From the IMG/VR virus record IMGVR_UViG_3300023202_000247, positions 257,462-321,461 of that record: a DNA stretch of 64,000 nt. The stretch is one strand, 5' to 3'. Position numbers and translations under genes: made by a program. How positions within the stretch are numbered: position 1 is the first letter of the stretch; each line of letters starts with the position of its first letter. This document shows, in pieces, positions 1-64,000 of this stretch. The notes beneath the pieces were generated by a model. It saw nothing but the letters and a program-made list of their open reading frames with translations, had not been told where the DNA came from and did not search any database.

Positions 1-2
1 AT

Positions 3-845
3 GTAACTGACGTTGCTCATAACTTTGGCTGGAATTCATTTTATACAACAACATTGACACTAAAATATGGTCACAAACCTGGAATATATATTCCAACTAT
101 ATTGGATATCGTTGGAAAAATATTGTATAATAGTAGAGAATCTTTTGGATACTTTAGAAATTCTAGATTTGATCATGCAAATTGTGATATACCAATCGGA
201 TCTTTGATATTTGACAATCATCCAACACAAGATGCTGGTATTGATCAGTTGCTCAATGGTACAGCTGGACAACAAAATCAAACTGTTTTAAACAATTTAC
301 TTCTTAGTGTTAGTGGCGCACTAAACCCTGTTGGTTTTAGAAATGTTCAACCAAAGTTGGAGTTGAGGGTTTATTATAGCGGAAATGTTACTGGAGTTTC
401 AAATGATGCTTTGGTAGACACCGCTGAGTCAGTTATAGAGTGGTTGAAAAATCCTGAACAAAAAGCTATAAATCCTGGTATACAATTGATGCCGGAAAAG
501 AAAGATGAGTCTCAAGGATCATTTGGAATCAACGATGGAGAGGCTTCTGTTGTTACTGTGAACATATCTGAAAATGGCGAAAGAAGTCCTTCGAGCACTG
601 CTTGGAACTCTGTAAGAAAACTTTTACGATCGAACGCTGCCCCTGGTTCTTTTGATTTTCCTGGTCAACCATCCAGGGCTCAGGATGAAATTTTGTCGAG
701 ACATGTTATCGATTTATGGATTACATTTGAAAGTGTTATAGATACTCCTGAGACACGTGCTCCGGGACAAAGCGCTTTGTCTGAATATGAGCAAGGCATT
801 CAAGAGCAGATTGACGATGCTAGAAAGAATAGAGCTGATACATAA
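3..845 (+). CDS. Baseplate hub / late-control-D (gp27-like) protein, C-terminal part; 5'-truncated by window edge
   Basis: Frame is open from position 3 (VTDVAHNFGWNSFYTTTLTLKYG...), resembling the 'V..V.H.F....F.T.L.L..G' end of gpD/gp27 hubs; lies directly upstream of the spike gene. Confidence 0.55.
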   Translation, partial: VTDVAHNFGWNSFYTTTLTLKYGHKPGIYIPTILDIVGKILYNSRESFGYFRNSRFDHANCDIPIGSLIFDNHPTQDAGIDQLLNGTAGQQNQTVLNNLLLSVSGALNPVGFRNVQPKLELRVYYSGNVTGVSNDALVDTAESVIEWLKNPEQKAINPGIQLMPEKKDESQGSFGINDGEASVVTVNISENGERSPSSTAWNSVRKLLRSNAAPGSFDFPGQPSRAQDEILSRHVIDLWITFESVIDTPETRAPGQSALSEYEQGIQEQIDDARKNRADT

Positions 846-2893
846 TGGCATATGATTCTGACAGTTTTAGCGTCGGTCCCATTCCGGGATTTGCCCGCGA
901 GGGCACCGTAACTGGTGTCAACCTCAATCGCGGCACGATGAATATCAAACTCAATCTTGCAAAAAGTGATAAACAAACTTTTCGTGATATAGAGGTTGAA
1001 ATTCCCGCGGCGTGGACGGGTCCAAATGGAGAATGGGCCGGCGGTTGTCCAGCTAGAGGAAGTACTGTTTGGGCTGTACTAGCTACGGGTGGCAGGTGGA
1101 CTGTTTTAAATTATGTTCCAAGCGATGGTGCATTTGGAAATCGTAACACACCAGATAGTGGTTTTTCAACATCTAAAAACATTTTATCCTCCCTGAAGCC
1201 TGGTAGATATGTTTCACAGGTAAAAAATAATGTAAGGCATTTACTTGACCCCAACATTGGAATCCAGTTTGGGTCTCCTGTTGATTTCGTTCATGCTGAT
1301 CCTACAACACCAGTTTCTAAACGTAGTATTTATTCATACAAGTTCAAGCAAAGTTTTGCATTTACTGATGCATCTAGAAAAATTGAAGGACCGGTAAAAA
1401 GAGACAAAGGTTCCAATAGCCTAAGAGATATTTCAGGTTCAGCTCTTACATCACACTCTTATGATTCGTCTTTAACAACTATAGGGTTGGATCCTGTTAC
1501 AGCAGCAGGACCAGCATTTATAAGAAACCCACCTTTCATCGAAAGCAGAAAAGTTGTTTATGAGTACTCTTTTAGTTATGGCTATACAACCGATAGTGAA
1601 GAGGCAGTTGAATACGATACAAATATTCCACCAGATATAAGTGAAACGTTTAAAAGGCGTGATAGCAGGGCTGATGCTTTGAGTCTTTCTTTGGTTGAGC
1701 CAAATCAACTGATGGAAAGGATAGCTGGAACAGTTGTTGATATTTATGGAAACATTTTGGATATCAACAGAAACAAACTGCCCAACGGTTTGATTGATGA
1801 ATTGAATTTAAAGTCCAATGCTGAAAACCAATCGGCAACATTTGTCAATTTGCTTGCGCAAACGCGAAAGAGCATTGCTTATCATTTTGAATTGAATGCA
1901 AGAAAGAGCGAAGTTCCAAGCAGAGGAAGTTATTTCCCGGAATCAGACTCTCTGATAGATTACGCTAGAGACAGAAGTAGATTATCATTCGATGTAGATA
2001 AGGAAGGTCAGTTCAAGCTCAATGTTCCAGCGTCAAGCGAGACGGGCAATGTTGGTTTGTTAACACGTTATGAAAATTATAGTACGTTAAAAGCATTTGA
2101 AGATGATACAGACCCTAGAAATTTTGTTAGAAATAGTACCGAAACTGATATTTTTTTGGAAAGTTATGGTGTTGGAGTTGTAAGTTTGACGGGCGATGAT
2201 CAGGCTTTAGAAGGTTTTGCAGCTCCTGTTGATCGTATCACGGATACACCAATAAAACTTGGTACTGCTTATCATAACTTACAAGATACTTTACAAATTC
2301 ACAATAGAAGCTTGGAAGGTGATGATCTTCTACCTGTTCAGGTTTATGCAGATAGTTTGTTGAATGACACTTCATTGATTCCACCACCTGGAGACGTTGT
2401 AACTCCAAACATCACCGTCTCTGGTCCAAACGCAAATGCTGGTGGTAGAAGTGGAACAATTAATTTTGATGGAATGATTAGTTGTAATGTTGGTGCAAAC
2501 ACGGTTGATCGACAGTCTTTGTGGTTCGATACGGCTGGAGGTATCGTTGCAAACGTTGGCAGAGATGTTTTTGATAGAAGCTTGGCGGCTCGTTTTGATG
2601 GAGATATATTGGTTCAAATAGGTGGAACCACCGTATCAAACGATTCCAGATTTCAGAATTTGAACAATGGTGTTAAAGATGGTGTTTTAGATATAAGAGT
2701 TGTAAATAATGCTCAGATGCACATTGTAAGAATAGATAAAACCGGAGTGTCTATAGCATCGTCTGGTCGTTTGGATATTTTCTCAGCACAGGATATGAAG
2801 TTTACAGCTTTGGGTGATATGATATTTGACGCTGAAGGTATTTATATGTATGGCAAGAGATGGATTAAGCGTGAAGGAACGAAGACTATTTGA
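845..2893 (+). CDS. Baseplate central spike (gp5/VgrG/gpV-like)
   Basis: N-terminal OB-fold-like segment (REGTVTGVNLNRGTMNIKL...PARGSTVWAVL), C-terminal short beta-strand repeats (IVANVGRD, ILVQIGG, LDIFSAQDMKF), baseplate context. Confidence 0.6.
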   Translation: MAYDSDSFSVGPIPGFAREGTVTGVNLNRGTMNIKLNLAKSDKQTFRDIEVEIPAAWTGPNGEWAGGCPARGSTVWAVLATGGRWTVLNYVPSDGAFGNRNTPDSGFSTSKNILSSLKPGRYVSQVKNNVRHLLDPNIGIQFGSPVDFVHADPTTPVSKRSIYSYKFKQSFAFTDASRKIEGPVKRDKGSNSLRDISGSALTSHSYDSSLTTIGLDPVTAAGPAFIRNPPFIESRKVVYEYSFSYGYTTDSEEAVEYDTNIPPDISETFKRRDSRADALSLSLVEPNQLMERIAGTVVDIYGNILDINRNKLPNGLIDELNLKSNAENQSATFVNLLAQTRKSIAYHFELNARKSEVPSRGSYFPESDSLIDYARDRSRLSFDVDKEGQFKLNVPASSETGNVGLLTRYENYSTLKAFEDDTDPRNFVRNSTETDIFLESYGVGVVSLTGDDQALEGFAAPVDRITDTPIKLGTAYHNLQDTLQIHNRSLEGDDLLPVQVYADSLLNDTSLIPPPGDVVTPNITVSGPNANAGGRSGTINFDGMISCNVGANTVDRQSLWFDTAGGIVANVGRDVFDRSLAARFDGDILVQIGGTTVSNDSRFQNLNNGVKDGVLDIRVVNNAQMHIVRIDKTGVSIASSGRLDIFSAQDMKFTALGDMIFDAEGIYMYGKRWIKREGTKTI

Positions 2894-2907
2894 TATATTG
2901 GTAATGT

Positions 2908-3822
2908 ATGAACCGAAATGAACGCAAAATTCGTCAACGTTTTCGTGAAGATTGTAAAAAGTTTAAACCAAACTATGTTCCATCAGATTATGATTATCTA
3001 AAGTTTAAGGTTTGTAATATTTGTTTTAATTTCTTTTCAAGAAAAAAATTAACATATAGATGCGATAGTTGCAGGTACAAAAAAAGAAAACATAATGAAC
3101 GCATTGCTCACTTAAATAAGATGAAATTAAAATATAAAAAGCAATGCAAAAAGCTTTATGGAGAAAATTATATACCATCAGATGACGAATATCTATTTCA
3201 TAAATTTTGTAAAAAATGTAATAGCATAAAAAACTTAAAATGCTTTAGTTTTAAACGTGCAAACATGTGTTTAAATTGTAGCAACAAATCAAGACGTTTA
3301 TCTCAAAAAAAATTTCATGAAAATAATCCAGATGCTTCTTCTATATATAGAAGAAAAACTTATTTAAAAAATAAGAAAAAAATTCTTGAAAAGCAAAGAA
3401 AAGACCGTAAAAAGCCAGAAAATTTAGTAAAAGAACGAGAGCGAAAAAGAAAATATAGAATGAGAAGACCGGACCCTCGCAAAACAAATATATGTTTGAG
3501 ACTTCATCATAGTATTTCTGTTATAATACGTTCTGCTATTAAAAAAGATAGAGAATCTATAAAACATAAACTTGATTATACTATATATGAACTTAAAAAG
3601 CATTTAGAAGCACAATTTGAACCATGGATGAGCTGGGATAATTGGGGTATATATGATCCATCAACATGGACATGGCAAATTGATCATATTATACCACGGA
3701 GTAATCTACAATATAAAACAATGGATGATGAAAATTTTAAAAAATGCTGGGCCTTAGATAATTTACGACCTCTTAACTCTAAAGTTAATATAATGGATGG
3801 TGTAAATAGAAGGAGGCATTAA
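2908..3822 (+). CDS. Free-standing HNH-type endonuclease with N-terminal Cys-rich zinc-finger repeats
   Basis: C-terminal PWMSWDNWG...WQIDHIIP...CWALDNLRPL..N motif; four CxxC pairs; very basic; visibly more AT-rich than flanking genes. Confidence 0.7.
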   Translation: MNRNERKIRQRFREDCKKFKPNYVPSDYDYLKFKVCNICFNFFSRKKLTYRCDSCRYKKRKHNERIAHLNKMKLKYKKQCKKLYGENYIPSDDEYLFHKFCKKCNSIKNLKCFSFKRANMCLNCSNKSRRLSQKKFHENNPDASSIYRRKTYLKNKKKILEKQRKDRKKPENLVKERERKRKYRMRRPDPRKTNICLRLHHSISVIIRSAIKKDRESIKHKLDYTIYELKKHLEAQFEPWMSWDNWGIYDPSTWTWQIDHIIPRSNLQYKTMDDENFKKCWALDNLRPLNSKVNIMDGVNRRRH

Positions 3823-3823
3823 A

Positions 3824-5905
3824 ATGCCGTGCGACCCCGGAGCTAACACCCTTAACCCTTTGGCGCTAGGCCCACCGCCCGCAGTGCCTGGGTTTGGTTT
3901 GCCTTTTGGACCCATTCAAATACCATTTCCCGACGTTCAGCTTCCGGATGGAATTCCCGAAGACCTCTTACAGCTCATAGAAGACTTCTTAACAAATTTC
4001 CCCGGTGGACCATTTCGTCCAAATTTTGATAATTTTGCAAAAGATGTACTCGACGCCTTGGCTAGTCTGTTCAATCAACTAGCGCCATACCTCGGTTTAT
4101 ACAGATTTCTTCAAGCATTACTAAATATCATTCTTTGTATCATTGACATTCTTTGTGCAGCAACGAATCCATTTAGCATGTTACGTGCACTTCGTCGTTT
4201 GTTCAAACGATGCTTACCAGACTTTCTTAATCTTTTTCCATGGTTAGCTTTGATAGCAATGATTATAGCATTGCTACTTTTGTTATTGGCACTCATACAA
4301 TATCTCATAGAGCAAATCATTGCTTTGATTCAAGACATCATTGAAAACTTGCTGTTGTTATCTGAAGCTGTTCTGTTTGATGACTCTGAGAGACAGCTTG
4401 CAGCTGCTAGAAAAATTGCACAAGTTCTTTGCATCATAGAGCAATTGTTTGCGATACTGATTGCGTTTCAAGCTATACTTGCAATTATTAGTGCACTTGC
4501 TGATCTCGGTGGACGTACTGTGTGTGGAAAGCAAGGTTCCACTGGCGGTGATGATTTCGAGTGTTGTCCAGATGATGTGTGTCCACCATTCATTTTTAAC
4601 AATCCAGATGGTTTAACCGGTACACTTGGACAGCTTGTTTACTATCGAGAGATTGATAACAATGTATCACTGCTACCAGTTGGTATCGAACTGCCGCCAA
4701 TACGAAACGAAAGTTGGCAATTCTTTGATGCTGAAACTCAAACGTATAACTTTAGTGACATCATAACAAAAATTGATGATAATATATTTTGGCCTGAAGG
4801 TCAAACTTATGATGCTGATGCAACTGTAAAGAGAATACCTTATATTTTGGATATGCGTCTAACAGTTGATCCGGCAACATTCAACCTGCCAGATCCGGTT
4901 GGTGGCAGTCGTGAGTTTTTCATCAAAGATGTTGTTGTTATACGAAAACCAACACTTACTGTTACTGATTATGATGGCACCACCACTCCAGAAACAAACG
5001 GAGTATTGCGCTTGGAAGGTGGTCTCGTTTATGAAAGTGATGAAACAACACCATTCGATGTAGGTGGCAGTCAAGCAACTCTAAATGATTTCATACATTT
5101 AACTTCAGGCATTGGATTGCCTTCTAGTGATGATGGTTATGTTATCTCTAATATTTCTTATACATTGAGAATCAACCATCCGGTGCTCATACAAGAGGCA
5201 TTGATTACGATGGGATGTGATCCTGATTTGCAAATCGAGACCACTGCTCTCAATAGCACATTGGAAATTACTAGTGTGTTGAGCAGAATTGGAGAGTTGC
5301 CAGATGTAGCTGGCACAGTTGATTGTTTGAATGATACTATCGCTTCTATTAGAAGTGATGTATCACCAACAAATGTTGCTACTCAAAGCGCAAACCTTCA
5401 AACATGTTTGAATGATTTGAGAGAACAAACGTTAACAACATATGAAAATGCAGTTACTGCTGGAACCAATGTCTACTCTAGCACGATTGAGTTGGATACC
5501 GATGTTCAATTCATCAACAATCCTATAAATGTTAAAGTTACATTAAAAGATGCTGGTGGTACTACACTAAGCTTTAGAGTTCCAAATGACGTTGAAAACT
5601 CACTATCTTCTAAGATTGTAGGAGATCCATCTCTGGGAACGATAACAAACTTTGCATTTGACGGCTATGAATCTTTTGTTGCAGAGCTTACATCGCCGAC
5701 ACCTGGCGATGGATATTTGGGAGTATCATTCGATAATCAGGTATTTAGTAGTATAATCAATCGAGATAACGATGATTTGCCAACAACTATAATAGAAAAT
5801 AAGGTTCCATATACGTTTGTTGGCACTCCAGTATCTGCTGTTTCTGATGAAAATGGTCTGGAGCGTCGTGATGAGGTTGATATCGGAATTGATGGAAGCT
5901 CATAA
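3824..5905 (+). CDS. Putative tail/baseplate-associated protein with hydrophobic N-terminal helices
   Basis: 693-aa ORF, RBS AGGAGG, translationally coupled to next gene, long Leu/Ile/Ala stretches at about aa 135-230. Confidence 0.5.
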   Translation: MPCDPGANTLNPLALGPPPAVPGFGLPFGPIQIPFPDVQLPDGIPEDLLQLIEDFLTNFPGGPFRPNFDNFAKDVLDALASLFNQLAPYLGLYRFLQALLNIILCIIDILCAATNPFSMLRALRRLFKRCLPDFLNLFPWLALIAMIIALLLLLLALIQYLIEQIIALIQDIIENLLLLSEAVLFDDSERQLAAARKIAQVLCIIEQLFAILIAFQAILAIISALADLGGRTVCGKQGSTGGDDFECCPDDVCPPFIFNNPDGLTGTLGQLVYYREIDNNVSLLPVGIELPPIRNESWQFFDAETQTYNFSDIITKIDDNIFWPEGQTYDADATVKRIPYILDMRLTVDPATFNLPDPVGGSREFFIKDVVVIRKPTLTVTDYDGTTTPETNGVLRLEGGLVYESDETTPFDVGGSQATLNDFIHLTSGIGLPSSDDGYVISNISYTLRINHPVLIQEALITMGCDPDLQIETTALNSTLEITSVLSRIGELPDVAGTVDCLNDTIASIRSDVSPTNVATQSANLQTCLNDLREQTLTTYENAVTAGTNVYSSTIELDTDVQFINNPINVKVTLKDAGGTTLSFRVPNDVENSLSSKIVGDPSLGTITNFAFDGYESFVAELTSPTPGDGYLGVSFDNQVFSSIINRDNDDLPTTIIENKVPYTFVGTPVSAVSDENGLERRDEVDIGIDGSS

Positions 5906-7593
5906 TGGCCCTACCTGAAGAAATAAAAGAAAACGATATAGAAGATATCCAAACAATTGAGCTCGATCTTCAAGCTCTCGTGGACAAGTATGTCAAACCC
6001 ATTGAGCAATTCAGGAGTGCTGCGGCACCAGCTCAATTGTTAGCTCGTTCCGTACGCAGGAATGACTTTACTGTCACCGGGATAACTCAGGCTTTGAGTG
6101 ATGAGTTGAACAGAGCAAGTTTTGATCCATCAGAGGCTCAAGAAAGCCGAGCGCATTGTTTTTATAGAATGATTGGCTTGCCAGTAATGGATAGTAATGG
6201 TCTTTTTTACAATCCGGGTTTCAATCCGAGACAGACTGACAAAGAACTAATAGCAAATGCTAGAATTGCTAATGGTGTGCCAACAGCTGTAACTGAGTTA
6301 CAAACACGAAGAGAGTTTAGCGCTAGAAATAGAAAGGCTTATTTCAAAAGGGCCGGTCTTGACGCTTCAATTTTCGCAGTTGCGATGTCTCTCATTCCAA
6401 AAACTACATTTCAAATCATAGATACGGCTTTGGGACCTCAAGATTTGGATCCTCAGACGTATACTTTAACCGACAGAAAACAGATTCAAACCAGATATAC
6501 TGATTTGAATGGTAATGAATTGACAAAGTTTTTCGAAAGTGGAACTCATATATTGAGACCATTTTTAGTTGATCCAACTATTGCTGAAACTGTGATGCCA
6601 GAGCAACGACTTATCTGTCAACCATTTTTGAATGAAGCGGCTACCAGAATAGAGAAAAATAAAGAACTTCTCAGGCCGGTAATTGAATTCGTATTAAGGC
6701 TTAGACTGAGACAATCTCCAACAGATGCTAGCAATATTGCTGGGCAAGTTATTTTAAGCCTTGATAATAATGCTGATATTACCGGTTTGTCACAAGCAGA
6801 GTTAAAGCAATTATCGTTAGCTTTGCTAGATGAAAACAAGGTTGATGGGCAACAGGTAAACAGACTGTACACTACGCCGTTTGACATCGTTCAGTTGAAT
6901 AAATTTGTTAAAACTATAAAAGGTTTAATTAAAAAACTGGTTGATGCTGTTGAAGAAATTTTTGATATAAGCAGAAACATACCTTGGACACCATTGCCTG
7001 GCGATCGTGGGCCCGAGTTTCCATCTGATTTGACATTTAACGGATTGCTCATTGATAAGGTAAAAAATTCTGAATTAGAAAAAAGAATTCAAAGTTTGAC
7101 AATCAAAGCGCAAAACTCTGAAAGACAGGGAAATGCTCGTATTGCAACTGAAAAATTTGCTCTAAGCATGTATGAAAACGTAGAAAAAAACTTTCAGGCG
7201 GATTTAGATGAGGCAAAAGATCAAAGAAATGACTTCGTGACGAGAGGTGCGCAGGCTCTTGCCACGATTGAATACATTACAGGCGAGGTAAGTGGACTAG
7301 GATTGATAGACATTTTGTCAATTTATACTGCATTGTGGGCCATAGATTTGAACGTTTTGATTAGTTTATTAGATAATTCTGCTTTTGAAAGGCTATATGA
7401 GTTTAATCCTGATTTGAGAAATACTCAGGTACAAATTCGAAGAGATGGTGGTCCAGCATTTGGCGGTCTTGATGCCTTAGATCGTTTCGAATCACAAGTT
7501 ATCAGCATACTATCTTTTGCAGAAAGTGAATTCGAAAAACAGCTATCCAACCCAGTTGTTGGTGAGGGTGGCGAGCCTCCGAGGGAACAATGA
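5905..7593 (+). CDS. Hypothetical protein (putative virion/baseplate)
   Basis: 562-aa ORF coupled (TAATG) between structural genes; no recognisable motif. Confidence 0.45.
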   Translation: MALPEEIKENDIEDIQTIELDLQALVDKYVKPIEQFRSAAAPAQLLARSVRRNDFTVTGITQALSDELNRASFDPSEAQESRAHCFYRMIGLPVMDSNGLFYNPGFNPRQTDKELIANARIANGVPTAVTELQTRREFSARNRKAYFKRAGLDASIFAVAMSLIPKTTFQIIDTALGPQDLDPQTYTLTDRKQIQTRYTDLNGNELTKFFESGTHILRPFLVDPTIAETVMPEQRLICQPFLNEAATRIEKNKELLRPVIEFVLRLRLRQSPTDASNIAGQVILSLDNNADITGLSQAELKQLSLALLDENKVDGQQVNRLYTTPFDIVQLNKFVKTIKGLIKKLVDAVEEIFDISRNIPWTPLPGDRGPEFPSDLTFNGLLIDKVKNSELEKRIQSLTIKAQNSERQGNARIATEKFALSMYENVEKNFQADLDEAKDQRNDFVTRGAQALATIEYITGEVSGLGLIDILSIYTALWAIDLNVLISLLDNSAFERLYEFNPDLRNTQVQIRRDGGPAFGGLDALDRFESQVISILSFAESEFEKQLSNPVVGEGGEPPREQ

Positions 7594-8021
7594 GTTTTGA
7601 TTTGAAATTGAAACAGGGTGATTTAGCTATAGGTTCAGATGGTGATTTAGCCATAGTTGAAAATTCAGAGAAATTGACACAAGAGGTTTTGAAGATATTA
7701 ACAACTAGAATAGGAGCCAATCCATTTTTTCCATGGTATGGTTCACCCATTGATAAATCTTTAATTGGAAATGCGTTCGAGGAACGTTTCGTGGCGGCAG
7801 TTGCCTCCAATCAAGTTCGAGGCTCTTTAGAAAATTTGCAACGTCTTCAAGAAGAAGAGTTAAAAAAAGGTGTTCTAATAACACCTCAAGAGCAAATAGC
7901 TGCGATACAAGACATAGATGTTAGAAGAAATACCGTAGACCCTCGTTTTTATTCACTCACACTAACCGTACTTAGCAAAGCATTTACCAGGGTAAATACC
8001 AATCTTACAGTTTCTCTTTGA
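7590..8021 (+). CDS. Baseplate wedge subunit, gp25/GPW family
   Basis: DLKL..GDLAIG.DGDL...KLTQEV.KIL.T..G.NPFFPWYGS...LIG pattern; 143 aa; directly before baseplate J. Confidence 0.85.
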   Translation: MSFDLKLKQGDLAIGSDGDLAIVENSEKLTQEVLKILTTRIGANPFFPWYGSPIDKSLIGNAFEERFVAAVASNQVRGSLENLQRLQEEELKKGVLITPQEQIAAIQDIDVRRNTVDPRFYSLTLTVLSKAFTRVNTNLTVSL

Positions 8022-8065
8022 TTATCGACAAAAGCCTTGTGGTATGCATTGTTTTGCATATCGAT

Positions 8066-8077
8066 GATATATAAATA
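8066..8077 (+). promoter_or_regulatory. Putative late promoter GATATATAAATA
   Basis: Identical 12-mer also at 40812-40823; contains the T4 late-promoter consensus TATAAATA; intergenic, upstream of baseplate J. Confidence 0.55.
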
Positions 8078-8098
8078 CCTGGATTAACAAGGCTTTAA

Positions 8099-11000
8099 AT
8101 GGTTCGCATACGCAAAGTAAATGATATTATATTAAGCTCTCTAGATTTCTATCGTTCAGCTCAACCGCGCCTAGATACGAAGCCTGGAACCATATCCAGA
8201 GATATTCTGGTGGATGGCCCATCTGCGCAAATAGCTAGATTGTATGAAGAGTTGGCGCGCATCAAAGATTCTCAGTCAATTAGAACGGCTCTCGGTGTCG
8301 ATCTTGATAGGCTTGGAGCAAACTTTGGCAAGAGTAGAAAACAGGGTAGCAAGGCTAGCGGGCAAGCTTTAGTTACTTTCAACGAGATAGATGCTGATAT
8401 TCCAATTAGTCGTGGTGATATCGTAACAGCAAATAATGGTGCAACATTTACAGTAACAACAAATACGACTGTTGCGGCAAATAATATAAATGTTTATAGA
8501 GCTACTGCCTCTAAGTTTAGAAGCGATTTAGATTTTGTTGGAATAACGGATCAATATGCTGTTGAGGTTTCGGTTGAGGCAACAGCCATCGGTCGATTGG
8601 GAAATGTTAGCAAATATTCCCTTGCTACCATCAGCACCCCTGGAGCCAGCAATGTTACAAATGCATCTTCTTTTGGTGGTGGCACTGATGCTCAAGACGA
8701 TGCAGCTTTCCGTAGTAATATTTTAGGCGTTTTTGGTGGTGCTGCGGCAGGAACAGAAGAGGGTTATCGACAAAAGGCCAGAGAAGACAATGCTGTTCTG
8801 GACGCAATAGTTGTTGGTCCTGGTAATCCTTTGATGACTCGTGATGGTACACAGGTATTTACGGCCGAAGACGGAACTCAAACCATCATAAGTGAAGGTA
8901 CTGGTGGAAAAGTAGATATTTATATTTTTGGTATCAGGCTTGTTGAAATATTAGACAGTTATATTTACAGAGATCAAAGTAACACTGGTGATCCAACTAA
9001 TACAGCAAACGATTTTGTATTGGGACAAATAGAAGCTGATGAGGGTAAAACTGTTGCTCGCAAGCGTTTGGATGATTTGCAAACTGGAGTTTTACCAAAT
9101 CAACCGGCTAACGACATCATTGAGGTTAGTGGGTCCAGCAGCGGCTCTAATTTCACAGCAAAGAGCACTGATATTTTGGGAAGAGTGACGGGAAACTACG
9201 AATTGGTTCGTGATACCGGTGCGTTTGCAGGAAGCCCATGGGGCTTTGACAAGCTCAGGTGGATTGATGATAGAATAAGAGATTTTAATGAATCACAAAC
9301 AAAGGGTAGATTCAACGGACAAGACGCCTTGTCTTTCTCTGATGTCACGAGAGTTGGAGCTATAACTCAAGATATTACTGTTGTAAATGAAAATAGCAGG
9401 GTTTCTAGTAGTGACAGAACAAGCATACAATTGAGCCATTCTCCAGTAGTTACAGTTAGTCGTGTTTTCAACCTAACAACTGGTGAGCGTTATGTTGTCT
9501 CCAGCCAAAATCCCGATGGTGATGGCAGTTTGAATGAAACTGGTCGTATTACCATAAGCGGCAATACATTACCAGCAACTAGTGATACATTGCAGGTTGA
9601 TTATACTTGGCGCTTGGAATATGATCCTAACTTTGATTATGATAATATAGACAAAAGCTCCAACCCGAGAAGCGCCGTTGATAGTGTTGATTGGGGATTC
9701 AACAATGCTGTTCGCAGAGAGCAACAAAATGTTGTTGTTAATGGTAGTCAAAAAACAGTTACTGTTACACATCCAATTACATCTGTAATAAGCGTAAACA
9801 CATTTGTAAGTGAGGCGAGCACTGTAACGTTGGTACAGGGTCGTTTGGCTGTCGTTGTATCAAATACAGTTGCGAATGTTGTTAGTATAGAAAAAGTGTC
9901 TGATGGTGCAGAACTATTTGATACCAGCAATGATGATGGAAGTATCAGTGGTCTAACCATATTTTTGCCAACAGACACAGTCGGCGTAGTTGGAAATTCA
10001 GTTACAGTAATTTATAATGCCGAAGACGTTTATACTTCTGATGGTATTAGTGGAAGTTTTAATGGTAACGTTATAACATTGAGTCAATCAGCATCAGTTA
10101 CTGCTGGCACCATTGTAGAATGTAATTATATAGCAAATGTAAGAACAATTTTGAGCACCACTCTTTTGCCTGCGTTGCCAGCAGTGCGAAACGGTAACGC
10201 ATTCAATACAACGTCACAAAACAATATCGGTACACAACCATATACTTTCGTGTTCAGTGGCAATGTCGTTGAACAAAACTTGAGATTGTCACCGTCCAGA
10301 CTCGGATTAACGATTGCTGGTAACATTTCTGCCGGTGTAATTACCGTCTCTGGAACGACGTTTAGCGGTGTATTTGACGGTGTGTTTACTGTTGGAACCG
10401 CCGGTTTAACGCAAAACCTATCTTCACTCGTCAAAAATGCAATAGGCATAAGTAGCTCTTCTTCAATATCATCCAACTATGAAGTTGTTAGAGTAATAAG
10501 CTGTAGTAAAGTTACAGCAACTGATTCTAACGATGTTTTGAGCGTAGATCATGACTATGACATCAAAGGTTATGAGCTTAGAAACAATACGTTTGTTAAA
10601 GAGGAAGCTATTGTTGATTCAACATTATCAACAACAGAGTTTACACTTCCATCAACTGAAGGTAATATAGATGAAACACCAGAGGTTGGTGACAAGTTAC
10701 AAGTAACTTTTTACATAGCAAATACAGATGCCAGTGAAAACGTTTCATTTAGCAAATCTGGAACATTGTACACTGACAATATATTTGCAATTGTGGACAC
10801 TATTGCAATTTCTAGTGGATTTACGAGTGGCGATTCACAAACAGCAAGTTTGTCCGTTACAGCTCAGAACCAGCCACAGGCTGGAACGAGGTATAATGTT
10901 GCATATGATTACATTGCTCCAAAAAGCAATGAGCGTATATCTATCAGATATAACGAAAACAAGTTGGTAGCGGATACTACTTTAAATATTGAAAATGTTA

Positions 11001-11338
11001 GAACAATAAGTTCTGATGTTTTGGTTAAATCTGCATCTCCAATTTTAGTAGACGCAACTCTCAATATAGTTGTTTCACAGGGATTTGAAAGCTCTTCTAC
11101 TTTGGTACAACAAAATGTGCAAGATGCTGTTACTAGTGCTTTGAATGCAACTAATCTTGGAACTATAGTTGATGCATCTGATTTGATAGAAGTTGCATAT
11201 ACTGTAGATGGTGTTGATCGTATAAGGGTTATATATTTTAATATCAATGGTCTAAATGGTAGTGCACTAAGTATAGAGGCAGAAGACAATGAATATTTGC
11301 AAGCAAATATTGTAACAGTTAATGTAGAGACTAGATAA
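8099..11338 (+). CDS. Baseplate J/gp6-like wedge protein with large insertions
   Basis: KPGTISRDIL, ALGVDLDRLGANFG, VEATAIGRLGNV, GGTDAQDDAAFR motifs; C-terminal V..AL..TNLG..V..SDLI..AY.VDGV. Confidence 0.85.
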   Translation: MVRIRKVNDIILSSLDFYRSAQPRLDTKPGTISRDILVDGPSAQIARLYEELARIKDSQSIRTALGVDLDRLGANFGKSRKQGSKASGQALVTFNEIDADIPISRGDIVTANNGATFTVTTNTTVAANNINVYRATASKFRSDLDFVGITDQYAVEVSVEATAIGRLGNVSKYSLATISTPGASNVTNASSFGGGTDAQDDAAFRSNILGVFGGAAAGTEEGYRQKAREDNAVLDAIVVGPGNPLMTRDGTQVFTAEDGTQTIISEGTGGKVDIYIFGIRLVEILDSYIYRDQSNTGDPTNTANDFVLGQIEADEGKTVARKRLDDLQTGVLPNQPANDIIEVSGSSSGSNFTAKSTDILGRVTGNYELVRDTGAFAGSPWGFDKLRWIDDRIRDFNESQTKGRFNGQDALSFSDVTRVGAITQDITVVNENSRVSSSDRTSIQLSHSPVVTVSRVFNLTTGERYVVSSQNPDGDGSLNETGRITISGNTLPATSDTLQVDYTWRLEYDPNFDYDNIDKSSNPRSAVDSVDWGFNNAVRREQQNVVVNGSQKTVTVTHPITSVISVNTFVSEASTVTLVQGRLAVVVSNTVANVVSIEKVSDGAELFDTSNDDGSISGLTIFLPTDTVGVVGNSVTVIYNAEDVYTSDGISGSFNGNVITLSQSASVTAGTIVECNYIANVRTILSTTLLPALPAVRNGNAFNTTSQNNIGTQPYTFVFSGNVVEQNLRLSPSRLGLTIAGNISAGVITVSGTTFSGVFDGVFTVGTAGLTQNLSSLVKNAIGISSSSSISSNYEVVRVISCSKVTATDSNDVLSVDHDYDIKGYELRNNTFVKEEAIVDSTLSTTEFTLPSTEGNIDETPEVGDKLQVTFYIANTDASENVSFSKSGTLYTDNIFAIVDTIAISSGFTSGDSQTASLSVTAQNQPQAGTRYNVAYDYIAPKSNERISIRYNENKLVADTTLNIENVRTISSDVLVKSASPILVDATLNIVVSQGFESSSTLVQQNVQDAVTSALNATNLGTIVDASDLIEVAYTVDGVDRIRVIYFNINGLNGSALSIEAEDNEYLQANIVTVNVETR

Positions 11339-14300
11339 TGGCTAATTTGCGTGTCATAAAAGTAGGTGCATCGGACTCCAGAACTATTTTTGCGTCATTT
11401 ACAGACGATCTTGATCCGTTTCTAACCAAAAGTAATGTGACTGTGGAGTCACAAACTGTTGGTGTACCTGATGCTGCGGTTATCTCTCTGGATATCCAAG
11501 AAAACATCATGCGTATAACTACGCAACCAATGACACCAAATGCAGCGTATTTGCTCAAATTTCAAAGCACAGATGGTTCACCGTTCAGAAATGTAAATGG
11601 CACTTCAACACTGTTTCAAGATGGAAAGACAAATGTCTTTTTCATAAGAGGACCGGAAGAGCCTGAGAACTCTATTAGAAACACTCTCATCACATATCTT
11701 TCTCCCAATGAGACTCCATATAACCCAGCGCGTGGAACGCTCATTCGAACTGTTTTGAATGTTTTGAGCACGAATTTTTCACGTGCATTGTTTGATATTC
11801 GTCAAACAAAGAATGAAAGCTATCTCAACGCACGTGTTACTGATGAAAGAAAGGTTCGTGGAAGAGGCCCAACGGATCGTTTGAATCAAGAGGGTGCATT
11901 TGATGTTATTCGTGTGGGCAAAACTCAAACTGATGCAACTATTGATGGAATTTTACAATTTGACAGTTTCCCATTCGATCCGATTACATTGCAGACGGTG
12001 TCCATATCAGCGGAAGATTTGGAGGCCGGTGCCGATGGTGATGCTGGAACTTTTGATCGTTTTGTTTTAACAGTAGATAACGGTCCGATTACCAAGTTAA
12101 AATCTCTTCAAATAGAATACTCTGATGGATATGTTTATCAATATGACATAACTACACTTGGTTATCAGCTAAAAAACCCAAGATATGATACAAAATTTGC
12201 TTCAACATTTGTATTGCTTGATGACAATCAGATAAAGATAAATGAAGATATTTTAGACGATCCTGGTTTCCCACGCATACCCGTGGCTGGCGATACTATG
12301 ACTGTATCGTATGAATACAAAAATCTTGGTATTATTGTTGATGAAGACAGTGTTTCAGTTACAAAGGTTTTGGAGGCCATACGTGAGCCAACACCTGCTT
12401 TGCTAAATGTTTTTAGCTTGGAATTTGCACCAGTGGTAACAAGTTCTGGCAACGTTGCAACTTCTGGCGGCGTTGAATTTTTAGATCCAAATAGCACCAC
12501 GCCATTTTTAACAACTCATCCAGCATTTACAAAAGAAATACCATTTAAGCTCGAAGGGTTACCAAAAGCTATTGGTGAATATGCTGTTGATTATGATAAC
12601 GGTCGTGTATATGTTTACGGAGCAACTTCTGAAAAAGAAGGAACTGGAAACTATCCGCCTGCGGCAACATATAAATACCGAAAGTCTTTTGTTGCAAATT
12701 TAGACTACACGTATGACCCCGAAAGCTTCGAGCTTGTTTCTAGCCCTTTGCGTGATCTAAGCACACAAACGGCTAATATCAACTATGAATATGAAAATAC
12801 GTTAGTTCCTGGAACTGATTTTGAGCCAAAAGTTCATAAAGAAATATTGAATGAAAGAATTGAAAATAGACTTTTAGGAACAAACTCTCTTCAAACCTTG
12901 AATGGTCCAATCACAAATGCATTCAAGGTGTTTAATGAAACAACCAGCGAAGAGTATGGAATTACTAGGTTTAATGATAATAAGGTTTATTTCACATCAA
13001 ATAACTCTCCAAAAATTGTTGATAAGACAGCTGAACGTGTAAACTTTACCAATGTTACAAATGAATCTTTGATTGTCAATAGTGAGTTTAGAAACTCTTC
13101 GAATGTTCGCATTCTAGAAATTCAGCTGCTGAACAACAGGGTAATGTCAATTACGGATGACGTTATAGGAAGCAGCTATAATAGTAGTGTTAGTTTTAGC
13201 AGGAGTGGCATATTCGAACAAGAACTATATTATGATTGGCAGTTATTAACCGTAACTACAAATACTGATAGGTTGACTGTTGGAAAATACCAAGTTGATT
13301 ACAGAAATGGAATAGTATATGTAGGCGTTTCAGAATCCCAAAATTTTGACGTTGGAACTGTCAACTATAAAAAACCTGTAATAAATCCAGTCAATCCTCA
13401 TGTACTTGCTGTAAGTGATATTTATTATAGCACAAATCTAAACCTTGGTCCGACTTTGAGACTAAACTATATCAGCTTTGGTGAAGATGAAATTACACCA
13501 TCGTCATTCAACCTTTCAAATGAAAGATTTTTGAACGGTGATGAAACGATGCAGTATCAAGTTATATCAGATCAAATAACTGTAACTAATGATATACTTG
13601 TTCTTCGTCATCTATACGATGCGTATGATTTAAACAACAATATTGAGCCGGTTAATTTCGCTGATGTTACAACAACCAGTGGCAATGTAATTACTTTGGA
13701 CGGAACTGGTGTTCAAAGGCAAGAAACGTTGGTTGTTGGCGCTGGACTGACGCTGACCACTAGCTTTATAAGTCCTGGAATAAAAATTGGAATGGCGATA
13801 AGTGCCATTAGGGTTTCTGATGGTGCAGAGTTGATTGATGGTTATGAAACTGTAGTTGACAATACCATTACTTTATCTGGAGCAAGTGGCGCTGCTCCTG
13901 GTGATGTTGTAGATTTAATTTACACCGTCATATTGACGGGTGCTGCTACGCCAGTGGTTGATTATGACCGTGGTGGATATTATATAGACTACACGTATCT
14001 TGCAGATGAGATACTGATAACATATGAGTATGGTGACAACTCACTAGATTTTAGTCAAAGTTCTAGTGTAGAAGAGGGTGATGAATACTTTGTTACTTAC
14101 AGATTTGGTGCGCTACGTGATACACTTTTACCAAACTTTGGAAGTTATACTGGTATTCCAGAGGTGTTGGCTTTTGATACCAACCTCAATAGAGAGCGTT
14201 ACAGAGATGCATTGATAGGTATTTTACAATCATTTATCAATGGTCCAACGATTCCATCAATGGAAACACTTGTAAGCAGTATAACTAAAATTGAACCAGA

Positions 14301-17300
14301 GATTTTAGAGAGCATATTTGAGGTATGGTCTCTTGGTATCAGCTATCTTTATAGAGAGCCAATTCGTGTCATAGGCGACCCGGCGTTAGTTCCTGGTAAG
14401 TTTGACAATGGTTTATTGATTAAAGAAGATGGATATGGAGTCACATTCCCGGTTTCTAGCAATTTGAGATTGGAAGAAGGAACGCTTGAATTCTGGGTCA
14501 TTCCTGAGTGGAATGGTTTGGATAATGATGCTACTTTGACATTTAGCAATTTAAAGAAAGATGGCTATGCTGTTTCAGCATCAAATATTTTCATCGGATC
14601 TGGAAGCTATAATCCAACGCTGTCTGATGGTAAGTTTTCGATAAACAGAACGGATGAGTTGAGCCCGGTGGGACTTCCATCTAAGATATTTACAGAAACA
14701 GGATTTTTTATTTATTATGATAGTGATGTTTCTGAGTGGAAAGTCTTAGCAAAAGATAAACCAGATGGCTATACATATAGTGGTCAAATTCTTTCCAGTG
14801 GAGAGGTTTATCATGTTCGCTCTATAGATGGTTTAACTGAGCTTGGTGATGTCATCAGATCCGGTGTAGATAAGATTGATTTTTCTTTTAGTATCGATGC
14901 GTCTGATGCAAGCAGTCCTGATGGATACAAAACTGGAGATGGCTATGTGCCGGGTTACTCATTTGATGGTCTTCAGTTCATGGCAGATGATGTTCACTAC
15001 TTGTTTGATTTTGCGGATAAATCCGACAAAAATAGGTTCAGTGTATTTAAAGATGGCCGCGGTTATATAAATTTCAGAGTTTGGGATCGTGGCGGTGGTT
15101 ACGTTCAAAAAGACACCCGACGTACAGACTACATGGTTAGCGCCGATATTCAAGATTGGCTTGCTGGACAAAAACATCACGTTGCCGTCTCTTGGTCACT
15201 CAACAGCAAAGATCGTAGAGATGAAATGCATCTTTACATAGACGGTTTCGAAGTTCCAAACATATTGTTTTATGGAGGTAGGCCGATTGGTACTACATCT
15301 GATAGGTTCAGAACTGTAAAGCCTGAAATAGTTGCTGGTACTGTTCCAAAAAATGCTGTTACTGGAGATGCTTTGAGTACAACTCAAGGTTCAGCCGTTG
15401 TCTCTACCAATGAATTCAATTTTTCTTCTTTGGGCGTATCGCCCGGAGATACAATTTTAATATTGGAAACAGGATTTACATCTTATACTATTTTGAGCGT
15501 AAGTGGAGGAACATTGACTCTTGATACATCAATGCCTGCAACGCTTGGAGACGCTAGGTTTAGTGTAAATCCATTTACATCAATTGTTTCAACAAACATG
15601 GATATGTTTACCAATGTTGCAGTCTCATACCTGAGAGGTGGGGAAGAGACGGAACTGCCTGGATTGCGGGCTGAACTACCCGGATATTCCATAAACAGAA
15701 ATGCATTGAACCAAAATGTATTAACCATTTTGGGTGATGTTGAAACCGGAGATCAGATTCTCATTCGCACGCTAGGTTTGAATCATCGCAGATGCAGAGA
15801 AGATGTATACATATGGGGCAATACGCAGTCCGTATTGAAAACAGCATTGCCTCCGCCGATAAACTTAGACGAAGTTTCTATCAAGAAGATTGTTTTTCCA
15901 CTTACATCAATTGGACCAGCAAACTCTTCAATTATCGCTGGAGAGTTCGTTGCTACTGGTTTGAGCGCAACTCAACCAACAAACTCGACTGAAGGGCGAC
16001 AGCTTACCGTTAGAGTTACTGGTGGAAATGTAGACTTTACAACTCCTACATCAGTAACAATAAATGGTACGACGGCTGGTGGACCAACGAGTGAGACGTT
16101 GACGTTCTCATCAGCTGAATCTCAAACTACCACTGAAAAATTTCTAACTATTAGTGGTGTTGATGTAACAACTAAGCCGTTGTCAACTTCCAGTGTTGGT
16201 TTGGCAGTAGAAATTAAAGAGACTTATAGTATAACTATGCCAAATGGTAATAGTTCATATCCAGTTATTCGTTTTGCATACAAGACACAGCAAGGTGTTT
16301 CTCTGGAGGGCAACGGTGGTGTGGTAGTTAGCGACCCGAACGGATTTTTCCCGTTGAGCGAAGTTGGTAATTTGATGGTTATCACTTCGCCGCCGGCTGT
16401 CACTGGAACTTATACCATACAAGATAGGCTTGATAATACAACGGTTAGAATATCACCAGCACCGGGCGTGGCATTTAGTGGAGCAGCCTATGAGCTTTAT
16501 AATATAAACATTGGGCGCAGCGGGTTCCAAAACGGATTCTTTTTCCTCAACGAAGCTGGTACGACAAATGATCCATATCCGTTAAGTGAGGGCTTTTATG
16601 AGTTTGATTACCAAGCATACTTGGAAGTTCCATTTGATCCAATTAACCAAGATGCGTATGTTGGAACAGATTTTACCATGTCTCATCCTTCTAAAGCTGT
16701 TATTGATGAATTGAGAATATCAAATTATCAGTTAACAGATACGAGAGTTGGTGAGACTCTTAGCGTTAATGAAGAAAGTGTTACCACTAGCTACCAGTCT
16801 CTAAATCCATTTGTTAAAAATCAAAATACATTGATGTTGCTTCATTTTGATGAATATCCTCTAGAAAATGATAGTGATTTTTACAAGTTTGCAAATCGCG
16901 AATATGTTCAAAGTGGCACGAGTGTAAATGCTAACTTTGATCAATCCATATGTTTTGTTAATAGAGGATTATCATTTGATAATAAGGGGACGCTAACAAC
17001 ACGTAGTGAGGGAACGATAGAATTCTGGGTTAGTCCTCGATTTGATACGTATAACGATCCCGTTCCTCGATTCTACTTTGACGCTATAGCTTCGGTATTG
17101 GAAGAGGTTGTAAGTACTACGACAGGAATGGTAAAAGTTTCTGGTAGAATCGGAGAAGTTTTAAGTGTTCGATTGCAGTCTGACGAACAAAATCAGGGCG
17201 AGGAATACTTTGATGGCGGCAGTGTTGTTGATGATAGACAAACGATAATATTGAAGCGAGCATTGCCTTATCAAAGAACACCTGTAAAAGTTGCGTATGT

Positions 17301-18018
17301 TCCAACCGGTGTAAAGGGAGACAGGATTAGTATACTGAAAGATTCGTCTGGTTTCATTGCATTCAACGTTCGCGCCAACGAACAAGAGTTTCAGGTTAGA
17401 ACACCTGTGTTTTGGCCACGTGATACGTGGCACAGAGTACGTGCCACTTTCAAATTCAATAGACCAGACAATTTGGATCAGATTAGATTGTTTGTTGATG
17501 GAGAAGAGCGCGGAATATTAACATTTGGAAGCGGAATTCTTTTCGGCGGGGGCGCTATTTTTGGACAAACAACCGTTGGAGTTACCAATCAAATCTTGAT
17601 AACTAATATTGATTTTACGGATACTATGACTAGATATCACATTGGTCAAGATTTCACCGGATCGAATGTCGCTGAAGCTAGAATGGATAATTTCCGTCTC
17701 AGCAACATATCCAGGGATCCGATTACAATTGCTGGTCAACCATTTGATACAAATTACTCTTCCAATAACAATGTAGTATTTCCTGTCATAGAGGATGCTT
17801 TTACGACATTTTTGCTCAATTTTGATAGATTGATTGAAAAAGTTGATGATTTTGCTATATTAAGAGATGAGAACTTTGGTATATTCAACTTCACTTTAAA
17901 TATCATTGATTCTTTCCGCATACTTCTAGATAACCCGCGTTCAGAAGAAATATTGCGTTCAGCTATAAATAGGTTGAAACCAGCAAATGCAAAGGTCGAA
18001 ATCAACATAGTTAGATAA
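11338..18018 (+). CDS. Giant baseplate wedge protein (gp7/P2 gpI-like scaffold) with Ig-like and two LamG/ConA-like domains
   Basis: RERYRDAL...GPTIPSM (gpI-like), terminal LKPAN; LamG motifs EGTLEFWV, HHVAVSW, HLYIDG, IDELRISN and EGTIEFWV, WHRVRATF, RLFVDG, MDNFRLSN. Confidence 0.65.
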   Translation: MANLRVIKVGASDSRTIFASFTDDLDPFLTKSNVTVESQTVGVPDAAVISLDIQENIMRITTQPMTPNAAYLLKFQSTDGSPFRNVNGTSTLFQDGKTNVFFIRGPEEPENSIRNTLITYLSPNETPYNPARGTLIRTVLNVLSTNFSRALFDIRQTKNESYLNARVTDERKVRGRGPTDRLNQEGAFDVIRVGKTQTDATIDGILQFDSFPFDPITLQTVSISAEDLEAGADGDAGTFDRFVLTVDNGPITKLKSLQIEYSDGYVYQYDITTLGYQLKNPRYDTKFASTFVLLDDNQIKINEDILDDPGFPRIPVAGDTMTVSYEYKNLGIIVDEDSVSVTKVLEAIREPTPALLNVFSLEFAPVVTSSGNVATSGGVEFLDPNSTTPFLTTHPAFTKEIPFKLEGLPKAIGEYAVDYDNGRVYVYGATSEKEGTGNYPPAATYKYRKSFVANLDYTYDPESFELVSSPLRDLSTQTANINYEYENTLVPGTDFEPKVHKEILNERIENRLLGTNSLQTLNGPITNAFKVFNETTSEEYGITRFNDNKVYFTSNNSPKIVDKTAERVNFTNVTNESLIVNSEFRNSSNVRILEIQLLNNRVMSITDDVIGSSYNSSVSFSRSGIFEQELYYDWQLLTVTTNTDRLTVGKYQVDYRNGIVYVGVSESQNFDVGTVNYKKPVINPVNPHVLAVSDIYYSTNLNLGPTLRLNYISFGEDEITPSSFNLSNERFLNGDETMQYQVISDQITVTNDILVLRHLYDAYDLNNNIEPVNFADVTTTSGNVITLDGTGVQRQETLVVGAGLTLTTSFISPGIKIGMAISAIRVSDGAELIDGYETVVDNTITLSGASGAAPGDVVDLIYTVILTGAATPVVDYDRGGYYIDYTYLADEILITYEYGDNSLDFSQSSSVEEGDEYFVTYRFGALRDTLLPNFGSYTGIPEVLAFDTNLNRERYRDALIGILQSFINGPTIPSMETLVSSITKIEPEILESIFEVWSLGISYLYREPIRVIGDPALVPGKFDNGLLIKEDGYGVTFPVSSNLRLEEGTLEFWVIPEWNGLDNDATLTFSNLKKDGYAVSASNIFIGSGSYNPTLSDGKFSINRTDELSPVGLPSKIFTETGFFIYYDSDVSEWKVLAKDKPDGYTYSGQILSSGEVYHVRSIDGLTELGDVIRSGVDKIDFSFSIDASDASSPDGYKTGDGYVPGYSFDGLQFMADDVHYLFDFADKSDKNRFSVFKDGRGYINFRVWDRGGGYVQKDTRRTDYMVSADIQDWLAGQKHHVAVSWSLNSKDRRDEMHLYIDGFEVPNILFYGGRPIGTTSDRFRTVKPEIVAGTVPKNAVTGDALSTTQGSAVVSTNEFNFSSLGVSPGDTILILETGFTSYTILSVSGGTLTLDTSMPATLGDARFSVNPFTSIVSTNMDMFTNVAVSYLRGGEETELPGLRAELPGYSINRNALNQNVLTILGDVETGDQILIRTLGLNHRRCREDVYIWGNTQSVLKTALPPPINLDEVSIKKIVFPLTSIGPANSSIIAGEFVATGLSATQPTNSTEGRQLTVRVTGGNVDFTTPTSVTINGTTAGGPTSETLTFSSAESQTTTEKFLTISGVDVTTKPLSTSSVGLAVEIKETYSITMPNGNSSYPVIRFAYKTQQGVSLEGNGGVVVSDPNGFFPLSEVGNLMVITSPPAVTGTYTIQDRLDNTTVRISPAPGVAFSGAAYELYNINIGRSGFQNGFFFLNEAGTTNDPYPLSEGFYEFDYQAYLEVPFDPINQDAYVGTDFTMSHPSKAVIDELRISNYQLTDTRVGETLSVNEESVTTSYQSLNPFVKNQNTLMLLHFDEYPLENDSDFYKFANREYVQSGTSVNANFDQSICFVNRGLSFDNKGTLTTRSEGTIEFWVSPRFDTYNDPVPRFYFDAIASVLEEVVSTTTGMVKVSGRIGEVLSVRLQSDEQNQGEEYFDGGSVVDDRQTIILKRALPYQRTPVKVAYVPTGVKGDRISILKDSSGFIAFNVRANEQEFQVRTPVFWPRDTWHRVRATFKFNRPDNLDQIRLFVDGEERGILTFGSGILFGGGAIFGQTTVGVTNQILITNIDFTDTMTRYHIGQDFTGSNVAEARMDNFRLSNISRDPITIAGQPFDTNYSSNNNVVFPVIEDAFTTFLLNFDRLIEKVDDFAILRDENFGIFNFTLNIIDSFRILLDNPRSEEILRSAINRLKPANAKVEINIVR

Positions 18019-18020
18019 TT

Positions 18021-20945
18021 ATGACTAAAAGAATACCAGTATCAACAACAGAAGTTTTGTGGCACGATGCTCAGCGCGTTGATCGCGGTGACATGAATAC
18101 CGAGCAACTAAGCAAAAACCAAAATGACGCATCTATAATCAATAATCATTTTGGCTCAGGGGTATTGCCTTCAACTCCCATACAAACAGTTTTATTCGAT
18201 TCTGATAATTTAAGCCAAATTCAAGCAGCAACTCTTGCCGCTGGTGATTTTGATGGTACCGGCTTTCAACCGGCCCAACAGCCAAGTGATAACAGTCTTG
18301 GCAATCAGCTAGAGGTTGAGCTTACGGGAAGTAGTGTTTTTGGAAGGCTTAGTGTAAAAGTTTTAATAGTTGGTGTAGACTTTGATGGTAATCCCCAATA
18401 TGATAGATTTGTTTTTCATAGAAATGAAAAGCAAGTTACTGGAAAACACTATGCAAGAATTTTAGGATTGTTTTTCAATGACTTTAAAGGAAACAATAAT
18501 TGTTCTCGTAATCAAGGTGGTCGAATAGTCATTCGTGAAGCTGCAAGTTTTCAGCTGAGCAGAGACCCGATAATGGTAGCTCAAGATGTGGAGCCAAACC
18601 TTTTCTTTAGAGATTTCAAGGTTCCGAATCCATCGGTAACGTTGTATAATACCATTCAAACTGGTATAGGTTCTGAATACAGTGTTGACTCTCTTGATAT
18701 AAATACTACAGTTAAAGTAAATAGAATTTTATCAGCTGGAGATGTAACAACTAAAATTGGACAAAAATTTCAAGCTGTTACAAACAACATTCAAAAAATC
18801 ACGCTGTTGTTGGGTGCTCAAAGAGATGATGCTGCTAGTGTAGAAAACCGTTATAATTGGGCCGGGCAGCTTGTAATTAGTGTTTATGAGTTACAAACCA
18901 GTGTTAGTTGTCCAACAGATATAAGCCCAGAGTTACAAATAGAATTTGATCCAACTGCAAACCCAATTGCACAGATAAGTGTAAGTCAATCGGAGTTACG
19001 TGCACTTGGGTATGTTTTAACTGATGTTCTACAACCAGTAGATTTCGTTTTCAGTGATACGCAACTGGGTTCAACAACAAATCCGATAATAGTTCCAAAT
19101 AGATATTACGCTGTTACCATAAACCGAGCCGGGGCGGCATCATCGGGAGCGGTATTTACCGGTGTTGGAAACGATGTATTAGACAATAGTAGACTTACGA
19201 CATATTCTGGTACATGGGTTGATGTTGTTGAAGAAGATATGTGGTTCCAGGTTTGGGATGACGCTGCTAAGGTGGCTGATGGTCAAGCTTATGATTGTGG
19301 TAATGGTATGGAAATTTCCAAGACCATTGAAAACGATCTTGGTGCCGAGATAGATTATTCGTTTGATGATAACGCTTTTGTTGATAGCGGTGAAGGCATC
19401 TTAAATATAGCAGTTGTTGAGGCTATACAAGAAGAAAGTGTTGAAGAGCAAGACGAACGTACTGGAAATCCAGTTAACTCTAGGCAAAAATTCGAACCAA
19501 GCTTTAGCTTTGTAACTGAGTCTGGTTTAGCTACGTTGCGAGAAACCACCGAACCGTTGATTATCGGGTGTGGTGAAGACATCAATCCAAAGCAAAATAC
19601 TGATTTGGAAAAGATGCAACTTTTGCCAGGTCTTGCAAAGGGAGATACGTTTACAGTAGTTAATCCTGATGCTGATTTATTGTCTAACAACTTGGTTGGA
19701 AGCAAGCTCATTCCGAACAACGGCTGTGCTGCAAAAGAATACAGGATATTCAAAGTCATATCTTGTACGGATGGATATGGTGATGTAAATGGTGATGGAT
19801 ACATTAACGACGCAGATATATCTAGAGTGGCAGAGCTTATTGGAGAAAGCGTATATTCAGCATCAACTCAACAAAAGATAGTTGACGGTTACATCAGCAC
19901 ACTAGAGTTGTTGAGGGCCGATGTAGATGGTGATGGATACATTACATCAACAGATGTATCTTTGATTACACAATATGTAAATAGAGATATCAATGCGTTT
20001 CCAGTTGGTTCTACGTTCCAACACATGGATATTCGTGTCCAGCAATCAATTGGAAGAAATGATGGTTATTTTGATTGTGATGGATACATAAGACTTGACG
20101 GTTATCTTGGTCAAAATATCGTTTCGCCAAGCTCTTTGGATCCATATGAGTTGATTTATGATGGATACATAACTACACCAAGTATCGACGGTGATGATCC
20201 TATATTTAGCACAGTGCCATTTCCAGGTGTAACATATGAAATTCTAGCACAACCATTTTGGCAAGATTACTTTTTGCCGTTTAGTAGTGATGTTCGAGTT
20301 GTACCAGCGGCGTTTACGTTTGACGAATCAGTTGTGATACCAGACTGCTCTCCACCCTCATTCTTCTCTTGTTTTGACAGGGCGAGTGTGGATCTGGACT
20401 GTGAGCCTGGACGAAATGACATTCTCATACCAGACAATTTGATAATGCGTCGAGGGCAAATTCTCAACCCTGATGGAACACATTACAAAGTCGATTTCGA
20501 GTTAAAGACAATAATATTGCAATTGCCAGAAGTACCATTTGAAGAGCAGAGTATAAATGTGTTTGGCAAGTTGGTTGCTGATGCTGGTGACGGCAGAACG
20601 TCCGCCGGTTATGATGCTGCAAGATTTGCCGACTGTACGACGGTAAAACCTGATGCATTAGCAAAAAATCAGGTAAGGTTTGGCGTCTCGGTTCAAGCTT
20701 TCGTACCGAATCTTGATGGATACGATTCGGATGGGTATGGTGTTATCGTAGATGACATAATCGGCGTTTACATGGATCAGGTAAATGGAATTTTGACACT
20801 GTCAATTCAAGATTTAGAAGTTGATGATATTTACAGAACTCTTGTTACAAAGATTGAAATTCAAGTATTTTTGAAAAAGGCTGGCTGGAATAACAGCGTG
20901 CTCACCATCGAGCCGAGCCAGGTGCCTGGATTGTTGAGTACATAG
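18021..20945 (+). CDS. Virion protein with a dockerin type I-like paired EF-hand domain
   Basis: GDVNGDGYINDAD and ADVDGDGYITSTD loops each followed by a helix; N-terminal LWHDAQRVDRGDMNTEQ resembles the start of baseplate/tail proteins. Confidence 0.6.
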   Translation: MTKRIPVSTTEVLWHDAQRVDRGDMNTEQLSKNQNDASIINNHFGSGVLPSTPIQTVLFDSDNLSQIQAATLAAGDFDGTGFQPAQQPSDNSLGNQLEVELTGSSVFGRLSVKVLIVGVDFDGNPQYDRFVFHRNEKQVTGKHYARILGLFFNDFKGNNNCSRNQGGRIVIREAASFQLSRDPIMVAQDVEPNLFFRDFKVPNPSVTLYNTIQTGIGSEYSVDSLDINTTVKVNRILSAGDVTTKIGQKFQAVTNNIQKITLLLGAQRDDAASVENRYNWAGQLVISVYELQTSVSCPTDISPELQIEFDPTANPIAQISVSQSELRALGYVLTDVLQPVDFVFSDTQLGSTTNPIIVPNRYYAVTINRAGAASSGAVFTGVGNDVLDNSRLTTYSGTWVDVVEEDMWFQVWDDAAKVADGQAYDCGNGMEISKTIENDLGAEIDYSFDDNAFVDSGEGILNIAVVEAIQEESVEEQDERTGNPVNSRQKFEPSFSFVTESGLATLRETTEPLIIGCGEDINPKQNTDLEKMQLLPGLAKGDTFTVVNPDADLLSNNLVGSKLIPNNGCAAKEYRIFKVISCTDGYGDVNGDGYINDADISRVAELIGESVYSASTQQKIVDGYISTLELLRADVDGDGYITSTDVSLITQYVNRDINAFPVGSTFQHMDIRVQQSIGRNDGYFDCDGYIRLDGYLGQNIVSPSSLDPYELIYDGYITTPSIDGDDPIFSTVPFPGVTYEILAQPFWQDYFLPFSSDVRVVPAAFTFDESVVIPDCSPPSFFSCFDRASVDLDCEPGRNDILIPDNLIMRRGQILNPDGTHYKVDFELKTIILQLPEVPFEEQSINVFGKLVADAGDGRTSAGYDAARFADCTTVKPDALAKNQVRFGVSVQAFVPNLDGYDSDGYGVIVDDIIGVYMDQVNGILTLSIQDLEVDDIYRTLVTKIEIQVFLKKAGWNNSVLTIEPSQVPGLLST

Positions 20946-21505
20946 TGGCAATGATATCAATACCGGTTTCTAGCGATGTTGGAAAATTGTTTAGAGGATT
21001 GGATGTTCCCGGTAATCGGGATCCATCTGATCACATCACGATGTTCTATTTTGACAAAGAGCTTCCGATAAAAAAGTTAGTAAAAGCAGTATCAATAATT
21101 TATGAAGTTTTATTGGAACAAGAGCCATTTTCTGTTTGTACCAAAAAAGTAAAATCTTTTCCAAAAGGAAAAGATGGGTATCCAATCATAGTAGAAATAG
21201 ACTCTAAAGAGCTGGTAAAATTAAGAAACAAAATGGCAAAAGCTTTAGATGCTAACAAAATTAGATACTCTAAAAAGTTTCCTGTATATTCTCCACATTT
21301 AACTTTGAGCTATAGTAAAGAAGACATCAAAAGTTTTGATTTAGATGTTAGCTGGCTCGTTAATGAAATTAAACTATATGGTGGCGATAGATACCGTGAA
21401 AGATTGTTGGTTAGTTTTCCCTTGATAATAAAAAGTATGGAAAAAAAGGCAGCATATGCAAATATGTTAGCTGACATTTGGATTAATGAAATCAATCGAG
21501 TTTGA
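20945..21505 (+). CDS. 2H phosphoesterase (2'-5' RNA ligase superfamily; Acb1/T4 gp57B-like)
   Basis: Two HxT motifs: DHITMFY and YSPHLTLSY. Confidence 0.8.
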   Translation: MAMISIPVSSDVGKLFRGLDVPGNRDPSDHITMFYFDKELPIKKLVKAVSIIYEVLLEQEPFSVCTKKVKSFPKGKDGYPIIVEIDSKELVKLRNKMAKALDANKIRYSKKFPVYSPHLTLSYSKEDIKSFDLDVSWLVNEIKLYGGDRYRERLLVSFPLIIKSMEKKAAYANMLADIWINEINRV

Positions 21506-21529
21506 CTTGCTGTTATATATTTCATGTAA

Positions 21530-22684
21530 ATGAAAGTCAAAATACAAGGATTTCTTGGTACCAATCATAGTTGGAGTATAGTTCAGCAAAATATAGCTCG
21601 TGGTTTGCTAGCTAATGGCCATGATGTACATTTACAGTCAACTAATGGTTATGATAAATTTCCAAAAGATTTAGAGCCATATAAAAGGCGTGTCTTAGAA
21701 AAAGAATATGATATGCAGTTATCTTATACTGCAATGAAAAACTTTCACGCCTATTTGAGTAATGGTCAAAAAAATCGTTTTGGCATTTGGAATTTTGAGA
21801 GCACGGTATTACCAAAAGGTTTTGCCAAGTATCATAAGTTTGCAGATAAAATGTTGCCATCATCTGAGTTTGCAAAGAGTGTTTTTGTCAGAAATGGTGT
21901 TCCAGATGATAAGTTGGTTGTTATTCCGCATGGTATCAATGTAGAAGAGTATTCTACTGATGATGTTTATCAGTTGCAAACTGATAAGAAAACAAAGATA
22001 CTTACTAACATAGCTCAACCACATGTTCGCAAAAACCTTCCTGGTTTGTTTGAAGCTTATGGTATGGCATTTGATAAAAACGATGATGTATGCTTAGTTG
22101 CAAAAGTATCGGTGAAAAATTTTGATAATAACCATCAAAAGTCATTCAAAAACAGACGCGCTCAAAAAAGAGCGCAGCCAAAAGATAAAAATGATATTCA
22201 ATACTTTGATGTTGACTTTTGGAAAATATATAAGTCTTTCAAAAACAAATTTCCTAATCATGCTGAAGTTGAAATCATAACGGATTTTTTACCAACTATG
22301 GCTCCATTGTATAATGCAACCGACATAGTTTATTCCATGACGCATGCTGAATGCTTTTGGCTTCCTGGTTTAGAGGCTCTTGCAACGGATAATTTAGTAA
22401 TTGCTCCTCGTTATGGTGGGCAGCTTGACTTTTTGAACGATGAAAATTCTCTTTTAGTCGAGGGGAAGATTGTTCGAGCACCTAGAAACATGCAGTATTG
22501 GGTACCAAGCCCTTACGCTGAAATGTTCGAACCATCACTTGATGATGCCGCTGATAAGCTAAAACAAGCAGTATCACAATATGATGTTCTCATGAAAGAC
22601 TTTCGCCCAAAAATGAAGGAACAAACTGATAGGTTGACATGGAAAAATGTTGCTCGTATGATATTGGATTTGTGTGATGAGTAA
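21530..22684 (+). CDS. Glycosyltransferase, GT4 (GT-B fold)
   Basis: PSSEFAKSVF, VIPHGIN, RKNLPGLFEAY, ECFWLPGLEALA...GGQLDFL. Confidence 0.9.
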   Translation: MKVKIQGFLGTNHSWSIVQQNIARGLLANGHDVHLQSTNGYDKFPKDLEPYKRRVLEKEYDMQLSYTAMKNFHAYLSNGQKNRFGIWNFESTVLPKGFAKYHKFADKMLPSSEFAKSVFVRNGVPDDKLVVIPHGINVEEYSTDDVYQLQTDKKTKILTNIAQPHVRKNLPGLFEAYGMAFDKNDDVCLVAKVSVKNFDNNHQKSFKNRRAQKRAQPKDKNDIQYFDVDFWKIYKSFKNKFPNHAEVEIITDFLPTMAPLYNATDIVYSMTHAECFWLPGLEALATDNLVIAPRYGGQLDFLNDENSLLVEGKIVRAPRNMQYWVPSPYAEMFEPSLDDAADKLKQAVSQYDVLMKDFRPKMKEQTDRLTWKNVARMILDLCDE

Positions 22685-22955
22685 AAAGAAATCAAAAGTT
22701 TTACAAAAGCAAGAGTTACTGTATTATGCTTTGGAATCGGAAACGGGATACTCTTCTAATACACGTGAAATTTTCAAATCCATTGACTCTAGCTTTTTGG
22801 AGCGAAAATTGAAGGAAGGAAGTTGCCTTCTCGTTCCTGCCATGGAAGAGGTTTTTGACAAGAAAATACCATATGAGCGTGGCAATTTTGAAGAAGGTCG
22901 ATTAAAATGGGTGGAGTATCTGAATGATATCAATAGTAATACCAGTTCTAAATAA
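22674..22955 (+). CDS. Hypothetical protein
   Basis: 93-aa ORF overlapping both neighbours in the operon. Confidence 0.5.
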   Translation: MMSKKKSKVLQKQELLYYALESETGYSSNTREIFKSIDSSFLERKLKEGSCLLVPAMEEVFDKKIPYERGNFEEGRLKWVEYLNDINSNTSSK

Positions 22956-23625
22956 TTGGAATTTTACCAAAGCTTGCTTGCAAGACCTTCAAAAATTAAC
23001 GGTTCCAAATGAAATCATTGTTGTTGACAATGGTAGTGATGATAAAACTACACAGGAAATTGTGAATTTTGAAGGTATAATACATCATCGTTTTGAAGAA
23101 AACACTGGGTTTGCTCATGCTTGCAACAAAGGATTTACGATTACCAAAGGTAAATATGTGTTGTTTTTAAACAATGATGTTCGTGTTCGTTCTCAACATT
23201 CCAACTGGGTTGAGCCGCTGATGAAAGCAGCTGATGGGCGAAAGCTCGTGGGTCCGACAGTTGGCGTCCTTACCAATGACTTCAATTTTGTCAAAGAAAG
23301 TGATTGTTTCATTGGTGATGACTATCAGTATTATATGAGTGGTTGGAATTTGACTGCTCTACGCTCTGTATTTGAAGACTTAACCTTGGAAGAATATGAT
23401 GGGCCTTTTACCGAGGAGATGGGCAAGGCTTATTTTGAGGATACTGATTTGGGTTTTCGAGCGCGAGAACGAGGCATTGGTTTCGAGATTGTGAACGTAC
23501 CCGTTCACCACTTTGGCAAAATGACCAGTAAAAAGCTAAATACTTTATCATTGTATCAACCTGCAAAAATGAAATTCATACAAAAATGGAAAAACCGAGC
23601 TGGAAATATTACCTTAAAACACTGA
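22924..23625 (+). CDS. Glycosyltransferase, GT2
   Basis: ISIVIPVLN, IIVVDNGSDD, NTGFAHACNKG, VLFLNNDV, YFEDTDLGFR. Confidence 0.9.
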   Translation: MISIVIPVLNNWNFTKACLQDLQKLTVPNEIIVVDNGSDDKTTQEIVNFEGIIHHRFEENTGFAHACNKGFTITKGKYVLFLNNDVRVRSQHSNWVEPLMKAADGRKLVGPTVGVLTNDFNFVKESDCFIGDDYQYYMSGWNLTALRSVFEDLTLEEYDGPFTEEMGKAYFEDTDLGFRARERGIGFEIVNVPVHHFGKMTSKKLNTLSLYQPAKMKFIQKWKNRAGNITLKH

Positions 23626-23792
23626 TAGTAGTAGCCATAGTATTGATTCTACCATACATATCAGTGTTATTTACTTTTGCCATTACAACATTTTTTGGTG
23701 CTAGTGCCATTGTTTGCATCAAACTTTCGTTATTTGTCGGTATTACAGTTGCAATATTGCTTGGATTTTTAATCATAAAAGGACAATTATGA
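23586..23792 (+). CDS. Small two-TM membrane protein
   Basis: 68 aa with two hydrophobic stretches; ATGA-type overlap with next gene. Confidence 0.45.
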   Translation: MEKPSWKYYLKTLIVVAIVLILPYISVLFTFAITTFFGASAIVCIKLSLFVGITVAILLGFLIIKGQL

Positions 23793-24580
23793 AGATTCAT
23801 GTGTTAACACTAACCTGGAATGCTCTTAATAAATTGCGTGCAAATAGCGAACACTTGTTTATCGCCATGAATGATTTTGATTGGACATGGCATTTGAGAG
23901 ATAATGGTTCCAAGGATGAAACCGTGGCTGAATTCTCTGATAAGCAAAACGTATGTTTATACGATATTGGACATAATCGTGATACGTTTGCAATGGGCAT
24001 GAATTATCTATTTAAAAAAGCATCGCCGGCTAAAGATGATGTGCTATTACTATTGAACAATGATGTTTCTGTTGGACGAGAAAGTATCAAGCAAATGCAT
24101 TCTCTCATGACAAAAACAAAAGCAGATGTTGTTGGTTGTCGTTTGTTGTATAATGGTACAAACAAACTTCAACATGCTGGAGTTATCTTTGGACCCAGGT
24201 ATAACAATTTACCATTTCATTTTCGGCCAGGAGAAGTTTCCGACTCGAATGCTGAAAAGGACCGTTATTTTCAAGCCGTTACAGCTGCTTGTTGTTTGGT
24301 AAAGGCATCTGCGTGGGAAGCAGTTGGAGGTATGGATGAAGATTTCAAATGGGCTTTTGATGACGTAACACTTTGTTTGAGTATAAAAAACAATGGAGGT
24401 AAAATTGCCTATTGTGGCAAAACCAAGTCATTCCATGAAGAGAGCGCATCTTTAAAGAAAAATCCCGTAAATAAGATGTTCATTCAGCATAATGTATCAA
24501 AGTTTAAAGAAAAATGGTCTGGTCGTTATGATATAGATCATGATAAATATCTAAAAGATTCTAACTATAATGTAATATGA
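23789..24580 (+). CDS. Glycosyltransferase, GT2
   Basis: Start refined to ATG 23789 after AAAGGA; RDNGSKD, LLLLNND, LQHAGV, AVTAAC, GGMDEDF...FDDV. Confidence 0.9.
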   Translation: MKIHVLTLTWNALNKLRANSEHLFIAMNDFDWTWHLRDNGSKDETVAEFSDKQNVCLYDIGHNRDTFAMGMNYLFKKASPAKDDVLLLLNNDVSVGRESIKQMHSLMTKTKADVVGCRLLYNGTNKLQHAGVIFGPRYNNLPFHFRPGEVSDSNAEKDRYFQAVTAACCLVKASAWEAVGGMDEDFKWAFDDVTLCLSIKNNGGKIAYCGKTKSFHEESASLKKNPVNKMFIQHNVSKFKEKWSGRYDIDHDKYLKDSNYNVI

Positions 24581-25488
24581 TTATCAGTACTAAATACTTT
24601 CCATTTTCTCCAGGAATACCGTGGAAGATGCGTAAAGGAAAGTATTTGATTCCAGAAATTGAACAGGGTGTTTGGGAACGTGCTGTTAAAAATAAAGATG
24701 GAGTTGTGCTTTGCTATGGTGGCTTTCTAGAGAGTTTATTTTCTTTAGCATATGGTGAGATGCTGGTGCGCGTAAAGCCTCAGATGAAACTGTTTTGGGC
24801 CGGCAATCCAGCATTTCATGCAATGATAAAAGAGCATGGGTTATTCAAACCAATAGATTTTCCAAATATTAGTCATAAATATCCCGTGCCTTTATTTATG
24901 AATGATCATTTTGTGTATTTTAACTGCTTGAATAATTATTTGATTAGGTCACCATGGTATGGTGAGCCGAAAAAAATTAATAGAAACTTGATATCCAAAC
25001 AGTTATTTTGCAATTCATTGGTTGAATGGTCGTCACGATATGTTCCAAATATTCGTCATGGCTCTGATAAAACTGGAAAGTATGTACTCATAATACTAAA
25101 TGAGCACAATCACGATTTTGACACATTAAATTGGGATTGGCAATATGTTAGAGAATTTGCATCCATGATGCATGGCTCGATACCAGTTGTTGTAATGGCT
25201 GAAAAAGATATGCCTCACTACTCTAAACATTATGAGTTTCAAAAATTGCAACAGCATCATATAACACTCAACATGTTAAATAATGCTTGGATGGTTTTGT
25301 CAAACGATGTGCATTTTTTAATAGCTGCAATACTATTACAACGCCCACATATACTATCTTTACCGTTTAAAGATAACAGATTTCACTTGTTAAAAAATGC
25401 AGAATTTTTGGACAATGAGAGCGTTATATTAGTAACTGAAGATTTAAAACCATACTACGTATATCAAATTTGTGAAGGAATGAAATGA
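24577..25488 (+). CDS. Putative glycosyltransferase, degenerate GT9-like
   Basis: GGFLESLFS...RVKPQMKLFW and VLSNDVHFLIAAIL loosely match GT9 motifs; context. Confidence 0.4.
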   Translation: MIISTKYFPFSPGIPWKMRKGKYLIPEIEQGVWERAVKNKDGVVLCYGGFLESLFSLAYGEMLVRVKPQMKLFWAGNPAFHAMIKEHGLFKPIDFPNISHKYPVPLFMNDHFVYFNCLNNYLIRSPWYGEPKKINRNLISKQLFCNSLVEWSSRYVPNIRHGSDKTGKYVLIILNEHNHDFDTLNWDWQYVREFASMMHGSIPVVVMAEKDMPHYSKHYEFQKLQQHHITLNMLNNAWMVLSNDVHFLIAAILLQRPHILSLPFKDNRFHLLKNAEFLDNESVILVTEDLKPYYVYQICEGMK

Positions 25489-26243
25489 GTCAAGAAGAAG
25501 CAACAATAATGATGGTAACATATAATCGATTAGAACTTACTAAAAGGATGTTGGATTCATTGTTTCAAAAAACAAAATATCCATTTAACATTGTTATCGT
25601 TGATAATGGTTCTACAGATGGAACCGTTGAATTTTTAACTGATTATTTTGAAAACAGCAAAGCTGATGTTGTTGCAGCTACACTCTTCTTTAATAATAAA
25701 AACAAAGGAATAGCTGTTGGTCGTAATCAAGCTATGAAAATTGCTGATGAAAATTTTCCAAACACAAAGTGGTATTGTACGATAGACAATGATGTAGAGT
25801 TACCATCTGGTTGGCTTACCGAATGTATAGACATCATGTCGAAAAATCCAAAGTATGGAATGATTGGTGTCAATATGGAGACCAAACCATACCCACTCGT
25901 TACTAAAAATGGAAAGACATTTCAAAATAAACCAGCGGGAAACCTGGGAACAGCATGCATGGTATTTCCAAAATCCATACACCAAATGCTCGGGTTTTTC
26001 AATACAGAATATGGTTTGTATGGAGAAGAAGATGCTGATTGGGGTATGAGGGGACGAGTGCTCGGAATTTCCATGGGTTATGTTGAAGAGATGGGAAATC
26101 ATTTTGGCGTAGGAGAAAATGATCAGGGTGAATATCGAGAGTGGAAGACTGAAAAACATAGTGAAAACTTAACGCAGTTTAATCAAAATTGCGCGGCATA
26201 CGCTTCCAAGCACAAGCAACTTTACATTCCATACAAGGAGTAA
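25485..26243 (+). CDS. Glycosyltransferase, GT2
   Basis: IMMVTYNR, VIVDNGSTDGT, NKGIAVGRNQ, TIDND, YGEEDADWG. Confidence 0.9.
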   Translation: MSQEEATIMMVTYNRLELTKRMLDSLFQKTKYPFNIVIVDNGSTDGTVEFLTDYFENSKADVVAATLFFNNKNKGIAVGRNQAMKIADENFPNTKWYCTIDNDVELPSGWLTECIDIMSKNPKYGMIGVNMETKPYPLVTKNGKTFQNKPAGNLGTACMVFPKSIHQMLGFFNTEYGLYGEEDADWGMRGRVLGISMGYVEEMGNHFGVGENDQGEYREWKTEKHSENLTQFNQNCAAYASKHKQLYIPYKE

Positions 26244-26244
26244 C

Positions 26245-28347
26245 GTGGGATCAAATCTCATAAAAGAGATTCCTGGGAAGGAGCTGCGAGACTATGTAAA
26301 ATCTTCTCGTGCATGTAACTTTACCAATGCTGGTGCGGCTTTGGAAGCAAAATTTGGACTATTGGATTTGGAGTTTGATAGCGTTGAAGGAGCAGAGCGC
26401 GTTGCTTTGAAATTACGTCGTCAAGGTGGTAATGGTAAAGTAGCAATAGTTTGTGGCTCAAATGTGGTTGAACAAAATGTTATAAGCAATAAAAGCCAAT
26501 TTCTATCTATAGAGTTGGATAAAAGTTTTGTTAGTATAAAACGCCCAGTTAAAAGCTCTGGAGTTTTAGAAGTCTTATCTGTTTTAGTTTATTCAGATAA
26601 AGACATTGGTATCGTTGAACAAAAAAACTGGAAGTCTATTTTAAGTGGTTGTAAGTACCGTAATATGAAGATAGTAGGCAATAGGTTGCTTGCATCAGAA
26701 GGGGCAAAAATAGAATCGAAAGGTATTGATTTTATCGATACCAACCCTCCCAATTGTGCGCGTATTGATGAATCCGGGGCACAATTTGTATCCAGTTGTG
26801 AAATTTTTGATATCGGAATTTCTAGAATTGGAGGTAAAAAGAAGTCCATTAACATTCCACATTTTGATGCTCCCCTTGATATCGGACCTCCGGTTGAGAC
26901 GATGGATGCGGAACCCAAAGTTATACCAAGCAAGATAAATATCAAAGCACCGGTTAAAAACCCCACTCCTTCATCCAAAGGCGCTAGTGTTTTGTTTGAT
27001 TCCGGTAAAACTGGTTTCTCTATGGAGGCTGTCAAAACAGCTGGTGGTGCAAGTATACTAAACTCTAAATCTATAAAAATTGGTCATCGAGGATGTATAT
27101 CTCTTCCTGTTAGTACTATAGAGGCCAATACACCTTATATAATTATCGCCGAGGCTGTAAGTTCCCGTGGCAATGGTAAGATGATTGCTTATATAGGTGA
27201 AGAAGCTTATAAGGCTGCATTTGGAGTTGCCAATGCAATGAAGAGAAATGTCCACTTCAATGTAAAAAGCGGTGCGCCTCCGGCTCAGGGTTCGTTTCGT
27301 TTGTTTATAGAAAGGCCACAGTCTTCAACTGGAGAAATAATTATAACAAGAATAATGTTGATAAATGCTCCGGCAACTGAGGAGAAGACAACTCAAATCC
27401 TTAGAAGAACTTTGCCACAAAACAACATAAATCTAAATCGTTCTTCGCGGAGTTTGTATACTGATGATATTGCTGACAAAACCATGGCGGCTTTGAAGAG
27501 GTATGCTAGGTTTGCCAATGATGTAAACCCACCAGCAAAATTTGGTGTGTCTGGAACAATTGACATTTCAACAGCTTGTGGAATGAGTTGGTTTAGCAAA
27601 GTGAAAACATTTTTTCCGGACATCAAGCACATTCAAGGCGGCAAACCCGATTTGTTCATAGGAAGACCGGGCGCTTTGCGCCCAGCAAAAAACCTTCTCG
27701 TGGAAGAATTTTTCGGTGAGCTTTCAGATGAAGATATAAAACATGTAAAAAATGCTAATCATGTTTTTACTACATCAGAAAGTAATATTATGTTTTTATC
27801 AAAACATAATAAAAATGTAGAGATTATTAGCAAAGTGTGGCCGGTTATTACTGCTCAAAGGGTTCTTCCAGTAAACTTTAAATATGTTTTAGTTTTCAAC
27901 AGAAGTTTCAAGAACACCGGCATTGTAGTGAAGTCACATATAGATGGAATGCCTAAATTTGTTGTTGCTGGCGCACGAGGTGTACTTCCACCATTTTGTT
28001 TTTTAACCAACGAATATCTCAACTATTCTAATCTGATAGATTTAATTGGGCGCGCTTCTTGTATCGTTGATTTACCACAAATGAATGATTACAACAGCGC
28101 TGTGTTGAATTTGGCACATAATATCGGTGTACCCATAGTTACTACAAATTGGTGGGGTATGCACAAAGATAATGTTCAATATATTTCCTCTGAAGTGCAT
28201 AAAGGAATAGCATGCCCAAATCCAAAAGAGTTGAGGGAAGCCATTGAAAAAGCTTTAACTCAAGAGAAAAAACCTACTGCTTTGATTGCAAATCAAAACA
28301 AATTATTGCATCAAACCATGGCTAAGCTTCTAAAAACTCAACTATAA
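26245..28347 (+). CDS. Large hypothetical protein; beta-rich N-terminal part, C-terminal degenerate GT-B-like region
   Basis: 700-aa ORF; C-terminal LIDLIGRASCIVDL...AHNIGVPIVTT resembles the GT-B second domain. Confidence 0.4.
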   Translation: MGSNLIKEIPGKELRDYVKSSRACNFTNAGAALEAKFGLLDLEFDSVEGAERVALKLRRQGGNGKVAIVCGSNVVEQNVISNKSQFLSIELDKSFVSIKRPVKSSGVLEVLSVLVYSDKDIGIVEQKNWKSILSGCKYRNMKIVGNRLLASEGAKIESKGIDFIDTNPPNCARIDESGAQFVSSCEIFDIGISRIGGKKKSINIPHFDAPLDIGPPVETMDAEPKVIPSKINIKAPVKNPTPSSKGASVLFDSGKTGFSMEAVKTAGGASILNSKSIKIGHRGCISLPVSTIEANTPYIIIAEAVSSRGNGKMIAYIGEEAYKAAFGVANAMKRNVHFNVKSGAPPAQGSFRLFIERPQSSTGEIIITRIMLINAPATEEKTTQILRRTLPQNNINLNRSSRSLYTDDIADKTMAALKRYARFANDVNPPAKFGVSGTIDISTACGMSWFSKVKTFFPDIKHIQGGKPDLFIGRPGALRPAKNLLVEEFFGELSDEDIKHVKNANHVFTTSESNIMFLSKHNKNVEIISKVWPVITAQRVLPVNFKYVLVFNRSFKNTGIVVKSHIDGMPKFVVAGARGVLPPFCFLTNEYLNYSNLIDLIGRASCIVDLPQMNDYNSAVLNLAHNIGVPIVTTNWWGMHKDNVQYISSEVHKGIACPNPKELREAIEKALTQEKKPTALIANQNKLLHQTMAKLLKTQL

Positions 28348-29273
28348 GCTTCTATCATTTTGCGATACATTCTGTCGTAAGATATGACATGGAAAAGACC
28401 GTCAGGTTTTTCTAGATTTTCCAATACAGATGTTTTCATGGCCTCATATTTTTGGCCGTTGAACTCATTCATTACTTTTGTTAAAGCATGCCAATTAACC
28501 TTGATATTTTTGCCATTCTTTTGAACGAATTGTCGTAAGTCAATGTATGAGTTTGGAGCAAAGCCTAAGTCGTTTATATTGTAACAGCCGATGTATAAAG
28601 GGCAAGCCCCTCCAAACCAAGCCTCTGGCAGTTTCTCTGTAAAGTAGTTATGAGAAAATTGTTGATGATAACAGTTTTCAGTACATATGGTAAATTTGGC
28701 ATCTTTCAATATTGACATTTTGTTTGGTACGGAACCTTTATAATAAGGTTTTTTCATGGGAATTTGTCCATACCATGACACATTCCAATCTTTGTGGCGA
28801 TGAAACATGTCCGCAAGCATGGTTCTCAGCGTGTATATTTCCGAGATGTGCTTGGATGATTTTCTGCTTGCTATAAATACTATTTCATTTTTTCGTTGAT
28901 TCCAGGGCTTGGACCAATTTTGAGCTATAGCATCCTTAGATGGTGGAAATTTACAACTTGGATGATTAATTTCAATAACTTTTTGTTTTATGCTGTGGCT
29001 TGTAATAGCTTTTGACGCCCATGTGAATATGTATTTGAATCGTTTCAAATATTCTACACGGTAATCTGGTTCATGAACACAGCGCGGCTCTATTACCAAC
29101 GCAGAGTCATCAGGTTGAGGATTCCGCAAATAATACCAACTCATTGTAATATTGTGTTTTTTACCATCACGTCTATTTGATAACCACACGATGCCATTTT
29201 CATCTTCATAATGGACTACTGGAGATTTTTTGTGGGGCCCGTAAATAAGGTTAATCTCTACTTTTTTGCTCAT
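28338..29273 (-). CDS. Glycosyltransferase family 10 (alpha-1,3/4-fucosyltransferase-like)
   Basis: KFTICTENC...NYFTEKLPEAWFGGACPLYIG matches the GT10 alpha-3-FucT motif. Confidence 0.8.
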   Translation of the reverse strand: MSKKVEINLIYGPHKKSPVVHYEDENGIVWLSNRRDGKKHNITMSWYYLRNPQPDDSALVIEPRCVHEPDYRVEYLKRFKYIFTWASKAITSHSIKQKVIEINHPSCKFPPSKDAIAQNWSKPWNQRKNEIVFIASRKSSKHISEIYTLRTMLADMFHRHKDWNVSWYGQIPMKKPYYKGSVPNKMSILKDAKFTICTENCYHQQFSHNYFTEKLPEAWFGGACPLYIGCYNINDLGFAPNSYIDLRQFVQKNGKNIKVNWHALTKVMNEFNGQKYEAMKTSVLENLEKPDGLFHVISYDRMYRKMIEAYS

Positions 29274-29279
29274 CTATTT

Positions 29280-29288
29280 GATATATAA
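29280..29288. promoter_or_regulatory. Putative bidirectional late promoter core (GATATATAA)
   Basis: Centre of a 21-bp gap between divergent ATGs at 29273(-) and 29295(+). Confidence 0.5.
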
Positions 29289-29294
29289 CTAGTT

Positions 29295-30047
29295 ATGGTA
29301 TCTGGTGCAAAAATTGTTGTCATGATTCCAAGTTACAACAATTGTAAATGGTATGACAAAAATCTGATGTCGGTTTTGTCTCAAGATTATGACAACTTTC
29401 GTATTATTTATACTGACGATTGCTCGACAGATAAAACCGGTGAGTTGGTTAAGAGTTTTCTGGAAAAGAAAAACTATTTTGATAAAGTAACTTTTATTCA
29501 AAATACTGAACGTTTGGGGGCATTGGCTAATCAATATAATATGGTTCATTCTTGTGATGATGATGAGATAGTTATTACTTTAGATGGTGATGATTGGTTT
29601 GCCAACGCACAAGTTTTACGTCGAGTTGAACAAGCTTATGCAGATGGCAAAACTTGGATCACATATGGGCAATACAAAGATTGGCCGTCTGGAGGGCGCG
29701 GATGTTCCAGGCCCATACCAAAAGAGATAATTGATAAAAATTGTTATCGTACATCACCATGGTGTACTTCTCACTTGAGAACATTTTACGCATGGCTGTT
29801 CAAGAAAATCAAGCGAGAAGATTTGATGGATGGCAATGGTCAGTTTTACCAAATGACTGGTGACTTGTTTACAATGTTTCCCATGATTGAAATGGCTGGG
29901 TATCATTCTAAATACATTGATGATATTTTGTATATTTACAATGTGTCAAATCCTATAAATGATAGTAAAGTTAATAGGACGAGGCAGATAGATTTAGAAC
30001 GAATTGCTCGTTACAAACCACGTTATACACCTCTAAAAGAAAAATGA
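29295..30047 (+). CDS. Glycosyltransferase, GT2
   Basis: VMIPSYN, IIYTDDCSTD, ITLDGDDW. Confidence 0.9.
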   Translation: MVSGAKIVVMIPSYNNCKWYDKNLMSVLSQDYDNFRIIYTDDCSTDKTGELVKSFLEKKNYFDKVTFIQNTERLGALANQYNMVHSCDDDEIVITLDGDDWFANAQVLRRVEQAYADGKTWITYGQYKDWPSGGRGCSRPIPKEIIDKNCYRTSPWCTSHLRTFYAWLFKKIKREDLMDGNGQFYQMTGDLFTMFPMIEMAGYHSKYIDDILYIYNVSNPINDSKVNRTRQIDLERIARYKPRYTPLKEK

Positions 30048-30757
30048 TCACATTTTTGGAATTGGGAAAATATGGACGTATGGGAAATGCCATGTTTCAA
30101 ATGGCCGCAGCTATTGGCTTAGCTACGAAACATAATGATTCATATATATTTCCCAAATGGGAATATGAAAATTTTTTCAACATAAATTCTTTTGATGACA
30201 ATGTTCGTGCAAGGGTACGTTCAAAATATGAAGAGTCACATTATGTTTACAAAGAGATACCTTACAAAGAAAACTTGAATATTCATGGTTATTTTCAAAG
30301 TTATAAATATTTTAATCACTGTGAAGGTGTTATCAAAAAAGAACTTTCTCCAAATTTGACTTTTCCAAAATTTGAGCGTGTTTGCAGCGTTCATGTTAGA
30401 AGAGGTGACTACTTAAAATTTCCACGGCATCATCCATTATGTTCAATTGATTATTACAAAAAAGCTATGCAACAAATGGATGTAGAAAAGTTCATGATTT
30501 TCAGTGATGATATTCCGTGGTGCAAACAACATTTTCATGGAAACGTGGAATTTGTTGAGGGAAATCCGTGTTACACCGATCTTGCCCTCATGATGAGTTG
30601 TGATCATCACATCATTGCAAACTCATCATTTTCGTGGTGGGGTGCATGGCTTGCTGGTTCGAAAAAAGTTATTGCTCCTGCCAGATGGTTTGGAGTTGCA
30701 TTGGAACGTACACACCCAACTCATGATTTGATTCCTTCAAAGTGGGTGAGACTATGA
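30044..30757 (+). CDS. Alpha-1,2-fucosyltransferase, GT11
   Basis: GRMGNAMFQMAA, HGYFQSYKYF, SVHVRRGDY, HHIIANSSFSWWGAWL. Confidence 0.92.
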   Translation: MITFLELGKYGRMGNAMFQMAAAIGLATKHNDSYIFPKWEYENFFNINSFDDNVRARVRSKYEESHYVYKEIPYKENLNIHGYFQSYKYFNHCEGVIKKELSPNLTFPKFERVCSVHVRRGDYLKFPRHHPLCSIDYYKKAMQQMDVEKFMIFSDDIPWCKQHFHGNVEFVEGNPCYTDLALMMSCDHHIIANSSFSWWGAWLAGSKKVIAPARWFGVALERTHPTHDLIPSKWVRL

Positions 30758-31137
30758 CAAACGTTAAATATAGCATTAATGAAACTTTTTTTAGTGAAAT
30801 TAATTCAAAAGATAAAGCATATATTCTTGGTTTTATATGGGGCGACGGTTGCATTACTACTAAGCTGTATAGGTTAAGTATTGAACTAGCCTCTTCTGAT
30901 CTTGAAATATTATATTGCAAAAAACATAAAAATAGCACTAAGAAAAAGCTTAGGGAGGCGAATTTAGGTGAAAAATGCGGCAATTCAAAGCTTAAAGATA
31001 AAGATGTTGGCTTTATCAAAAGACATCCTAATCATAAAGCATCAGAGTTGGCCAAAATGTTTAATATCTCTCCAGGAACTGTCAGATCCATAAGACGGGG
31101 AGACACATGGTCTCATGTGAAAGTTAAGGAGGTTTAA
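30754..31137 (+). CDS. Truncated/chimeric homing-endonuclease remnant (LAGLIDADG N-half + NUMOD3-like + HTH)
   Basis: KAYILGFIWGDGCI, then KHKNSTKKKLREANLG, then ELAKMFNISPGTVRSIRRGDTW; only 127 aa. Confidence 0.6.
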   Translation: MTNVKYSINETFFSEINSKDKAYILGFIWGDGCITTKLYRLSIELASSDLEILYCKKHKNSTKKKLREANLGEKCGNSKLKDKDVGFIKRHPNHKASELAKMFNISPGTVRSIRRGDTWSHVKVKEV

Positions 31138-31138
31138 A

Positions 31139-32117
31139 ATGGTTAAGGTTTTGTTTTTGCCCCTTAACTATGGTTAGCGATGTTGTCCAACAAGGCGTTT
31201 ACGATGCTTTTGAAGAGGCTGGATGTGCACTAGAGGTGTTTGATTATTTCAAAAAATATCATCAAACTAAAAACATTCAAACAACACGCCAATCATTAAT
31301 TAACATTGCAAAACGATTCAAGCCTCACTTGATTCATTTGCAAATACAGCATACATCAATCATAGATTATAAAACCATTCAAAGATTGAAAGCTGAGAAC
31401 CCACGCACAATTGTTACAAATTGGACGGGTGATGTGCGCAACTACGTCCCCCCAACTTACAAGAAAATATCTGAAGTTGCTGATTTTAATTTAATATCAT
31501 CTACTGGGCAAATCTCTATGTTTGAAAACTCTCTTGGTAAGAGGGTTAACTATTGGCAAATTGGATTCAATCCAAAGTTGTATTTTCCCAAAAACAAAGG
31601 TGGTCAATTCAAGCACGATTGTGTATTCATAGGACATCACAATTCACGCGAAAACTATCCCGGTGCAGCTCAGCGTTTGAAGGCATGTACGCTTTTACGT
31701 CGTGCATTCAATGATAGGTTTTTATTGCATGGCTCTCATTGGCCAAAAAGCCTGAGAAGCCGTGGTGCATTGGATCAAAGAAAAGTTAATGAGGCGTATT
31801 CCAACTCTCTTTGTAATATAAGCATCAGCCATTATAATGATTTAGAAAACTATTTTTCTGATAGACTTTTGATGTGTATGGCTTCTGGAAGGCCAACCAT
31901 TGCATTGAAATTTCCAGGCTGGCAATCTTTTTTCGCAGATATGGGAGATATAGTTATTGCACGAAGTATAGATGAAATTCCAAACAAAGTGCGTATGTTG
32001 GTAGACAATCCCGATCTGGCTAATTACATCGGTCAAAACGGGGCTGCCAAGGTTATGGCAGAGCATACATACTATAGTCGCATAATAGAACTTTTAGAAA
32101 TGGTCAACTTGAGATAA
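31139..32117 (+). CDS. CgeB/DUF3880-like glycosyltransferase with an apparent +1 frameshift near 31175
   Basis: AAGGAGG RBS then ATG 31139 (MVKVLFLPLNYG*); main frame 31170-32117 has YFSDRLLMCMASG and GAAKVMAEHTYYSRI. Confidence 0.75.
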
Positions 32118-32847
32118 TAGCCTCAAACTCATCTTTTAGCTTTTCGTTCAAAGTCTTTTTCTCATCCCTGGTGAGCAAAGACATATCCATATTTGCTTTA
32201 GCTATCTTTGTGCTGTTGTTTGCTTGTGGATTGCCATATTTAAAGTTTGGCTTTCTCAAAACAAAATCACCTTTGATACGCCACATATCTTTTGCTCTTT
32301 CATTAAAATAAGCAATCGATTTGGCGTTGCCAGCATTGCATAGCTTTTCTAGACCAAGAACTATTTTATCTTTATTCGTATTTTTAACAGCATTAAGTAG
32401 CTGGTTATAATCCGCTAGAAACTTGTCCATTGGCATAAAGTTTCTATTATGTTGTTTGCTTAACAATTTGTAACTGTTGTATAAAGCTTTTGGTTCTCTA
32501 AATACAAATACCAATACGTTAGATTTATTCATCATTTTGCTGATGTATGGTTTCATCTTTCCATCATCTGGACGAAATGTCTCTTTAATACCACCAATGC
32601 TAAATGTATCATCATTGTTTAGCCTTTGTCGAGTTGCTCTAAAAACACTATCTGCATTGTTACAGTTTAAGTTTTTTAATTTATCAAATGTTATAGATTT
32701 GGGATTTGTTAAGTATATCCATTGTGGTTCACACAGGCAAAATCCATTGTCGAGTGAGTTCAAAATGTTACACACTATAGTTGTACCACCACGTGGTAAA
32801 CCGAGTACTGAAAAAAGTTGCTTGTTTTTTTGAGTTTCAATCTTCAT
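32104..32847 (-). CDS. Sulfotransferase (P-loop family)
   Basis: GLPRGGTT 5'-PSB loop; FVFREPKALYNS 3'-PB motif; start refined to 32847. Confidence 0.7.
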   Translation of the reverse strand: MKIETQKNKQLFSVLGLPRGGTTIVCNILNSLDNGFCLCEPQWIYLTNPKSITFDKLKNLNCNNADSVFRATRQRLNNDDTFSIGGIKETFRPDDGKMKPYISKMMNKSNVLVFVFREPKALYNSYKLLSKQHNRNFMPMDKFLADYNQLLNAVKNTNKDKIVLGLEKLCNAGNAKSIAYFNERAKDMWRIKGDFVLRKPNFKYGNPQANNSTKIAKANMDMSLLTRDEKKTLNEKLKDEFEAIISS

Positions 32848-32853
32848 ATTGAG

Positions 32854-32861
32854 TATATATA
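32854..32861. promoter_or_regulatory. Putative bidirectional late promoter core (TATATATA)
   Basis: Lies within a 16-bp gap between divergent ATGs at 32847(-) and 32864(+). Confidence 0.5.
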
Positions 32862-32863
32862 CC

Positions 32864-33505
32864 ATGGATAAATATAAGATAATAGCAGATCACTATGACG
32901 AATGCTTTAAAAAACACGGTGATACGGCTCAGGGGGCTGACTGGCCCAATGAAGAAGACCTGCAAGAGCGTTTTAAGGTTTTATCAGCAAATGTAAAACA
33001 ACAGTCAAGTTTAACAACGATATTAGACTTTGGGTGCGGCACTGGCCGTCTGTTATCTTATCTTTTGAATAATAAAAACTTTTTGTTTTTATATTATGGT
33101 GTTGATATAAATCAAGCAGTCATTGACGCTGCTGAGAAAAAATTTGATAATATAAATTTAGTAAAGTTTTATTGTCACGATTTAAGAGAAGATAATTTAT
33201 CATTGGCGCAAGATGCATCAACGACATTTGGTCATGTTATAGCCAATGGTGTTTTTACTGAAAAGCTTTCATTATCTGAAGATGACATGTGGGATTTTTT
33301 CACACAAAAAGTCGGTCTTCTTTGGAAACTTACCAAAAACTCTTTAGCATTCAATGTCATGAGTAAACACGTTGATTATGAACGAGATGACTTGTTTCAC
33401 GTGTCTTATGATAAAATGGCTTCTTTTGTTAGAACCATGACTAATGAATATGCATTTCGTTGTGATTATGGTTTATATGAATACACTGTGTACATGTATA
33501 GGTAA
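32864..33505 (+). CDS. Class I SAM-dependent methyltransferase
   Basis: ILDFGCGTG, YYGVDIN, VIANGVF; start refined to ATG 32864. Confidence 0.88.
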   Translation: MDKYKIIADHYDECFKKHGDTAQGADWPNEEDLQERFKVLSANVKQQSSLTTILDFGCGTGRLLSYLLNNKNFLFLYYGVDINQAVIDAAEKKFDNINLVKFYCHDLREDNLSLAQDASTTFGHVIANGVFTEKLSLSEDDMWDFFTQKVGLLWKLTKNSLAFNVMSKHVDYERDDLFHVSYDKMASFVRTMTNEYAFRCDYGLYEYTVYMYR

Positions 33506-33507
33506 AA

Positions 33508-34188
33508 ATGAATAAAGGTATTGTTATATTTGGAAACAAAGATTTTGCAGAATTAGCAAAGTTTTACATTGAAAATGATCCACCACATTATCATCATGTA
33601 TTTTATAATTCGCGAGTTTGTGCTTTTACAGTTGATGATGAATATGTGACAGAAAATTCGTTCAATGGTCTTCCAGTAATTCCGCTGAGTGAACTGGAAA
33701 AGCACCATCCGCCTGATGAATATCATATGTTTGCACCAATGAGCCATTCTAACATGAATGGTGACCGAAAATCAGTTGTTGAACGTTTGGAGAGCAAAAA
33801 CTATAAGATGATTAACTATGTTAGTTCTAAAGCAACTGTTCTATCCAAACTTCCATCGTTTTCCAATCTATTCATTTTAGAAGATAACACCATTCAGCCA
33901 TTTGTTAAAGTTGGAAAGAATATTGTTATGTGGAGTGGTAATCATATTGGACATCATAGTACAATAGGTGACGACGTTTTTTTCACATCACATGTTGTTT
34001 TGAGTGGTCATTGTAAAGTTGGCAACGGATCGTTTTTTGGCGTCAACTCTACGATTCGAGATGGTGTGAAAATTGGAGAAAAATCCTTGGTATCTATGGG
34101 GGCTTTAATTACCAAAGATACGGATTCTTGTGGTGTTTATATGGGAGTTCCAGCTAAGAAAATAAAAACTATCGATGAAGTGGGTTAA
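33508..34188 (+). CDS. NeuD/PglD-family sugar acetyltransferase (left-handed beta-helix)
   Basis: Hexapeptide repeats (IQPFVKVGKNIVMWSGNHIGHHSTIGDDVF), terminal YMGVPAKKI. Confidence 0.9.
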   Translation: MNKGIVIFGNKDFAELAKFYIENDPPHYHHVFYNSRVCAFTVDDEYVTENSFNGLPVIPLSELEKHHPPDEYHMFAPMSHSNMNGDRKSVVERLESKNYKMINYVSSKATVLSKLPSFSNLFILEDNTIQPFVKVGKNIVMWSGNHIGHHSTIGDDVFFTSHVVLSGHCKVGNGSFFGVNSTIRDGVKIGEKSLVSMGALITKDTDSCGVYMGVPAKKIKTIDEVG

Positions 34189-35095
34189 GCAAGGAAATAT
34201 ATTTTCGCGTCGACATGCACAAGTTCCAACGGTTGATGTGCTCGGAAAGACTTGGCGTGTGTACTATGCTTCTAGAGATTCTAGAAATAGAAGTTATACT
34301 ACATTTGTAGATTTAGATGCTGAGAACCCAAGACTCGTTTTGAATGATTTCAAAAAACCAATTTTGGATCTTGGAGCACCTGGGTGTTTTGATGACTGTG
34401 GTATAATGCCGAGTCATGTTATAAACATTGGTTCAGTTAAAAGAATGTATTATGTTGGATGGACCAAAAGACAGACGGTACCATATCACAATGGTATTGG
34501 TGTTGCCGAAAGTTATGACAATGGACTTACATATCACAAACTTTTTGATGGTCCTATCCTAACAACTACGGCGGAAGAACCATATTTTTGCGGAACATCA
34601 TGGGTAATTTTCGATGAAGAAGATGTGACATTTAAAATGTATTACATGTCTACTACTGAGTGGAGAGAAGTGGATGGTAAAATGGAGCCTCGATATCATA
34701 TTAAATATGCTGAAAGTATGGATGGTATCAAATGGGTTAGGGCTGGACACATTGCTGTCGATTATGCCAATGAAAATGAAGGTGGTCTGGTAAAGGCGAC
34801 CATCTTACGCAAAAAACACTATCACATGTGGTTTTCTCATAGAAGCATAAACGATTATAGACGCAATAAAGATAATACATATAAGATAGGTTACGCTACT
34901 AGTGAGACGGGGTTTTACTGGGAACGTAACGACGCGCAGGCAGGAATATCTCTTGGAGAAAATTCCTGGGATGATGAAATGATTTGCTACCCACATGTAT
35001 TTGAGCACAAAGGTAAAATACATATGTTGTATAATGGTAATGGTTTTGGAGCCACAGGTTTTGGCTGGGCTACGTTGGAGGACTTTAATGTCTGA
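34175..35095 (+). CDS. Five-bladed beta-propeller glycosidase-like protein (GH43/GH130 clan)
   Basis: Repeating blades: AQVPTV, PILDLG.PG.FDD.G, RMYYVG, IGVAES.D.G..W, MICYPHV, LYNGNGFG. Confidence 0.7.
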   Translation: MKWVKQGNIFSRRHAQVPTVDVLGKTWRVYYASRDSRNRSYTTFVDLDAENPRLVLNDFKKPILDLGAPGCFDDCGIMPSHVINIGSVKRMYYVGWTKRQTVPYHNGIGVAESYDNGLTYHKLFDGPILTTTAEEPYFCGTSWVIFDEEDVTFKMYYMSTTEWREVDGKMEPRYHIKYAESMDGIKWVRAGHIAVDYANENEGGLVKATILRKKHYHMWFSHRSINDYRRNKDNTYKIGYATSETGFYWERNDAQAGISLGENSWDDEMICYPHVFEHKGKIHMLYNGNGFGATGFGWATLEDFNV

Positions 35096-35966
35096 TTTTG
35101 TTAATGATTTTTTTAACTTTGTTGATGTTCATTCGGATGAATTTTGTGAAAATGGTTACGTGTTATTAAAACAAGTAATTGATGAAACAATATTAGATAT
35201 AATACGTACAGATGCTCAAACAGTATTTATAAATGCAGCACAGCATTCTGATATCATAGATACTGAAGAGCTATGGGATGACTCTGAAAAATTTGAAGAA
35301 AACGTTACGAGTTGGATGACACAACTCTTTCAAAAAGATTTTGAGTATTTTCTCAATTGTGGAAAGCTTGTTCAAAATTTACCAGAGCTGCACAAATTGG
35401 GATCATCTGATGCGCTAACGAATGCGATGCTTTCAATTGGAAATTATTTTCCTGTCATTTGTACTAGACCAGTTCTATATTTCAATATGAAACAGTTAGC
35501 TAAGGATGAGGTGTTTTATAAAAGCCCACCACATCAAGATTGGAGAAGCATGCAGGGAAGTTTGAATTCAGCAATTGCCTGGGTTCCTCTTTGCAACATC
35601 GATGATGATATGGGACCACTAGAAATTATTCCAAAGAGTCACAAGTGGGGATTACAAGAGACAGTTGAAGACAAGTGGTTCCGACACATTGATGGACTGG
35701 ACGATGATCAATTTGAAAAAGTTAATGTAGAAAAAGGCGATCTTCTTCTCTTCTCATCATTTTTGATTCATCGAAGCGGTAATAACACGTCCGACAAAAT
35801 TAGGTGGTCCTGTCATTTTCGTTACAATGATGCAAGTGAACCAACATTCATGGAACGAAAGCTTCCAACTCCTTATGTTTATAAACCACAACAAGAGTTG
35901 ATTACACCTGAGTTTCCTTCAGGTGAAGATATTAAAAGAATATTCACTCCAAGTAAAAAGAATTAA
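35088..35966 (+). CDS. Phytanoyl-CoA dioxygenase (PhyH) family 2OG-Fe(II) oxygenase
   Basis: PPHQDW (HxD), AWVPL, GPLEIIPKSH, IHRSGNN...R; start refined to 35088 after GGAGGA. Confidence 0.85.
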   Translation: MSDFVNDFFNFVDVHSDEFCENGYVLLKQVIDETILDIIRTDAQTVFINAAQHSDIIDTEELWDDSEKFEENVTSWMTQLFQKDFEYFLNCGKLVQNLPELHKLGSSDALTNAMLSIGNYFPVICTRPVLYFNMKQLAKDEVFYKSPPHQDWRSMQGSLNSAIAWVPLCNIDDDMGPLEIIPKSHKWGLQETVEDKWFRHIDGLDDDQFEKVNVEKGDLLLFSSFLIHRSGNNTSDKIRWSCHFRYNDASEPTFMERKLPTPYVYKPQQELITPEFPSGEDIKRIFTPSKKN

Positions 35967-36615
35967 GCCATCCATATATATCTGATTTACTATAAGTCAT
36001 CATTTGATGGATTATAGAAAGATAAGGAAAGTTTGATGGTATTTGTTTCATGTGAATAAATTTCAAGTCTATGTCGCCGAAATTTTTTTGGTCATATAAA
36101 TGTTTTCCGCCGGGTGCATTGATGTAACATTTGGCGGATTTCTTTTTGCAAATGTCTATAATGCGTTTACTCCCATGTAAATCACTTGTTTCCAACTCTG
36201 AAGACTTTGTAATTTTAGTTGTGATATCTAGATAATCACAAATCATTTTGATGCCCAACTCATTGAGCTGGGCAATTGTTTTGCTATCTGAGTTCAAACA
36301 ATCTGCCACCAAACTAAAAACTTTTACAAAGTATGGTGATCTTTTATAATTTAGGTCTATTGTTTTTAGTATTGAATTTTTCCATTTCCTGTCAGAATGA
36401 ATATAAGTTTCATTTATTTTTTTGTTTTGACTTGGTTTGTTAATAGAACATGAAATGTATTTCGGTTCATTACCGATCAATATTTGATTTCGATGCACCC
36501 AGCCACGTTTGATATAGTTGACATCATCGTATAAAACAAATTCATCAACTGCGTTTATCATTTGAAAATACCCAATATATGGAAAGAAATATGGTTGCAT
36601 TATAGCAAGTTTCAA
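35944..36615 (-). CDS. wbqC: WbqC-like family protein
   Basis: MKLAIMQPYFFPYIGYFQMI..VDEFVLYDDVNY; YINAPGG..LY. Confidence 0.9.
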   Translation of the reverse strand: MKLAIMQPYFFPYIGYFQMINAVDEFVLYDDVNYIKRGWVHRNQILIGNEPKYISCSINKPSQNKKINETYIHSDRKWKNSILKTIDLNYKRSPYFVKVFSLVADCLNSDSKTIAQLNELGIKMICDYLDITTKITKSSELETSDLHGSKRIIDICKKKSAKCYINAPGGKHLYDQKNFGDIDLKFIHMKQIPSNFPYLSIIHQMMTYSKSDIYGWLNSFYLE

Positions 36616-37628
36616 TTTATCCTCGCGAATTCTTTTATTGCGTTTATTATAGTTTCAATTTGATTTTTTGTCATAGAATCATTTAACGGAAAGTTTACTA
36701 TTCTGTTGTAGATATCGTTTGCGATGATATCATCTTCCAATAGCGGTTTATAGTATTTGCCGGTTATTATTCCAAGATTAGTAAAATACATATTATCAAC
36801 ATTATTGTTGAATAATACTGGTAGGTTGCCATATACTATTCCATCACTATAATTAAATAAATTTATGTTATCAGGTATGTTGTTTATTATTTGACTCTGA
36901 TTATAAATGTGCTTATCTTTGTTATATTTTTCGAGATGGGACAATATGTATGCGGCAGTTATATCGCTCATCTTGAAATTTGAAGACATAACATTAAAGT
37001 CTCTACTATGACGAAATCCGAAATTAGTTATCGACTCAACCGCTTCGTATTCATCTTTTGGTACAACTATGAAGCCACCTTCTCCGACACCAAGGTATTT
37101 GGTATGATGTAAGCTACCAAAACTATACTTTCCATAGTTACACATATTTCTACCATTTATGATAGATAGCGGTGAACTAGCATTATCAAATATGACAACT
37201 TTGTTTTTTAATGATGACCAATGTTCTATATTTGCATTTGACCCAAATGTATTTGTTATAATGATACCGTCATAATGATTACCAATATCAACAGGCAGTG
37301 TTTTCGTATCCGGATCTATTTTCTCGATGGAAACATCAAATGAATTTGATACAACTGATGATGGGAATGTGAACGATGGAGTAACCCATCGTAACTTACG
37401 TGCAGCATTTTGCTCTGCTAAAAACATCAAAACGTGTAATGCAGCTGTTCCGTTGGAAACGCATAGTATATCCTTATGATCGGAAAGTTCCAAAACATTA
37501 CGAAGTTCATTTTCTAGCATCCGTTTTACCGGACCACCATTAGTAAAATGATTCAGTTTGTTAGAGATGGAAAGCAGTTTACTAACCCGTTGGTTTTTCC
37601 AATGTTTTTTAGCTACAAAGTTAATCAT
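36612..37628 (-). CDS. DegT/DnrJ/EryC1/StrS PLP-dependent sugar aminotransferase
   Basis: FTNGGP, SNGTAALH, IFDNASS, SLHHTKYLGVGEGG (PLP Lys), NFKMSDITAA. Confidence 0.9.
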   Translation of the reverse strand: MINFVAKKHWKNQRVSKLLSISNKLNHFTNGGPVKRMLENELRNVLELSDHKDILCVSNGTAALHVLMFLAEQNAARKLRWVTPSFTFPSSVVSNSFDVSIEKIDPDTKTLPVDIGNHYDGIIITNTFGSNANIEHWSSLKNKVVIFDNASSPLSIINGRNMCNYGKYSFGSLHHTKYLGVGEGGFIVVPKDEYEAVESITNFGFRHSRDFNVMSSNFKMSDITAAYILSHLEKYNKDKHIYNQSQIINNIPDNINLFNYSDGIVYGNLPVLFNNNVDNMYFTNLGIITGKYYKPLLEDDIIANDIYNRIVNFPLNDSMTKNQIETIINAIKEFARIN

Positions 37629-37663
37629 GTTCTACAAATATGCATTCTGTGCCATATATTTTG

Positions 37664-38569
37664 ATGTTTCCAATTGTTTTAGCTAGTCATTTGGTAAGGT
37701 CTTCTAAGCCGGGGGAAATCCATGGTGGATTGTATCTTGCCAATTTTAACAATAAAAAATACGAATGTGTCATGGATTGGAGCGATCCAATAAATTGGCA
37801 AGGTCGTGGAGCAGATAGAGGTCTTCGCGGTGTATCTGTCGTTGATAAAAACACAATTTATGTACTTACATCACGCTCATTGCTTTTATTAGATGGCAAA
37901 TTTAGAGTTGTTAAAAGATTTGAAAATGAATATCTTTTGTTTTGTCATGAAACTTGTAGATTCAATAACAAGTTATTTATAGCTTCTACAGGATATGACT
38001 CGATTATTTCATTCAATTTAAATACTAAGAAGTTTGATGAGGGGTTTTGTGTTCGTGGTAAACGATTGAAAATATTCAATCCAAATCAAAAGGGACAATT
38101 GAAAGATAATGACACGATGCATATCAACAACGTTTATGCTGATGAGCGAGGTATTTTCTTTTGTGGGACAAGTTTGGACAAGTTGTATCGTATAAAAAAC
38201 AACAATGTTGAAATATACTGTAATTCTCCAAAAGGTACTCACAATTGTAGACCATTTAATAGTAGTGAGATAATATATAATGATACTAAAAGAAACTGTA
38301 CCGTAATTCGTAAAAACGGTGGGGGCGGTGAGTTCAAATTTCCAATAAAAGCAATTCCTCGTCAAAACATGACTAGTCTTCAAGGTAATGATGCCATTGC
38401 AAAACAGCCATTTGCTCGCGGATTAGTTGTTGACAAAGGTTACATCATAAATGGTTCATCTCCAGCATTACTTTCTTGTTATGACATATCTAGCAAGAAA
38501 AAGGTTAAAGAGATAAAAATGTCTAACGACATTAGGGTTACCATTCATGGTATGGCGGTGTATGAGTGA
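37664..38569 (+). CDS. Beta-propeller protein, function unknown
   Basis: Blade-like repeats (GLRGV, CHET..FNNKLFIASTGYD, MHINNV, FARGL); alternative start at 37640. Confidence 0.5.
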   Translation: MFPIVLASHLVRSSKPGEIHGGLYLANFNNKKYECVMDWSDPINWQGRGADRGLRGVSVVDKNTIYVLTSRSLLLLDGKFRVVKRFENEYLLFCHETCRFNNKLFIASTGYDSIISFNLNTKKFDEGFCVRGKRLKIFNPNQKGQLKDNDTMHINNVYADERGIFFCGTSLDKLYRIKNNNVEIYCNSPKGTHNCRPFNSSEIIYNDTKRNCTVIRKNGGGGEFKFPIKAIPRQNMTSLQGNDAIAKQPFARGLVVDKGYIINGSSPALLSCYDISSKKKVKEIKMSNDIRVTIHGMAVYE

Positions 38570-39324
38570 AAGCTTTGATTCTCACATATGATCGTCAAAT
38601 TTCTTTTGCAAATTTGGTAATAGAATCTTACAATCATTTATGGCCCGACAATGGTTTTGAGTGGATAGTACCATTCAATAATAAAAAACCAAACTTTACA
38701 ACAACCAAAAATATAAATTTTATTCAATCTCCAAGTATGATTCGTTCCACCGTAGAACGATTGCTTCACGGTTTGCCAAATGATGAATTTGTATTTTGGG
38801 CTTTTGACGATGTATATCCTCGCAAAATTGCCGACATAGATACGTTAAAAGCATCTAGAGATTTGATATACAATGGTAAACCAAACAGGTTTGATTCTAT
38901 TAGAATAGCTCATAGTATAGCAAACCCAAATGCTTGGAAAGGTGAAAAGGTTGATATCAATGGTACGAAGTACATTCATAAGAATGGTTTTGGTTCATTT
39001 TGGTTTCACCAATTCATAAATGTAAAAACACTGAAAAAGATATTTTTAAATAACAGGCTGAAACATAATTATTCTATTAGGCAGGTTAATTCGTTCCCAC
39101 CACATAAAGTGTTCATGCCCACCAAAAAGATTTGTTTCTTTGGTGAGACAGCTAGACACTCAGCAATGACGAAAAACGCTTACGATGATTTGAAGAAATA
39201 TGGTATAAAAATACCAAAAATACCATTTATGAAAACTGTAGTAATAGTTGACAATCATACTAAAGCTGGAAAAAACGAGCTACGTCTCGTAGCTCGTGGT
39301 CATAAACCACCGGTGATATCATGA
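38566..39324 (+). CDS. Putative GT-A-like glycosyltransferase
   Basis: ALILTYD..., FVFWAFDD (DxD-like); context. Confidence 0.4.
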   Translation: MKALILTYDRQISFANLVIESYNHLWPDNGFEWIVPFNNKKPNFTTTKNINFIQSPSMIRSTVERLLHGLPNDEFVFWAFDDVYPRKIADIDTLKASRDLIYNGKPNRFDSIRIAHSIANPNAWKGEKVDINGTKYIHKNGFGSFWFHQFINVKTLKKIFLNNRLKHNYSIRQVNSFPPHKVFMPTKKICFFGETARHSAMTKNAYDDLKKYGIKIPKIPFMKTVVIVDNHTKAGKNELRLVARGHKPPVIS

Positions 39325-40244
39325 CAAATTTGAGAAAAATGAAGCTGCATATGCAAAGCCCGGTACAAATGTATTACCCAGAACCGGAGTTTTTTATAGA
39401 AAAGATAAAGAATAAAGAGAGTTTTTATTTCATTCGTTTTCAAATTGAATGGTGGTTGATATTGCGTTTTGGTCTCTGGGCCATGGGGTACAAGGACAAA
39501 CCCGTTCCGAGGCATCTGTTCAAAGACAAACAGTTTCTAAAACGTTGGGGTAAAGAAGTTGTTAGGGCTTGGGATACAAAACGCAAGGGTAAAAAACGAA
39601 AATACAAATTTGATCCCAATGTATTTGCTGACTTGATTGAAATATCAGTTTCACCCAAACCTAAGGATTTTTACTTTGCATATAGTGATCGTGCATTTAG
39701 CAAGCACTTGCCGCCAAAAGCTTGGGATCATAGATGGAAGTGGACATCTGAATTTTTTCAACAATTGTTCCCGCCAGGTGAGATCAATTACTGTTCTTTA
39801 ATATTTAGAAACTGGGCACAATCTGGCAAAATTCATAAAATAATGGAAAGTGTGAAAAATGAAAACGTCTTAATCATCGGACCTTATTATTATAAAAATT
39901 TTGCTAATAAACTCGGCTTCAAGAATGCTAAATACATAGAGATACATCATACACATGCTACTATAAATATAGATAAAAAACTAAAAGAGATTCGGCGTAA
40001 GCGTCAAGAATGGTTTGGCGATGAATATGTATTTGGATTGGTGGTTGGCGGGGCTGCTGGCGCATGGCTAATTCGAAACATGTATGGAATGAAAAATACA
40101 TCTTTCATAGAGTTTGGCAGAGCTTTAGATGTTTACTACTATTATGATAAAGTTTATAAACAAATTCCACAATGGATTTGGGGAACATGGATGGAAAACC
40201 ACAAACCCAAATGGGTTGCAGAGCACAAGGAGTTGATACGATGA
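39321..40244 (+). CDS. Putative GT-D-fold-like glycosyltransferase
   Basis: YFIRF..E, NVLIIGP, LVVGGAAG, FIEFGRALD resemble GT-D-fold (DUF1792-like) proteins. Confidence 0.45.
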   Translation: MTNLRKMKLHMQSPVQMYYPEPEFFIEKIKNKESFYFIRFQIEWWLILRFGLWAMGYKDKPVPRHLFKDKQFLKRWGKEVVRAWDTKRKGKKRKYKFDPNVFADLIEISVSPKPKDFYFAYSDRAFSKHLPPKAWDHRWKWTSEFFQQLFPPGEINYCSLIFRNWAQSGKIHKIMESVKNENVLIIGPYYYKNFANKLGFKNAKYIEIHHTHATINIDKKLKEIRRKRQEWFGDEYVFGLVVGGAAGAWLIRNMYGMKNTSFIEFGRALDVYYYYDKVYKQIPQWIWGTWMENHKPKWVAEHKELIR

Positions 40245-40807
40245 GTTTAGTTATTGCTGCTATGGGTAGATGTGGTTCTACCATGCTTTTTTCTACACTA
40301 AAGAGAAAGTTTTACAAAGCCATATTTGAAAAAGATTTAGCATCATCGTATGCTGATGGTTTAATCATCAAGACTCACGACTTTGCACCTAAACAATTGA
40401 AAAACTGTAAAGTTATTTATCTATTTGGAGATCCTAGAAATATAGTTCTTTCAGCTCATACTAAAGGTAAAATTGATAGGAGAAGACATTATAGAAACAT
40501 GCATGCTCCTTTCAAAGAAGAATTTTTGCAGAATGATACATTTGTAATTAAAGATACTTTGAGGCTGGAAGATAATTTTGATTCATGGTATAAAAAACAA
40601 TCATTTCCTTTGTTGACTCTTAGATACGAAACTCTTTATGATAATCGAGACGTGTTGAAACAATTTTTGGGATTTCCTCCTATGTTGCCAAAACCCAGAA
40701 ACAGAACGACGAACTGGGAAAAGTTTCCCAGAGCTAACAGGTTGGACAAAACATATGCAGGTCTTTTGAAAAAAATAGAAGAGGCTGAAGATGCAAAAAT
40801 TTGGTAA
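40241..40807 (+). CDS. Sulfotransferase-like protein (P-loop)
   Basis: GRCGSTML, IKTHD, YLFGDPRNIVLS, LRYETL; start refined to 40241 after AAGGAG. Confidence 0.7.
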   Translation: MSLVIAAMGRCGSTMLFSTLKRKFYKAIFEKDLASSYADGLIIKTHDFAPKQLKNCKVIYLFGDPRNIVLSAHTKGKIDRRRHYRNMHAPFKEEFLQNDTFVIKDTLRLEDNFDSWYKKQSFPLLTLRYETLYDNRDVLKQFLGFPPMLPKPRNRTTNWEKFPRANRLDKTYAGLLKKIEEAEDAKIW

Positions 40808-40811
40808 CGCT

Positions 40812-40823
40812 GATATATAAATA
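40812..40823 (+). promoter_or_regulatory. Putative late promoter GATATATAAATA
   Basis: Identical to 8066-8077; ends 3 nt before the gmd ATG; no RBS present. Confidence 0.55.
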
Positions 40824-40826
40824 AGC

Positions 40827-41825
40827 ATGCAAAATGCTATTATCACTGGTATAACTGGGCAAACCGGTTCATACCTAGCCAAAATTTTATTAGATAAAAA
40901 TTACAAAGTGTATGGTGTTGTTAGAAGAAGTAGTAACTTCAATACTCAACGCATAGACGATGTCTATGACCACCATAATTTAGAGTTGGTATATGGAGAC
41001 CTAGCTGATTATTCTTCGATTACCAGTATAGTAAATGATGTTAAACCGGATTTATTTTTCAACATGGCGGCAATGAGCCATGTGAGAGTATCATTCGACA
41101 TTCCAGAATACACAATGGATGTTACTGGAACTGGTGTGATTAGATGTTTGGAAGCGATACGTCGCAATAGTCCTAATACACGTTTTTTGCAGGCATCATC
41201 ATCCGAAATGTTTGGTAGCTCTCCACCTCCTCAAAATGAAGAAACTCCTTTTCATCCTCGTTCACCGTACGCCGTTGCAAAAGTTGCTGGATATCATGCT
41301 ACTGTAAATTATAGAGAAGCATATGATATGTTTGCAAGCAATGCAATAAGTTACAATCATGAGAGTCCATTTCGAGGGGAGACATTTGTAACTCGTAAAA
41401 TAACAAGAGCCGCTACTAGAATAAAATGTGGGTTACAAGATAAATTGTATCTTGGAAACTTATCGGCAAAAAGAGATTGGTCTCATGCTAAAGATGTTGC
41501 AAATGCCATGTATATGATTTTAACTTCTGATAAGCCAGATGATTATTGTATAGCTTCTGGTTATATGTACAGCGTCGAGGAATTTGTCGAGAAGGTATTT
41601 TCTAGTTTAGAGTTAAATTGGAAAGATTATGTAGAAATTGATCCTCGTTATTTTCGCCCGACTGAGGTTGATGCTTTGTGTGGAGATTCCAGTAAATTGC
41701 GAAAAAATCTAGGATGGGAACTGGAGTATGATTTTGATTCTCTGGTCAAAGAGATGGTTGATGAGGATATGAAATCTGCACAGAAAGAAAAACTCGTATT
41801 AGATTATGAGAAAGGTGACGGTTGA
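40827..41825 (+). CDS. gmd: GDP-mannose 4,6-dehydratase
   Basis: ITGITGQTGSYLA, AAMSHVRVSF, QASSSEMFG, RSPYAVAK, NHESPFRGETFVTRKIT. Confidence 0.97.
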   Translation: MQNAIITGITGQTGSYLAKILLDKNYKVYGVVRRSSNFNTQRIDDVYDHHNLELVYGDLADYSSITSIVNDVKPDLFFNMAAMSHVRVSFDIPEYTMDVTGTGVIRCLEAIRRNSPNTRFLQASSSEMFGSSPPPQNEETPFHPRSPYAVAKVAGYHATVNYREAYDMFASNAISYNHESPFRGETFVTRKITRAATRIKCGLQDKLYLGNLSAKRDWSHAKDVANAMYMILTSDKPDDYCIASGYMYSVEEFVEKVFSSLELNWKDYVEIDPRYFRPTEVDALCGDSSKLRKNLGWELEYDFDSLVKEMVDEDMKSAQKEKLVLDYEKGDG

Positions 41826-42745
41826 GATTACTGATAACTGGAAGTGGCGGATTTCTTGGTAAAAATGTCGTACCAAAATTTGCCAAAGAACAAAGTGTAA
41901 CGCTATTGACACCTCGTAGCCGGGAACTCGATCTTCTCGACCAAAGCTCTACGATGGTGTATTTCGAGCGTGAGCGGCCTGATGTAGTTTTGCACATGGC
42001 GGCTGTTTGCGGTGGTATCAAAGCAAATATGAAAGCGCCCGCGGACTTCATTCATCTCAATTCAGAGATGACTATAAATATATTTAACGCAATTAAAAAA
42101 TTTGATGTAAAATCTCTCTACACTTTAGGTTCAGTTTGCTCTTATCCTTGTCATACACCGGTTCCATTTAAAGAGAAAAACATTTGGAATGGTTATCCTG
42201 AAGCAACAAATGCTCCATATGGAATTGCAAAGAGATTGCAAATGGAGATGCAAAAGCAGTATGCAGATCAATATGGGTTGAAAGGTGCACATCTCATACC
42301 TGTTAACTTGTTTGGGCCTCAGGACCTATTCGATTTAGAAAATAGTCACGTTATTCCAGCTTTGATAAACAAATTCGTTACAGCTGTTAAAAATAACAAA
42401 CAGTCTGTAGAGTTGTGGGGTAGTGGGCAGGCGACTAGAGAGTTTTTGTATGTCGAAGATTGTGCACATGCGCTTCATAAAGCTGTCATGCTAGAATTAG
42501 ATTATCCAGAACCAATAAACCTCGGAACTGGAGAATCAATAAAAATAATTGATCTGGCAAATATAATAGCTGATATAGTAAAATATAGGGGTAATATAGT
42601 TACTACTGGTGATGTTAATGACGGGCAGCCTTTGAGGCAGCTCGACGTTTCACGTGCATATGAAACATTTGGTTTTCGTGCGCGAACCAGTTTGAGAGAA
42701 GGTTTGGAAAAAACCATAAAATGGTATGAGGAAAATTATGAGTGA
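41822..42745 (+). CDS. fcl: GDP-L-fucose synthase (epimerase-reductase)
   Basis: GSGGFLG, HMAAVCGGI.AN...P, YGIAK, NLFGP.D.FD...SHVIPALI, REFLYVED. Confidence 0.93.
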   Translation: MRLLITGSGGFLGKNVVPKFAKEQSVTLLTPRSRELDLLDQSSTMVYFERERPDVVLHMAAVCGGIKANMKAPADFIHLNSEMTINIFNAIKKFDVKSLYTLGSVCSYPCHTPVPFKEKNIWNGYPEATNAPYGIAKRLQMEMQKQYADQYGLKGAHLIPVNLFGPQDLFDLENSHVIPALINKFVTAVKNNKQSVELWGSGQATREFLYVEDCAHALHKAVMLELDYPEPINLGTGESIKIIDLANIIADIVKYRGNIVTTGDVNDGQPLRQLDVSRAYETFGFRARTSLREGLEKTIKWYEENYE

Positions 42746-44237
42746 TGATAAAAATAAGACCTTGGCGGATAAATTGGCAGCTAAGATGCTTGAAAAGGAC
42801 ATTATAACAAAGTCAAAGTTTGAAGAGCAGGTTGTTGCTTTTTCTAGTTGGCCAAAAGAAACGTTGCAAAAAATTGAATCTTTTTTGTTTGACGGTAAGT
42901 CTAGTGATACCGGTGGAGTGGTAATCAATACAGGAACAGATGATAAAGATAAAGCATCTTTAAAAGTTTCTGATTCTGGTGCCACTGTAGAGGCCGACAA
43001 AATTGATTTTTTTACCATCAAATTTGATTCGGATGGAAACATAGTATCTAAATTTCCAGTTATGAGCAGGGAACAAGAATACAAGCTCATAGAGCGTTTC
43101 AAAAATGCATTAAGAGAACAACAAGAGTTACATTATGGTTCATCGGTTGAAGATGGCAGTTCTTTAAAAGATGTAGATATTCCAAAGCGTATAAAAAATT
43201 TGGTAAAAGATTCTTCTAGGAAGGCTGAGTTTAAAAATGATGACGAACTATATGATAAGTTTTCTTTAGCTGAGTTGAAAGATTTAAAAGAGAAACTTTC
43301 TTTAGCTGAGTTGAAAGGTTTAAAAGAGAAACTTTCTTTGAATGATTTGAAAGAGATGAAAGATCCTGAACTTACTGAAACGCCTCTTGGCGATGCTAAA
43401 AAATACTTGGGTGATAAATCTTATACGCTTAAAGATGTTGATGATGGTAGAGTTATCAAACGAACTCTCAATTGGGAGTCTGATGCCAAGTGGTTCAAAA
43501 ATCAATACCCTGGAGCATTCAGACGTTCCGATAATGGTGTTGCAAAAACTAGTAGCGAAGCAGTTGCTGGTATCGCCATTAAACCCGGTGAGCCATCACG
43601 ATATGTAGTTGTTAATGGTGAAAAGAAAAGGGAAATTAAACTAACGCCTGATAAAATGAAAGAGTCAAAATCGAAAACAATTGGTAAAAGCCGTGGTAGT
43701 TTGAGAAATGTTCAATCTGAAAGCGAATATAAAAAACGTGAAAATGAGCTAAAACAATCACTATCACAATGTGACGTTAAAGAGGTACAAGACGCTATTG
43801 ATGACTTAAACCAAGTCGACCCTGTTCAAAAACATATTCAATCAGTATCAAACGGAAATAATCTTACTGATATTCTAGAAAGTGATGAAGACTTTAAAGA
43901 TTTGTTGAAAGATTATTCATTTTTAGATGAGCAGAAAAATACAACTAATCTTTTAGAAAAGCTTGAAGAGAAGATTGTTGAAGCAACTCGTGTTGAACTA
44001 AAGGCGAAACGTGAGTTATTTTTGTTAAATCGTGCATTGGAAGCCTCTTATGTTGCGGCTGAAAAAGAACCAGTTACGCTTGAGTTGCCCAAGCCTGTTG
44101 AAGTAAAACCAACATCTAAACAGTTTTTGGATACTTTCAAAGACATAACTGAAAGCGTTTTGGGTAAAGAATATCATTCTGGAGATGATTGGGAAAAGAT
44201 TTATAATAGAAACAGATTAAGGCATATCAGAAAATAA
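42738..44237 (+). CDS. Hypothetical charged, low-complexity protein with a 12-aa tandem repeat
   Basis: 500-codon ORF after GAGGA; D/E/K-rich; contains SLAELKDLKEKL repeat. Confidence 0.7.
   Translation: MSDDKNKTLADKLAAKMLEKDIITKSKFEEQVVAFSSWPKETLQKIESFLFDGKSSDTGGVVINTGTDDKDKASLKVSDSGATVEADKIDFFTIKFDSDGNIVSKFPVMSREQEYKLIERFKNALREQQELHYGSSVEDGSSLKDVDIPKRIKNLVKDSSRKAEFKNDDELYDKFSLAELKDLKEKLSLAELKGLKEKLSLNDLKEMKDPELTETPLGDAKKYLGDKSYTLKDVDDGRVIKRTLNWESDAKWFKNQYPGAFRRSDNGVAKTSSEAVAGIAIKPGEPSRYVVVNGEKKREIKLTPDKMKESKSKTIGKSRGSLRNVQSESEYKKRENELKQSLSQCDVKEVQDAIDDLNQVDPVQKHIQSVSNGNNLTDILESDEDFKDLLKDYSFLDEQKNTTNLLEKLEEKIVEATRVELKAKRELFLLNRALEASYVAAEKEPVTLELPKPVEVKPTSKQFLDTFKDITESVLGKEYHSGDDWEKIYNRNRLRHIRK
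43261..43362 (+). repeat. 36-bp coding tandem repeat, two near-perfect copies plus one degenerate copy
   Basis: TTTCTTTAGCTGAGTTGAAAG(A/G)TTTAAAAGAGAAAC at 43261 and 43297; degenerate copy from 43333. Confidence 0.9.
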
Positions 44238-44257
44238 TAGACTCAAGTAAATAATTA

Positions 44258-45226
44258 ATGAGTAAGAAAAAGAAAATACTAGTAACTGGTTCGTGTGGTT
44301 TCATATTTAGTAACTTTATGCGATATGCAATCACACAACATGATGTGAATTACAAATTCATAAGCGTTGACAAAGTTAAAAGTTCACGTGTGATGTACAA
44401 TGTATTCTCAAATAAAAATCACACGTTCCACATTGGTGATGTTGCGGATTCGCACTTCATGGATGTAGTATTTCAAGTTGAAGAACCTGATATAGTAATT
44501 CACGCGGCAGCTGAAAGTTTCGTGGATAGTTCTATAAAAAATGCGGACCCGTTTATTCATTCCAATGTTCGTGGAACACAAACTGTTATCGATGCTTGTG
44601 TAAAGTGGGGCGTGGAACGTTTAGTATATATTTCATCAGATGAGATATATGGACAACTAACTAGTGAAGACGATCCTCCATGGCCCGAAACTGCACCAAT
44701 GAATCCACGAAATCCATATAGTGCAACAAAAGCCGCAGGAGAGTTGTTGGTCAAAGCGGCTCATCAAACACATGGATTGAATTATAATATAACTCGTTGT
44801 TGTAATAATTATGGTCCAAGACAAGATCCTGAAAAGTTTCTTCCAAAGATAATTAAATGTGTTATCAACAATGAAAAGATACCAGTTTATGGTCAAGGTA
44901 GACAGGTAAGAGATTGGCTATATGTAAGTGATAATTGTAGGGCTGTTCTTGATATATTAGAAAAAGGAGCTATAAACGAAACTTATAATATTGCAGCTAA
45001 TCAAGAATATTCTAATATAGAAATCTGTCAACTAGTATGCAATGCGCTTGGTAAAGGACATGATTTGATTGAATTTGTCGAGGATAGACCAGGACATGAC
45101 TTTCGTTATAGTGTTGATTGTACAAAATTGAAAGGTATCGGTTGGGAGCCTGAATTCAAGTTCAAACAGGGATTGGAAGAGACTGCCAAGTGGTATATAA
45201 ATAACAAAAGTTGGTTTTTGAAGTGA
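44258..45226 (+). CDS. rmlB: dTDP-glucose 4,6-dehydratase
   Basis: VTGSCGFIFSNF, HAAAESFVDSSI, SSDEIYG, PRNPYSATK, RCCNNYGPRQDPEKFLP. Confidence 0.93.
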   Translation: MSKKKKILVTGSCGFIFSNFMRYAITQHDVNYKFISVDKVKSSRVMYNVFSNKNHTFHIGDVADSHFMDVVFQVEEPDIVIHAAAESFVDSSIKNADPFIHSNVRGTQTVIDACVKWGVERLVYISSDEIYGQLTSEDDPPWPETAPMNPRNPYSATKAAGELLVKAAHQTHGLNYNITRCCNNYGPRQDPEKFLPKIIKCVINNEKIPVYGQGRQVRDWLYVSDNCRAVLDILEKGAINETYNIAANQEYSNIEICQLVCNALGKGHDLIEFVEDRPGHDFRYSVDCTKLKGIGWEPEFKFKQGLEETAKWYINNKSWFLK

Positions 45227-45245
45227 CCTTAAAAATGGAGAATGA

Positions 45246-46625
45246 ATGTCAACAAAAAGTGAAAAAGTAAAATCTGATGAGTCTTTGGTTGATGATGTTT
45301 CTGACGAGAACATCGAGGTCAGCGATGATGACTTAGAACAGCAGAAAATGGAAAAGTTAAAAGCAAAATTAAAAGCAAAAGAAGACAGTGAAAAGAAAAC
45401 AGAAGAGGGTACAGTGCCACCAAAAATAGTTGAGCCAAAAAAGCAAAGCATACGATTTGGAATTATCGGATCGGGTCAAGGTGGCTCCAGACTCGCAGAA
45501 GTATTTTATAAACTTGGTTATGATTCAATTGCTGTAAACACAGCTTCACAAGATTTACAAGGCATTGAAATGCCAGACTCCAATAAGCTTTTGCTTTCAT
45601 ATGGTCTGGGTGGTGCCGGCAAAGAGCTTGATATTGGATATGAGGCCGCTGAAGCTCATCGTGCGGCTATCAATGAGCTTGTCTATAACAAACTAAACGA
45701 TGCAGAACTTTTGGTATTTTGCACCTCATTGGGTGGTGGTTCTGGTGCGGGTTCTGCTGAAGTTATCGTTGATATTTTATCCAAATTGGATCGTCCAGTT
45801 TGTGTAATTACCATTTTACCAATGAGCACGGATGACCCTCAAACTAAAGACAACGCAATCAAGACGTTGACAAAGTTTACAAATATGGTTAATTCTAGTG
45901 CAATTGATAATCTAATTGTTGTGGATAATGCAAGAATTGAAACTATATATAGTGATGTTGGTCCATTGAATTTCTTCAATGTTTCTAATAAAGCTATTGT
46001 TGAGCCAATTGATAAGTTCAATACCCTGTCTCACATGGCATCTTCAGTAAAGCCATTGGATCCAACTGAGTTTGGAAAATTATTTACCGATGGTCGCGGG
46101 TTGACTATTTACGGTATGATGAAGGTTTATGATTTTGAAGAAGATACAGCTATTGCTGAGGCGGTGGTCGAAAACATGAGCGGAAGCTTACTGGCAAGTG
46201 GTTTTGATTTAAAGCAGGCTCGTTATGCTGGGGCAATTTTTACAGCACCGCGCAGAGTATGGGATAAGATTCCAAATGCTAGTGTTAACTATGCAAAAAG
46301 TATGGTTAATGATGTTTGCGGAAATCCAATTGGAACGTTCCATGGAATCTATGAGGTAGATGATGATGAAGATTGTGTCCGAGTATACTCTATGTTTTCG
46401 GGTCTCGGTCTGCCCGATGACCGTATCAAACAGCTTCGAGAAGATGCTAAAGAACGCATGGCTCAGGCAGCTGAAAAGGATGAGCATCGCAAGTTGACAT
46501 TGAAAATTGATGCTCAAGAAGAAACTGTTAGTGCAGCAGATGCTATAAAGAAAAAGATTGAGCGTAAAAAGAGCAAGTTTGGTAAGTTGCACAGTCGGGC
46601 TGTACAAGATAGACGAAAGAAGTAA
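45246..46625 (+). CDS. Tubulin/FtsZ-family GTPase (PhuZ/TubZ/CetZ-like)
   Basis: GSGQGGSRLA (T1), AVNTA.QDL, GGAGK, SLGGGSGAG (signature loop), LIVVDNARI (T7). Confidence 0.9.
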   Translation: MSTKSEKVKSDESLVDDVSDENIEVSDDDLEQQKMEKLKAKLKAKEDSEKKTEEGTVPPKIVEPKKQSIRFGIIGSGQGGSRLAEVFYKLGYDSIAVNTASQDLQGIEMPDSNKLLLSYGLGGAGKELDIGYEAAEAHRAAINELVYNKLNDAELLVFCTSLGGGSGAGSAEVIVDILSKLDRPVCVITILPMSTDDPQTKDNAIKTLTKFTNMVNSSAIDNLIVVDNARIETIYSDVGPLNFFNVSNKAIVEPIDKFNTLSHMASSVKPLDPTEFGKLFTDGRGLTIYGMMKVYDFEEDTAIAEAVVENMSGSLLASGFDLKQARYAGAIFTAPRRVWDKIPNASVNYAKSMVNDVCGNPIGTFHGIYEVDDDEDCVRVYSMFSGLGLPDDRIKQLREDAKERMAQAAEKDEHRKLTLKIDAQEETVSAADAIKKKIERKKSKFGKLHSRAVQDRRKK

Positions 46626-46631
46626 TTTGTC

Positions 46632-48113
46632 ATGACTGTTACTATCATTCACGGTAGAAGCAGTTGCCAGGTGCGAGGGCTCGATGATTACGATATAATC
46701 AAAGAACTGGAAGAAGAGCTGTCGTTTGTGCTTCAAGGTGCTGAGCACATGAACCTTTTTAAAGGTTTTGAAAAGGACGGTAAATTCACGAAGTGGGACG
46801 GGGTTGTCAGCTTATTGAGCGGCAACCTTCGTTTTGCTCCGGGACTATTGTCACGAGTTGAAAGGTTTTTTCGAGAACGTGATATAGATTATGTCGTTGA
46901 GGACAACCGTCCGCGACTGACAACTGGACAAAGAATAGACATATTACCGAAGCTGAAGGCTAGTGGTAAAACGCCTTATCCTTATCAATTAGATGCAGTA
47001 AAAAAAGCTGTCTCTGTTGAGCGTGGAATTATTCGTATCGGAACTGGGGGCGGCAAAACTGTCGTAGCCGCCCTTATCGTAGCGGAGATTGGTAAGCCGG
47101 CAGTTGTTTATGTTATTGGCAAAGATCTCTTATATCAAATTCGATCTTTATTTCAGTCGTTGTTTGATGAGCCAATTGGAATCATTGGTGATGGCAAATG
47201 TGAGATTCACAGAATAAACATTGCAACGATTTGGTCGATAGGCACCGCTCTCGGGTTGCGCAAACAAAAACGGGTCGAGGGCGAGGAAAAAGAGAAGCCT
47301 CCTCCGAAGGAGCATCATAAAGATATCAAGAAAATGTTGGCTCATACTGGCGTTCACATTCTAGATGAATGTCATCTTGCAGCTTGTGATACGGTACAGG
47401 GTATTTTTAAAACAGTTTGTACCGAACATATTTACGGTATGAGCGCTTCTCCTTGGAGAGATGATGGTGCGGATCTCTTGATTGAGAATTATCTTGGGGA
47501 GAAGATTGTAGATATTGGGGCAAAATATCTTATAGATAACGGGTATTTGGTTAAACCAACGATACGATTTCTCCCAGTAAAACCTCATCCATATAAATCA
47601 ACCAAAAGTTACAAGAGGATATACTCGCAATATATCGTAAATAATCCTCATAGAAATGCGATGGTTATAAAGGCCGCTCAGAGGCTCGTAGAACAGGGTT
47701 TCAAGACTTTGGTACTCTTTCACACCATAAGCCACGGAAAAGCTTTATATAATGAACTGTCCAAGACTATACCGTGTGAAATTCTAAGTGGAAAAGATAA
47801 TTCTGACGAACGTGAGCGTGTGAAGAAGCGTTTGGAAGATGGGGAGATAAGTTTAGTACTTGCTTCTAAGATTTTCGATATTGGAGTTGATCTTCCCATC
47901 TTGAACGCACTCGTTACAGCTGGAGGCGGCAAGTCTTCCGTAAGAGCGCTTCAACGAATCGGTCGAGTAATCCGCCGCGCGCCGAATAAAGAAATGGCGG
48001 CTGTGATCGATTTTGCCGATCAAGCTCCATATTTGTTCTCGCATAGCGAGGCACGAAGAGATATTTACTCGCAGGAATTTGAAGTCAAATGGCCAAAAAA
48101 ACAAGAACCTTAA
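46632..48113 (+). CDS. Superfamily 2 DNA helicase (UvsW-like)
   Basis: YPYQ, GTGGGKT, DECH, SASP, IFDIGVDLP, QRIGRVIR. Confidence 0.9.
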   Translation: MTVTIIHGRSSCQVRGLDDYDIIKELEEELSFVLQGAEHMNLFKGFEKDGKFTKWDGVVSLLSGNLRFAPGLLSRVERFFRERDIDYVVEDNRPRLTTGQRIDILPKLKASGKTPYPYQLDAVKKAVSVERGIIRIGTGGGKTVVAALIVAEIGKPAVVYVIGKDLLYQIRSLFQSLFDEPIGIIGDGKCEIHRINIATIWSIGTALGLRKQKRVEGEEKEKPPPKEHHKDIKKMLAHTGVHILDECHLAACDTVQGIFKTVCTEHIYGMSASPWRDDGADLLIENYLGEKIVDIGAKYLIDNGYLVKPTIRFLPVKPHPYKSTKSYKRIYSQYIVNNPHRNAMVIKAAQRLVEQGFKTLVLFHTISHGKALYNELSKTIPCEILSGKDNSDERERVKKRLEDGEISLVLASKIFDIGVDLPILNALVTAGGGKSSVRALQRIGRVIRRAPNKEMAAVIDFADQAPYLFSHSEARRDIYSQEFEVKWPKKQEP

Positions 48114-48730
48114 CACTCGTCCCCGATAAAGTAAAAAGGCCCAGCGGGCTCAAAAAAGATGGTACACCAAACTTACATTGGAAAAAGTTTGAAAACCGAT
48201 TGCGCACTTACTCTAAAGTTCCGCTAGAAGATTGGAAAGAGACAGAAGTACTAGCCTATATTCTTGATCGTTACGAAAAAGAATACGAAATTAATTTTAC
48301 ATTGTCATATAGCGGACCACCAACCAAATGTGGTGAAATGTATTGCACACGGCGCATGATTGCAACTTTGGGAACTGAAGACCCAACCATTCTCAAAGAA
48401 TACATAGATTGGGTCTATGATGATGTTATCAAAGTTCAAAAGTTACAACTTGAAAGTTTAGCCTTCTTTTTTACAGCTTCTCTTTGTAGAAAGTTCAAAA
48501 CCGTTTACAGACAACGTAACAAGATTACAAAAGATACAAAGCTCAAAGATGAGTTTGTAAGTATCGTAACTGATAATGGTTTTGATGCCGAAACGTATGG
48601 AGACTTGGCATTTATGAAAATGGCCGTCGATACGGATTCAGAACGAGATGACGCTGAACAAATTACGATGTTACTCGATCAGCTGAAACAAAATGGATTG
48701 AATATAGATGTTTTAGATAGATTGGAATAA
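48089..48730 (+). CDS. Hypothetical protein (replication module)
   Basis: 213-aa ORF between helicase and DnaC-like genes. Confidence 0.6.
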   Translation: MAKKTRTLTLVPDKVKRPSGLKKDGTPNLHWKKFENRLRTYSKVPLEDWKETEVLAYILDRYEKEYEINFTLSYSGPPTKCGEMYCTRRMIATLGTEDPTILKEYIDWVYDDVIKVQKLQLESLAFFFTASLCRKFKTVYRQRNKITKDTKLKDEFVSIVTDNGFDAETYGDLAFMKMAVDTDSERDDAEQITMLLDQLKQNGLNIDVLDRLE

Positions 48731-48732
48731 TT

Positions 48733-49209
48733 ATGACACCTAGTGAAAATGATCATGTAAAGATATTATTCAAAAATGGTGTAACATACAGCGGCATCGT
48801 TTTGTCCTGGTCGAAAGATGAAGCAGTTTTACGTGATTTTCACAGCAAGGATATTTCAATCATACACAATCCTCATATAAAAGCTCTTATTATAAAAATA
48901 GTAAGAGAAACGCCTGAAGAGGCAAAACAAATTTTTATCGATAAGCCGCTGGAGCTGGATGAACCAGAACGAGATCCTGGTCTTCGTGGAAAGAAATTGG
49001 CCGACTTGTATATGGCAAAGGCCGAAGCTGAGCGAGAACGTTTTCGTAAAAAAATGAATTCGTTTGATAATACAGGAGCACAGGAAGTAAATTATGCAAT
49101 ACCAACAAGCCTTCAAAAACCCACTTTTGAACATTCCGAAGACCAAAACTACAGCAATGATTCAGAAGGTAATCAACTCTTTTCCGGAAGCGAATGGTTT
49201 AAAGATTAG
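48733..49209 (+). CDS. Hypothetical protein
   Basis: 158-aa ORF; 3' end overlaps the DnaC-like gene. Confidence 0.6.
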   Translation: MTPSENDHVKILFKNGVTYSGIVLSWSKDEAVLRDFHSKDISIIHNPHIKALIIKIVRETPEEAKQIFIDKPLELDEPERDPGLRGKKLADLYMAKAEAERERFRKKMNSFDNTGAQEVNYAIPTSLQKPTFEHSEDQNYSNDSEGNQLFSGSEWFKD

Positions 49210-49816
49210 TGATGGATTGCCTGATGAGTGCCTTGTCGCAATTGATGGGTTGAATCGTTATGCTGAGGCAAACATACCCGTTGATTATTGGTTTTTGGAT
49301 ATGGAAGAGTTTAAGGGCGATTCCAATATAAAGAAGCATTACGATAATATCACATCAGATTTTCGCAAGTCTTATGTTGATGGTATTCGCTACTGTTTCG
49401 CAGGTAAGCACGGGCGTGGTAAGACGATGGTTTGCGCGTGTGTTCTCAAAAAGGCTGTTGAAAAAGGTTACAGTGGACTTTACACAACTTTAAGTGACAT
49501 AGTTGCTTTGATGGCATCACATGATGCTGATGGTAAGTATACAGCAAGACAAGATTTATTGCAAGTAGACTTTCTCGTTATTGATGAATTCGACCCTCGT
49601 TTCATGGGTTCTACAAATTCTGCTGATTTGTTTGGTAGAATTTTGGAATCAATTATCAGAGGTAGATTACAGAACAGAATGCCTACTATGCTTTGTACAA
49701 ATAGTAAAGACGCAACATCAGCGTTTAGTGGTCCTCTCAAAGAGAGCATAGGAAGTTTGATGTATATGTTCAAAATAGTTCCGGTTCTAGGGAAGGATTT
49801 TAGAAAGGTTGATTGA
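49094..49816 (+). CDS. DnaC/IstB-like AAA+ ATPase (helicase loader)
   Basis: GKHGRGKT (Walker A), FLVIDEF (Walker B), PTMLCTN; adjacent to DnaB-like gene. Confidence 0.85.
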   Translation: MQYQQAFKNPLLNIPKTKTTAMIQKVINSFPEANGLKISDGLPDECLVAIDGLNRYAEANIPVDYWFLDMEEFKGDSNIKKHYDNITSDFRKSYVDGIRYCFAGKHGRGKTMVCACVLKKAVEKGYSGLYTTLSDIVALMASHDADGKYTARQDLLQVDFLVIDEFDPRFMGSTNSADLFGRILESIIRGRLQNRMPTMLCTNSKDATSAFSGPLKESIGSLMYMFKIVPVLGKDFRKVD

Positions 49817-51282
49817 TGAGCGATGAAATTGATTTGAGAATATTCCGAACGATGATATCGGAGAGAAGCAAAGGGGTAGAGTTTGCTCTAACATATGATC
49901 ATGACATGTTTTCTCCGGACTATCAACTCGTTGCAAAAATGTGTATCGAGTATTTGAGAAAATATAGGGAAAGCCCTACTAAACGAACATTATCGGAATT
50001 TGCTGGAAGATCATATAAGCCGCGCATAGAGGAAGTTTGGGGAAAAGCAGAGGAAATTGATTATAGCGACAAAGAATTTGTATTCGATTTAAACAGACTC
50101 AAGTCCCGATATGAACAATTCATCATAAAAAAGATTTCGGATATAAGTGCTAACCCTGGAGAAAACGCAGAACGTGATATCAAGCTTTTGCTTCAAAAAC
50201 TGAAAACTGTTAAAGATGGTCGCAAGTTTATTCAAAAAACAGTTTCAGAAGGGTTGGACCAAGCTTCGCACGATTACGATCTCAAAAAGAAAAATCCGAA
50301 GTCAAACAAGAAAATACCTTGTGGCTTTTCGGCAATTGACTTTGCCATGTCTGGCGGTCTTGCTCCGGGTGAGTTGTTTGTCGTTGGTGGAGAGACTGGT
50401 TCTGGTAAGTCCATGTTTCTGTTGAACATGGCAATTCAAATATGGTTACAGGGAAACTCGATAGATACACCACCCGATGAAATGGTGGAGGGAAAGAATG
50501 TAACTTATTATAGTTTGGAAATGCCTTGGGAAGAATGTTTTGGAAGGCTCATTGCAAGATTGGCTCAAGTTCCAGAGGAAGATTATTCCAATGGTGATTT
50601 GAATATAGATCAAGAAATGCGCGTGGATAAAGCAAAGGCATTTATTGAAAATTATCATTGGCAATTTGAAATTGTAGATATGCCACGAGGTATGACTCCT
50701 GATGAATTGGAATTGCGGCACGAGGATGCAAACTTGAAATATGAGCCGCACGTCGTAGCTGTTGATTATCTGACCCTGATGAATTTGCCATCCAGCGAAC
50801 AAGATTGGCTCAAAATGGGCACGTTGGCTGGAGCGTTGCATGAATTTGCGCGCGCAAACAAGGTCATTGCCTTGAGTGGTGTTCAATTGAATGATGTTCA
50901 AAGAGGTGAAAAGAAAGATATCAAGAAAAAGGGAGAGAAGGGTGTGTTGGTTGGTGGTCATAGAATTGGACGTTCGAGTCAAATGCTTCACCATATCAAC
51001 GCTTTCGTTCAAATAGAAACACGCCCTGATGAAGATATGTATGGAGATTTCAAATTTCACTACATCAAAAACCGTCGTGGTCCAAAACCACAGAACTGTA
51101 CTTTGAAAAAGAATTTTACCAACAGTACTCTTACAGATATTCCATATGTCTATAAAAAGCAAGAAACTAGCGATAATTCCGCATATAATGACGATCAAGA
51201 TGATAATCTAAACAATGATATTTCTGAAAGTTTCAAAAAAGTAAAAGTAAAGATAGATAAAGATGAGCAAGAACCCGAATAA
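49813..51282 (+). CDS. dnaB: DnaB-like replicative helicase
   Basis: GGETGSGKS, YYSLEM, VDYLTLM, QLN, IKNRRGP. Confidence 0.9.
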   Translation: MMSDEIDLRIFRTMISERSKGVEFALTYDHDMFSPDYQLVAKMCIEYLRKYRESPTKRTLSEFAGRSYKPRIEEVWGKAEEIDYSDKEFVFDLNRLKSRYEQFIIKKISDISANPGENAERDIKLLLQKLKTVKDGRKFIQKTVSEGLDQASHDYDLKKKNPKSNKKIPCGFSAIDFAMSGGLAPGELFVVGGETGSGKSMFLLNMAIQIWLQGNSIDTPPDEMVEGKNVTYYSLEMPWEECFGRLIARLAQVPEEDYSNGDLNIDQEMRVDKAKAFIENYHWQFEIVDMPRGMTPDELELRHEDANLKYEPHVVAVDYLTLMNLPSSEQDWLKMGTLAGALHEFARANKVIALSGVQLNDVQRGEKKDIKKKGEKGVLVGGHRIGRSSQMLHHINAFVQIETRPDEDMYGDFKFHYIKNRRGPKPQNCTLKKNFTNSTLTDIPYVYKKQETSDNSAYNDDQDDNLNNDISESFKKVKVKIDKDEQEPE

Positions 51283-51460
51283 CAAAGATGTTGCAGAAGC
51301 AATTAGGGTTGAAGTGAATGAGGAAACTGATGACATGTTCATAGTTTTTAAGGTTGTTGATAATCACTTCAAACAAAAAATACGAGATCACTGGTTGGAT
51401 GATTCTATAGAGTTGAAAGTTACGGGAAGAAAAACTCTCGAAGAAATTGATTCTACCTAA
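51263..51460 (+). CDS. Hypothetical protein
   Basis: 65-aa ORF in operon. Confidence 0.55.
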   Translation: MSKNPNNKDVAEAIRVEVNEETDDMFIVFKVVDNHFKQKIRDHWLDDSIELKVTGRKTLEEIDST

Positions 51461-51468
51461 GGAGAAAC

Positions 51469-51762
51469 ATGCCCATATACGAACACGGTTGTAGCAAATG
51501 CAATTATACATGGGAAGACATTTATAAAATGTCTGACCCAGTTCCATCCAAGTGTCCAAAGTGCAAGAAAAACAATTGTGTCAAAAGACTGATTTCTGAT
51601 TGTATAGTAAAGGTTGAACTTTCTGGTCGAGAGTTATTCAACAAAAACTGGCAAGAAGGAAAAAAGATGCTTAGAGATGCACAAAAAGATGAAAATCTTG
51701 CAGCCAATTTAGTTGGTGAAGAAAAGTATCACAAACAAGAATTGGCAAAAAATAAAAAGTGA
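51469..51762 (+). CDS. FmdB-family zinc-ribbon protein
   Basis: MPIYEHGCSKC...CPKC...KRLIS; RBS AAGGAG. Confidence 0.85.
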   Translation: MPIYEHGCSKCNYTWEDIYKMSDPVPSKCPKCKKNNCVKRLISDCIVKVELSGRELFNKNWQEGKKMLRDAQKDENLAANLVGEEKYHKQELAKNKK

Positions 51763-51914
51763 CGAACTCTGAGAGAGACAGAATTATCAATATATTGCGT
51801 GAGATTTTATTCGTTGATGATATCGAAATAAAAGATTGTGCAATAGAATCTCTCATAGATATGTTACAAGATTTGGAAACTAAGGATATGAATGAAAAGA
51901 TTGACGGAGACTGA
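51759..51914 (+). CDS. Small hypothetical protein (51 aa, absent from ORF track)
   Basis: GTG overlapping the upstream stop; MTNSERDRIINILREILFVDDIEIKDCAIESLIDMLQDL...; fills the gap before sigma. Confidence 0.5.
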   Translation: MTNSERDRIINILREILFVDDIEIKDCAIESLIDMLQDLETKDMNEKIDGD

Positions 51915-52566
51915 GGCGAATGAAATTCTACAGAAATTAGTTGATCTTCGCAATAAACGTGATAGCTGTAAACGTAAGACTTCCAATAAGTGGAAGTTGC
52001 TCAATGAACAATATACGAAATATGAAGGATATTGTTTAAAGAAGTTTGATTACTTGGTTGTAAGCAAAACAAAAAAATACTCTAGATTTGCTAATTATAA
52101 AGACTTACAACAGGATGGTCGGCTTGCATTGATGTTGGCATTGAGAAGTTTCGATTTGGAAAAGGGAAGTTTCTTTTGGTGGGCGGAAAAATATATACAG
52201 ACCAAAATCAGTCGAGAGGCCAATCGACACAGCACTATAAAGATCCCGATAAAGCAGACGAAAAATTTTCAACCGTTCAAAGTTAGCGATATGCCAGTCA
52301 TCATAGATGATGAACCTGATGCTTTTGAAACAATTGAGAATAATCAATTAAAAGAGTCTGTTAACAGGGCAATTGATAAGCTGCCAGAAGATCAAAGGCA
52401 AATTATCAAACTTAATGGCATAAAGTCATATTCGATAAGTAAAATTGCTCGAGAGATGAAAATTGCTCGTCCTACATGCATAAAATTGCTACAAGAAGCA
52501 AAACAAAATTTAAAGAACAACTTGGAAAATGCTCGCTACTGCGAGATGGAAAACCAGAACATTTAA
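51892..52566 (+). CDS. Sigma-70-family RNA polymerase sigma factor
   Basis: DLQQDGRLALMLALRSFDLEKGSFFWWA (region 2); AIDKLPEDQRQII...SISKIAREM...LLQEAKQNLK (region 4). Confidence 0.88.
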   Translation: MKRLTETEANEILQKLVDLRNKRDSCKRKTSNKWKLLNEQYTKYEGYCLKKFDYLVVSKTKKYSRFANYKDLQQDGRLALMLALRSFDLEKGSFFWWAEKYIQTKISREANRHSTIKIPIKQTKNFQPFKVSDMPVIIDDEPDAFETIENNQLKESVNRAIDKLPEDQRQIIKLNGIKSYSISKIAREMKIARPTCIKLLQEAKQNLKNNLENARYCEMENQNI

Positions 52567-52578
52567 TAGGAGTTTAGT

Positions 52579-55500
52579 ATGGGAACCGATGACGCTCGCG
52601 ATCCTGAGGGACAGGTGTCCCCAAATTATTCATACTCAGAGGCTTATAATGCTTCACTTGAATATTTTCATGGTAATGATTTAGCTGCAAAAGTTTTTGT
52701 TGATAAGTATGCGGTTCGTGATAAAAACGATCGGTTCGTAGAGAAAACTCCCGATGATATGCATTTGAGACTTGCGCAAGAATTTGCACGAGTCGATGAG
52801 AGCTATGGTATGGATTATGAAAAAAGTTTTAATGATACCTATAACGCTATCAAAAACTTTTCCAGAATAGTTCCACAAGGTTCTCCCATGGCTGCCGTGG
52901 GTAACTCTCATCAACTGATGAGTGCAAGTAATTGTGTTGTTGTAGAGAGTCCAGATGATAGTATTGCTGGAATTTTTCGTACAGCTACAGAACTTGCTCA
53001 GCTTTACAAAAGACGTTGCGGAGTTGGAACGGACATCAGCACTTTACGTCCTGATGGAATGCAGGTAAACAACGCAGCGCGCACAACCAGTGGTGCATGG
53101 AGCTTTGCCGATTTTTTTAGTTATGTAACTAGAATGATTGGGCAGTGTATTGCGAAGGGGGAGCGTGTCCTAACCAAAGATGGTCTAAAAGCTATTGAAG
53201 ATGTATCTTCCCAGGATTCAGTTTGGACCAAAAAAGGATGGGTGAGTGTCACTCGTTTGGTGAATAATGGAACGAAAAACATACTGAAGCTCCAGACCTC
53301 GGAAGGGTTCTCCATTCGAGCATCCAAAGATCATGTTTTCTTGACAGAAGATGACGGAACTCTTCTTGAGAAGAAGTTGGGTGATTTTGAACCAGGGGAT
53401 TCAATCGTTTTGATTCCTGGTAACTTTATTACAAAGCCCAATCAGGAATTGATTCCACCAAAATATATAAAGAAGTTACATAACAATTCCAACAAACTTA
53501 ATGAAGATGTATTTACACCTCTGAAGCTAAATGATGATTTAGCATATCTTCTCGGACAAATGTATGGTGATGGTAGTGTTGAATATGATAAGTTTGGAGA
53601 ACCAACTGTTATTTCAATTGCTTGTTCTCATGGTCACCCTCTGATTAGAGAGAAGGTGTGTAATATAGTCAGGTCTTTGTTTGGGTATGAACCGGTCGTA
53701 AAACCCGGCGATGGCGCAGTAGATAAGGTTGAAATTCATAGCAAGGTAATCTGTCATTGGTTACAGCTCAATGGAATCCTAAAGAGTCTTTCTAGTGATA
53801 TTCGCGTGCCATCTAGTATTATCTCTAGCCCATCATCTGTTCAGATGTCTTTTTTGGCTGGGTTTTTTGATGCAGATGGTACAAATGGAAGGTCTAAGAA
53901 GGGGTATGCTTTTAATACTACCTCATTGCCTTTTGCACGTGATCTGCAAGTTCTGTTAATGGCAAACGGGATTGTTAGTAAGCGACATGAAGAAGACAGA
54001 TCCCATAACGGTTGGAAGACGCTTTATTCAGTTATGGTTACCGGAACACATGCGCAAGAAGAGTTAATTCAACATCTTGAAGGTGGAGTATTTGGAGCTG
54101 TAAAGATATACGAGAAGTTTATTTCCAAGCGGGATAACTGCCTCACACCTTACAAGGCCAAAACACTTGGAGTTAGTCACAATAAGTATTCTTATATCCC
54201 GGATAACTCACAATATGTATCAGCTAGCGCATACAATAAGTTGAAAAAAGCGGAAGAGAACTGTGCAAATGATGAGTTGTTAATAACTGCTTCGATTCAA
54301 TCAATTGTTGAGGATGGAGAAGAGGAGACGTTTGATCTTGTGCTTCCAGAAGAGCATCTCTTCTGGTGCGAAGGATTTTATGTTCATAACAGCGGCAGGC
54401 GTGGCGCTCTCATGATCACTATGGATGTACATCATCCAGACATTGTCAAGTTTTCAACCATGAAACAAGACTTGACGAAAGTTACCGGCGCAAATGTTTC
54501 AGTTCGCTTGAGTAACGAATTCTTACAGGCTGTAGAAAACGGTAGTACTTATGAACAAAGGTGGCCATGCGAAGGGACACCTGTTTATAGTAAACAAGTT
54601 GATGCATGTACAGTTTGGAAAACCATCATTGATTCGGCAACAAACACAGCAGAACCAGGGCTAATTATTTGGGATAATATGCTGAATAATTTGCCTGCGC
54701 ATTGCTATCCAGAATTCAAAACTATAAGTACGAATCCTTGTAGTGAAATTGCTCTGAGCGCATATGATAGTTGTCGTTTAATTAGTCTAAATTTAACCGC
54801 ATATGTTAAAAATCCATTTGAATTATCATCGAGCTTTGATTGGGATCTCTTTGTCAAAGATGTTCAATTAGCTATGAGAATGGCTGATAACTTGGTTGAC
54901 ATAGAATTAGGATTAATTTCTAAAATTATAGATATTTGTAAAGATGACGATGAAAAAGCTCTTTGGCAAAAGTTACGAGATGCTGGTGCAAATGGTAGAA
55001 GAACGGGTCTCGGCACTCATGGTCTTGCAGATTGCTTGGCTATGTTGTGTTTAAAATATGATTCTGATCAGGCGGTTCAAATGGTTGATGCTATATATGA
55101 AAGGCTTAGAAATACTGCATATGAGACTAGTACCTTTCTAGCTGAAACCCGAGGGCCATTTCCTTTGTTTGATTATGAGAAAGAAAAGAATTGTAATTTT
55201 ATCAAAAGATTGCCCGTTCACATATTGGATCAAATGAAGAAACATGGGCGCAGAAATATTGCAATTCTAACACAAGCTCCTACTGGTAGCATTTCACTTT
55301 TGAGTAAAGTTGGATGCTTTAATAGATACAGTGTTTCGTCTGGAGTTGAATCAGTATGGCGACTCATGATGACGCGAAGAAAAAAGATTAATTCTGGAGA
55401 TGATGATGTCCGTGTTGACTTTGTCGATCAGCTTGGTGATAAGTGGCAAGAATTTGATGTTTTCCATAACAATGTATTAAATTACTTGGATGTCAAAGGT

Positions 55501-56286
55501 CATGATGTAACACCCGATGATATCGTTTCTGGAAAATATACATTGCCATCGTTTTTTGTTACCAGTGATCAAATTGATTGGAAACAAAGAATTGCCATTC
55601 AAGCAGCCGAGCAGCAATATATAGATCATTCTATCAGCTCAACTATCAACTTGCCGAAAAATACTAGCTCAGCGGTTGTTGGTGAGTTGTACTTAAGTGC
55701 CTGGAAAAAGGGTTTAAAAGGTGTTACGGTTTATGTAGATGGTTGTAGAGATGGTGTTTTGATTTCCAAAGAGGATGAAAAAGATGAACAAGTTGATACT
55801 CCCACGTTAAATGCTCCACGCCGACCGGAAACTCTCATTTCCGAAACTCACAAAATCAAGGTTGATTTTGGCGATGGTGAGTTGAAAAACACATATATTA
55901 CCGTTTCGTTCTTTCCAGAATCTAGACGCCCATATGAGATTTTTATTCAAGCGCCACATCAGTGTTTGTCAGACGAAAAAGACCTTCAGATATTGGAACT
56001 GACTGCAAGAAATACAAGTATGAATTTGCGACACGGAGTGCCAATTCTATATATTTGTGAGCAGTTGGATAAGGTTGGTGGCCAATATATTTTCTCTATT
56101 CCTACCAATGTAAGTAGGATACTAAGAAAGTATATAAATGAACCTGAAGAAAACGTAACTTCCACAGATATGGAACGGCATGATTTACCAGGGGCTATGA
56201 AGTGTCCTAGTTGCAGTGCTAGAACATATATTCTTTCAGAAGGATGTGGTACTTGCTCGTCCTGTGGATATTCAGGTTGTTCATGA
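52579..56286 (+). CDS. nrdJ: Class II (adenosylcobalamin-dependent) ribonucleotide reductase containing an intein
   Basis: VPQGSP, SNCVV, GVGTDISTLRP, RRGALM, TNPCSE, RRTGLG, APTGSIS, C-terminal TSCPD-like domain and Zn ribbon. Confidence 0.95.
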   Translation: MGTDDARDPEGQVSPNYSYSEAYNASLEYFHGNDLAAKVFVDKYAVRDKNDRFVEKTPDDMHLRLAQEFARVDESYGMDYEKSFNDTYNAIKNFSRIVPQGSPMAAVGNSHQLMSASNCVVVESPDDSIAGIFRTATELAQLYKRRCGVGTDISTLRPDGMQVNNAARTTSGAWSFADFFSYVTRMIGQCIAKGERVLTKDGLKAIEDVSSQDSVWTKKGWVSVTRLVNNGTKNILKLQTSEGFSIRASKDHVFLTEDDGTLLEKKLGDFEPGDSIVLIPGNFITKPNQELIPPKYIKKLHNNSNKLNEDVFTPLKLNDDLAYLLGQMYGDGSVEYDKFGEPTVISIACSHGHPLIREKVCNIVRSLFGYEPVVKPGDGAVDKVEIHSKVICHWLQLNGILKSLSSDIRVPSSIISSPSSVQMSFLAGFFDADGTNGRSKKGYAFNTTSLPFARDLQVLLMANGIVSKRHEEDRSHNGWKTLYSVMVTGTHAQEELIQHLEGGVFGAVKIYEKFISKRDNCLTPYKAKTLGVSHNKYSYIPDNSQYVSASAYNKLKKAEENCANDELLITASIQSIVEDGEEETFDLVLPEEHLFWCEGFYVHNSGRRGALMITMDVHHPDIVKFSTMKQDLTKVTGANVSVRLSNEFLQAVENGSTYEQRWPCEGTPVYSKQVDACTVWKTIIDSATNTAEPGLIIWDNMLNNLPAHCYPEFKTISTNPCSEIALSAYDSCRLISLNLTAYVKNPFELSSSFDWDLFVKDVQLAMRMADNLVDIELGLISKIIDICKDDDEKALWQKLRDAGANGRRTGLGTHGLADCLAMLCLKYDSDQAVQMVDAIYERLRNTAYETSTFLAETRGPFPLFDYEKEKNCNFIKRLPVHILDQMKKHGRRNIAILTQAPTGSISLLSKVGCFNRYSVSSGVESVWRLMMTRRKKINSGDDDVRVDFVDQLGDKWQEFDVFHNNVLNYLDVKGHDVTPDDIVSGKYTLPSFFVTSDQIDWKQRIAIQAAEQQYIDHSISSTINLPKNTSSAVVGELYLSAWKKGLKGVTVYVDGCRDGVLISKEDEKDEQVDTPTLNAPRRPETLISETHKIKVDFGDGELKNTYITVSFFPESRRPYEIFIQAPHQCLSDEKDLQILELTARNTSMNLRHGVPILYICEQLDKVGGQYIFSIPTNVSRILRKYINEPEENVTSTDMERHDLPGAMKCPSCSARTYILSEGCGTCSSCGYSGCS
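53146..54390 (+). mobile_element. Intein (415 aa) with LAGLIDADG homing endonuclease
   Basis: Q|CIAKGERVLT ... FYVHN|SGRRGA; LAYLLGQMYGDG and FLAGFFDADG motifs. Confidence 0.95.
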
Positions 56287-56287
56287 T

Positions 56288-56668
56288 ATGCCTGAATATA
56301 GTGTTTACATAGATAAAGAAGATGCTTTTGCCGCTGAAGAAGAGGAAAGGGATCGTTTCATACGAGACACGCTAATTCAGATGGGTCTTCCAATAGAAGA
56401 AATATGGGAAGAAGAATCATTGTCAGTAGAAGAAAAAATAGAACTTCGTAAAGTATTGAGAAAGTTTGATGTAGAAATTATAACTGATAATGATAGATGT
56501 TTTGAAATTTACTATAATAAAGAAGTTGTTAGCAGGTGGTATAAACCTAGATTTATTTTGCGTCGAGACATGTCTGAAATCAGACCATCGAAGCAGATAT
56601 ATTATGAAATGATCGTCCAATACGAAAGTATGTTTGACGAAGACCATCAAGAGGAAGAAGATGAGTGA
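56288..56668 (+). CDS. Hypothetical acidic protein
   Basis: Start refined to ATG 56288 just after the nrdJ stop. Confidence 0.65.
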   Translation: MPEYSVYIDKEDAFAAEEEERDRFIRDTLIQMGLPIEEIWEEESLSVEEKIELRKVLRKFDVEIITDNDRCFEIYYNKEVVSRWYKPRFILRRDMSEIRPSKQIYYEMIVQYESMFDEDHQEEEDE

Positions 56669-56966
56669 AGAAAATAGTGAAGATAAAGATGTGGAACGCA
56701 TCAAACCAGAAGACCTTTTCAAACTAAAGGAAATGGAATCAGATGTAAAACTACTGGTTACTCAAGCAGAACTTGCCGCAGCGCAGGCTAAGAATGCTGA
56801 TTTGGCAAGAGCGTCATTCATATCTCATATATTTATCAAATATGGTATGTCATTTGGAGATACTTTCGAGCCGGATGGTAAAATTGTCAGACAGCAAAAA
56901 GACTCAGATGAAGAGTCGACACCGTTAAAGAAGCGAACTTCCAAAAAAGTAACTGACAAAAAGTAA
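56661..56966 (+). CDS. Hypothetical protein
   Basis: Start refined to ATG 56661; basic C-terminus. Confidence 0.6.
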   Translation: MSEENSEDKDVERIKPEDLFKLKEMESDVKLLVTQAELAAAQAKNADLARASFISHIFIKYGMSFGDTFEPDGKIVRQQKDSDEESTPLKKRTSKKVTDKK

Positions 56967-56974
56967 GGAAAACA

Positions 56975-57598
56975 ATGAAAATAACTGATAGTGTAGAATC
57001 AATATCCGCATTGGTTTTGGTTAGAAATCATTTAGAGGTGTTAGGCCAAAACAGGAACCGTTCCAACCCAAACGAATATAAACAAATACGTGAGTTTATC
57101 AGACAAGCAGATAAAGTCATTATTGAAAGTTGTATTGGTGAAGTTGATGAGGGAATTCAGTTCTCTGATGTTTCTAGAAATTATATCACAGTCTCACCAA
57201 CTGTAAGAGTTATGGAAGATGACTCCGATGACGATAGTGTATTAGAATACGATCATGAAACGATTGCAGAATTGCAAACCAAGATGCGAAAGTATAAGAT
57301 AAACAAAATCGTTGAAGATTCAGAGGTTGATGATTTAGTTAAAATTGATAAAATCACAGAACCCATAAATGTTGATGAGAAAAAGGCGTCTGAGAAGACA
57401 CCAAAGAAGACTACGAAAAAGGCTGCGAAGAAAAAGTCTTCAAAAAAGAAAGCTTCAAAGAAGAAGAGTAAGACTGATGAACAAAAAGAGCTTGACGAAA
57501 TAGCTAAAAAAGTAGCAGCTGCGAAGAAAGAAGTTGCAACTCGTAAGGAAAACACGGGAACGGGCACGTTTTCACCCCTTCACCATGTAGAAGAATGA
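56975..57598 (+). CDS. Hypothetical protein with a histone-H1-like Lys/Ala-rich segment
   Basis: KKASEKTPKKTTKKAAKKKSSKKKASKKKSK; RBS AAGGA. Confidence 0.7.
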   Translation: MKITDSVESISALVLVRNHLEVLGQNRNRSNPNEYKQIREFIRQADKVIIESCIGEVDEGIQFSDVSRNYITVSPTVRVMEDDSDDDSVLEYDHETIAELQTKMRKYKINKIVEDSEVDDLVKIDKITEPINVDEKKASEKTPKKTTKKAAKKKSSKKKASKKKSKTDEQKELDEIAKKVAAAKKEVATRKENTGTGTFSPLHHVEE

Positions 57599-58401
57599 AT
57601 TTTTCAACAAGAAGTGAGTTAATAAATCTAAAAGATGAACAATGGCTTCGTCGGCAAAAAGTTGCTGGTGAAACTGTTGCTGCCGTGTTGAAACGATGTG
57701 GAGAGTTAATCAACTCTGAGTCAAAACTTTCTTTACAATATCTGAATGAAGAAGCTGATTTTCTCATTCGTTCTCGCGATTGCACACCGACATTTTTGAA
57801 TTACAAAGGCGGTGGCAACATTCCGTTTCCAGGGTCCGTTTGTACTTCGGTAAATGAAAATGTTGTTCATGGTATTCCAAATGATTATGTTTTGAAACAT
57901 GGTGATTTGATAACTATCGATTTGGGTGCAACGTATGAGGGAGCAATAGCTGATGCCGCATATACATTTGTATATGGTGAAACCGCACCTATTGTGGTGG
58001 ATATGTTGAAGATGTGTCAGGGTTCGCTTCATGCCGCAATAGATGCTGTAAAAGTTGGTAATAGGCTTGGTAAAGTATCTCACGCGATACATTCTCACGT
58101 AAAAAATTCTTCCTATGGTCTCATCATTCAATATGGTGGACATGGTATCGATTATAATAAACCACATGCAAGTCCATTTGTTGCAAATAAAGGTAGGCCC
58201 GATGAAGGCATTCGTATTCAAAATGGCCTTGCAATTGCAATTGAACCAATGTTAACTCTTCTTAAAGATACATCTACCAAAGTTTTGGATGATAATTGGA
58301 CGGTAAAGGCCAGCTCTTTGAGCTGTCACTTCGAACATTCAGTTTTTGTTTGGAAAGATGAAGCTATAATAATAACCGATCACGGTATGAAATATGATTA
58401 A
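57595..58401 (+). CDS. map: Methionine aminopeptidase type I
   Basis: CTSVNE.VVHGIP, IDLG, ADAAYT, GGHGI, AIEPML, HFEHSV. Confidence 0.95.
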   Translation: MNFSTRSELINLKDEQWLRRQKVAGETVAAVLKRCGELINSESKLSLQYLNEEADFLIRSRDCTPTFLNYKGGGNIPFPGSVCTSVNENVVHGIPNDYVLKHGDLITIDLGATYEGAIADAAYTFVYGETAPIVVDMLKMCQGSLHAAIDAVKVGNRLGKVSHAIHSHVKNSSYGLIIQYGGHGIDYNKPHASPFVANKGRPDEGIRIQNGLAIAIEPMLTLLKDTSTKVLDDNWTVKASSLSCHFEHSVFVWKDEAIIITDHGMKYD

Positions 58402-58753
58402 TGATTCTAAAGAAAACTATTTGATGGGTCTGATACTAGATGGTTCTACCAAGGTAGGAACATATGATGTTTATAACTCATTTCCAGAGCGTGGCATATT
58501 AAGCAATGTTGAAATTAATTATATATATATTAATGTTGCTATAAATATGACAAAGAGAAAGCTGAGAGTTATGCAAGCTGTAACATCATCACCTGATAAA
58601 GAGCATGATGCTTTTGTTAGAATAAAAGAGGTTCAGAAAAATTTTGGGTGTTACCATTTGAATTTTGATAATATATTTTATTCTGAACCAACTACAAAGT
58701 GTGGAAACGTTCGTTTGATGGGGTTTTACAAAGAGGGTTTGCATGCGAATTGA
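58394..58753 (+). CDS. Hypothetical protein
   Basis: 119-aa ORF overlapping both neighbours. Confidence 0.55.
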   Translation: MINDSKENYLMGLILDGSTKVGTYDVYNSFPERGILSNVEINYIYINVAINMTKRKLRVMQAVTSSPDKEHDAFVRIKEVQKNFGCYHLNFDNIFYSEPTTKCGNVRLMGFYKEGLHAN

Positions 58754-59141
58754 TTTCGAAGATGGTGGCTATATAGAGTTTACCCGCAGTAAAGAGCCAA
58801 AAAAATACTTCATTATCGTTGCAGCTAAAGATGTTAGTAGCGGTGATGTTCAAATTAACAGTGCGGATGTAACAGATGATGAATTTCAGAAGCTCATATC
58901 GGAATTTACTGATAAAATCATCGTAGAACCAGTAAAGAAAAAAGCTACGAAGAAAAAAGCAAAGAAGAAAACAGCAAGGAAAAAGACTACTAAAAAGAAA
59001 ACAACGGCAAAGAAAATGGCAAAAGAAAAAGTCGAGAAGGTGTCGAATTCGATTCATTTAGACGAAGAAGATATTCTTCAAGATAAATTAGGAGATATAG
59101 ATGAACAAAACGACGGTACAAAAGACATTGAGCAGGGTTAA
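58743..59141 (+). CDS. Hypothetical protein with a histone-H1-like Lys-rich segment
   Basis: KKKATKKKAKKKTARKKTTKKKTTAKK. Confidence 0.7.
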   Translation: MRIDFEDGGYIEFTRSKEPKKYFIIVAAKDVSSGDVQINSADVTDDEFQKLISEFTDKIIVEPVKKKATKKKAKKKTARKKTTKKKTTAKKMAKEKVEKVSNSIHLDEEDILQDKLGDIDEQNDGTKDIEQG

Positions 59142-59418
59142 TGCTCGTCAGTTTACGAATCAGACGCAAAAGGTTGCCTTCAAGCTTTTGAAGGCCACTG
59201 GTGAGTGGGTTTCAATAGGAGATTTGGGGCGTGTAGCTGGTAGCCCAGCTGCAAGAGTGCGCGATTTGCGCAAGGATCAATTTGGCAATTTCCCGGTTGA
59301 ATGTTGCTCAGCAACGGAGCTTTCTAAACGTGGAGGCAATCACAAATTCTTTTATAGAATTCCAGTTGGAAAGATTAAAAAAGATCAGTTAACAACTCTT
59401 TTTAGATCCAGCGTCTAA
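59101..59418 (+). CDS. Putative winged-HTH DNA-binding protein
   Basis: FKLL...GEWVSIGDL......AARVRDLRK..FG.F.V pattern. Confidence 0.55.
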   Translation: MNKTTVQKTLSRVNARQFTNQTQKVAFKLLKATGEWVSIGDLGRVAGSPAARVRDLRKDQFGNFPVECCSATELSKRGGNHKFFYRIPVGKIKKDQLTTLFRSSV

Positions 59419-59438
59419 GTAAAATACTTATCATTCTC

Positions 59439-59467
59439 AAAATCCCGCCTTTGGCGGGATTTTTTTT
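59439..59467 (+). terminator. Intrinsic (rho-independent) terminator, possibly bidirectional
   Basis: AAAATCCCGCC-TTT-GGCGGGATTTT stem-loop followed by a T8 tract at 59460-59467. Confidence 0.9.
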
Positions 59468-59538
59468 GTCTTCGTAAAAGCCCCTGATGGCGCTGCATAA
59501 TACGAGATATACAGTGTACTTACTAACTCGAGGACAAA

Positions 59539-61638
59539 TTGAGCTTCACTGTATATCCAAACGCTATTGACGGCTCAGATCAGCTACCAGTTGTTACAGA
59601 CAACGTAACACCGGTAAAAGCTGAAGTTGTCAATAGATATAGAGATGCCATAATAGCAATTGAATCTGAGCTTGGTATAGAGCCATCTGGAACTTATACC
59701 ACAGTTCGCGCACGTCTTGATGCCCTTGAAGGGCTGATAGGGCAAATCGGAACCGATTCTGGTAAAATTGCAGCCGTTTTAGACGAAGGCTCCATTGTTA
59801 GAACAAATGTTAGCCGTTTAAACTTCAAAGGAAGTGCAGTTACTGCAACCGCATCTGGAACTGCCGGCCAAGTCGATATAACGATAACTGGTACTGGCGG
59901 TGGTGGCGGAACTATCGTTCAAGAACAAGAAACTATTGCTGTTACCATTCTTGGACAAACTATTTTTGTACTTACCCAAAGTCCCGCTGATGCAACAGCT
60001 GTGCAAATGTATGTCAATGGACAAAAGCAAGAGTATGGCTCAGATTATACGGCACTTGGAACTACGATAACATATGCTGGCAGTTTAACGCTCCAAACTA
60101 CCGATATTGTTGAGTTTTGGTACATCGTTTCCGGAGGTGGCGGCGGTGGAGGCGGCGGTGGTGAAGACCTAGCCACCACATTGACGCTTGGTAATGCAAC
60201 GGGTGGTACAGATATAATTTTAAATGGTGGCTCTAACATCAATGCTGCTGGTAGCACTATTACATTAGATGATGATACTGATGTAAATGGTAATTTAGAA
60301 GTTACTGGTAAGCTTACCGTTACTGGTCTCATCGATCCAACTGGAATGGTTTTTGATGAGCAGGCAACGGTACCTGGCGGCGCGCCAGGTGCAGCAAAGG
60401 GAACCATTTGGGTAAGAAATGATGCACCAAATGTTTTGATATTTACTGATGACAGCGGTACTGATAATGAGCTGGCATTTGTATCTGCATTTAGCCCAAC
60501 ACTTGCAAATGTTTTGAGCAATGGTAGTATTACTGGTGGAACAGATATTACATTAACATCGGGTGATGAAGTTGTTGCCGCTGCTGGTTCTGGAAGTAAT
60601 GGCGCAGATGCTGTTTTGAGAGGTGGAGCTGCTTCAGGAGCGTTTCAGGGTGGAGATGCATCCGTCATCGGTGGTTCAGCGGCCTCTGGAACAGCCGGTC
60701 AGGTAAGCATAACGGGCGGATTGTCTGTAAGTGGCACGGGTGGTGATGTAGTTATAACATCTGGATTTGGTACGAGCACGGCAGGGGCTATCAGTTTTGT
60801 TGATGGAAATGCTGGAACACACGCATCATTTCCCGCGGCAGATGCCGGACATTTTCAGTTTGATTCAGCTGTTACCGCACGTATTACACAAGAACAATCT
60901 TCTGGAACATCAAATGGTGGTGACTTGACGGTTACGGCCCAACAAGGTGGAAGTGGTGGTGGCGCAAGGGCCGGTGGAGATTTATTGCTTAATGGTGGTA
61001 ATGGAGTTTCTGGCGGTGATGGTGGTGATATTCAGCTTACAGCTGGCAGTGGCGCTTCATCTGGAGCAATATTGTTGAATAATGATACAACTATTTCTGG
61101 CAAACTGACAGTTACTGGATTGATTGATCCAACCGGAATGGTTTTTGATGAACAAGCAACTGTTCCGGGAGGAGCACCAGGCTCTGCAAAGGGAACCATT
61201 TGGGTTAGAAATGATAGTCCTAATGTTCTAATGTTTACAGATGATGCTGGAACTGATTTTGAAATAATTCAACAATCAGCTAATCAAGAGATATCATTTA
61301 GCCTAGTAGGTGTTTTTAGCGGAGCAGCTGTACCCGGAACATTCGAGTCACCATATCACATGTTGTCAGCTAGAACTATTTCGAGTGTTAGTTTGATAAG
61401 AAGAGTTGCTGGTGACTCTGGAACTACTAGGGTTGATGTATTGAAAAACGGAGTAAGCATTTTTGCAAATGACGCAGTGAAACCACAAGTAACATCAGCC
61501 TCTGGCGATGAGTCAATAAGTACAAAAAACACATTTACCAGTTCATCTTTTTCAATCAATGATATTTTAGATATAGAATTAGAAACTGCCGAAACTGGTG
61601 GTGCACAAGATTTGAGAGTTATAGTGAGGTTTTCATAA
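59539..61638 (+). CDS. Gly/Thr-rich fibre-like virion protein with a duplicated 53-aa module
   Basis: TTG start after GAGGA; N-terminal YPNAID...AEVVN..RDAIIAIESELG segment; poly-Gly linker; internal repeats. Confidence 0.65.
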   Translation: MSFTVYPNAIDGSDQLPVVTDNVTPVKAEVVNRYRDAIIAIESELGIEPSGTYTTVRARLDALEGLIGQIGTDSGKIAAVLDEGSIVRTNVSRLNFKGSAVTATASGTAGQVDITITGTGGGGGTIVQEQETIAVTILGQTIFVLTQSPADATAVQMYVNGQKQEYGSDYTALGTTITYAGSLTLQTTDIVEFWYIVSGGGGGGGGGGEDLATTLTLGNATGGTDIILNGGSNINAAGSTITLDDDTDVNGNLEVTGKLTVTGLIDPTGMVFDEQATVPGGAPGAAKGTIWVRNDAPNVLIFTDDSGTDNELAFVSAFSPTLANVLSNGSITGGTDITLTSGDEVVAAAGSGSNGADAVLRGGAASGAFQGGDASVIGGSAASGTAGQVSITGGLSVSGTGGDVVITSGFGTSTAGAISFVDGNAGTHASFPAADAGHFQFDSAVTARITQEQSSGTSNGGDLTVTAQQGGSGGGARAGGDLLLNGGNGVSGGDGGDIQLTAGSGASSGAILLNNDTTISGKLTVTGLIDPTGMVFDEQATVPGGAPGSAKGTIWVRNDSPNVLMFTDDAGTDFEIIQQSANQEISFSLVGVFSGAAVPGTFESPYHMLSARTISSVSLIRRVAGDSGTTRVDVLKNGVSIFANDAVKPQVTSASGDESISTKNTFTSSSFSINDILDIELETAETGGAQDLRVIVRFS
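60307..61257 (+). repeat. Dispersed 159-bp coding repeat (60307-60465 and 61099-61257)
   Basis: GKLTVTGLIDPTGMVFDEQATVPGGAPG(A/S)AKGTIWVRND(A/S)PNVL(I/M)FTDD(S/A)GTD, 49/53 aa identical. Confidence 0.9.
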
Positions 61639-62528
61639 TGGCTACTATTTTTAGGGCTTTGGGTCCGAGAACACAGTTAAATTTCCCAGTTAGAACTGCG
61701 ATTATCTATTCCGGTGATGTTGATTATTCTAACATTCCGGCTGATTCATTTAGCGTAGAGTTTTCCTCTGGAGGAGTGGTAACGGTAACATTGAGCCCTC
61801 CTTATTCTGATGTTAATGATTTGGCATCAGACATACAATCACAAATAGATTCACAAGCTGGCGCTGGTGTTGGTCAATGCACACAAGTATTAGATTCTAT
61901 ATTTTTGAGAGACGTAGCAAACCAATCAGTTGAAGTAAGTGGAATGACTAATGATTTGTTTCAAATATTGCCGTTACCAAATGTATCGGTTGATATTTCT
62001 ACTTCTCCAATAACAGAAATACCATGTGCTACTAACAATCAAGATATAGCAAGTTTTTTTAACATTGCATTAAACACTTTTTCAAATTTATATGAAATAC
62101 CGGCCGGAGCGAATGAATTAACAATTTGGTCTCAGGTAACTGATAATGACGGTGAAATGGACGGATATCAACAATCAGCATTTTACTCTGTAAATTGGAC
62201 AAACGGAACCGATGGCTATATTACCGATGGTTATCTGAGTGAATCTTTTAGGGATAGTATTGTAAATACAACGCAATATCCTTTAGATGGCAATGACCCT
62301 GTTCAAAGTGCAATATTTTATCCAAGGCCAGTTGGTTTAAATGTTACAACGTCTGTAAAATCTGATGGTGTTACAACTGCTAATGATGTTGTAAAAATTC
62401 CAATACCAATGGGTGCAACTGGTATGTATATAAATGTACTTGGATATGGACAAAACTCAACAGGTGGCTCTGGTAAAACAGCCAATCCATTAACTATAAG
62501 TTTTACTATAACTTCTGGTACTAGGTGA
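61638..62528 (+). CDS. Hypothetical virion protein
   Basis: 296-aa beta-rich ORF coupled (TAATG) to the fibre gene. Confidence 0.55.
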   Translation: MATIFRALGPRTQLNFPVRTAIIYSGDVDYSNIPADSFSVEFSSGGVVTVTLSPPYSDVNDLASDIQSQIDSQAGAGVGQCTQVLDSIFLRDVANQSVEVSGMTNDLFQILPLPNVSVDISTSPITEIPCATNNQDIASFFNIALNTFSNLYEIPAGANELTIWSQVTDNDGEMDGYQQSAFYSVNWTNGTDGYITDGYLSESFRDSIVNTTQYPLDGNDPVQSAIFYPRPVGLNVTTSVKSDGVTTANDVVKIPIPMGATGMYINVLGYGQNSTGGSGKTANPLTISFTITSGTR

Positions 62529-62531
62529 TAA

Positions 62532-64000
62532 ATGGTACAGACTAGAAAAGAACAAATAAATATACTTAGGGCTTTCTGGAGTAAATACACATATACTGCT
62601 ACAGGTGGTGCTTCGTCTGACAACATTGCCGGCGCAACGTTGAATGCTGCAAGTGTAACCGGAACCGATGGTGGTGAAACGTCTACGCCTACCCGCGGTA
62701 TCGTTACAACAGGAGCATCAAACCTCGTTCGATTGCGAACTGAAAGTGACGGATATTATATTTTTGATAATACCAATGATTTAATATTTGGACGTTTAAC
62801 TTATAGTGCTCCAAACTATGTTGTAAGTTATTATAAAATTTCTGGAGGTTCAGAAATTTCAACCACATTGCCTGGTAGCATTGGCGATGTAGAAATGCTT
62901 TATCCAGAGGTAATGAACTTTGGAGAAATACCGGCAAATGCTCATATAATTGATGAAGCTGGGTTCGGTTTTCAAGATACCGCCATTGGTGGTGGAGGTG
63001 GTGGAGGAGGTGGCGGATCTCTTACGCCGCCAAACGATCCAGCCGATGATAATAAAGTAGCTTATGCATCAGGTGGAGACCTTGCTTATGCAACAAATGT
63101 ATTAACAGATGGATCATCTTATGTATCTATTGGTGCAACCCCTGCATCGGGTGGTCAATTAAGGTTAGCAAATACAGCGACAATTACAGCAAGAGATAAT
63201 GGAGATAGTGCGGATTTAACATTAATAGATAGTGGAACTAATGATTATGTAAGAGTTGGTGGCGATGGTTCTAATGTCCTTGGGGCGTCTCTTTACAGTA
63301 ATAGTTCCGAGATTTTTAGAGTTCAATCCGCTGGTGTAACAATTCAAAACACCAGTTTAATGCAATTTTCTGGATCTAGCTCCAACAATCCAACGATAAG
63401 ACAAGCAAATACGGGCTCAGGTGATGGTGATACATTTACAATTCAGGCTCAGAATGCTACTGGTGGTGGAACAGATGGTGGTGATTTAGTACTTAATTCC
63501 GGAACTGGCACAAATGATGATGGATATGTATATATACAAAATGGCGGCACCGATACTATGGAAATCGGTTCTGGTAATGTTACAATTAACGGAAAACTAA
63601 CTGTTACTGGTCTAATCGATCCTACCGGTCTTCAATTAGACCCACAAGGTTCTTCACCGGCCAATAACTCAATTTGGATTGAAAATACATCACCAACTGT
63701 TTTAAAATTTACAAATAATGCAGGCTCGACTATAACATTGGGTTCAGGGGGAGGATTGACGCCTCCAAACGATCCGGCTGATGATAATAAAGTTTCTTAT
63801 GCATCTGGCGGCGATCTTGCTTATGCTACGAATGTGTTTACTGACGGATCTTATGTATCTATTGGTGCAACCACTGCAACTGCTGGTAGTTTGAGACTTG
63901 CTAATGCCGGATCTATTACCGCAAGAAACAACGCCGATAGTGCTGATGTGTCGTTGATTACTCTGAACTCATCTGACCAAACGGAAATACAGGGCGCTAC
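62532..64000 (+). CDS. Gly-rich modular fibre-like virion protein, 3'-truncated by window edge (absent from ORF track)
   Basis: Frame open from ATG 62532 to the end (MVQTRKEQINILRAFWSK...); poly-Gly linker; repeated LTPPNDPADDNKV modules at 63021 and 63756. Confidence 0.8.
   Translation, partial: MVQTRKEQINILRAFWSKYTYTATGGASSDNIAGATLNAASVTGTDGGETSTPTRGIVTTGASNLVRLRTESDGYYIFDNTNDLIFGRLTYSAPNYVVSYYKISGGSEISTTLPGSIGDVEMLYPEVMNFGEIPANAHIIDEAGFGFQDTAIGGGGGGGGGGSLTPPNDPADDNKVAYASGGDLAYATNVLTDGSSYVSIGATPASGGQLRLANTATITARDNGDSADLTLIDSGTNDYVRVGGDGSNVLGASLYSNSSEIFRVQSAGVTIQNTSLMQFSGSSSNNPTIRQANTGSGDGDTFTIQAQNATGGGTDGGDLVLNSGTGTNDDGYVYIQNGGTDTMEIGSGNVTINGKLTVTGLIDPTGLQLDPQGSSPANNSIWIENTSPTVLKFTNNAGSTITLGSGGGLTPPNDPADDNKVSYASGGDLAYATNVFTDGSYVSIGATTATAGSLRLANAGSITARNNADSADVSLITLNSSDQTEIQGA

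What the first reader, a model, noticed from the sequence alone, without database searches (positions are those of the whole stretch)
2893..40826. ATATAT core in every intergenic gap of the structural and glycan blocks, with bidirectional, probably leaderless promoters
Seen: all seven gaps longer than 10 bp in the first 41 kb contain ATATAT, at 2893, 8067, 21515, 29281, 32855, 37654 and 40813. Distances to the next start fall into two groups: 9-15 nt with no RBS (2908, 21530, 29295+, 29273-, 32864+, 32847-, 37664+, 40827) and about 31-32 nt (8099, 37628-, and the variant ATATAC at 59507 to 59539). The short gaps in the 44-59 kb replication block lack it and mostly have SD sequences. Three divergent gene pairs only 16-35 bp apart share one self-complementary core. 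Inference: a -10-only late promoter (cf. T4 TATAAATA) firing both ways and giving leaderless mRNAs. It would place the glycan locus in the late regulon with the virion genes.
Basis: partly seen in the sequence, partly recalled or inferred. Interest (0 to 1): 0.7.

Follow-up and report, generated by a model that had tools for sequence, protein, structure and literature searches.

The report
Phage promoter motif TGATATAT beside start codons
The ATATAT in these short gene gaps is real and is the core of a one-directional 8-base motif, TGATATAT, conserved in a clade of uncultivated giant phages, that most likely acts as a -10-only promoter set so close to the start codon that the mRNAs have almost no leader; it is a new example of a known kind of phage promoter and is not confirmed by RNA data.

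Summary
All seven ATATAT sites and their distances are correct and far beyond chance. An eighth gap over 10 bp (31138-31169) lacks the motif. The 59507 "variant" belongs to a second motif, GCATAAT.

The real element is directional: TGATATAT(W).
- In the 321-kb genome, 13 of 18 sense-strand copies are intergenic (10.7% of the DNA); 0 of 8 antisense copies are.
- Ten of the 13 lie in the structural and glycan half.
- There is no conserved -35.
- The motif ends 6-11 nt (mode 8-9) before an ATG with no room for a Shine-Dalgarno (SD) sequence.

GATATAT is also enriched in sense-strand gaps of 41-60%-identical relatives. There it sits before orthologous genes, either 8 nt from the ATG or 14-54 nt away with an SD sequence.

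One divergent pair (29273-/29295+) keeps a two-way arrangement; its relative has a palindromic GATATATC.

Best reading (0.6): a phage-specific -10-only promoter, perhaps read by the conserved phage sigma at 51892-52566, giving leaderless or near-leaderless mRNAs.

Not shown: transcription start sites (no RNA run was listed), timing, which sigma reads the motif, and two-way firing at 32855(+) and 37654.

It is a new member of a known kind: T4 late promoters, extended -10 promoters, and the leaderless middle/late mRNAs of Thermus phage phiYS40.

The parts
2891..2898 (+). Exact TGATATAT. Its TGA is the stop codon of ORF 845-2893. It ends 9 nt before ATG 2908 (endonuclease VII-like gene), with no SD sequence.
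8065..8072 (+). Exact TGATATAT, 26 nt before ATG 8099 (gp6-like baseplate wedge), with a weak SD sequence AAGG at 8089-8092. The G002/G005 ortholog has GGATATAT at the same 26-nt distance.
8031..8096 (+). A 10-bp inverted repeat (8031-8040 and 8087-8096) that encloses the 8065 motif. In read-through RNA it would pair the AAGG region next to the AUG. An RNA started after the motif would lack the 5' arm.
   Evidence: dG -21.2 kcal/mol, z -2.76; function inferred
21513..21520 (+). Variant TTATATAT, 9 nt before ATG 21530 (glycosyltransferase). The start codon is supported by residue-1-to-1 alignment with three orthologs. The G005 ortholog has an exact TGATATAT upstream of its ATG.
29279..29286 (+). 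Exact TGATATAT, 8 nt before ATG 29295 (family 2 glycosyltransferase).
29281..29288 (-). TTATATAT on the minus strand, 7 nt before the minus-strand ATG at 29273 (gene 28338-29273). It overlaps the plus-strand motif. The start codons are 22 bp apart.
32857..32864 (-). TGGTATAT on the minus strand, 9 nt before the minus-strand ATG at 32847 (gene 32104-32847). The plus-strand reading toward ATG 32864 fits poorly: TATAT ends only 5 nt before the ATG and no TG precedes it.
37654..37659 (.). ATATAT that fits neither strand: CCATATAT 4 nt before ATG 37664, and AAATATAT 26 nt before the minus-strand ATG at 37628. The plus-strand gene may instead start at 37640. Status uncertain.
   Evidence: no orthologs in the four relatives
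40811..40818 (+). Exact TGATATAT, 8 nt before ATG 40827 (GDP-mannose 4,6-dehydratase). The G005 ortholog has TGATATAT 32 nt before its start.
31138..31169 (+). A gap over 10 bp that lacks the motif and holds a hairpin. Strains in runs X5 and X6 skip 30758-30976 and 30758-31178 respectively, so ORF 30742-31137 and (in X6) this gap are an indel in this genome.
59495..59512 (+). GCATAAT, then 5 nt, then ATATAC: a second upstream motif class. It follows the terminator at 59444-59467 and precedes an SD sequence and TTG 59539. The orthologous gap of relative L139 has the same layout.
51892..52566 (+). Sigma-70-family factor (224 aa) with regions 2, 3.0-like and 4. It is the candidate reader of the motif and is conserved in all four relatives and in over 100 metagenomic proteins.
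44950..44957 (+). The only exact TGATATAT in the window that lies inside a coding region (gene 44258-45226). Significance unknown.

Best explanation
TGATATAT(W) is the -10-type core of a phage-specific promoter class with no -35 element. It serves the virion, packaging and glycan genes of this uncultivated jumbo phage and its relatives. Where it ends 6-11 nt (mode 8-9) before an ATG, transcription should start at or within a few bases of the start codon. That would give leaderless or near-leaderless mRNAs that need no SD sequence. Where it lies 14-54 nt upstream, the mRNA has a normal leader with an SD sequence. The most likely reader is host core RNA polymerase carrying the phage sigma factor (window 51892-52566). 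That sigma keeps a region 2 and a region 3.0-like helix, the parts that read a -10 hexamer and the TG of an extended -10. In very short divergent gaps the AT-symmetric core lets one site serve both strands; this is best supported at 29273-/29295+.

Shown: the motif, its strand and gap bias, its regional bias, its spacing, and its conservation.
Inferred: promoter function, the start-site position, late timing, the sigma assignment, and two-way firing.
For: - Sense strand: 13 of 18 copies are intergenic, against 10.7% of the DNA (binomial P 1.2e-9). Antisense strand: 0 of 8.
- Ten copies lie fully inside gaps, against 0.7-1.4 expected from Markov models trained on the gaps themselves.
- One-mismatch variants are mostly not enriched.
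- Nothing upstream is conserved.
- Density is 1.29 per kb of gap in 150-321 kb against 0.11 in 1-150 kb.
- Downstream genes include portal, gp6-like baseplate wedge, patatin-like lipase, glycosyltransferases and GDP-mannose dehydratase.
- GATATAT is among the top gap-enriched sense-strand 7-mers in G002, G003 and G005.
- It precedes orthologs of five G000 genes at varying distances, with an SD sequence when it is far from the start.
- Without using any annotation, GATATAT-N8-ATG occurs 17 times on the sense strand of four genomes, against a mean of 5.4 at other spacings.
- All nine close-spaced G000 starts are ATG.
- SD words or TATAT/GCATA words are the enriched signals in the 20 nt before starts.
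- The sigma is conserved in every relative and aligns to RpoS/sigma-70 regions 2.1-3.0 and region 4.
- Published precedents: leaderless middle/late mRNAs in phiYS40 (PMC3594737); -10 elements adjacent to ORFs (PMC12340547); two-way promoters arising from -10 symmetry, with divergent start sites 7-25 bp apart (PMC10268837).
Against: - No transcription start-site or expression data: no RNA run was listed.
- If TATATW is the hexamer, its last base is A in 8 of 13 sites, whereas sigma-70-family -10 elements keep T at -7.
- The sigma has a region 4, yet no -35 motif is seen.
- Three of the 13 gap copies lie in the early half. The one before tRNA-Met overlaps a host-type TTGACG-N18-TATAAT promoter.
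- Enrichment is weak in G001.
- 37654 and the plus direction at 32855 do not fit.
- A second motif, GCATAA(T), occupies the same position before other structural genes (terminase, a virion protein), so 'the late promoter' is not one class.
Confidence: 0.6

Rival explanations
1. The motif is an extended -10 promoter (TGnTAnnnT type) read by the host primary sigma, with no need for the phage sigma. The temporal class is then set by other factors.
For: - TG sits one base before TATAT in every exact copy, and the TG-less variants AGATATAT, CGATATAT and GGATATAT are not enriched.
- There is no -35, as in extended -10 promoters.
- Copies at G000 87229 and 223231 contain TATAAT.
- From my own knowledge, not checked here: the middle/late promoters of phiYS40 are host-polymerase extended -10 promoters.
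Against: - The base between TG and the hexamer is always A, and the hexamer is TATATW with A at the last place in 8 of 13 sites. Neither is typical of primary-sigma sites.
- In relatives the T of TG is less conserved than GATATAT.
- TGnTATAAT itself is not enriched in gaps (2 in gaps, 9 in coding sequence).
- Host-type TTGACA-N17-TAnnnT sites cluster elsewhere, at 65-120 kb.
Confidence: 0.2
2. The motif is not a promoter. It is a translation signal on polycistronic mRNA: an AU-rich, unstructured standby or enhancer site that replaces an SD sequence at a fixed distance from the start codon.
For: - Most window sites lie inside long same-strand gene arrays with no terminator upstream.
- The distance to the ATG is narrow, 6-11 nt.
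- No SD sequence is present at those sites.
Against: - The same word occurs 14-54 nt upstream, with a normal SD sequence in between, before orthologs and before gp6-like.
- The strict 8-base identity, including TG, is more typical of protein-DNA recognition than of an AU-rich tract.
- ATATAT-type cores follow terminator hairpins at G000 204047, 212817 and 216113.
- Divergent genes must have promoters inside their 16-23-nt gaps.
Confidence: 0.1
3. The motif is the operator of a phage DNA-binding regulator that sits over promoters of another kind. A candidate is the LuxR/GerE-type helix-turn-helix protein at G000 177204-177686, which is conserved in G001.
For: - The core is partly palindromic (GATATATC in G005), as many operators are.
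- A conserved helix-turn-helix protein exists.
Against: - The strand bias is strong (13 against 0 in gaps), and most copies have no dyad partner.
- Gaps of 14-24 nt leave no room for a separate -10 element.
Confidence: 0.08
4. It is a chance by-product of AT-rich spacers.
For: The gaps are AT-rich (71% A+T).
Against: Shuffles, Markov backgrounds, the strand asymmetry and the conservation in relatives all reject it.
Confidence: 0.01

Closest known systems
Phage T4 late promoters (TATAAATA; gp55 with gp33 and the gp45 clamp). Details are from my own knowledge.
   Same: An 8-base -10-only element with no -35, placed in very short gaps inside long same-strand arrays of virion genes. GATATATA matches TATAAATA at 6 of 8 places. 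The 8031/8087 hairpin resembles T4 cases in which only the transcript that starts inside the hairpin exposes the ribosome site.
   Different: The consensus differs, and TATAAATA is not enriched in gaps here (5 in gaps, 23 in coding sequence). The sigma here has a region 4, whereas gp55 does not. T4 late mRNAs have leaders with SD sequences.
Middle/late transcription of Thermus phage phiYS40
   Same: Most middle/late mRNAs lack a leader (PMC3594737), so the promoter -10 sits directly before the ORF.
   Different: From my own knowledge, phiYS40 uses host holoenzyme on extended -10 promoters. Here a conserved phage sigma is the likelier reader, the hexamer is non-canonical, and the hosts clearly use SD sequences.
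-10 element adjacent to ORFs (Deinococcus-Thermus, Actinobacteria)
   Same: TANNNT-like element a few bases before the start codon, no SD sequence, AUG start (PMC12340547).
   Different: That is a host-wide habit with a canonical TANNNT. Here it is confined to a subset of phage genes, with a strict 8-mer.
Bacterial two-way promoters arising from -10 symmetry (Warman et al. 2021, as cited in PMC10268837)
   Same: Divergent starts 7-25 bp apart share one AT-symmetric core. Here the divergent start codons are 17, 22 and (in G005) 24 bp apart.
   Different: In that class -11A and -7T pair reciprocally at 18 bp. An alternating ATATAT cannot supply both A at -11 and T at -7. Here both products would be leaderless mRNAs.
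Extended -10 promoters (TGnTATAAT)
   Same: TG one base before the hexamer; no -35 needed.
   Different: The middle base is fixed as A, the hexamer is TATATW, and T at -7 is not kept.

Membership tests
T4-type late promoter | Consensus TATAAATA centred near -10 | tested here: not met
   The motif is TGATATAT(W). TATAAATA is not enriched in gaps: 5 in gaps against 23 in coding sequence on the sense strand.
T4-type late promoter | No -35 element | tested here: met
   No information content from -45 to -1 across the 13 sites.
T4-type late promoter | Read by a gp55-type sigma that lacks region 4, with gp33 and the sliding clamp | not tested
   Only sigma-70 region 2 and region 4 profiles were searched. 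One sigma with both regions was found. No gp55, gp33 or gp45 profiles were run.
Extended -10 promoter | TG at -15/-14, one base before the hexamer | tested here: met
   Variants lacking T1 or G2 are not enriched in G000 gaps. In relatives the T is looser.
Extended -10 promoter | Hexamer TAnnnT with conserved T at -7 | tested here: not met
   The last hexamer position is A in 8, T in 4 and C in 1 of 13 sites.
Leaderless-mRNA promoter (-10 adjacent to the ORF) | -10 element about 6-8 nt before the start codon, with no SD sequence | tested here: met
   The motif ends 6-11 nt before the ATG, mode 8-9. The N8 peak is 17 against 5.4 across four genomes.
Leaderless-mRNA promoter (-10 adjacent to the ORF) | The RNA 5' end coincides with the start codon | not testable with these tools
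   No RNA run was listed.
Two-way promoter by -10 symmetry | Divergent start sites 7-25 bp apart around a symmetric core | tested here: inconclusive
   Start codons are 22 bp apart at 29273/29295, 17 bp at 32847/32864 and 24 bp in G005. Start sites are unknown. Only the 29281 pair and its G005 ortholog fit the motif on both strands.
Sigma-70 family (the protein at 51892-52566) | Region 2 and region 4 domains | tested here: met
   Sigma70_r4_2 scores above its cut-off (33-36 bits). Sigma70_r2 scores 20-22 bits, below its cut-off. phmmer aligns residues 55-150 to RpoS/SigA regions 2-3.0.

The most novel reading that the evidence does not exclude
A whole clade of uncultivated jumbo phages (contigs up to about 460 kb) carries a compact phage sigma. 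It switches on virion and glycan genes from -10-only promoters placed to make leaderless mRNAs. These include back-to-back pairs in 16-24-bp gaps in which one symmetric core fires both ways. The hosts otherwise rely on SD sequences, so late translation would run through the leaderless pathway as a takeover strategy.
Probability: 0.3. Interest if true: 0.6.

Novelty: new member of a known kind. Interest (0 to 1): 0.45.

Why it matters
If correct, this gives a usable promoter model for a large, unstudied clade of giant phages. It would let transcription units, and probably the late regulon, be read from sequence alone, and it would place the phage's glycan-synthesis genes in the same regulon as the virion genes. 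It also pairs a conserved phage sigma with a candidate target that can be tested in vitro without culturing the phage. Finally, it would add a case of stage-specific leaderless expression in an SD-using host, and of minimal two-way promoters between genes 16-24 bp apart.

Tried and rejected
- RNA evidence: two run searches listed only DNA metagenome runs and no RNA run.
- Strain-level footprinting with read laying: strains in X5, X6 and X10 differ by about 5% overall. Around 32855 the stretch 32795-32898 is invariant, but local divergence is too low to mean anything. The 6-kb call lists only the best-supported 40 differences.
- A metagenome scan with the glycosyltransferase 29295-30047 gave 72 loci, mostly in unrelated gene contexts. 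Only 5 of 60 had ATATAT upstream, so it was no use for footprinting.
- No near-identical phage record. By protein, the nearest named kin is Bacillus phage G at 31% identity.
- A literature search for the literal motif found nothing relevant. The phiYS40 primary paper is not held.
- Classical -35/-10 sites are not enriched in window 1-20000: 69 found against 62 +/- 7 expected.
- Rfam found only the tRNA.
- Rejected readings:
  - Bacteroidota-type TAnnTTTG promoter. Only 5 of 13 sites have TTTG, none has the TA, and SD sequences are used.
  - Archaeal TATA box. The distance to the start is wrong, and the phage has a bacterial sigma and uses SD sequences.
  - Artefact of the TGA stop codon inside the motif. 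This can deplete at most one reading frame in coding sequence.
- The closer relative L140 (52.6% G+C) has no copy in its replication block. This says nothing, because G000 has none there either.
Full report
**Setting**

The window is bases 257462-321461 of a 321,461-bp linear IMG/VR virus record, estimated about 75% complete.
- Nearly all genes are on the plus strand.
- The DNA is held by microbial-mat and other metagenome runs.
- No named phage is close. By protein the nearest is Bacillus phage G, at 31% identity over part of a gp6-like baseplate protein.
- The first 41 kb of the window encode baseplate and tail-like proteins and a glycan block: glycosyltransferases, methyltransferase, aminotransferase, WbqC and GDP-mannose dehydratase.
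- 44-59 kb hold TubZ-like tubulin, UvsW-like and DnaB-like helicases, a sigma factor, and a ribonucleotide reductase with an intein.

Every ATATAT position and every quoted distance is correct. Using the gaps I could define in the first 41 kb (8 gaps, 238 nt), 7 hold ATATAT. When the gaps' own letters were shuffled, 20,000 trials never gave more than 4.

Three corrections apply:
1. There is an eighth gap, 31138-31169, that holds a hairpin and no ATATAT. Strains in runs X5 and X6 lack the preceding ORF, and the X6 strain lacks this gap too, so it is a strain-specific insertion.
2. The 37654 site is ambiguous.
3. The 59507 'variant' is part of another motif (see 'A second class' below).

**What the element is**

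Aligning all gap copies in the whole genome shows a longer, directional word: TGATATAT, followed by A or T.
- On the sense strand, 13 of 18 copies touch a gap, although gaps are 10.7% of the DNA (P 1.2e-9). On the antisense strand, 0 of 8 do.
- Ten copies lie wholly inside gaps, against 0.7-1.4 expected from Markov models of order 0-3 trained on the gaps themselves.
- Single-base variants are mostly not enriched.
- Nothing upstream is conserved, so there is no -35.
- Ten of the 13 copies lie between 159 and 298 kb, a twelve-fold higher density per kb of gap than in the first 150 kb.
- The genes that follow include the portal, the gp6-like baseplate wedge, an endonuclease VII-like protein, a patatin-like lipase, glycosyltransferases and GDP-mannose dehydratase.

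In the window:
- Exact copies are at 2891, 8065, 29279 and 40811, all in gaps, plus 44950 inside a gene.
- 21513 is TTATATAT.
- 32857-32864 on the minus strand is TGGTATAT.

**Spacing**

The motif ends 6-11 nt before an ATG at nine G000 genes, most often 8-9 nt, which leaves no room for an SD sequence. Three of these start codons, and that of gp6-like (26 nt from the motif), are backed by orthologs whose alignments begin at residue 1 or 2: portal, 21530 and 40827.

Counted without any gene calls, GATATAT-N8-ATG occurs 17 times on the sense strand of four genomes, against a mean of 5.4 at other spacings. After correction for 31 spacings, P is about 0.0015.

If TATATW is the -10 hexamer, an 8-nt spacer puts the A of ATG at about +1 to +2.

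**Relatives**

Six IMG/VR loci encode gp6-like proteins about 60% identical. I read four records whole: G001 (435 kb, complete), G002, G003 and G005.
- GATATAT is among the top gap-enriched sense-strand 7-mers in G002, G003 and G005. TGATATAT is 6 of 10 and 9 of 16 in gaps where gaps are 4-5% of the DNA. Enrichment in G001 is weak.
- The motif precedes orthologs of G000 genes 249069, 265560 (gp6-like, with the same 26-nt spacing), 278991, 285799- and 298288. The distances range from 8 to 54 nt, and an SD sequence is present when the motif is far from the start.
- A word that stays before the same genes while its distance to the start codon changes behaves like a promoter, not a ribosome signal.
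- SD sequences are plainly used in all five genomes.

**Two-way firing**

- *29273-/29295+.* The 21-nt gap reads TGATATAT-N8-ATG on the plus strand and TTATATAT-N7-ATG on the minus strand. The orthologous pair in G005 is separated by 23 nt centred on the palindrome GATATATC, which gives TGATATAT-N9-ATG one way and GATATAT-N8-ATG the other. That is good comparative support.
- *32847-/32864+.* The minus strand fits (TGGTATAT-N9-ATG). The plus strand does not.
- *37654.* Neither strand fits.
- *Other short divergent gaps.* TATATA-type cores also occur at G000 122235/122253, G003 25509/25527 and G001 433862/433884.
- *Geometry.* Start codons 17-24 bp apart fall within the 7-25 bp range described for bacterial two-way promoters (PMC10268837). 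An alternating ATATAT cannot, however, give both A at -11 and T at -7.

**Who reads it**

Only one full sigma-70-family protein was found, at window 51892-52566.
- It is 41-49% identical in all four relatives and has over 100 metagenomic homologs on contigs up to 463 kb.
- It aligns to RpoS/sigma-70 regions 2.1-2.4 and to the TI(R/K)IP helix of region 3.0, and it has a region 4.
- It lies in the SD-using replication block, which has no gap copy of the motif. That would suit a factor made before the genes it switches on.

This assignment is an inference. The host primary sigma, or another phage factor such as the LuxR-type protein at G000 177204-177686, remains possible.

**A second class**

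GCATAA(T) is also enriched in sense-strand gaps of 128-317 kb: 16 in gaps against 51 in coding sequence, with 8 found against 0.36 expected in proximal upstream segments.
- It precedes the large terminase, a virion protein and others, in some cases only 6-9 nt before the ATG.
- The window copy at 59495 follows an intrinsic terminator and is itself followed by ATATAC. The closer relative L139 has the same layout at the orthologous gap.
- So the structural half of the genome uses at least two -10-like words, and timing cannot be assigned from sequence.

**Limits**

- No RNA run was listed, so start sites, timing and leaderless status are inferred.
- Strain comparison was uninformative.

**Comparison with known systems**

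This works like a T4 late promoter (8-base, -10-only, inside arrays of virion genes). It also works like the leaderless middle/late units of Thermus phage phiYS40 (PMC3594737) and like -10-adjacent ORFs in Deinococcus-Thermus (PMC12340547).

It is not a member of the T4 class, because the consensus was tested and not met. It is also not a canonical extended -10, because T at -7 is not kept.

I rate it a new member of a known kind, with moderate interest.

Noticed in passing
G000 128-317 kb; window 59495-59501: A second gap-enriched sense-strand word, GCATAA(T). It precedes the terminase large subunit (G000 187113), a virion protein (231971) and others. It sometimes lies only 6-9 nt before the ATG, and once lies 5 nt before a TGATATAT (G000 249053).
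   Followed up: partly
window 8031-8040 and 8087-8096: A perfect 10-bp inverted repeat brackets the TGATATAT before the gp6-like gene. Only read-through RNA could pair the AAGG/AUG region, which resembles T4 genes whose ribosome site is freed only in the transcript that starts inside the hairpin.
   Followed up: partly
window 30758-31178: Contigs of related strains (runs X5, X6) skip this stretch and carry about 30 other letters instead. ORF 30742-31137 and, in the X6 strain, the hairpin gap are therefore an insertion in this genome.
   Followed up: partly
window 29276-29299: Two contigs of run X6 end and begin here, overlapping by 24 bases, exactly at the divergent promoter gap. This may be an assembly break at the AT-symmetric core.
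   Followed up: no
G000 1-600 and 872-7756: Seven 80-bp tandem repeats lie at the left end of the record, followed by about 6.9 kb with no confident ORF. The words AAGGATGCT and TGTGCCGTATCCTTAAAG are the most gap-enriched 8-mers in the genome.
   Followed up: no
G000 87210-87319: The only tRNA (Met, CAT anticodon) is preceded by a host-type TTGACG-N18-TATAAT promoter that overlaps a TGATATAT copy. The tRNA 5' end lies 7 nt after the TATAAT.
   Followed up: partly
G000 65-120 kb; G001 genome-wide: Host-type TTGACA-N15-19-TAnnnT sites lie in gaps of the presumed early region. CTTGACA is the top gap-enriched 7-mer in G001.
   Followed up: no
window 52579-56286: The ribonucleotide reductase large subunit is interrupted by an intein with a LAGLIDADG endonuclease domain. 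Relative L140 has an uninterrupted 889-aa version.
   Followed up: no
window 45246-46625: A TubZ/PhuZ-like tubulin gene, conserved in L139 and L140, next to a UvsW-like helicase.
   Followed up: no
G003 (L054-L060), e.g. oriented positions 440, 21025, 35669, 109818: In this relative the words GTATAAA and TATAAAT, which resemble the T4 late consensus, abut or overlap start codons (GTATAAATG). This suggests that the clade's -10 word has drifted.
   Followed up: partly
window 44950-44957: An exact TGATATAT lies inside the epimerase/dehydratase gene 44258-45226. It may be an internal promoter or chance.
   Followed up: no

What the first reader, a model, noticed from the sequence alone, without database searches (positions are those of the whole stretch)
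20945..21505. Acb1-like 2H phosphoesterase at the end of the baseplate operon: candidate anti-CBASS enzyme
Seen: HITM and YSPHLTLSY motifs preceded by IDSKELVKLRNKMAKALDA. Known: T4 Acb1 (gp57B) is a 2H phosphoesterase that degrades CBASS cyclic oligonucleotides and has a similar YTPHITLSY motif. Inference: counter-defence nuclease, coupled to a virion gene and possibly late-expressed or packaged. RNA repair (LigT-like) is the alternative.
Basis: partly seen in the sequence, partly recalled or inferred. Interest (0 to 1): 0.6.

Follow-up and report, generated by a model that had tools for sequence, protein, structure and literature searches.

The report
Phage LigT-like 2H phosphodiesterase gene
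The gene is real and encodes a two-histidine (2H) phosphodiesterase from a large, phage-only clade lying between bacterial ThpR/LigT and the anti-CBASS enzyme Acb1; it is a plausible but unproven destroyer of host immune nucleotide signals, and not a true Acb1 family member.

Summary
The ORF at 20945-21505 (+) is real. It encodes a 186-aa 2H phosphoesterase with both catalytic HxT motifs (H30-I-T32, H118-L-T120).

It is not a bona fide Acb1:
- It scores 25.3 bits on Pfam Acb1, below the 27-bit cut-off.
- It is about 35 aa longer than Acb1.

It is not a ThpR either:
- TIGR02258 gives 29 bits against a cut-off of 65.7.
- The catalytically essential Arg of ThpR's HxTxxR motif is a Tyr here, as in Acb1. 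Both extended motifs read HxTxxY.

Profile comparison places its family between the two. It matches Acb1 (98%, E 3e-13) and ThpR (95%, E 2e-8), while Acb1 and ThpR do not detect each other.

The family is large (118 or more 50%-identity clusters at E<=1e-30), essentially viral, and frequent on 200-450 kb phage contigs. It sits in varied accessory-gene neighbourhoods. It is never next to an RNA ligase in the neighbourhoods examined, and in one lineage it lies about 8 kb from an Apyc1-like gene.

Best guess (0.45): a counter-defence phosphodiesterase for nucleotide immune messengers. Main rival (0.3): RNA 2',3'-cyclic-phosphate end healing. It is a new member of the known, diverse class of viral 2H PDEs.

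The parts
20945..21505 (+). 2H phosphoesterase gene (186 aa; GTG start, alternative ATG at 20951)
   Evidence: ORF list and translation. Pfam PF13563 38.7 bits, PF23474 Acb1 25.3 bits. AF2 model pLDDT 84.7 with a 2H fold.
21032..21049 (+). Proximal catalytic motif H30-I-T32-M-F-Y35 (HxTxxY)
   Evidence: H30 is conserved in 151/151 and T32 in 145/151 ungapped relatives; position 35 is Y/H/C/F. It corresponds to ThpR 43-HxTxxF-48 (PMC4201822) and T4 Acb1 H44..Y49.
21278..21313 (+). Distal block F112-P-V-Y115-S-P-H118-L-T120-L-S-Y123 (Acb1-like; HxTxxY)
   Evidence: H118 156/156, T120 152/156, Y123 146/156 (Arg in 1/156), with aromatics at 112 and 115. It aligns to Acb1 F/Y107-P-D-Y110-x-P-H113-I-T-L-S-Y118. 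ThpR has its essential Arg130 at the Y123 position (PMC4201822).
21434..21499 (+). C-terminal amphipathic helix (res 164-185) with conserved aromatic W179; a possible lid or interaction element (inferred)
   Evidence: Predicted helix 164-185 at pLDDT about 62-75. W/Y/F sits at this position in the close homologues and is the commonest class family-wide. It is not aligned to any PDB 2H chain (model range ends at about 162-166).
20943..20947 (+). Stop/start overlap TAGTG with the upstream gene (possible translational coupling)
   Evidence: Sequence. There is no terminator-like site on the + strand between 17500 and 24000.
18021..20945 (+). Upstream 974-aa protein with dockerin-type repeat (probable fibre/adhesin); a conserved neighbour
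   Evidence: Pfam Dockerin_1. The same neighbour occurs in L008, L020 and L021.
11338..18018 (+). 2226-aa protein with ConA-like lectin domain (probable baseplate/fibre component)
   Evidence: Pfam Laminin_G_3. Syntenic 2230-aa gene in L008.
8099..11338 (+). gp6-like baseplate wedge protein
   Evidence: phrog_6 E 2e-33. 30% identity to Bacillus phage G gp188 baseplate wedge.
21530..22684 (+). Downstream GT4 glycosyltransferase, first gene of a sugar-modification cluster; a conserved neighbour
   Evidence: phrog_2170 and Pfam Glyco_transf_4. Same order in L008, L020 and an ENA contig.

Best explanation
The gene encodes a soluble, metal-independent 2H phosphodiesterase of a phage-specific LigT-like clade. 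The two HxT motifs (H30/T32, H118/T120) would act as general acid and base on a phosphodiester or cyclic phosphate next to a ribose hydroxyl. Y123 would replace ThpR's Arg at the scissile phosphate. Conserved aromatics (Y35, F72, F112, Y115, Y/W145) would stack on nucleobases. The most likely biological role is counter-defence: hydrolysis of small nucleotide immune messengers made by the host. Candidates are CBASS cyclic di- and trinucleotides, or related 3'-5'/2'-5' linked signals such as type III CRISPR cOA. The exact substrate cannot be read from the sequence. The gene is probably transcribed with the late baseplate/fibre genes and the glycosyltransferase genes. Shown: the fold, the catalytic residues, the family placement and the synteny. 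Inferred: the substrate, the counter-defence role and the timing of expression.
For: Catalytic tetrad and 2H fold. Acb1 is the nearest characterised phage family. Its best PHROG is phrog_755 at 33 bits, which is the Acb1 family: T4 gp57B scores 228 bits and FBB1 Acb1 199 bits. hhalign of the family profile against an Acb1 profile gives 98.0%, E 2.9e-13 over 105 columns, against 95.4%, E 1.7e-8 for a ThpR profile. The only weak tblastn hits in isolate phages are mostly Acb1 genes. Both extended motifs are HxTxxY as in Acb1, whereas ThpR's essential Arg130 (R130A inert, PMC4201822) is Tyr in 146/156 relatives. The clade is essentially viral: the nearest ESM Atlas clusters are 86-100% Uroviricota. 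It is large and sits in changing accessory-gene neighbourhoods. No RNA ligase gene appeared within 10 kb in the roughly 45 neighbourhoods examined (by precomputed Pfam; only by BLAST to this phage's own ligases). Two of the four 2H-bearing phage genomes that are at least 90% complete have neither a PF09414 ligase nor RtcB. In the closest large relative (392 kb, 42% identity) the gene lies about 8 kb downstream, on the same strand, of an Apyc1-family anti-Pycsar nuclease and a NUDIX/NMNAT-like gene. Another relative sits among AcrVA2-like, GmrSD_N and SNF2 genes. Literature: phage and eukaryotic-virus LigT-like PDEs repeatedly serve immune-signal degradation (PMC9117128, PMC11410667), and 5 of 7 tested structural groups of viral 2H PDEs cut at least one messenger (10.1101/2025.08.21.671373).
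Confidence: 0.45

Rival explanations
1. It is an RNA 2',3'-cyclic phosphodiesterase (ThpR-like end healing). The enzyme opens the 2',3'-cyclic phosphate left on tRNA or mRNA by host anticodon nucleases or other metal-independent RNases, as part of the phage's RNA-repair capacity.
Against: ThpR's essential Arg130 is Tyr (PMC4201822). The score is far below the TIGR02258 equivalog cut-off (29.4 against 65.7). The ligases in this genome lie 160-200 kb away, and no neighbourhood pairs the 2H with a ligase. No AAA_33-type kinase or Tpt1 was found, though the genome is only 75% complete. RtcB needs no CPDase. Two near-complete 2H-bearing genomes lack PF09414 ligases and RtcB.
Confidence: 0.3
2. It is a phosphodiesterase for another small cyclic phosphate, for example ADP-ribose 1'',2''-cyclic phosphate or another NAD-derived or 2',3'-cNMP metabolite. 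It would work in the manner of yeast Cpd1 or plant CPDase.
Against: No Tpt1/KptA, the source of Appr>p, was found in the genome. Similarity to plant CPDase is weaker than to ThpR or VP3. No conserved link to NAD-processing genes appears across neighbourhoods.
Confidence: 0.12
3. It is a virion-associated enzyme, packaged or attached to the baseplate or fibre and delivered with the DNA. This would modify any of the activities above.
For: Its start overlaps the stop of a fibre-like gene. That synteny is conserved in four related contigs. A second lineage also has the gene beside a Peptidase_S74 fibre gene. 2H domains fused to or placed beside head-morphogenesis proteins exist in other phages. 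An extra C-terminal helix is present.
Against: The protein is not fused to any structural domain. Many relatives sit among non-structural small ORFs. There are no proteomic data. T4 acb1 also neighbours a fibre chaperone gene without any evidence of packaging in the sources read.
Confidence: 0.08

Closest known systems
Acb1 (T4 gp57B, Erwinia phage FBB1 Acb1; Pfam PF23474, phrog_755; PDB 7T26/7T27)
   Same: Both are phage-encoded 2H PDEs with an HxT/HxT tetrad, and both extended motifs are HxTxxY. They share the block aromatic-P-x-Y-x-P-H-x-T-L-S-Y, and an aromatic (F72) sits at the position of Acb1's residue 74. hhalign gives 95-98%. The Acb1 core aligns at 2.9 A over 129 of 137 residues. Both genes lie beside tail-fibre-related genes.
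ThpR/LigT RNA 2',3'-cyclic phosphodiesterase (E. coli ThpR 4QAK/5LDM; TT0787 1IUH; PH0099 1VDX; D. radiodurans CPDase 5H7E; TIGR02258)
   Different: The HxTxxR Arg, which is essential in ThpR, is Tyr here. The score is 29 bits against a 65.7 cut-off. The clade is viral rather than cellular. E. coli ThpR hits no PHROG at all.
Diverse viral 2H PDEs (Doherty et al. 2025 preprint; e.g. PDE-9 of Burkholderia phage BCSR5, PDB 9Q2Y; penguinpox cGAMP PDE 9BKQ)
   Different: No close sequence relative exists in isolate phages. I could not determine which of their structural groups, if any, this clade belongs to.
2'-5' phosphodiesterases (rotavirus VP3 C-terminal domain, MHV ns2, AKAP7)
   Different: These are eukaryotic or eukaryotic-virus proteins acting on 2-5A. 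The window protein itself scores only 12.3 bits on AKAP7_NLS.
Bacillus phage G gp240 (uncharacterised 2H, annotated 'RNA ligase')
   Same: It is the top structural match among viral models. hhalign gives 87%. It shows the same mixed Pfam pattern, including a weak Acb1 hit at YTPHITMAY. Phage G is also the nearest isolate for the baseplate wedge protein.
   Different: The similarity is remote. The genomic context differs, being a replication/ligase region, and no function is known.

Membership tests
2H phosphoesterase superfamily | Two H-x-T/S motifs on a pseudo-symmetric two-lobed beta fold | tested here: met
Acb1 (PF23474 / phrog_755) | Score above the curated Pfam gathering threshold | tested here: not met
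   25.3 bits against a cut-off of 27, and 24.7 bits in the genome search. T4 Acb1 as control scores 202.7 bits. A few relatives do pass: P0073 at 35.8 and P0102 at 29.0.
Acb1 (PF23474 / phrog_755) | Active-site HxT/HxT tetrad with Tyr at +5 of each His | tested here: met
   H30..Y35 and H118..Y123. T4 has H44..Y49 and H113..Y118.
Acb1 (PF23474 / phrog_755) | Nucleobase-stacking aromatics equivalent to Y12, W74 and F107 (PMC9117128) | tested here: inconclusive
   F112 aligns with position 107 and F72 with position 74. The Y12 equivalent is M3 here (F in 63, M in 45 of the relatives). The position-74 and Y12 equivalents are also aromatic in ThpR (W82 and F8), so only the position-107 equivalent discriminates. 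The pairings rest on sequence alignment, not on superposed coordinates.
Acb1 (PF23474 / phrog_755) | C-terminal adenine-contact Glu and short Trp-bearing lid (residues 141-152) | tested here: not met
   The alignment to Acb1 ends at residue 127. The C-terminal third aligns to ThpR instead. A longer helix with W179 is present, but its equivalence to the lid is only conjecture.
Acb1 (PF23474 / phrog_755) | Cleavage of 3'3'-cGAMP and other CBASS signals; protection from CBASS | not testable with these tools
   This needs biochemistry and infection assays.
ThpR/LigT (TIGR02258 equivalog) | Score above the curated equivalog cut-off | tested here: not met
   29.4 bits against 65.7, with relatives at 34-42 bits. 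E. coli ThpR as control scores 149 bits.
ThpR/LigT (TIGR02258 equivalog) | Extended motifs HxTxxF and HxTxxR, with the Arg essential (PMC4201822) | tested here: not met
   The proximal motif HxTxxY is aromatic and compatible. The distal motif is HxTxxY, with Y123 in 146/156 and Arg in 1/156.
ThpR/LigT (TIGR02258 equivalog) | Overall LigT-type fold of about 175-185 aa | tested here: met
Phage RNA-repair module (healing plus sealing) | Linkage or co-occurrence with an RNA ligase, polynucleotide kinase or Tpt1 | tested here: not met
   Ligases are present in this genome but 160-200 kb away. No AAA_33 kinase or Tpt1 was found. No ligase appears in any examined neighbourhood. A PF09414 ligase is present in 7/35 and RtcB in 4/35 family-bearing records (4 over the PF09414 cut-off), and 2 of the 4 near-complete genomes have neither. 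The Rnl1 search was uninformative because its control did not ring.

The most novel reading that the evidence does not exclude
This phage-only clade may be the evolutionary bridge through which a cellular ThpR-type CPDase became Acb1-type messenger nucleases. Its members would then use a different lid, the C-terminal amphipathic helix with a conserved aromatic, and have a substrate range not covered by Acb1. They might target a host signal not yet described. In this lineage the enzyme would be produced with the virion's late genes, or even delivered with the virion.
Probability: 0.15. Interest if true: 0.6.

Novelty: new member of a known kind. Interest (0 to 1): 0.35.

Why it matters
Viral 2H phosphodiesterases are a recurrent way for viruses to erase nucleotide immune signals, and their substrate range varies with the core fold. 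This gene represents a large, uncultured, mostly huge-phage clade. At the profile level it links ThpR-type RNA-end enzymes with Acb1. It replaces ThpR's essential Arg with the Tyr found in Acb1. Assaying one or two members would show whether the Arg-to-Tyr change and the extra C-terminal helix mark the switch from RNA-end healing to messenger degradation. It would also add a marine or microbial-mat jumbo-phage lineage to the catalogue of counter-defence enzymes. As it stands, this is a sound annotation rather than a surprise.

Tried and rejected
1. tblastn of the protein and of relative P0162 against 50,697 isolate phage records found no match at E<=1e-5 or 1e-2. At E<=10 there were only weak hits, mostly to Acb1 genes.
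2. PADLOC gave no hit.
3. Sequence-only PDB searches, with a single sequence and with an 8-sequence profile, gave only sub-significant hits mixing Acb1, penguinpox PDE and LigT-like chains with spurious uS7 matches. They did not discriminate.
4. The C-terminal extensions of 240-833-aa fusion relatives have almost no Pfam or PHROG domains (one LRV, one metallopeptidase) and gave no functional clue.
5. Recurrent neighbours in a second lineage of about 15 loci (proteins of 652, 173 and 299 aa) have no PDB or isolate-phage matches. Only a Peptidase_S74 fibre gene, CSD, HNH and patatin could be named nearby.
6. I searched for Rnl1 (PF09511), but the control genomes did not ring, so that absence is uninformative.
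I used Enterobacterales ThpR sequences instead, so the ThpR profile is less diverse than the Acb1 one.
8. I considered a programmed frameshift or read-through fusion with the upstream gene and rejected it. The frames differ, there is no slippery site, and the junction differs among relatives.
9. I considered a role in the adjacent glycosylation cluster and rejected it for lack of any precedent for 2H enzymes acting on sugars.
10. Not done: read laying, because no RNA run holds the region; complex prediction; a phylogenetic tree, because Acb1 and ThpR are not alignable to each other.
Full report
**Observation**

The window holds an ORF at 20945-21505 on the + strand (186 aa). T4 gp57B (Acb1) does carry YTPHITLSY.

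The GTG start shares one base with the TAG stop of the upstream 974-aa gene (TAGTG, 20943-20947). An ATG two codons later is an alternative start. Homologues begin MAM... or MIA....

The genes upstream are a gp25-like baseplate protein, a gp6-like baseplate wedge protein, a 2226-aa lectin-domain protein and a 974-aa dockerin-repeat protein. Downstream, 24 nt later, a GT4 glycosyltransferase opens a long sugar-modification cluster. No + strand terminator-like site lies between 17.5 and 24 kb. The gene is therefore at the junction of the baseplate/fibre block and a glycosylation block, not at the end of an operon.

The window is the last 64 kb of a 321-kb IMG/VR virus record estimated to be 75% complete. 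Its nearest isolate for the baseplate protein is the 497-kb Bacillus phage G, at 30% identity.

**What the protein is**

Pfam scores are as follows:

| Family | Bits | Cut-off |
|---|---|---|
| PF13563 2_5_RNA_ligase2 | 38.7 | 27 (above) |
| PF23474 Acb1 | 25.3 | 27 (just below) |
| 2H-SAK | 21.1 | below |
| LigT_PEase | 20.7 | below |

Controls behave cleanly. T4 Acb1 hits only PF23474 (202.7 bits). E. coli ThpR hits only LigT_PEase and PF13563.

The best PHROG is phrog_755 (33 bits, near full length). I showed this to be the Acb1 family, since T4 gp57B scores 228 bits and FBB1 Acb1 199 bits, while ThpR hits no PHROG. NCBIfam's ThpR equivalog TIGR02258 gives 29.4 bits against a cut-off of 65.7, and relatives score 34-42 bits.

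An AlphaFold2 model (pLDDT 84.7) has the 2H fold plus a C-terminal helix at residues 164-185.

- Among viral models the top hit is phage G gp240, and an annotated Acb1 appears only at rank 36.
- ESM Atlas structural neighbours are bacterial LigT-like clusters.

**A family between ThpR and Acb1**

The word-based search found only 7 relatives. The exhaustive profile search found 1011 representative clusters at E<=1e-3 and 118 at E<=1e-30. Many carry uncharacterised C-terminal extensions.

I used a 156-sequence family alignment for profile-profile comparison:

| Comparison | Probability | E-value | Columns |
|---|---|---|---|
| Family vs 6-sequence Acb1 profile | 98.0% | 2.9e-13 | 105 (residues 4-127) |
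| Family vs 10-sequence ThpR profile | 95.4% | 1.7e-8 | 142 (residues 3-151) |
| Acb1 profile vs ThpR profile | 2.9% | - | - |

The family therefore sits between the two. Its N-terminal strand, HITxxYLGD, FP....P.VI and NEIxLYGG elements are LigT-like. The block F/Y-P-x-Y-x-P-H-x-T-L-S-Y is Acb1-like.

The most informative residue is at +5 from the distal His. In ThpR this is Arg130, which contacts the phosphate, and R130A is inert (PMC4201822). Here it is Tyr123 (Tyr in 146 of 156 relatives, Arg in 1), as in Acb1 (Y118). According to that paper it is also Tyr in yeast Cpd1 and plant CPDase. Both extended motifs are HxTxxY here and in T4 Acb1.

Acb1's C-terminal ligand contacts (E141 and the W147 lid; PMC9117128) have no alignable counterpart. 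The C-terminal helix carries a conserved aromatic (W179), but any lid role for it is conjecture.

**Context**

The order [about 2230 aa]-[about 976 aa dockerin protein]-[2H]-[GT4/GT1]-[GT2...] is kept in four related contigs whose 2H proteins are 42-48% identical.

Other relatives sit in quite different places:

- among small ORFs with radical SAM, HSP20, PTH2 and DSP phosphatase genes;
- beside ThyX;
- beside HNH, CSD and LAGLIDADG genes.

An IMG/VR scan returned 80 loci, many on 200-450 kb contigs. None of 38 family loci shares this window's neighbours by BLAST. About 15 loci form a second lineage in which the gene is divergently adjacent to a Peptidase_S74 fibre gene and a 1952-aa protein.

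In the closest large relative (392 kb) the gene lies about 8 kb downstream, on the same strand, of an Apyc1-family anti-Pycsar nuclease, a NUDIX/NMNAT-like gene and PTH2. In another it lies among AcrVA2-like, GmrSD_N and SNF2 genes.

The nearest ESM Atlas clusters by sequence features are 86-100% viral.

**RNA repair**

The genome encodes an 800-aa RtcB fusion, a 237-aa PF09414 ligase and a tRNA_bind-ligase fusion. These lie 160-200 kb from the 2H gene. No AAA_33 kinase or Tpt1 was detected.

Across 35 family-bearing records, 7 have a PF09414 ligase and 4 have RtcB. None of these lies near the 2H gene. Of the four genomes that are at least 90% complete, two have neither ligase type. RtcB needs no CPDase. 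The RNA-repair reading is therefore weakened but not excluded. The jumbo-phage literature proposes exactly this role for 2H enzymes, and also a counter-signalling role (PMC7824862).

**Interpretation**

Chemistry: a metal-independent 2H phosphodiesterase. H30 and H118 act as the acid/base pair. T32, T120 and Y123 sit at the phosphate, and the conserved aromatics stack on bases.

Biology: I favour degradation of host nucleotide immune messengers (0.45). The reasons are:

- Acb1 is the nearest characterised phage family;
- the Arg-to-Tyr signature is shared with Acb1;
- the clade is viral and mobile among accessory regions;
- it lacks linkage to ligases;
- there is precedent that viral LigT-like PDEs are repeatedly used this way (PMC9117128, PMC11410667, 10.1101/2025.08.21.671373).

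The last of those papers also shows that substrate range differs between structural groups and that two groups cut no tested messenger. 'Anti-CBASS' specifically cannot be claimed.

Rivals are ThpR-like RNA>p healing (0.3), another cyclic-phosphate metabolite such as Appr>p (0.12), and virion delivery as a modifier (0.08).

**Verdict**

This is an Acb1-related but LigT-shaped phage 2H phosphodiesterase. It is neither an Acb1 family member nor a ThpR orthologue, and its function is untested. It is a new member of the already recognised, diverse class of viral 2H PDEs, and its interest is moderate.

Noticed in passing
window 21530-44237: A long same-strand sugar-modification cluster directly downstream of the 2H gene. 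It holds GT4 (21530-22684), at least four GT2 genes (22924-23625, 23714-24580, 25485-26243, 29295-30047), Glyco_trans_1_2 (31170-32117), a DegT-type aminotransferase (36612-37628, - strand) and GDP-mannose 4,6-dehydratase (40827-41825). Relatives keep GT genes after the 2H gene. It may glycosylate virion proteins or host surface.
   Followed up: partly
window 45246-46625: A TubZ/PhuZ-like tubulin gene (Pfam Tubulin plus TubZ-like_C), typical of some jumbo phages.
   Followed up: no
window 52579-56286: A ribonucleotide reductase large subunit interrupted by an intein with a LAGLIDADG homing endonuclease domain, 1235 aa in all.
   Followed up: no
G000 (own genome) about 117147-119549, 88707-89420 and 76976-78283 (L006:325-2727, L004:1432-2145, L005:1054-2361): Three RNA ligase genes outside the window: an RtcB with an unannotated N-terminal extension of about 390 aa, a 237-aa PF09414 ligase, and a tRNA_bind-domain/RNA-ligase fusion.
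   Followed up: partly
window 11338-20945: Two giant fibre or baseplate-associated proteins: 2226 aa with a ConA-like lectin domain, and 974 aa with a dockerin type I repeat. Neither has a PHROG match. Both are conserved in related contigs.
   Followed up: partly
L015:52-1854 (Pseudomonas phage psageK9 gp70); L023:2677-3648 (Gordonia phage ChisanaKitsune gp21): 2H or Acb1-like domains occur inside or next to head-morphogenesis genes. One lies in a 600-aa protein just after the terminase. Another is a 323-aa 'RNA ligase' between the portal gene and a VIP2-like ADP-ribosyltransferase gene. BFVD and Atlas also show 2H domains fused to capsid-morphogenesis or S78 protease proteins.
   Followed up: no
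L187:1107-3111 (IMG/VR 392-kb phage, relative of the 2H at 42% identity): An Apyc1-family (anti-Pycsar) MBL nuclease and a NUDIX/CTP_transf-like gene lie about 8 kb upstream of the 2H homologue on the same strand, together with PTH2 and PhoH/PIN genes. This may be a counter-defence island. It is seen in one lineage only, G001/G003.
   Followed up: partly
window 2908-3822: A 304-aa protein with weak endonuclease VII and endonuclease PHROG matches lies within the structural gene block.
   Followed up: no

What the first reader, a model, noticed from the sequence alone, without database searches (positions are those of the whole stretch)
19770..20738. DGY tripeptide strongly enriched in virion proteins and absent from the enzymes: possible modification sequon
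Seen (counted by eye): DGY occurs 10 times in the last ~325 aa of the 974-aa protein (e.g. NDGYFDCDGYIRLDGYLG, LDGYDSDGYG), 7 times in the 2226-aa wedge protein (e.g. PDGYKTGDGYVPGY), 3 times in 3824-5905, 3 times in 61638-62528 (TDGYITDGYL) and twice in the 62532 ORF, 25 in total. I found none in the 21.5-59.4 kb enzyme/replication block although DG dipeptides are common there. Chance expectation is well under one per 1000 aa. Inference: with GTs and sulfotransferases next door, DGY could be an acceptor motif for Tyr O-glycosylation (known in some S-layer proteins) or Tyr sulfation (which favours acidic neighbours). Alternatives are a Ca2+-binding or beta-turn motif, or a protease/chaperone tag.
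Basis: partly seen in the sequence, partly recalled or inferred. Interest (0 to 1): 0.78.

Follow-up and report, generated by a model that had tools for sequence, protein, structure and literature searches.

The report
DGY motif on outer virion proteins
In a clade of uncultured giant phages, the tripeptide Asp-Gly-Tyr is about 12 times too frequent in outer tail, baseplate and fibre proteins, and in the relatives examined the excess occurs only where one glycosyltransferase gene is present, so it may be an attachment site for sugars on the virus particle; this has not been shown directly.

Summary
All five counts are exact (10, 7, 3, 3, 2); one further DGY in the 2H-phosphoesterase ORF was missed. 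The window is the last 64 kb of a 321-kb jumbo phage. Its virion block holds 53 DGY against 4.2 expected. The rest of the genome holds 12 against 11.5, which is chance level, not depletion.

The selection acts on the protein:
- 53 sites are in frame and 4 are not.
- Each residue is specific: DGF, DGW, NGY and EGY show no excess.
- Flanks of different sites are unrelated.

In more than 150 related phage loci, DGY is both the most conserved tripeptide and the one most often gained anew. In two AlphaFold models the sites lie in loops.

DGY excess tracks one gene, the GT4-family glycosyltransferase just downstream of the fibre gene. One relative keeps only this GT and has 24 DGY against 1.2 expected. 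Three lineages without it, and Bacillus phage G, show none.

Best reading (about 0.45): DGY is an acceptor motif for virion glycosylation started by this GT.

Caveats:
- There is no chemical evidence.
- Two sites are ordinary dockerin Ca2+ loops.
- One lineage has the GT but no DGY excess.
- The sulfotransferase calls are sub-threshold.

The parts
18021..20945 (+). 974-aa baseplate/fibre protein with 10 DGY, at residues 584, 592, 622, 638, 681, 687, 693, 714, 899 and 904
   Evidence: One search gives the counts. The AlphaFold model has pLDDT 89.3. Foldseek matches a phi812 baseplate chain at E = 8.6e-7. The family has 213 representatives carrying 300 DGY against 21.7 expected.
19770..20738 (+). 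The DGY-dense stretch given in the finding, running from the first DGY codon triplet to the last in the 974-aa protein
   Evidence: In the model the D-G of every site lies in a loop or turn. Seven of these columns are conserved in 10-13 of 15 homologues.
19776..19982 (+). Type I dockerin domain (residues 586-654). DGY 592 and 638 are its two Ca2+-binding loops (DxNxDGY and DxDxDGY).
   Evidence: Pfam PF00404 at E = 3.5e-10, 40.4 bits against a cut-off of 22.9. A PDB profile search hits dockerins. Foldseek matches 4uyp_B with TM 0.75.
11338..18018 (+). 2226-aa baseplate wedge/fibre protein with 7 DGY, at residues 263, 834, 1031, 1075, 1143, 1195 and 1201
   Evidence: Its 14 homologues carry 3-8 DGY each. 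There is a variable DGY hot spot around residues 1143-1201.
3824..5905 (+). 693-aa virion-block protein with 3 DGY, at residues 437, 613 and 629
   Evidence: It has no Pfam or PHROG match.
61638..62528 (+). 296-aa protein with 3 DGY, at residues 175, 192 and 197 (TDGYITDGYL)
62532..64000 (+). Gly-rich ORF that runs off the end of the window, with 2 DGY at residues 73 and 330
21530..22684 (+). 384-aa GT4-family (GT-B) glycosyltransferase, the gene whose presence tracks the DGY excess across relatives
   Evidence: Pfam Glyco_transf_4 at 31.6 bits against a cut-off of 28.5. The C-terminal GT1-type motif matches PDB entries. Homologues lie in 133 of the 166 related loci searched, most of them just downstream of the fibre gene.
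22924..45226 (.). Variable glycan-biosynthesis locus. It holds four GT2, one GT11, one GT1-like, a methyltransferase, a hexapeptide acyltransferase, PhyH, WbqC, a DegT aminotransferase, GDP-mannose 4,6-dehydratase, two epimerases/reductases, and two weak sulfotransferase-like ORFs (32104-32865 on the minus strand; 40172-40807).
   Evidence: The content differs between relatives and is absent in L059 apart from the GT4.
20945..21505 (+). 186-aa 2H phosphoesterase/Acb1-like protein with one DGY (residue 77). The site is not shared by the 3 homologues found, so it counts as a chance occurrence.

Best explanation
DGY is a self-sufficient three-residue motif that selection keeps, and repeatedly re-creates, on loops of the outward-facing virion proteins of this phage clade. 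Those proteins are the sheath insertion domain, the baseplate wedge, the fibres and a 1728-aa protein.

The most likely function is as the acceptor site of a phage-encoded, cytoplasmic protein glycosyltransferase. This is the GT4-family enzyme encoded directly after the fibre gene (21530-22684). I infer that it puts a first sugar on the tyrosine hydroxyl, and that the variable glycosyltransferases and sugar-nucleotide enzymes downstream extend it into a lineage-specific glycan coat.

Shown: the enrichment, its residue specificity, its independence of flanking sequence, its loop position, its evolutionary turnover, and its co-occurrence with the GT4 gene.

Inferred: that a covalent modification exists, that Tyr is the modified atom, and that the GT4 enzyme is the initiating transferase.
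For: 1. Size and specificity. There are 53 DGY against 4.2 expected in the virion block, and chance level elsewhere. Of 189 DG, 53 are followed by Y, while DGF is 7 against 8.9 expected and DGW is 0. Of 85 GY, 53 are preceded by D, while NGY is 2 against 5.6 and EGY is 1. In relative L059, 24 of 26 GY are DGY.

2. Protein level, not DNA. The pattern GAYGGNTAY occurs 53 times in frame and 4 times out of frame or antisense, with ordinary codon use.

3. Not a repeated domain. The flanks of the 53 sites are no more alike than the flanks of DG[^Y] sites: mean 1.57 against 1.55 identities in 24, maximum 6.

4. Evolution. In 15 homologue sets, DGY has 11 conserved columns (the next tripeptide has 4). 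It also has 40 sporadic columns against 7.9 expected, the highest ratio of any tripeptide. Inserted tandem copies occur. DGY is 2.6-fold over-represented in lineage-specific insertions, P = 5e-6.

5. Context rules resemble those of a sequon. There is no Pro at +1 in 405 non-redundant contexts, and K, R and H are depleted nearby.

6. Only some virion proteins carry it, consistently across relatives. The sheath, wedge, fibre and 1728-aa families do. The 1653-aa, 742-aa, 321-aa and 207-aa families carry none and baseplate-J almost none (0.1 per homologue), across 11-25 homologues each.

7. Position in the models. All 10 sites of the fibre model and the 3 sheath sites have their D-G in a loop or turn.

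8. Coupling to the GT4 gene.
- No locus with a DGY excess whose contig reaches far enough lacks a GT4 orthologue.
- L059 keeps only this one GT between the fibre and tubulin genes and has 24 DGY against 1.2 expected.
- Loci without the orthologue have no excess: L054 has 1 in 4600 aa, L055 has 0 in 1957, P0055 has 0 in 1286 and L126 has 0 in 1061.
- These lie in at least two separate places of the fibre tree, next to GT4-bearing sisters.
- They have also lost the deeply conserved sites 899 and 904.
- Bacillus phage G is the nearest cultured relative (major capsid protein 55% identical). It has no annotated glycosyltransferase in the ~49 kb after its baseplate genes and 2 DGY against 2.0 expected in 8,953 aa of tail and baseplate proteins.
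Against: - There is no chemical evidence of any modification.
- L181 has a GT4 orthologue but only 1 DGY in 4,925 aa. L048, L107, L121 and L184 have weak excess, 4 against about 1.
- The GT4-less lineages are few, at most three or four, and for two of them only the fibre protein itself could be read.
- Relatedness inflates the co-occurrence counts.
- At least two sites, possibly a tenth of all, are ordinary EF-hand or dockerin Ca2+ loops.
- T4 structural proteins, which are not known to be glycosylated, show a mild excess of 10 against 2.8.
- The GT locus could serve another target, such as DNA or the host envelope.
- The complex prediction of GT4 with a DGY-rich fragment gave no answer.
- Solvent exposure could not be computed.
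Confidence: 0.45

Rival explanations
1. DGY is a structural or Ca2+-binding turn motif and is not modified. The Asp-Gly makes the turn or ligates a cation, and the Tyr packs or hydrogen-bonds to stabilise exposed loops of long beta-rich virion proteins. The link with the GT gene is then shared ancestry.
For: - D-G sits in a loop or turn at every modelled site.
- Sites 592 and 638 are true dockerin Ca2+ loops.
- Several others read DGYI..D/E, like the second half of an EF-hand loop.
- When Y is lost, DG is often kept, as DGV, DGI, DGK or DGT.
- K and R are depleted and D is enriched nearby.
- T4 shows a mild excess without glycosylation.
- L181 keeps the GT without DGY.
Against: - A generic turn would accept Asn for Asp and Phe or Trp for Tyr. 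Neither is enriched.
- Only about 12% of contexts have Asp at -4 or +5, as an EF-hand loop needs.
- The motif appears at non-homologous positions and in inserted tandem copies (DGYDGY, three in a row), which a fold-dependent motif would not do.
- It vanishes, including at deeply conserved sites, in the lineages that lack the GT4 gene even though the protein folds are retained.
Confidence: 0.25
2. DGY is a minimal non-covalent binding site. Asp would hydrogen-bond to sugar hydroxyls and Tyr would stack on the sugar ring, spread over the virion surface to stick weakly to host or environmental polysaccharide, possibly to the glycan made by the phage's own locus.
For: - The motif sits on outer proteins and in loops, with a need for both the Asp carboxylate and the Tyr ring.
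- Tandem copies are 3-8 residues apart, which would give multivalency.
- It co-occurs with a glycan locus.
Against: - A tripeptide without a conserved scaffold is unlikely to form a defined binding pocket.
- Phe or Trp would stack as well as Tyr but are not enriched.
- No lectin-like fold was recognised around the sites.
Confidence: 0.12
3. DGY marks tyrosines for a different modification, such as sulfation by the two small sulfotransferase-like ORFs of the locus, or phosphorylation or nucleotidylation.
For: - The acidic, turn-rich, basic-poor surroundings resemble the known preferences of tyrosine sulfation (my knowledge of TPST site rules).
- ORF 40172-40807 has a P-loop-like GRCGST, an IIKTH motif and a weak match to phenol sulfotransferase SULT1B1.
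- ORF 32104-32865 (minus strand) has an LPRGGTT P-loop.
Against: - Both matches are below the curated cut-offs: 21.3 against 22 bits for one, E = 7.5e-3 for the other.
- No homologue of either ORF was found next to the fibre genes of relatives. L059 keeps a 20-fold DGY excess with none detectable between the fibre and helicase genes.
- Known sulfation sites usually have the acid directly at -1. Here -1 is Gly.
Confidence: 0.07
4. The enrichment is an artefact: chance, amino-acid composition, a DNA-level motif, or copies of one repeated domain.
For: The virion proteins are somewhat richer in D and G than the enzymes.
Against: - P = 4e-39 after composition, and P = 9e-24 after allowing for dipeptides.
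- The pattern is frame-specific.
- The flanks are unrelated.
- The excess is reproduced in more than 150 related loci of 27-68% identity.
Confidence: 0.01

Closest known systems
Virion O-glycosylation of mycobacteriophages (Che8, Corndog, Myrna; Freeman et al. 2023, as summarised in PMC12619734)
   Same: Phage-encoded glycosyltransferases decorate structural proteins in the cytoplasm, proposed as a shield. The major capsid protein here is distantly related to Myrna's, at 28% identity.
   Different: In those phages the glycans sit at the C-termini of the capsid and tail-tube subunits, and no DGY-type motif was described. Here the capsid and tube families carry no DGY, the sites are internal loops of sheath, wedge and fibre proteins, and nothing has been shown chemically.
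Three-residue O-glycosylation sequon of Bacteroidota, D-(S/T)-(A/I/L/V/M/T) (from my own knowledge, not tested here)
   Same: It is a very short motif with an obligatory Asp before a hydroxyl acceptor, and it is scattered over many surface proteins.
   Different: That system transfers a preassembled glycan in the periplasm to Ser or Thr. Here the acceptor would be Tyr two residues after Asp, on proteins that never leave the cytoplasm before lysis. The candidate enzyme is a soluble GT-B transferase.
Tyrosine O-glycosylation of bacterial S-layer proteins (Paenibacillus alvei, Thermoanaerobacter; PMC2943079)
   Same: It involves a Glc- or Gal-to-Tyr linkage on a surface array protein.
   Different: It is carried out by membrane oligosaccharyltransferases at a few sites. 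That review names no consensus motif. It is not a phage system.
Chlorovirus and giant-virus capsid glycosylation by virus-encoded cytoplasmic enzymes (review PMC9614988)
   Same: The virus carries its own sugar-nucleotide and glycosyltransferase genes and uses non-canonical acceptor motifs. The window likewise encodes GDP-mannose dehydratase, epimerases/reductases and many GTs.
   Different: Those are eukaryotic viruses using N-linked Asn sites. No sequence relationship was tested.
EF-hand / DxDxDG and dockerin Ca2+-binding loops
   Same: Sites 592 and 638 are such loops, with DG at loop positions 5-6 and Tyr at position 7.
   Different: Most DGY sites lack the acidic residues at loop positions 1, 3 and 12, and position 7 of these loops has no strict Tyr requirement.

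Membership tests
Type I dockerin (PF00404), for residues 586-654 of the 974-aa protein | Two tandem segments, each a Ca2+ loop (DxNxDGxxxxxD) followed by a helix, scoring above the curated family threshold | tested here: met
   Pfam gives 40.4 bits against a cut-off of 22.9, E = 3.5e-10. A profile search hits solved dockerins. The model has loops followed by helices 597-605 and 643-653. Foldseek matches 4uyp_B with TM 0.75.
Type I dockerin | A cohesin partner that it binds | not tested
   No cohesin search was run in the genome.
EF-hand / DxDxDG Ca2+ loop, as an explanation for all DGY sites | Acidic or amide side chains at loop positions 1 and 3 (that is, -4 and -2 from the DG Asp) and an acidic residue at position 12 (+5 after Tyr) | tested here: not met
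   In 405 non-redundant contexts, Asp at -4 occurs in 50 and Asp at +5 in 48, about 12% each. There is no enrichment at -2. The feature is met only for sites such as 592 and 638.
Generic type I' beta-turn (N/D-G) followed by an aromatic residue | Asn and Asp interchangeable at the first position; Tyr, Phe and Trp interchangeable at the third | tested here: not met
   NGY is 2 against 5.6 expected, DGF is 7 against 8.9, DGW is 0 against 1.7, and DGY is 53 against 6. Almost no DGF or NGY replacements occur at conserved columns: a single NGY, none.
Repeat-domain paralogy (DGY inherited with a duplicated module) | Sequence similarity of the flanks between sites | tested here: not met
   Mean 1.57 identities in 24 flank positions against 1.55 for control DG sites; maximum 6.
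Protein glycosylation sequon with a dedicated transferase | A short motif containing an acceptor side chain, over-represented in the target proteins only | tested here: met
Protein glycosylation sequon with a dedicated transferase | Presence of the motif depends on presence of the transferase gene across lineages | tested here: inconclusive
   A DGY excess always comes with the GT4 orthologue. Loci without it show no excess: L054, L055, P0055/L126 and phage G, at least 2 independent events. However, the GT-less lineages are few, and L181 has the GT without the motif.
Protein glycosylation sequon with a dedicated transferase | Sites lie on solvent-exposed parts of the folded or assembled protein | tested here: inconclusive
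   The sites have a loop or turn position in two models and are enriched in insertions. No coordinates were available to compute accessibility.
Protein glycosylation sequon with a dedicated transferase | A glycan covalently bound to the motif's residue | not testable with these tools
   This needs mass spectrometry. The complex prediction gave no answer.
Tyrosine sulfation site (TPST/RaxST type) | A PAPS-dependent tyrosyl-protein sulfotransferase is encoded | tested here: inconclusive
   There are two sub-threshold sulfotransferase-like ORFs: 21.3 bits against a cut-off of 22, and E = 7.5e-3 covering the P-loop only.
Tyrosine sulfation site (TPST/RaxST type) | The sulfotransferase co-occurs with the motif in relatives | tested here: not met
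   Homologues were found in 0 and 1 of 166 loci within 10 kb, though in the window itself these ORFs lie beyond 10 kb. L059 has none detectable between the fibre and helicase genes yet carries 24 DGY.
GT4 / GT-B glycosyltransferase, for ORF 21530-22684 | Match to the family models above threshold, and the C-terminal nucleotide-sugar-binding motif region | tested here: met
   PF13439 gives 31.6 bits against a cut-off of 28.5. Orthologues carry PF00534/PF13692 hits. Residues 243-314 align to the GT1-family motif of solved enzymes.

The most novel reading that the evidence does not exclude
A widespread clade of uncultured jumbo phages, distant relatives of Bacillus phage G found in freshwater, marine and engineered habitats, coats the outer surface of its tail, baseplate and fibres with glycans. 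These would be attached to tyrosine within a three-residue sequon, Asp-Gly-Tyr, by a phage-encoded cytoplasmic GT4 enzyme. That would be the first sequence-defined glycosylation sequon in a bacterial virus and the first consensus motif for tyrosine O-glycosylation in any system. Lineage-specific elongation enzymes would then give each phage its own glycan coat.
Probability: 0.35. Interest if true: 0.85.

Novelty: new variant of a known kind. Interest (0 to 1): 0.68.

Why it matters
If DGY is an acceptor site, glycosylated proteins and sites in more than a hundred uncultured giant phages could be predicted from sequence alone. A compact enzyme-plus-tag pair (one 384-aa GT and a tripeptide) would become available for testing in E. 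coli. Phage-encoded virion glycosylation, so far shown for a few actinophages, would prove to be a major investment of jumbo phages: here about 24 kb, or 7% of the genome. It would also supply the first consensus for tyrosine O-glycosylation.

If it is not a modification site, the motif still needs explaining. It is an unusually clean example of a three-residue element under strong selection, both conserved and repeatedly re-invented, on the outside of a virus particle.

Tried and rejected
- **DNA-level motif.** Rejected: 53 sites in frame against 4 out of frame or antisense, with ordinary codon use.
- **Repeated domain or paralogy.** Rejected: the flanks are unrelated.
- **General property of phage tail proteins.** Bacillus phage G has 2 against 2.0 expected. 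T4 has 10 against 2.8, scattered as single sites. This is a mild effect, not comparable to the window's.
- **All sites as EF-hand loops.** Rejected for most sites.
- **tblastn of the 974-aa protein against cultured phages.** No match. The sheath matches only in its conserved C-terminal domain.
- **Complex prediction of GT4 with fibre residues 575-730.** 'No answer'; not used as evidence.
- **Sheath AlphaFold model.** Poor overall (pLDDT 58.9). Only the insert domains were used.
- **Solvent accessibility.** Model coordinates are not exposed by the tools, so it was not computed.
- **Close relatives of the GT-less fibres P0055 and L054 in IMG/VR.** None found.
- **An alternative enriched tripeptide in the GT-bearing but DGY-poor L181.** None found.
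- **Literature.** No paper holds 'DGY motif'. No description of such a phage sequon was found. The S-layer review read gives no consensus for Tyr glycosylation. PMC10527164 is not held.
Full report
**What the window is.** The 64-kb window is the last fifth of a single 321,461-bp contig.
- It encodes a baseplate-J protein, very large wedge and fibre proteins, a TubZ/PhuZ-type tubulin, a UvsW-like helicase, and DnaC- and DnaB-like proteins.
- Upstream of the window lie the major head protein (genome 212909-213922) and the tail sheath (genome 245946-248405).
- The head protein is 55% identical to that of Bacillus phage G, the nearest cultured relative. The 974-aa protein has no match in cultured phages.
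- This is therefore an uncultured jumbo myophage. Many relatives exist in IMG/VR and in metagenomes.

**The observation.**
- The coordinates 19770-20738 run from the first to the last DGY codon triplet of the 974-aa protein.
- One DGY in the 2H-phosphoesterase ORF (20945-21505) was missed.
- In the window, virion ORFs hold 25 DGY against 1.7 expected (P = 7e-21). The block 20945-59418 holds 1 against 1.95, which is chance level, not depletion.
- Genome-wide, the virion block (22,561 aa) has 53 against 4.2 expected from composition, or 8.9 given dipeptide frequencies. No other tripeptide comes close. The remaining 77,734 aa have 12 against 11.5.
- More DGY-rich proteins lie upstream of the window: a 1728-aa protein (9), a 534-aa protein (5), the sheath (3) and others.

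**What kind of signal it is.**
- It acts on the protein. The DNA pattern occurs 53 times in the coding frame and 4 times otherwise, with ordinary codon usage.
- All three residues are specific. After DG, Tyr occurs 53 times (6.3 expected), Phe 7 (8.9) and Trp 0. Before GY, Asp occurs 53 times (6.0), Asn 2 (5.6) and Glu 1. This speaks against a generic Asn/Asp-Gly turn followed by any aromatic residue.
- The sites are not copies of a domain. Their flanks are as dissimilar as those of control DG sites.
- Over 405 non-redundant contexts from the phage and its relatives, Pro never follows the Tyr. Lys, Arg and His are depleted nearby. Neighbouring copies sit 3-8 residues apart, most often 6.

**Evolution.**
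- In alignments of the baseplate-J, wedge and 974-aa families (15 phages, 40-68% identity), DGY has 11 columns conserved in at least half of the sequences. The next best tripeptide has 4.
- DGY also has 40 columns present in three or fewer sequences against 7.9 expected, the highest ratio of all tripeptides.
- The sheath sites 174, 181 and 198 are kept in 19-25 of 26 homologues. New sites and inserted tandem copies also appear.
- DGY is 2.6-fold over-represented in lineage-specific insertions.
- The split between families is stable across relatives. The sheath, the 267-aa protein, the 1728-aa protein, the wedge and the fibre carry DGY. The 1653-aa, 742-aa, 321-aa and 207-aa families and all glycosyltransferases carry none or almost none, and baseplate-J averages 0.1 per homologue, over 11-25 homologues each.
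- Among 150 representatives of the fibre family there are 300 DGY against 21.7 expected.

**Structure.**
- The 974-aa protein folds with high confidence (pLDDT 89.3) and resembles baseplate and fibre proteins of phage phi812 and mycobacteriophage Douge.
- Residues 586-654 are a genuine type I dockerin.
- In the model, every one of the ten sites has its Asp-Gly in a loop or turn.
- The sheath model is poor overall but confident for the all-beta insert (residues 70-260), where the three sites lie in loops between strands. The conserved sheath core is residues 643-813.
- From general knowledge of contractile sheaths, such inserts face outward. That is an inference here.

**The neighbouring genes.**
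- The locus 21.5-45.2 kb is a large glycan-biosynthesis cluster.
- 'Sulfotransferases' are only two sub-threshold candidates.
- In Bacillus phage G no glycosyltransferase is annotated in the ~49 kb after the baseplate genes, which reaches the replication-helicase genes.

The first gene of the cluster, a 384-aa GT4-family transferase (21530-22684), has an orthologue directly after the fibre gene in all 14 first relatives and in six further contigs.
- Over the wider surveys its homologues lie in 133 of 166 loci. These surveys cover 80 IMG/VR loci and 77 metagenome loci of a deep, largely marine branch.
- Two apparent exceptions were misses of my ORF caller. In a third the gene lies elsewhere on the contig.
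- The rest of the cluster is variable. In L059 it is reduced to this one GT, followed by tubulin and helicase genes, yet the three baseplate and fibre proteins there hold 24 DGY against 1.2 expected. In that locus 24 of 26 GY are DGY.
- Loci without the orthologue show no excess. L054 has 1 DGY in 4,600 aa. L055 has 0 in 1,957. In the P0055 locus the fibre gene is followed, after one 104-aa ORF, by the UvsW-like helicase, and it has 0 in 1,286. Its relative L126 has 0 in 1,061.
- Bacillus phage G has 2 against 2.0 in 8,953 aa.
- On a quick maximum-likelihood tree of the conserved N-terminal part, P0055 is sister to a GT-bearing, DGY-bearing row. L054 and L055 lie in the other deep clade beside GT-bearing rows. 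That means at least two independent coincidences of 'no GT' with 'no DGY'.
- In these lineages even the deeply conserved sites 899 and 904 are replaced.
- Exceptions in the other direction exist. L181 has the GT but 1 DGY in 4,925 aa and no other enriched tripeptide. L048, L107, L121 and L184 have only about a four-fold excess.

**Interpretation.** The facts to explain are these:
- the tripeptide works without context;
- it needs the Asp carboxylate and the Tyr hydroxyl;
- it avoids a following Pro;
- it sits on loops of outer virion proteins;
- it is both conserved and repeatedly re-invented;
- it disappears where one particular glycosyltransferase gene is missing.

The simplest reading is an acceptor motif for that enzyme, with tyrosine as the likely attachment point and the variable downstream enzymes extending the glycan. 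I put this at about 0.45.
- A purely structural or Ca2+-binding role (0.25) explains the turn position and the dockerin sites. It does not explain the residue specificity, the turnover or the coupling to the GT.
- A non-covalent sugar-binding patch (0.12) and another tyrosine modification such as sulfation (0.07) remain possible.
- Nothing here is chemical evidence, and the complex prediction gave no answer.

**Comparison with what is known.**
- Phage-encoded virion glycosylation is established for some mycobacteriophages. There it is at C-termini of capsid and tube proteins, with no such motif (as summarised in PMC12619734).
- Tyrosine O-glycosylation is known from S-layers. The review I read names no consensus motif (PMC2943079).
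- The Bacteroidota sequon D-(S/T)-(A/I/L/V/M/T) shares the leading Asp but is periplasmic (my own knowledge).
- Giant eukaryotic viruses glycosylate capsids with their own cytoplasmic enzymes at unusual sites (PMC9614988).
- I found no paper mentioning a DGY motif.
- I therefore class the finding as a possible new variant of a known kind of system. It rests on a very solid sequence observation and an unproven mechanism.

Noticed in passing
window 19776-19982 (residues 586-654 of the 974-aa protein): There is a bona fide type I dockerin domain inside a phage baseplate/fibre protein, conserved in relatives. Dockerins normally plug into cohesins, so the partner could be another virion protein or a host surface protein.
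   Followed up: partly
genome 26-77 kb, outside the window (e.g. G000:C1:74768-76096): A multi-copy paralogue family carries a MORN-like repeat (REDGPA.EHADGYKEW). It explains the strongly enriched tripeptides GPA, HRE, KEW and WYL in the non-virion part of the genome, and 6 of the 12 DGY there.
   Followed up: no
window 20945-21505: A 2H phosphoesterase with a sub-threshold match to the anti-CBASS protein Acb1 (25.3 bits against a cut-off of 27) sits between the fibre gene and the glycosyltransferase gene. It is present in only a few relatives.
   Followed up: no
window 45246-46625: A TubZ/PhuZ-like tubulin gene lies directly after the glycan locus, followed by UvsW-like helicase, DnaC-like and DnaB-like genes. 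Relatives keep the same order, with or without the glycan locus in between.
   Followed up: partly
window 40172-40807 and 32104-32865 (minus strand): There are two small, very divergent sulfotransferase-like ORFs with P-loops GRCGST and LPRGGTT. The first likely starts at Met24 and overlaps the preceding ORF. Both score below the curated thresholds.
   Followed up: partly
L001:7909-8922 (genome 212909-213922) and NC_023719.1: The major head protein is 55% identical to that of Bacillus phage G, while tail and fibre proteins are barely or not detectably related. Relative to phage G, the glycan locus looks like an insertion between the baseplate and replication genes.
   Followed up: partly
window 59539-61638 and 62532-64000: Two proteins have about 15-16% glycine. 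The first has no DGY at all and the second has two. They may be fibres of a different construction.
   Followed up: no
window 2908-3822; genome 213982-216048: Endonuclease-like ORFs are embedded in the virion gene block. One matches endonuclease VII/HNH-type PHROGs. The other is a 688-aa endonuclease/methyltransferase-like ORF next to the head gene. They are probably homing elements.
   Followed up: no
L181 (Ga0181377_1000015), L048/L107/L121: These relatives keep the GT4 orthologue after the fibre gene but have little or no DGY excess, and no other tripeptide takes its place. The enzyme may have another target there, or the system may be decaying.
   Followed up: partly
L047 (phage T4, 76-125 kb): T4 structural proteins show a mild DGY excess (10 against 2.8 expected) as isolated sites in gp7, gp8, gp12, gp18 and gp27. 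A weak general preference for DG-Tyr in tail proteins may exist.
   Followed up: partly
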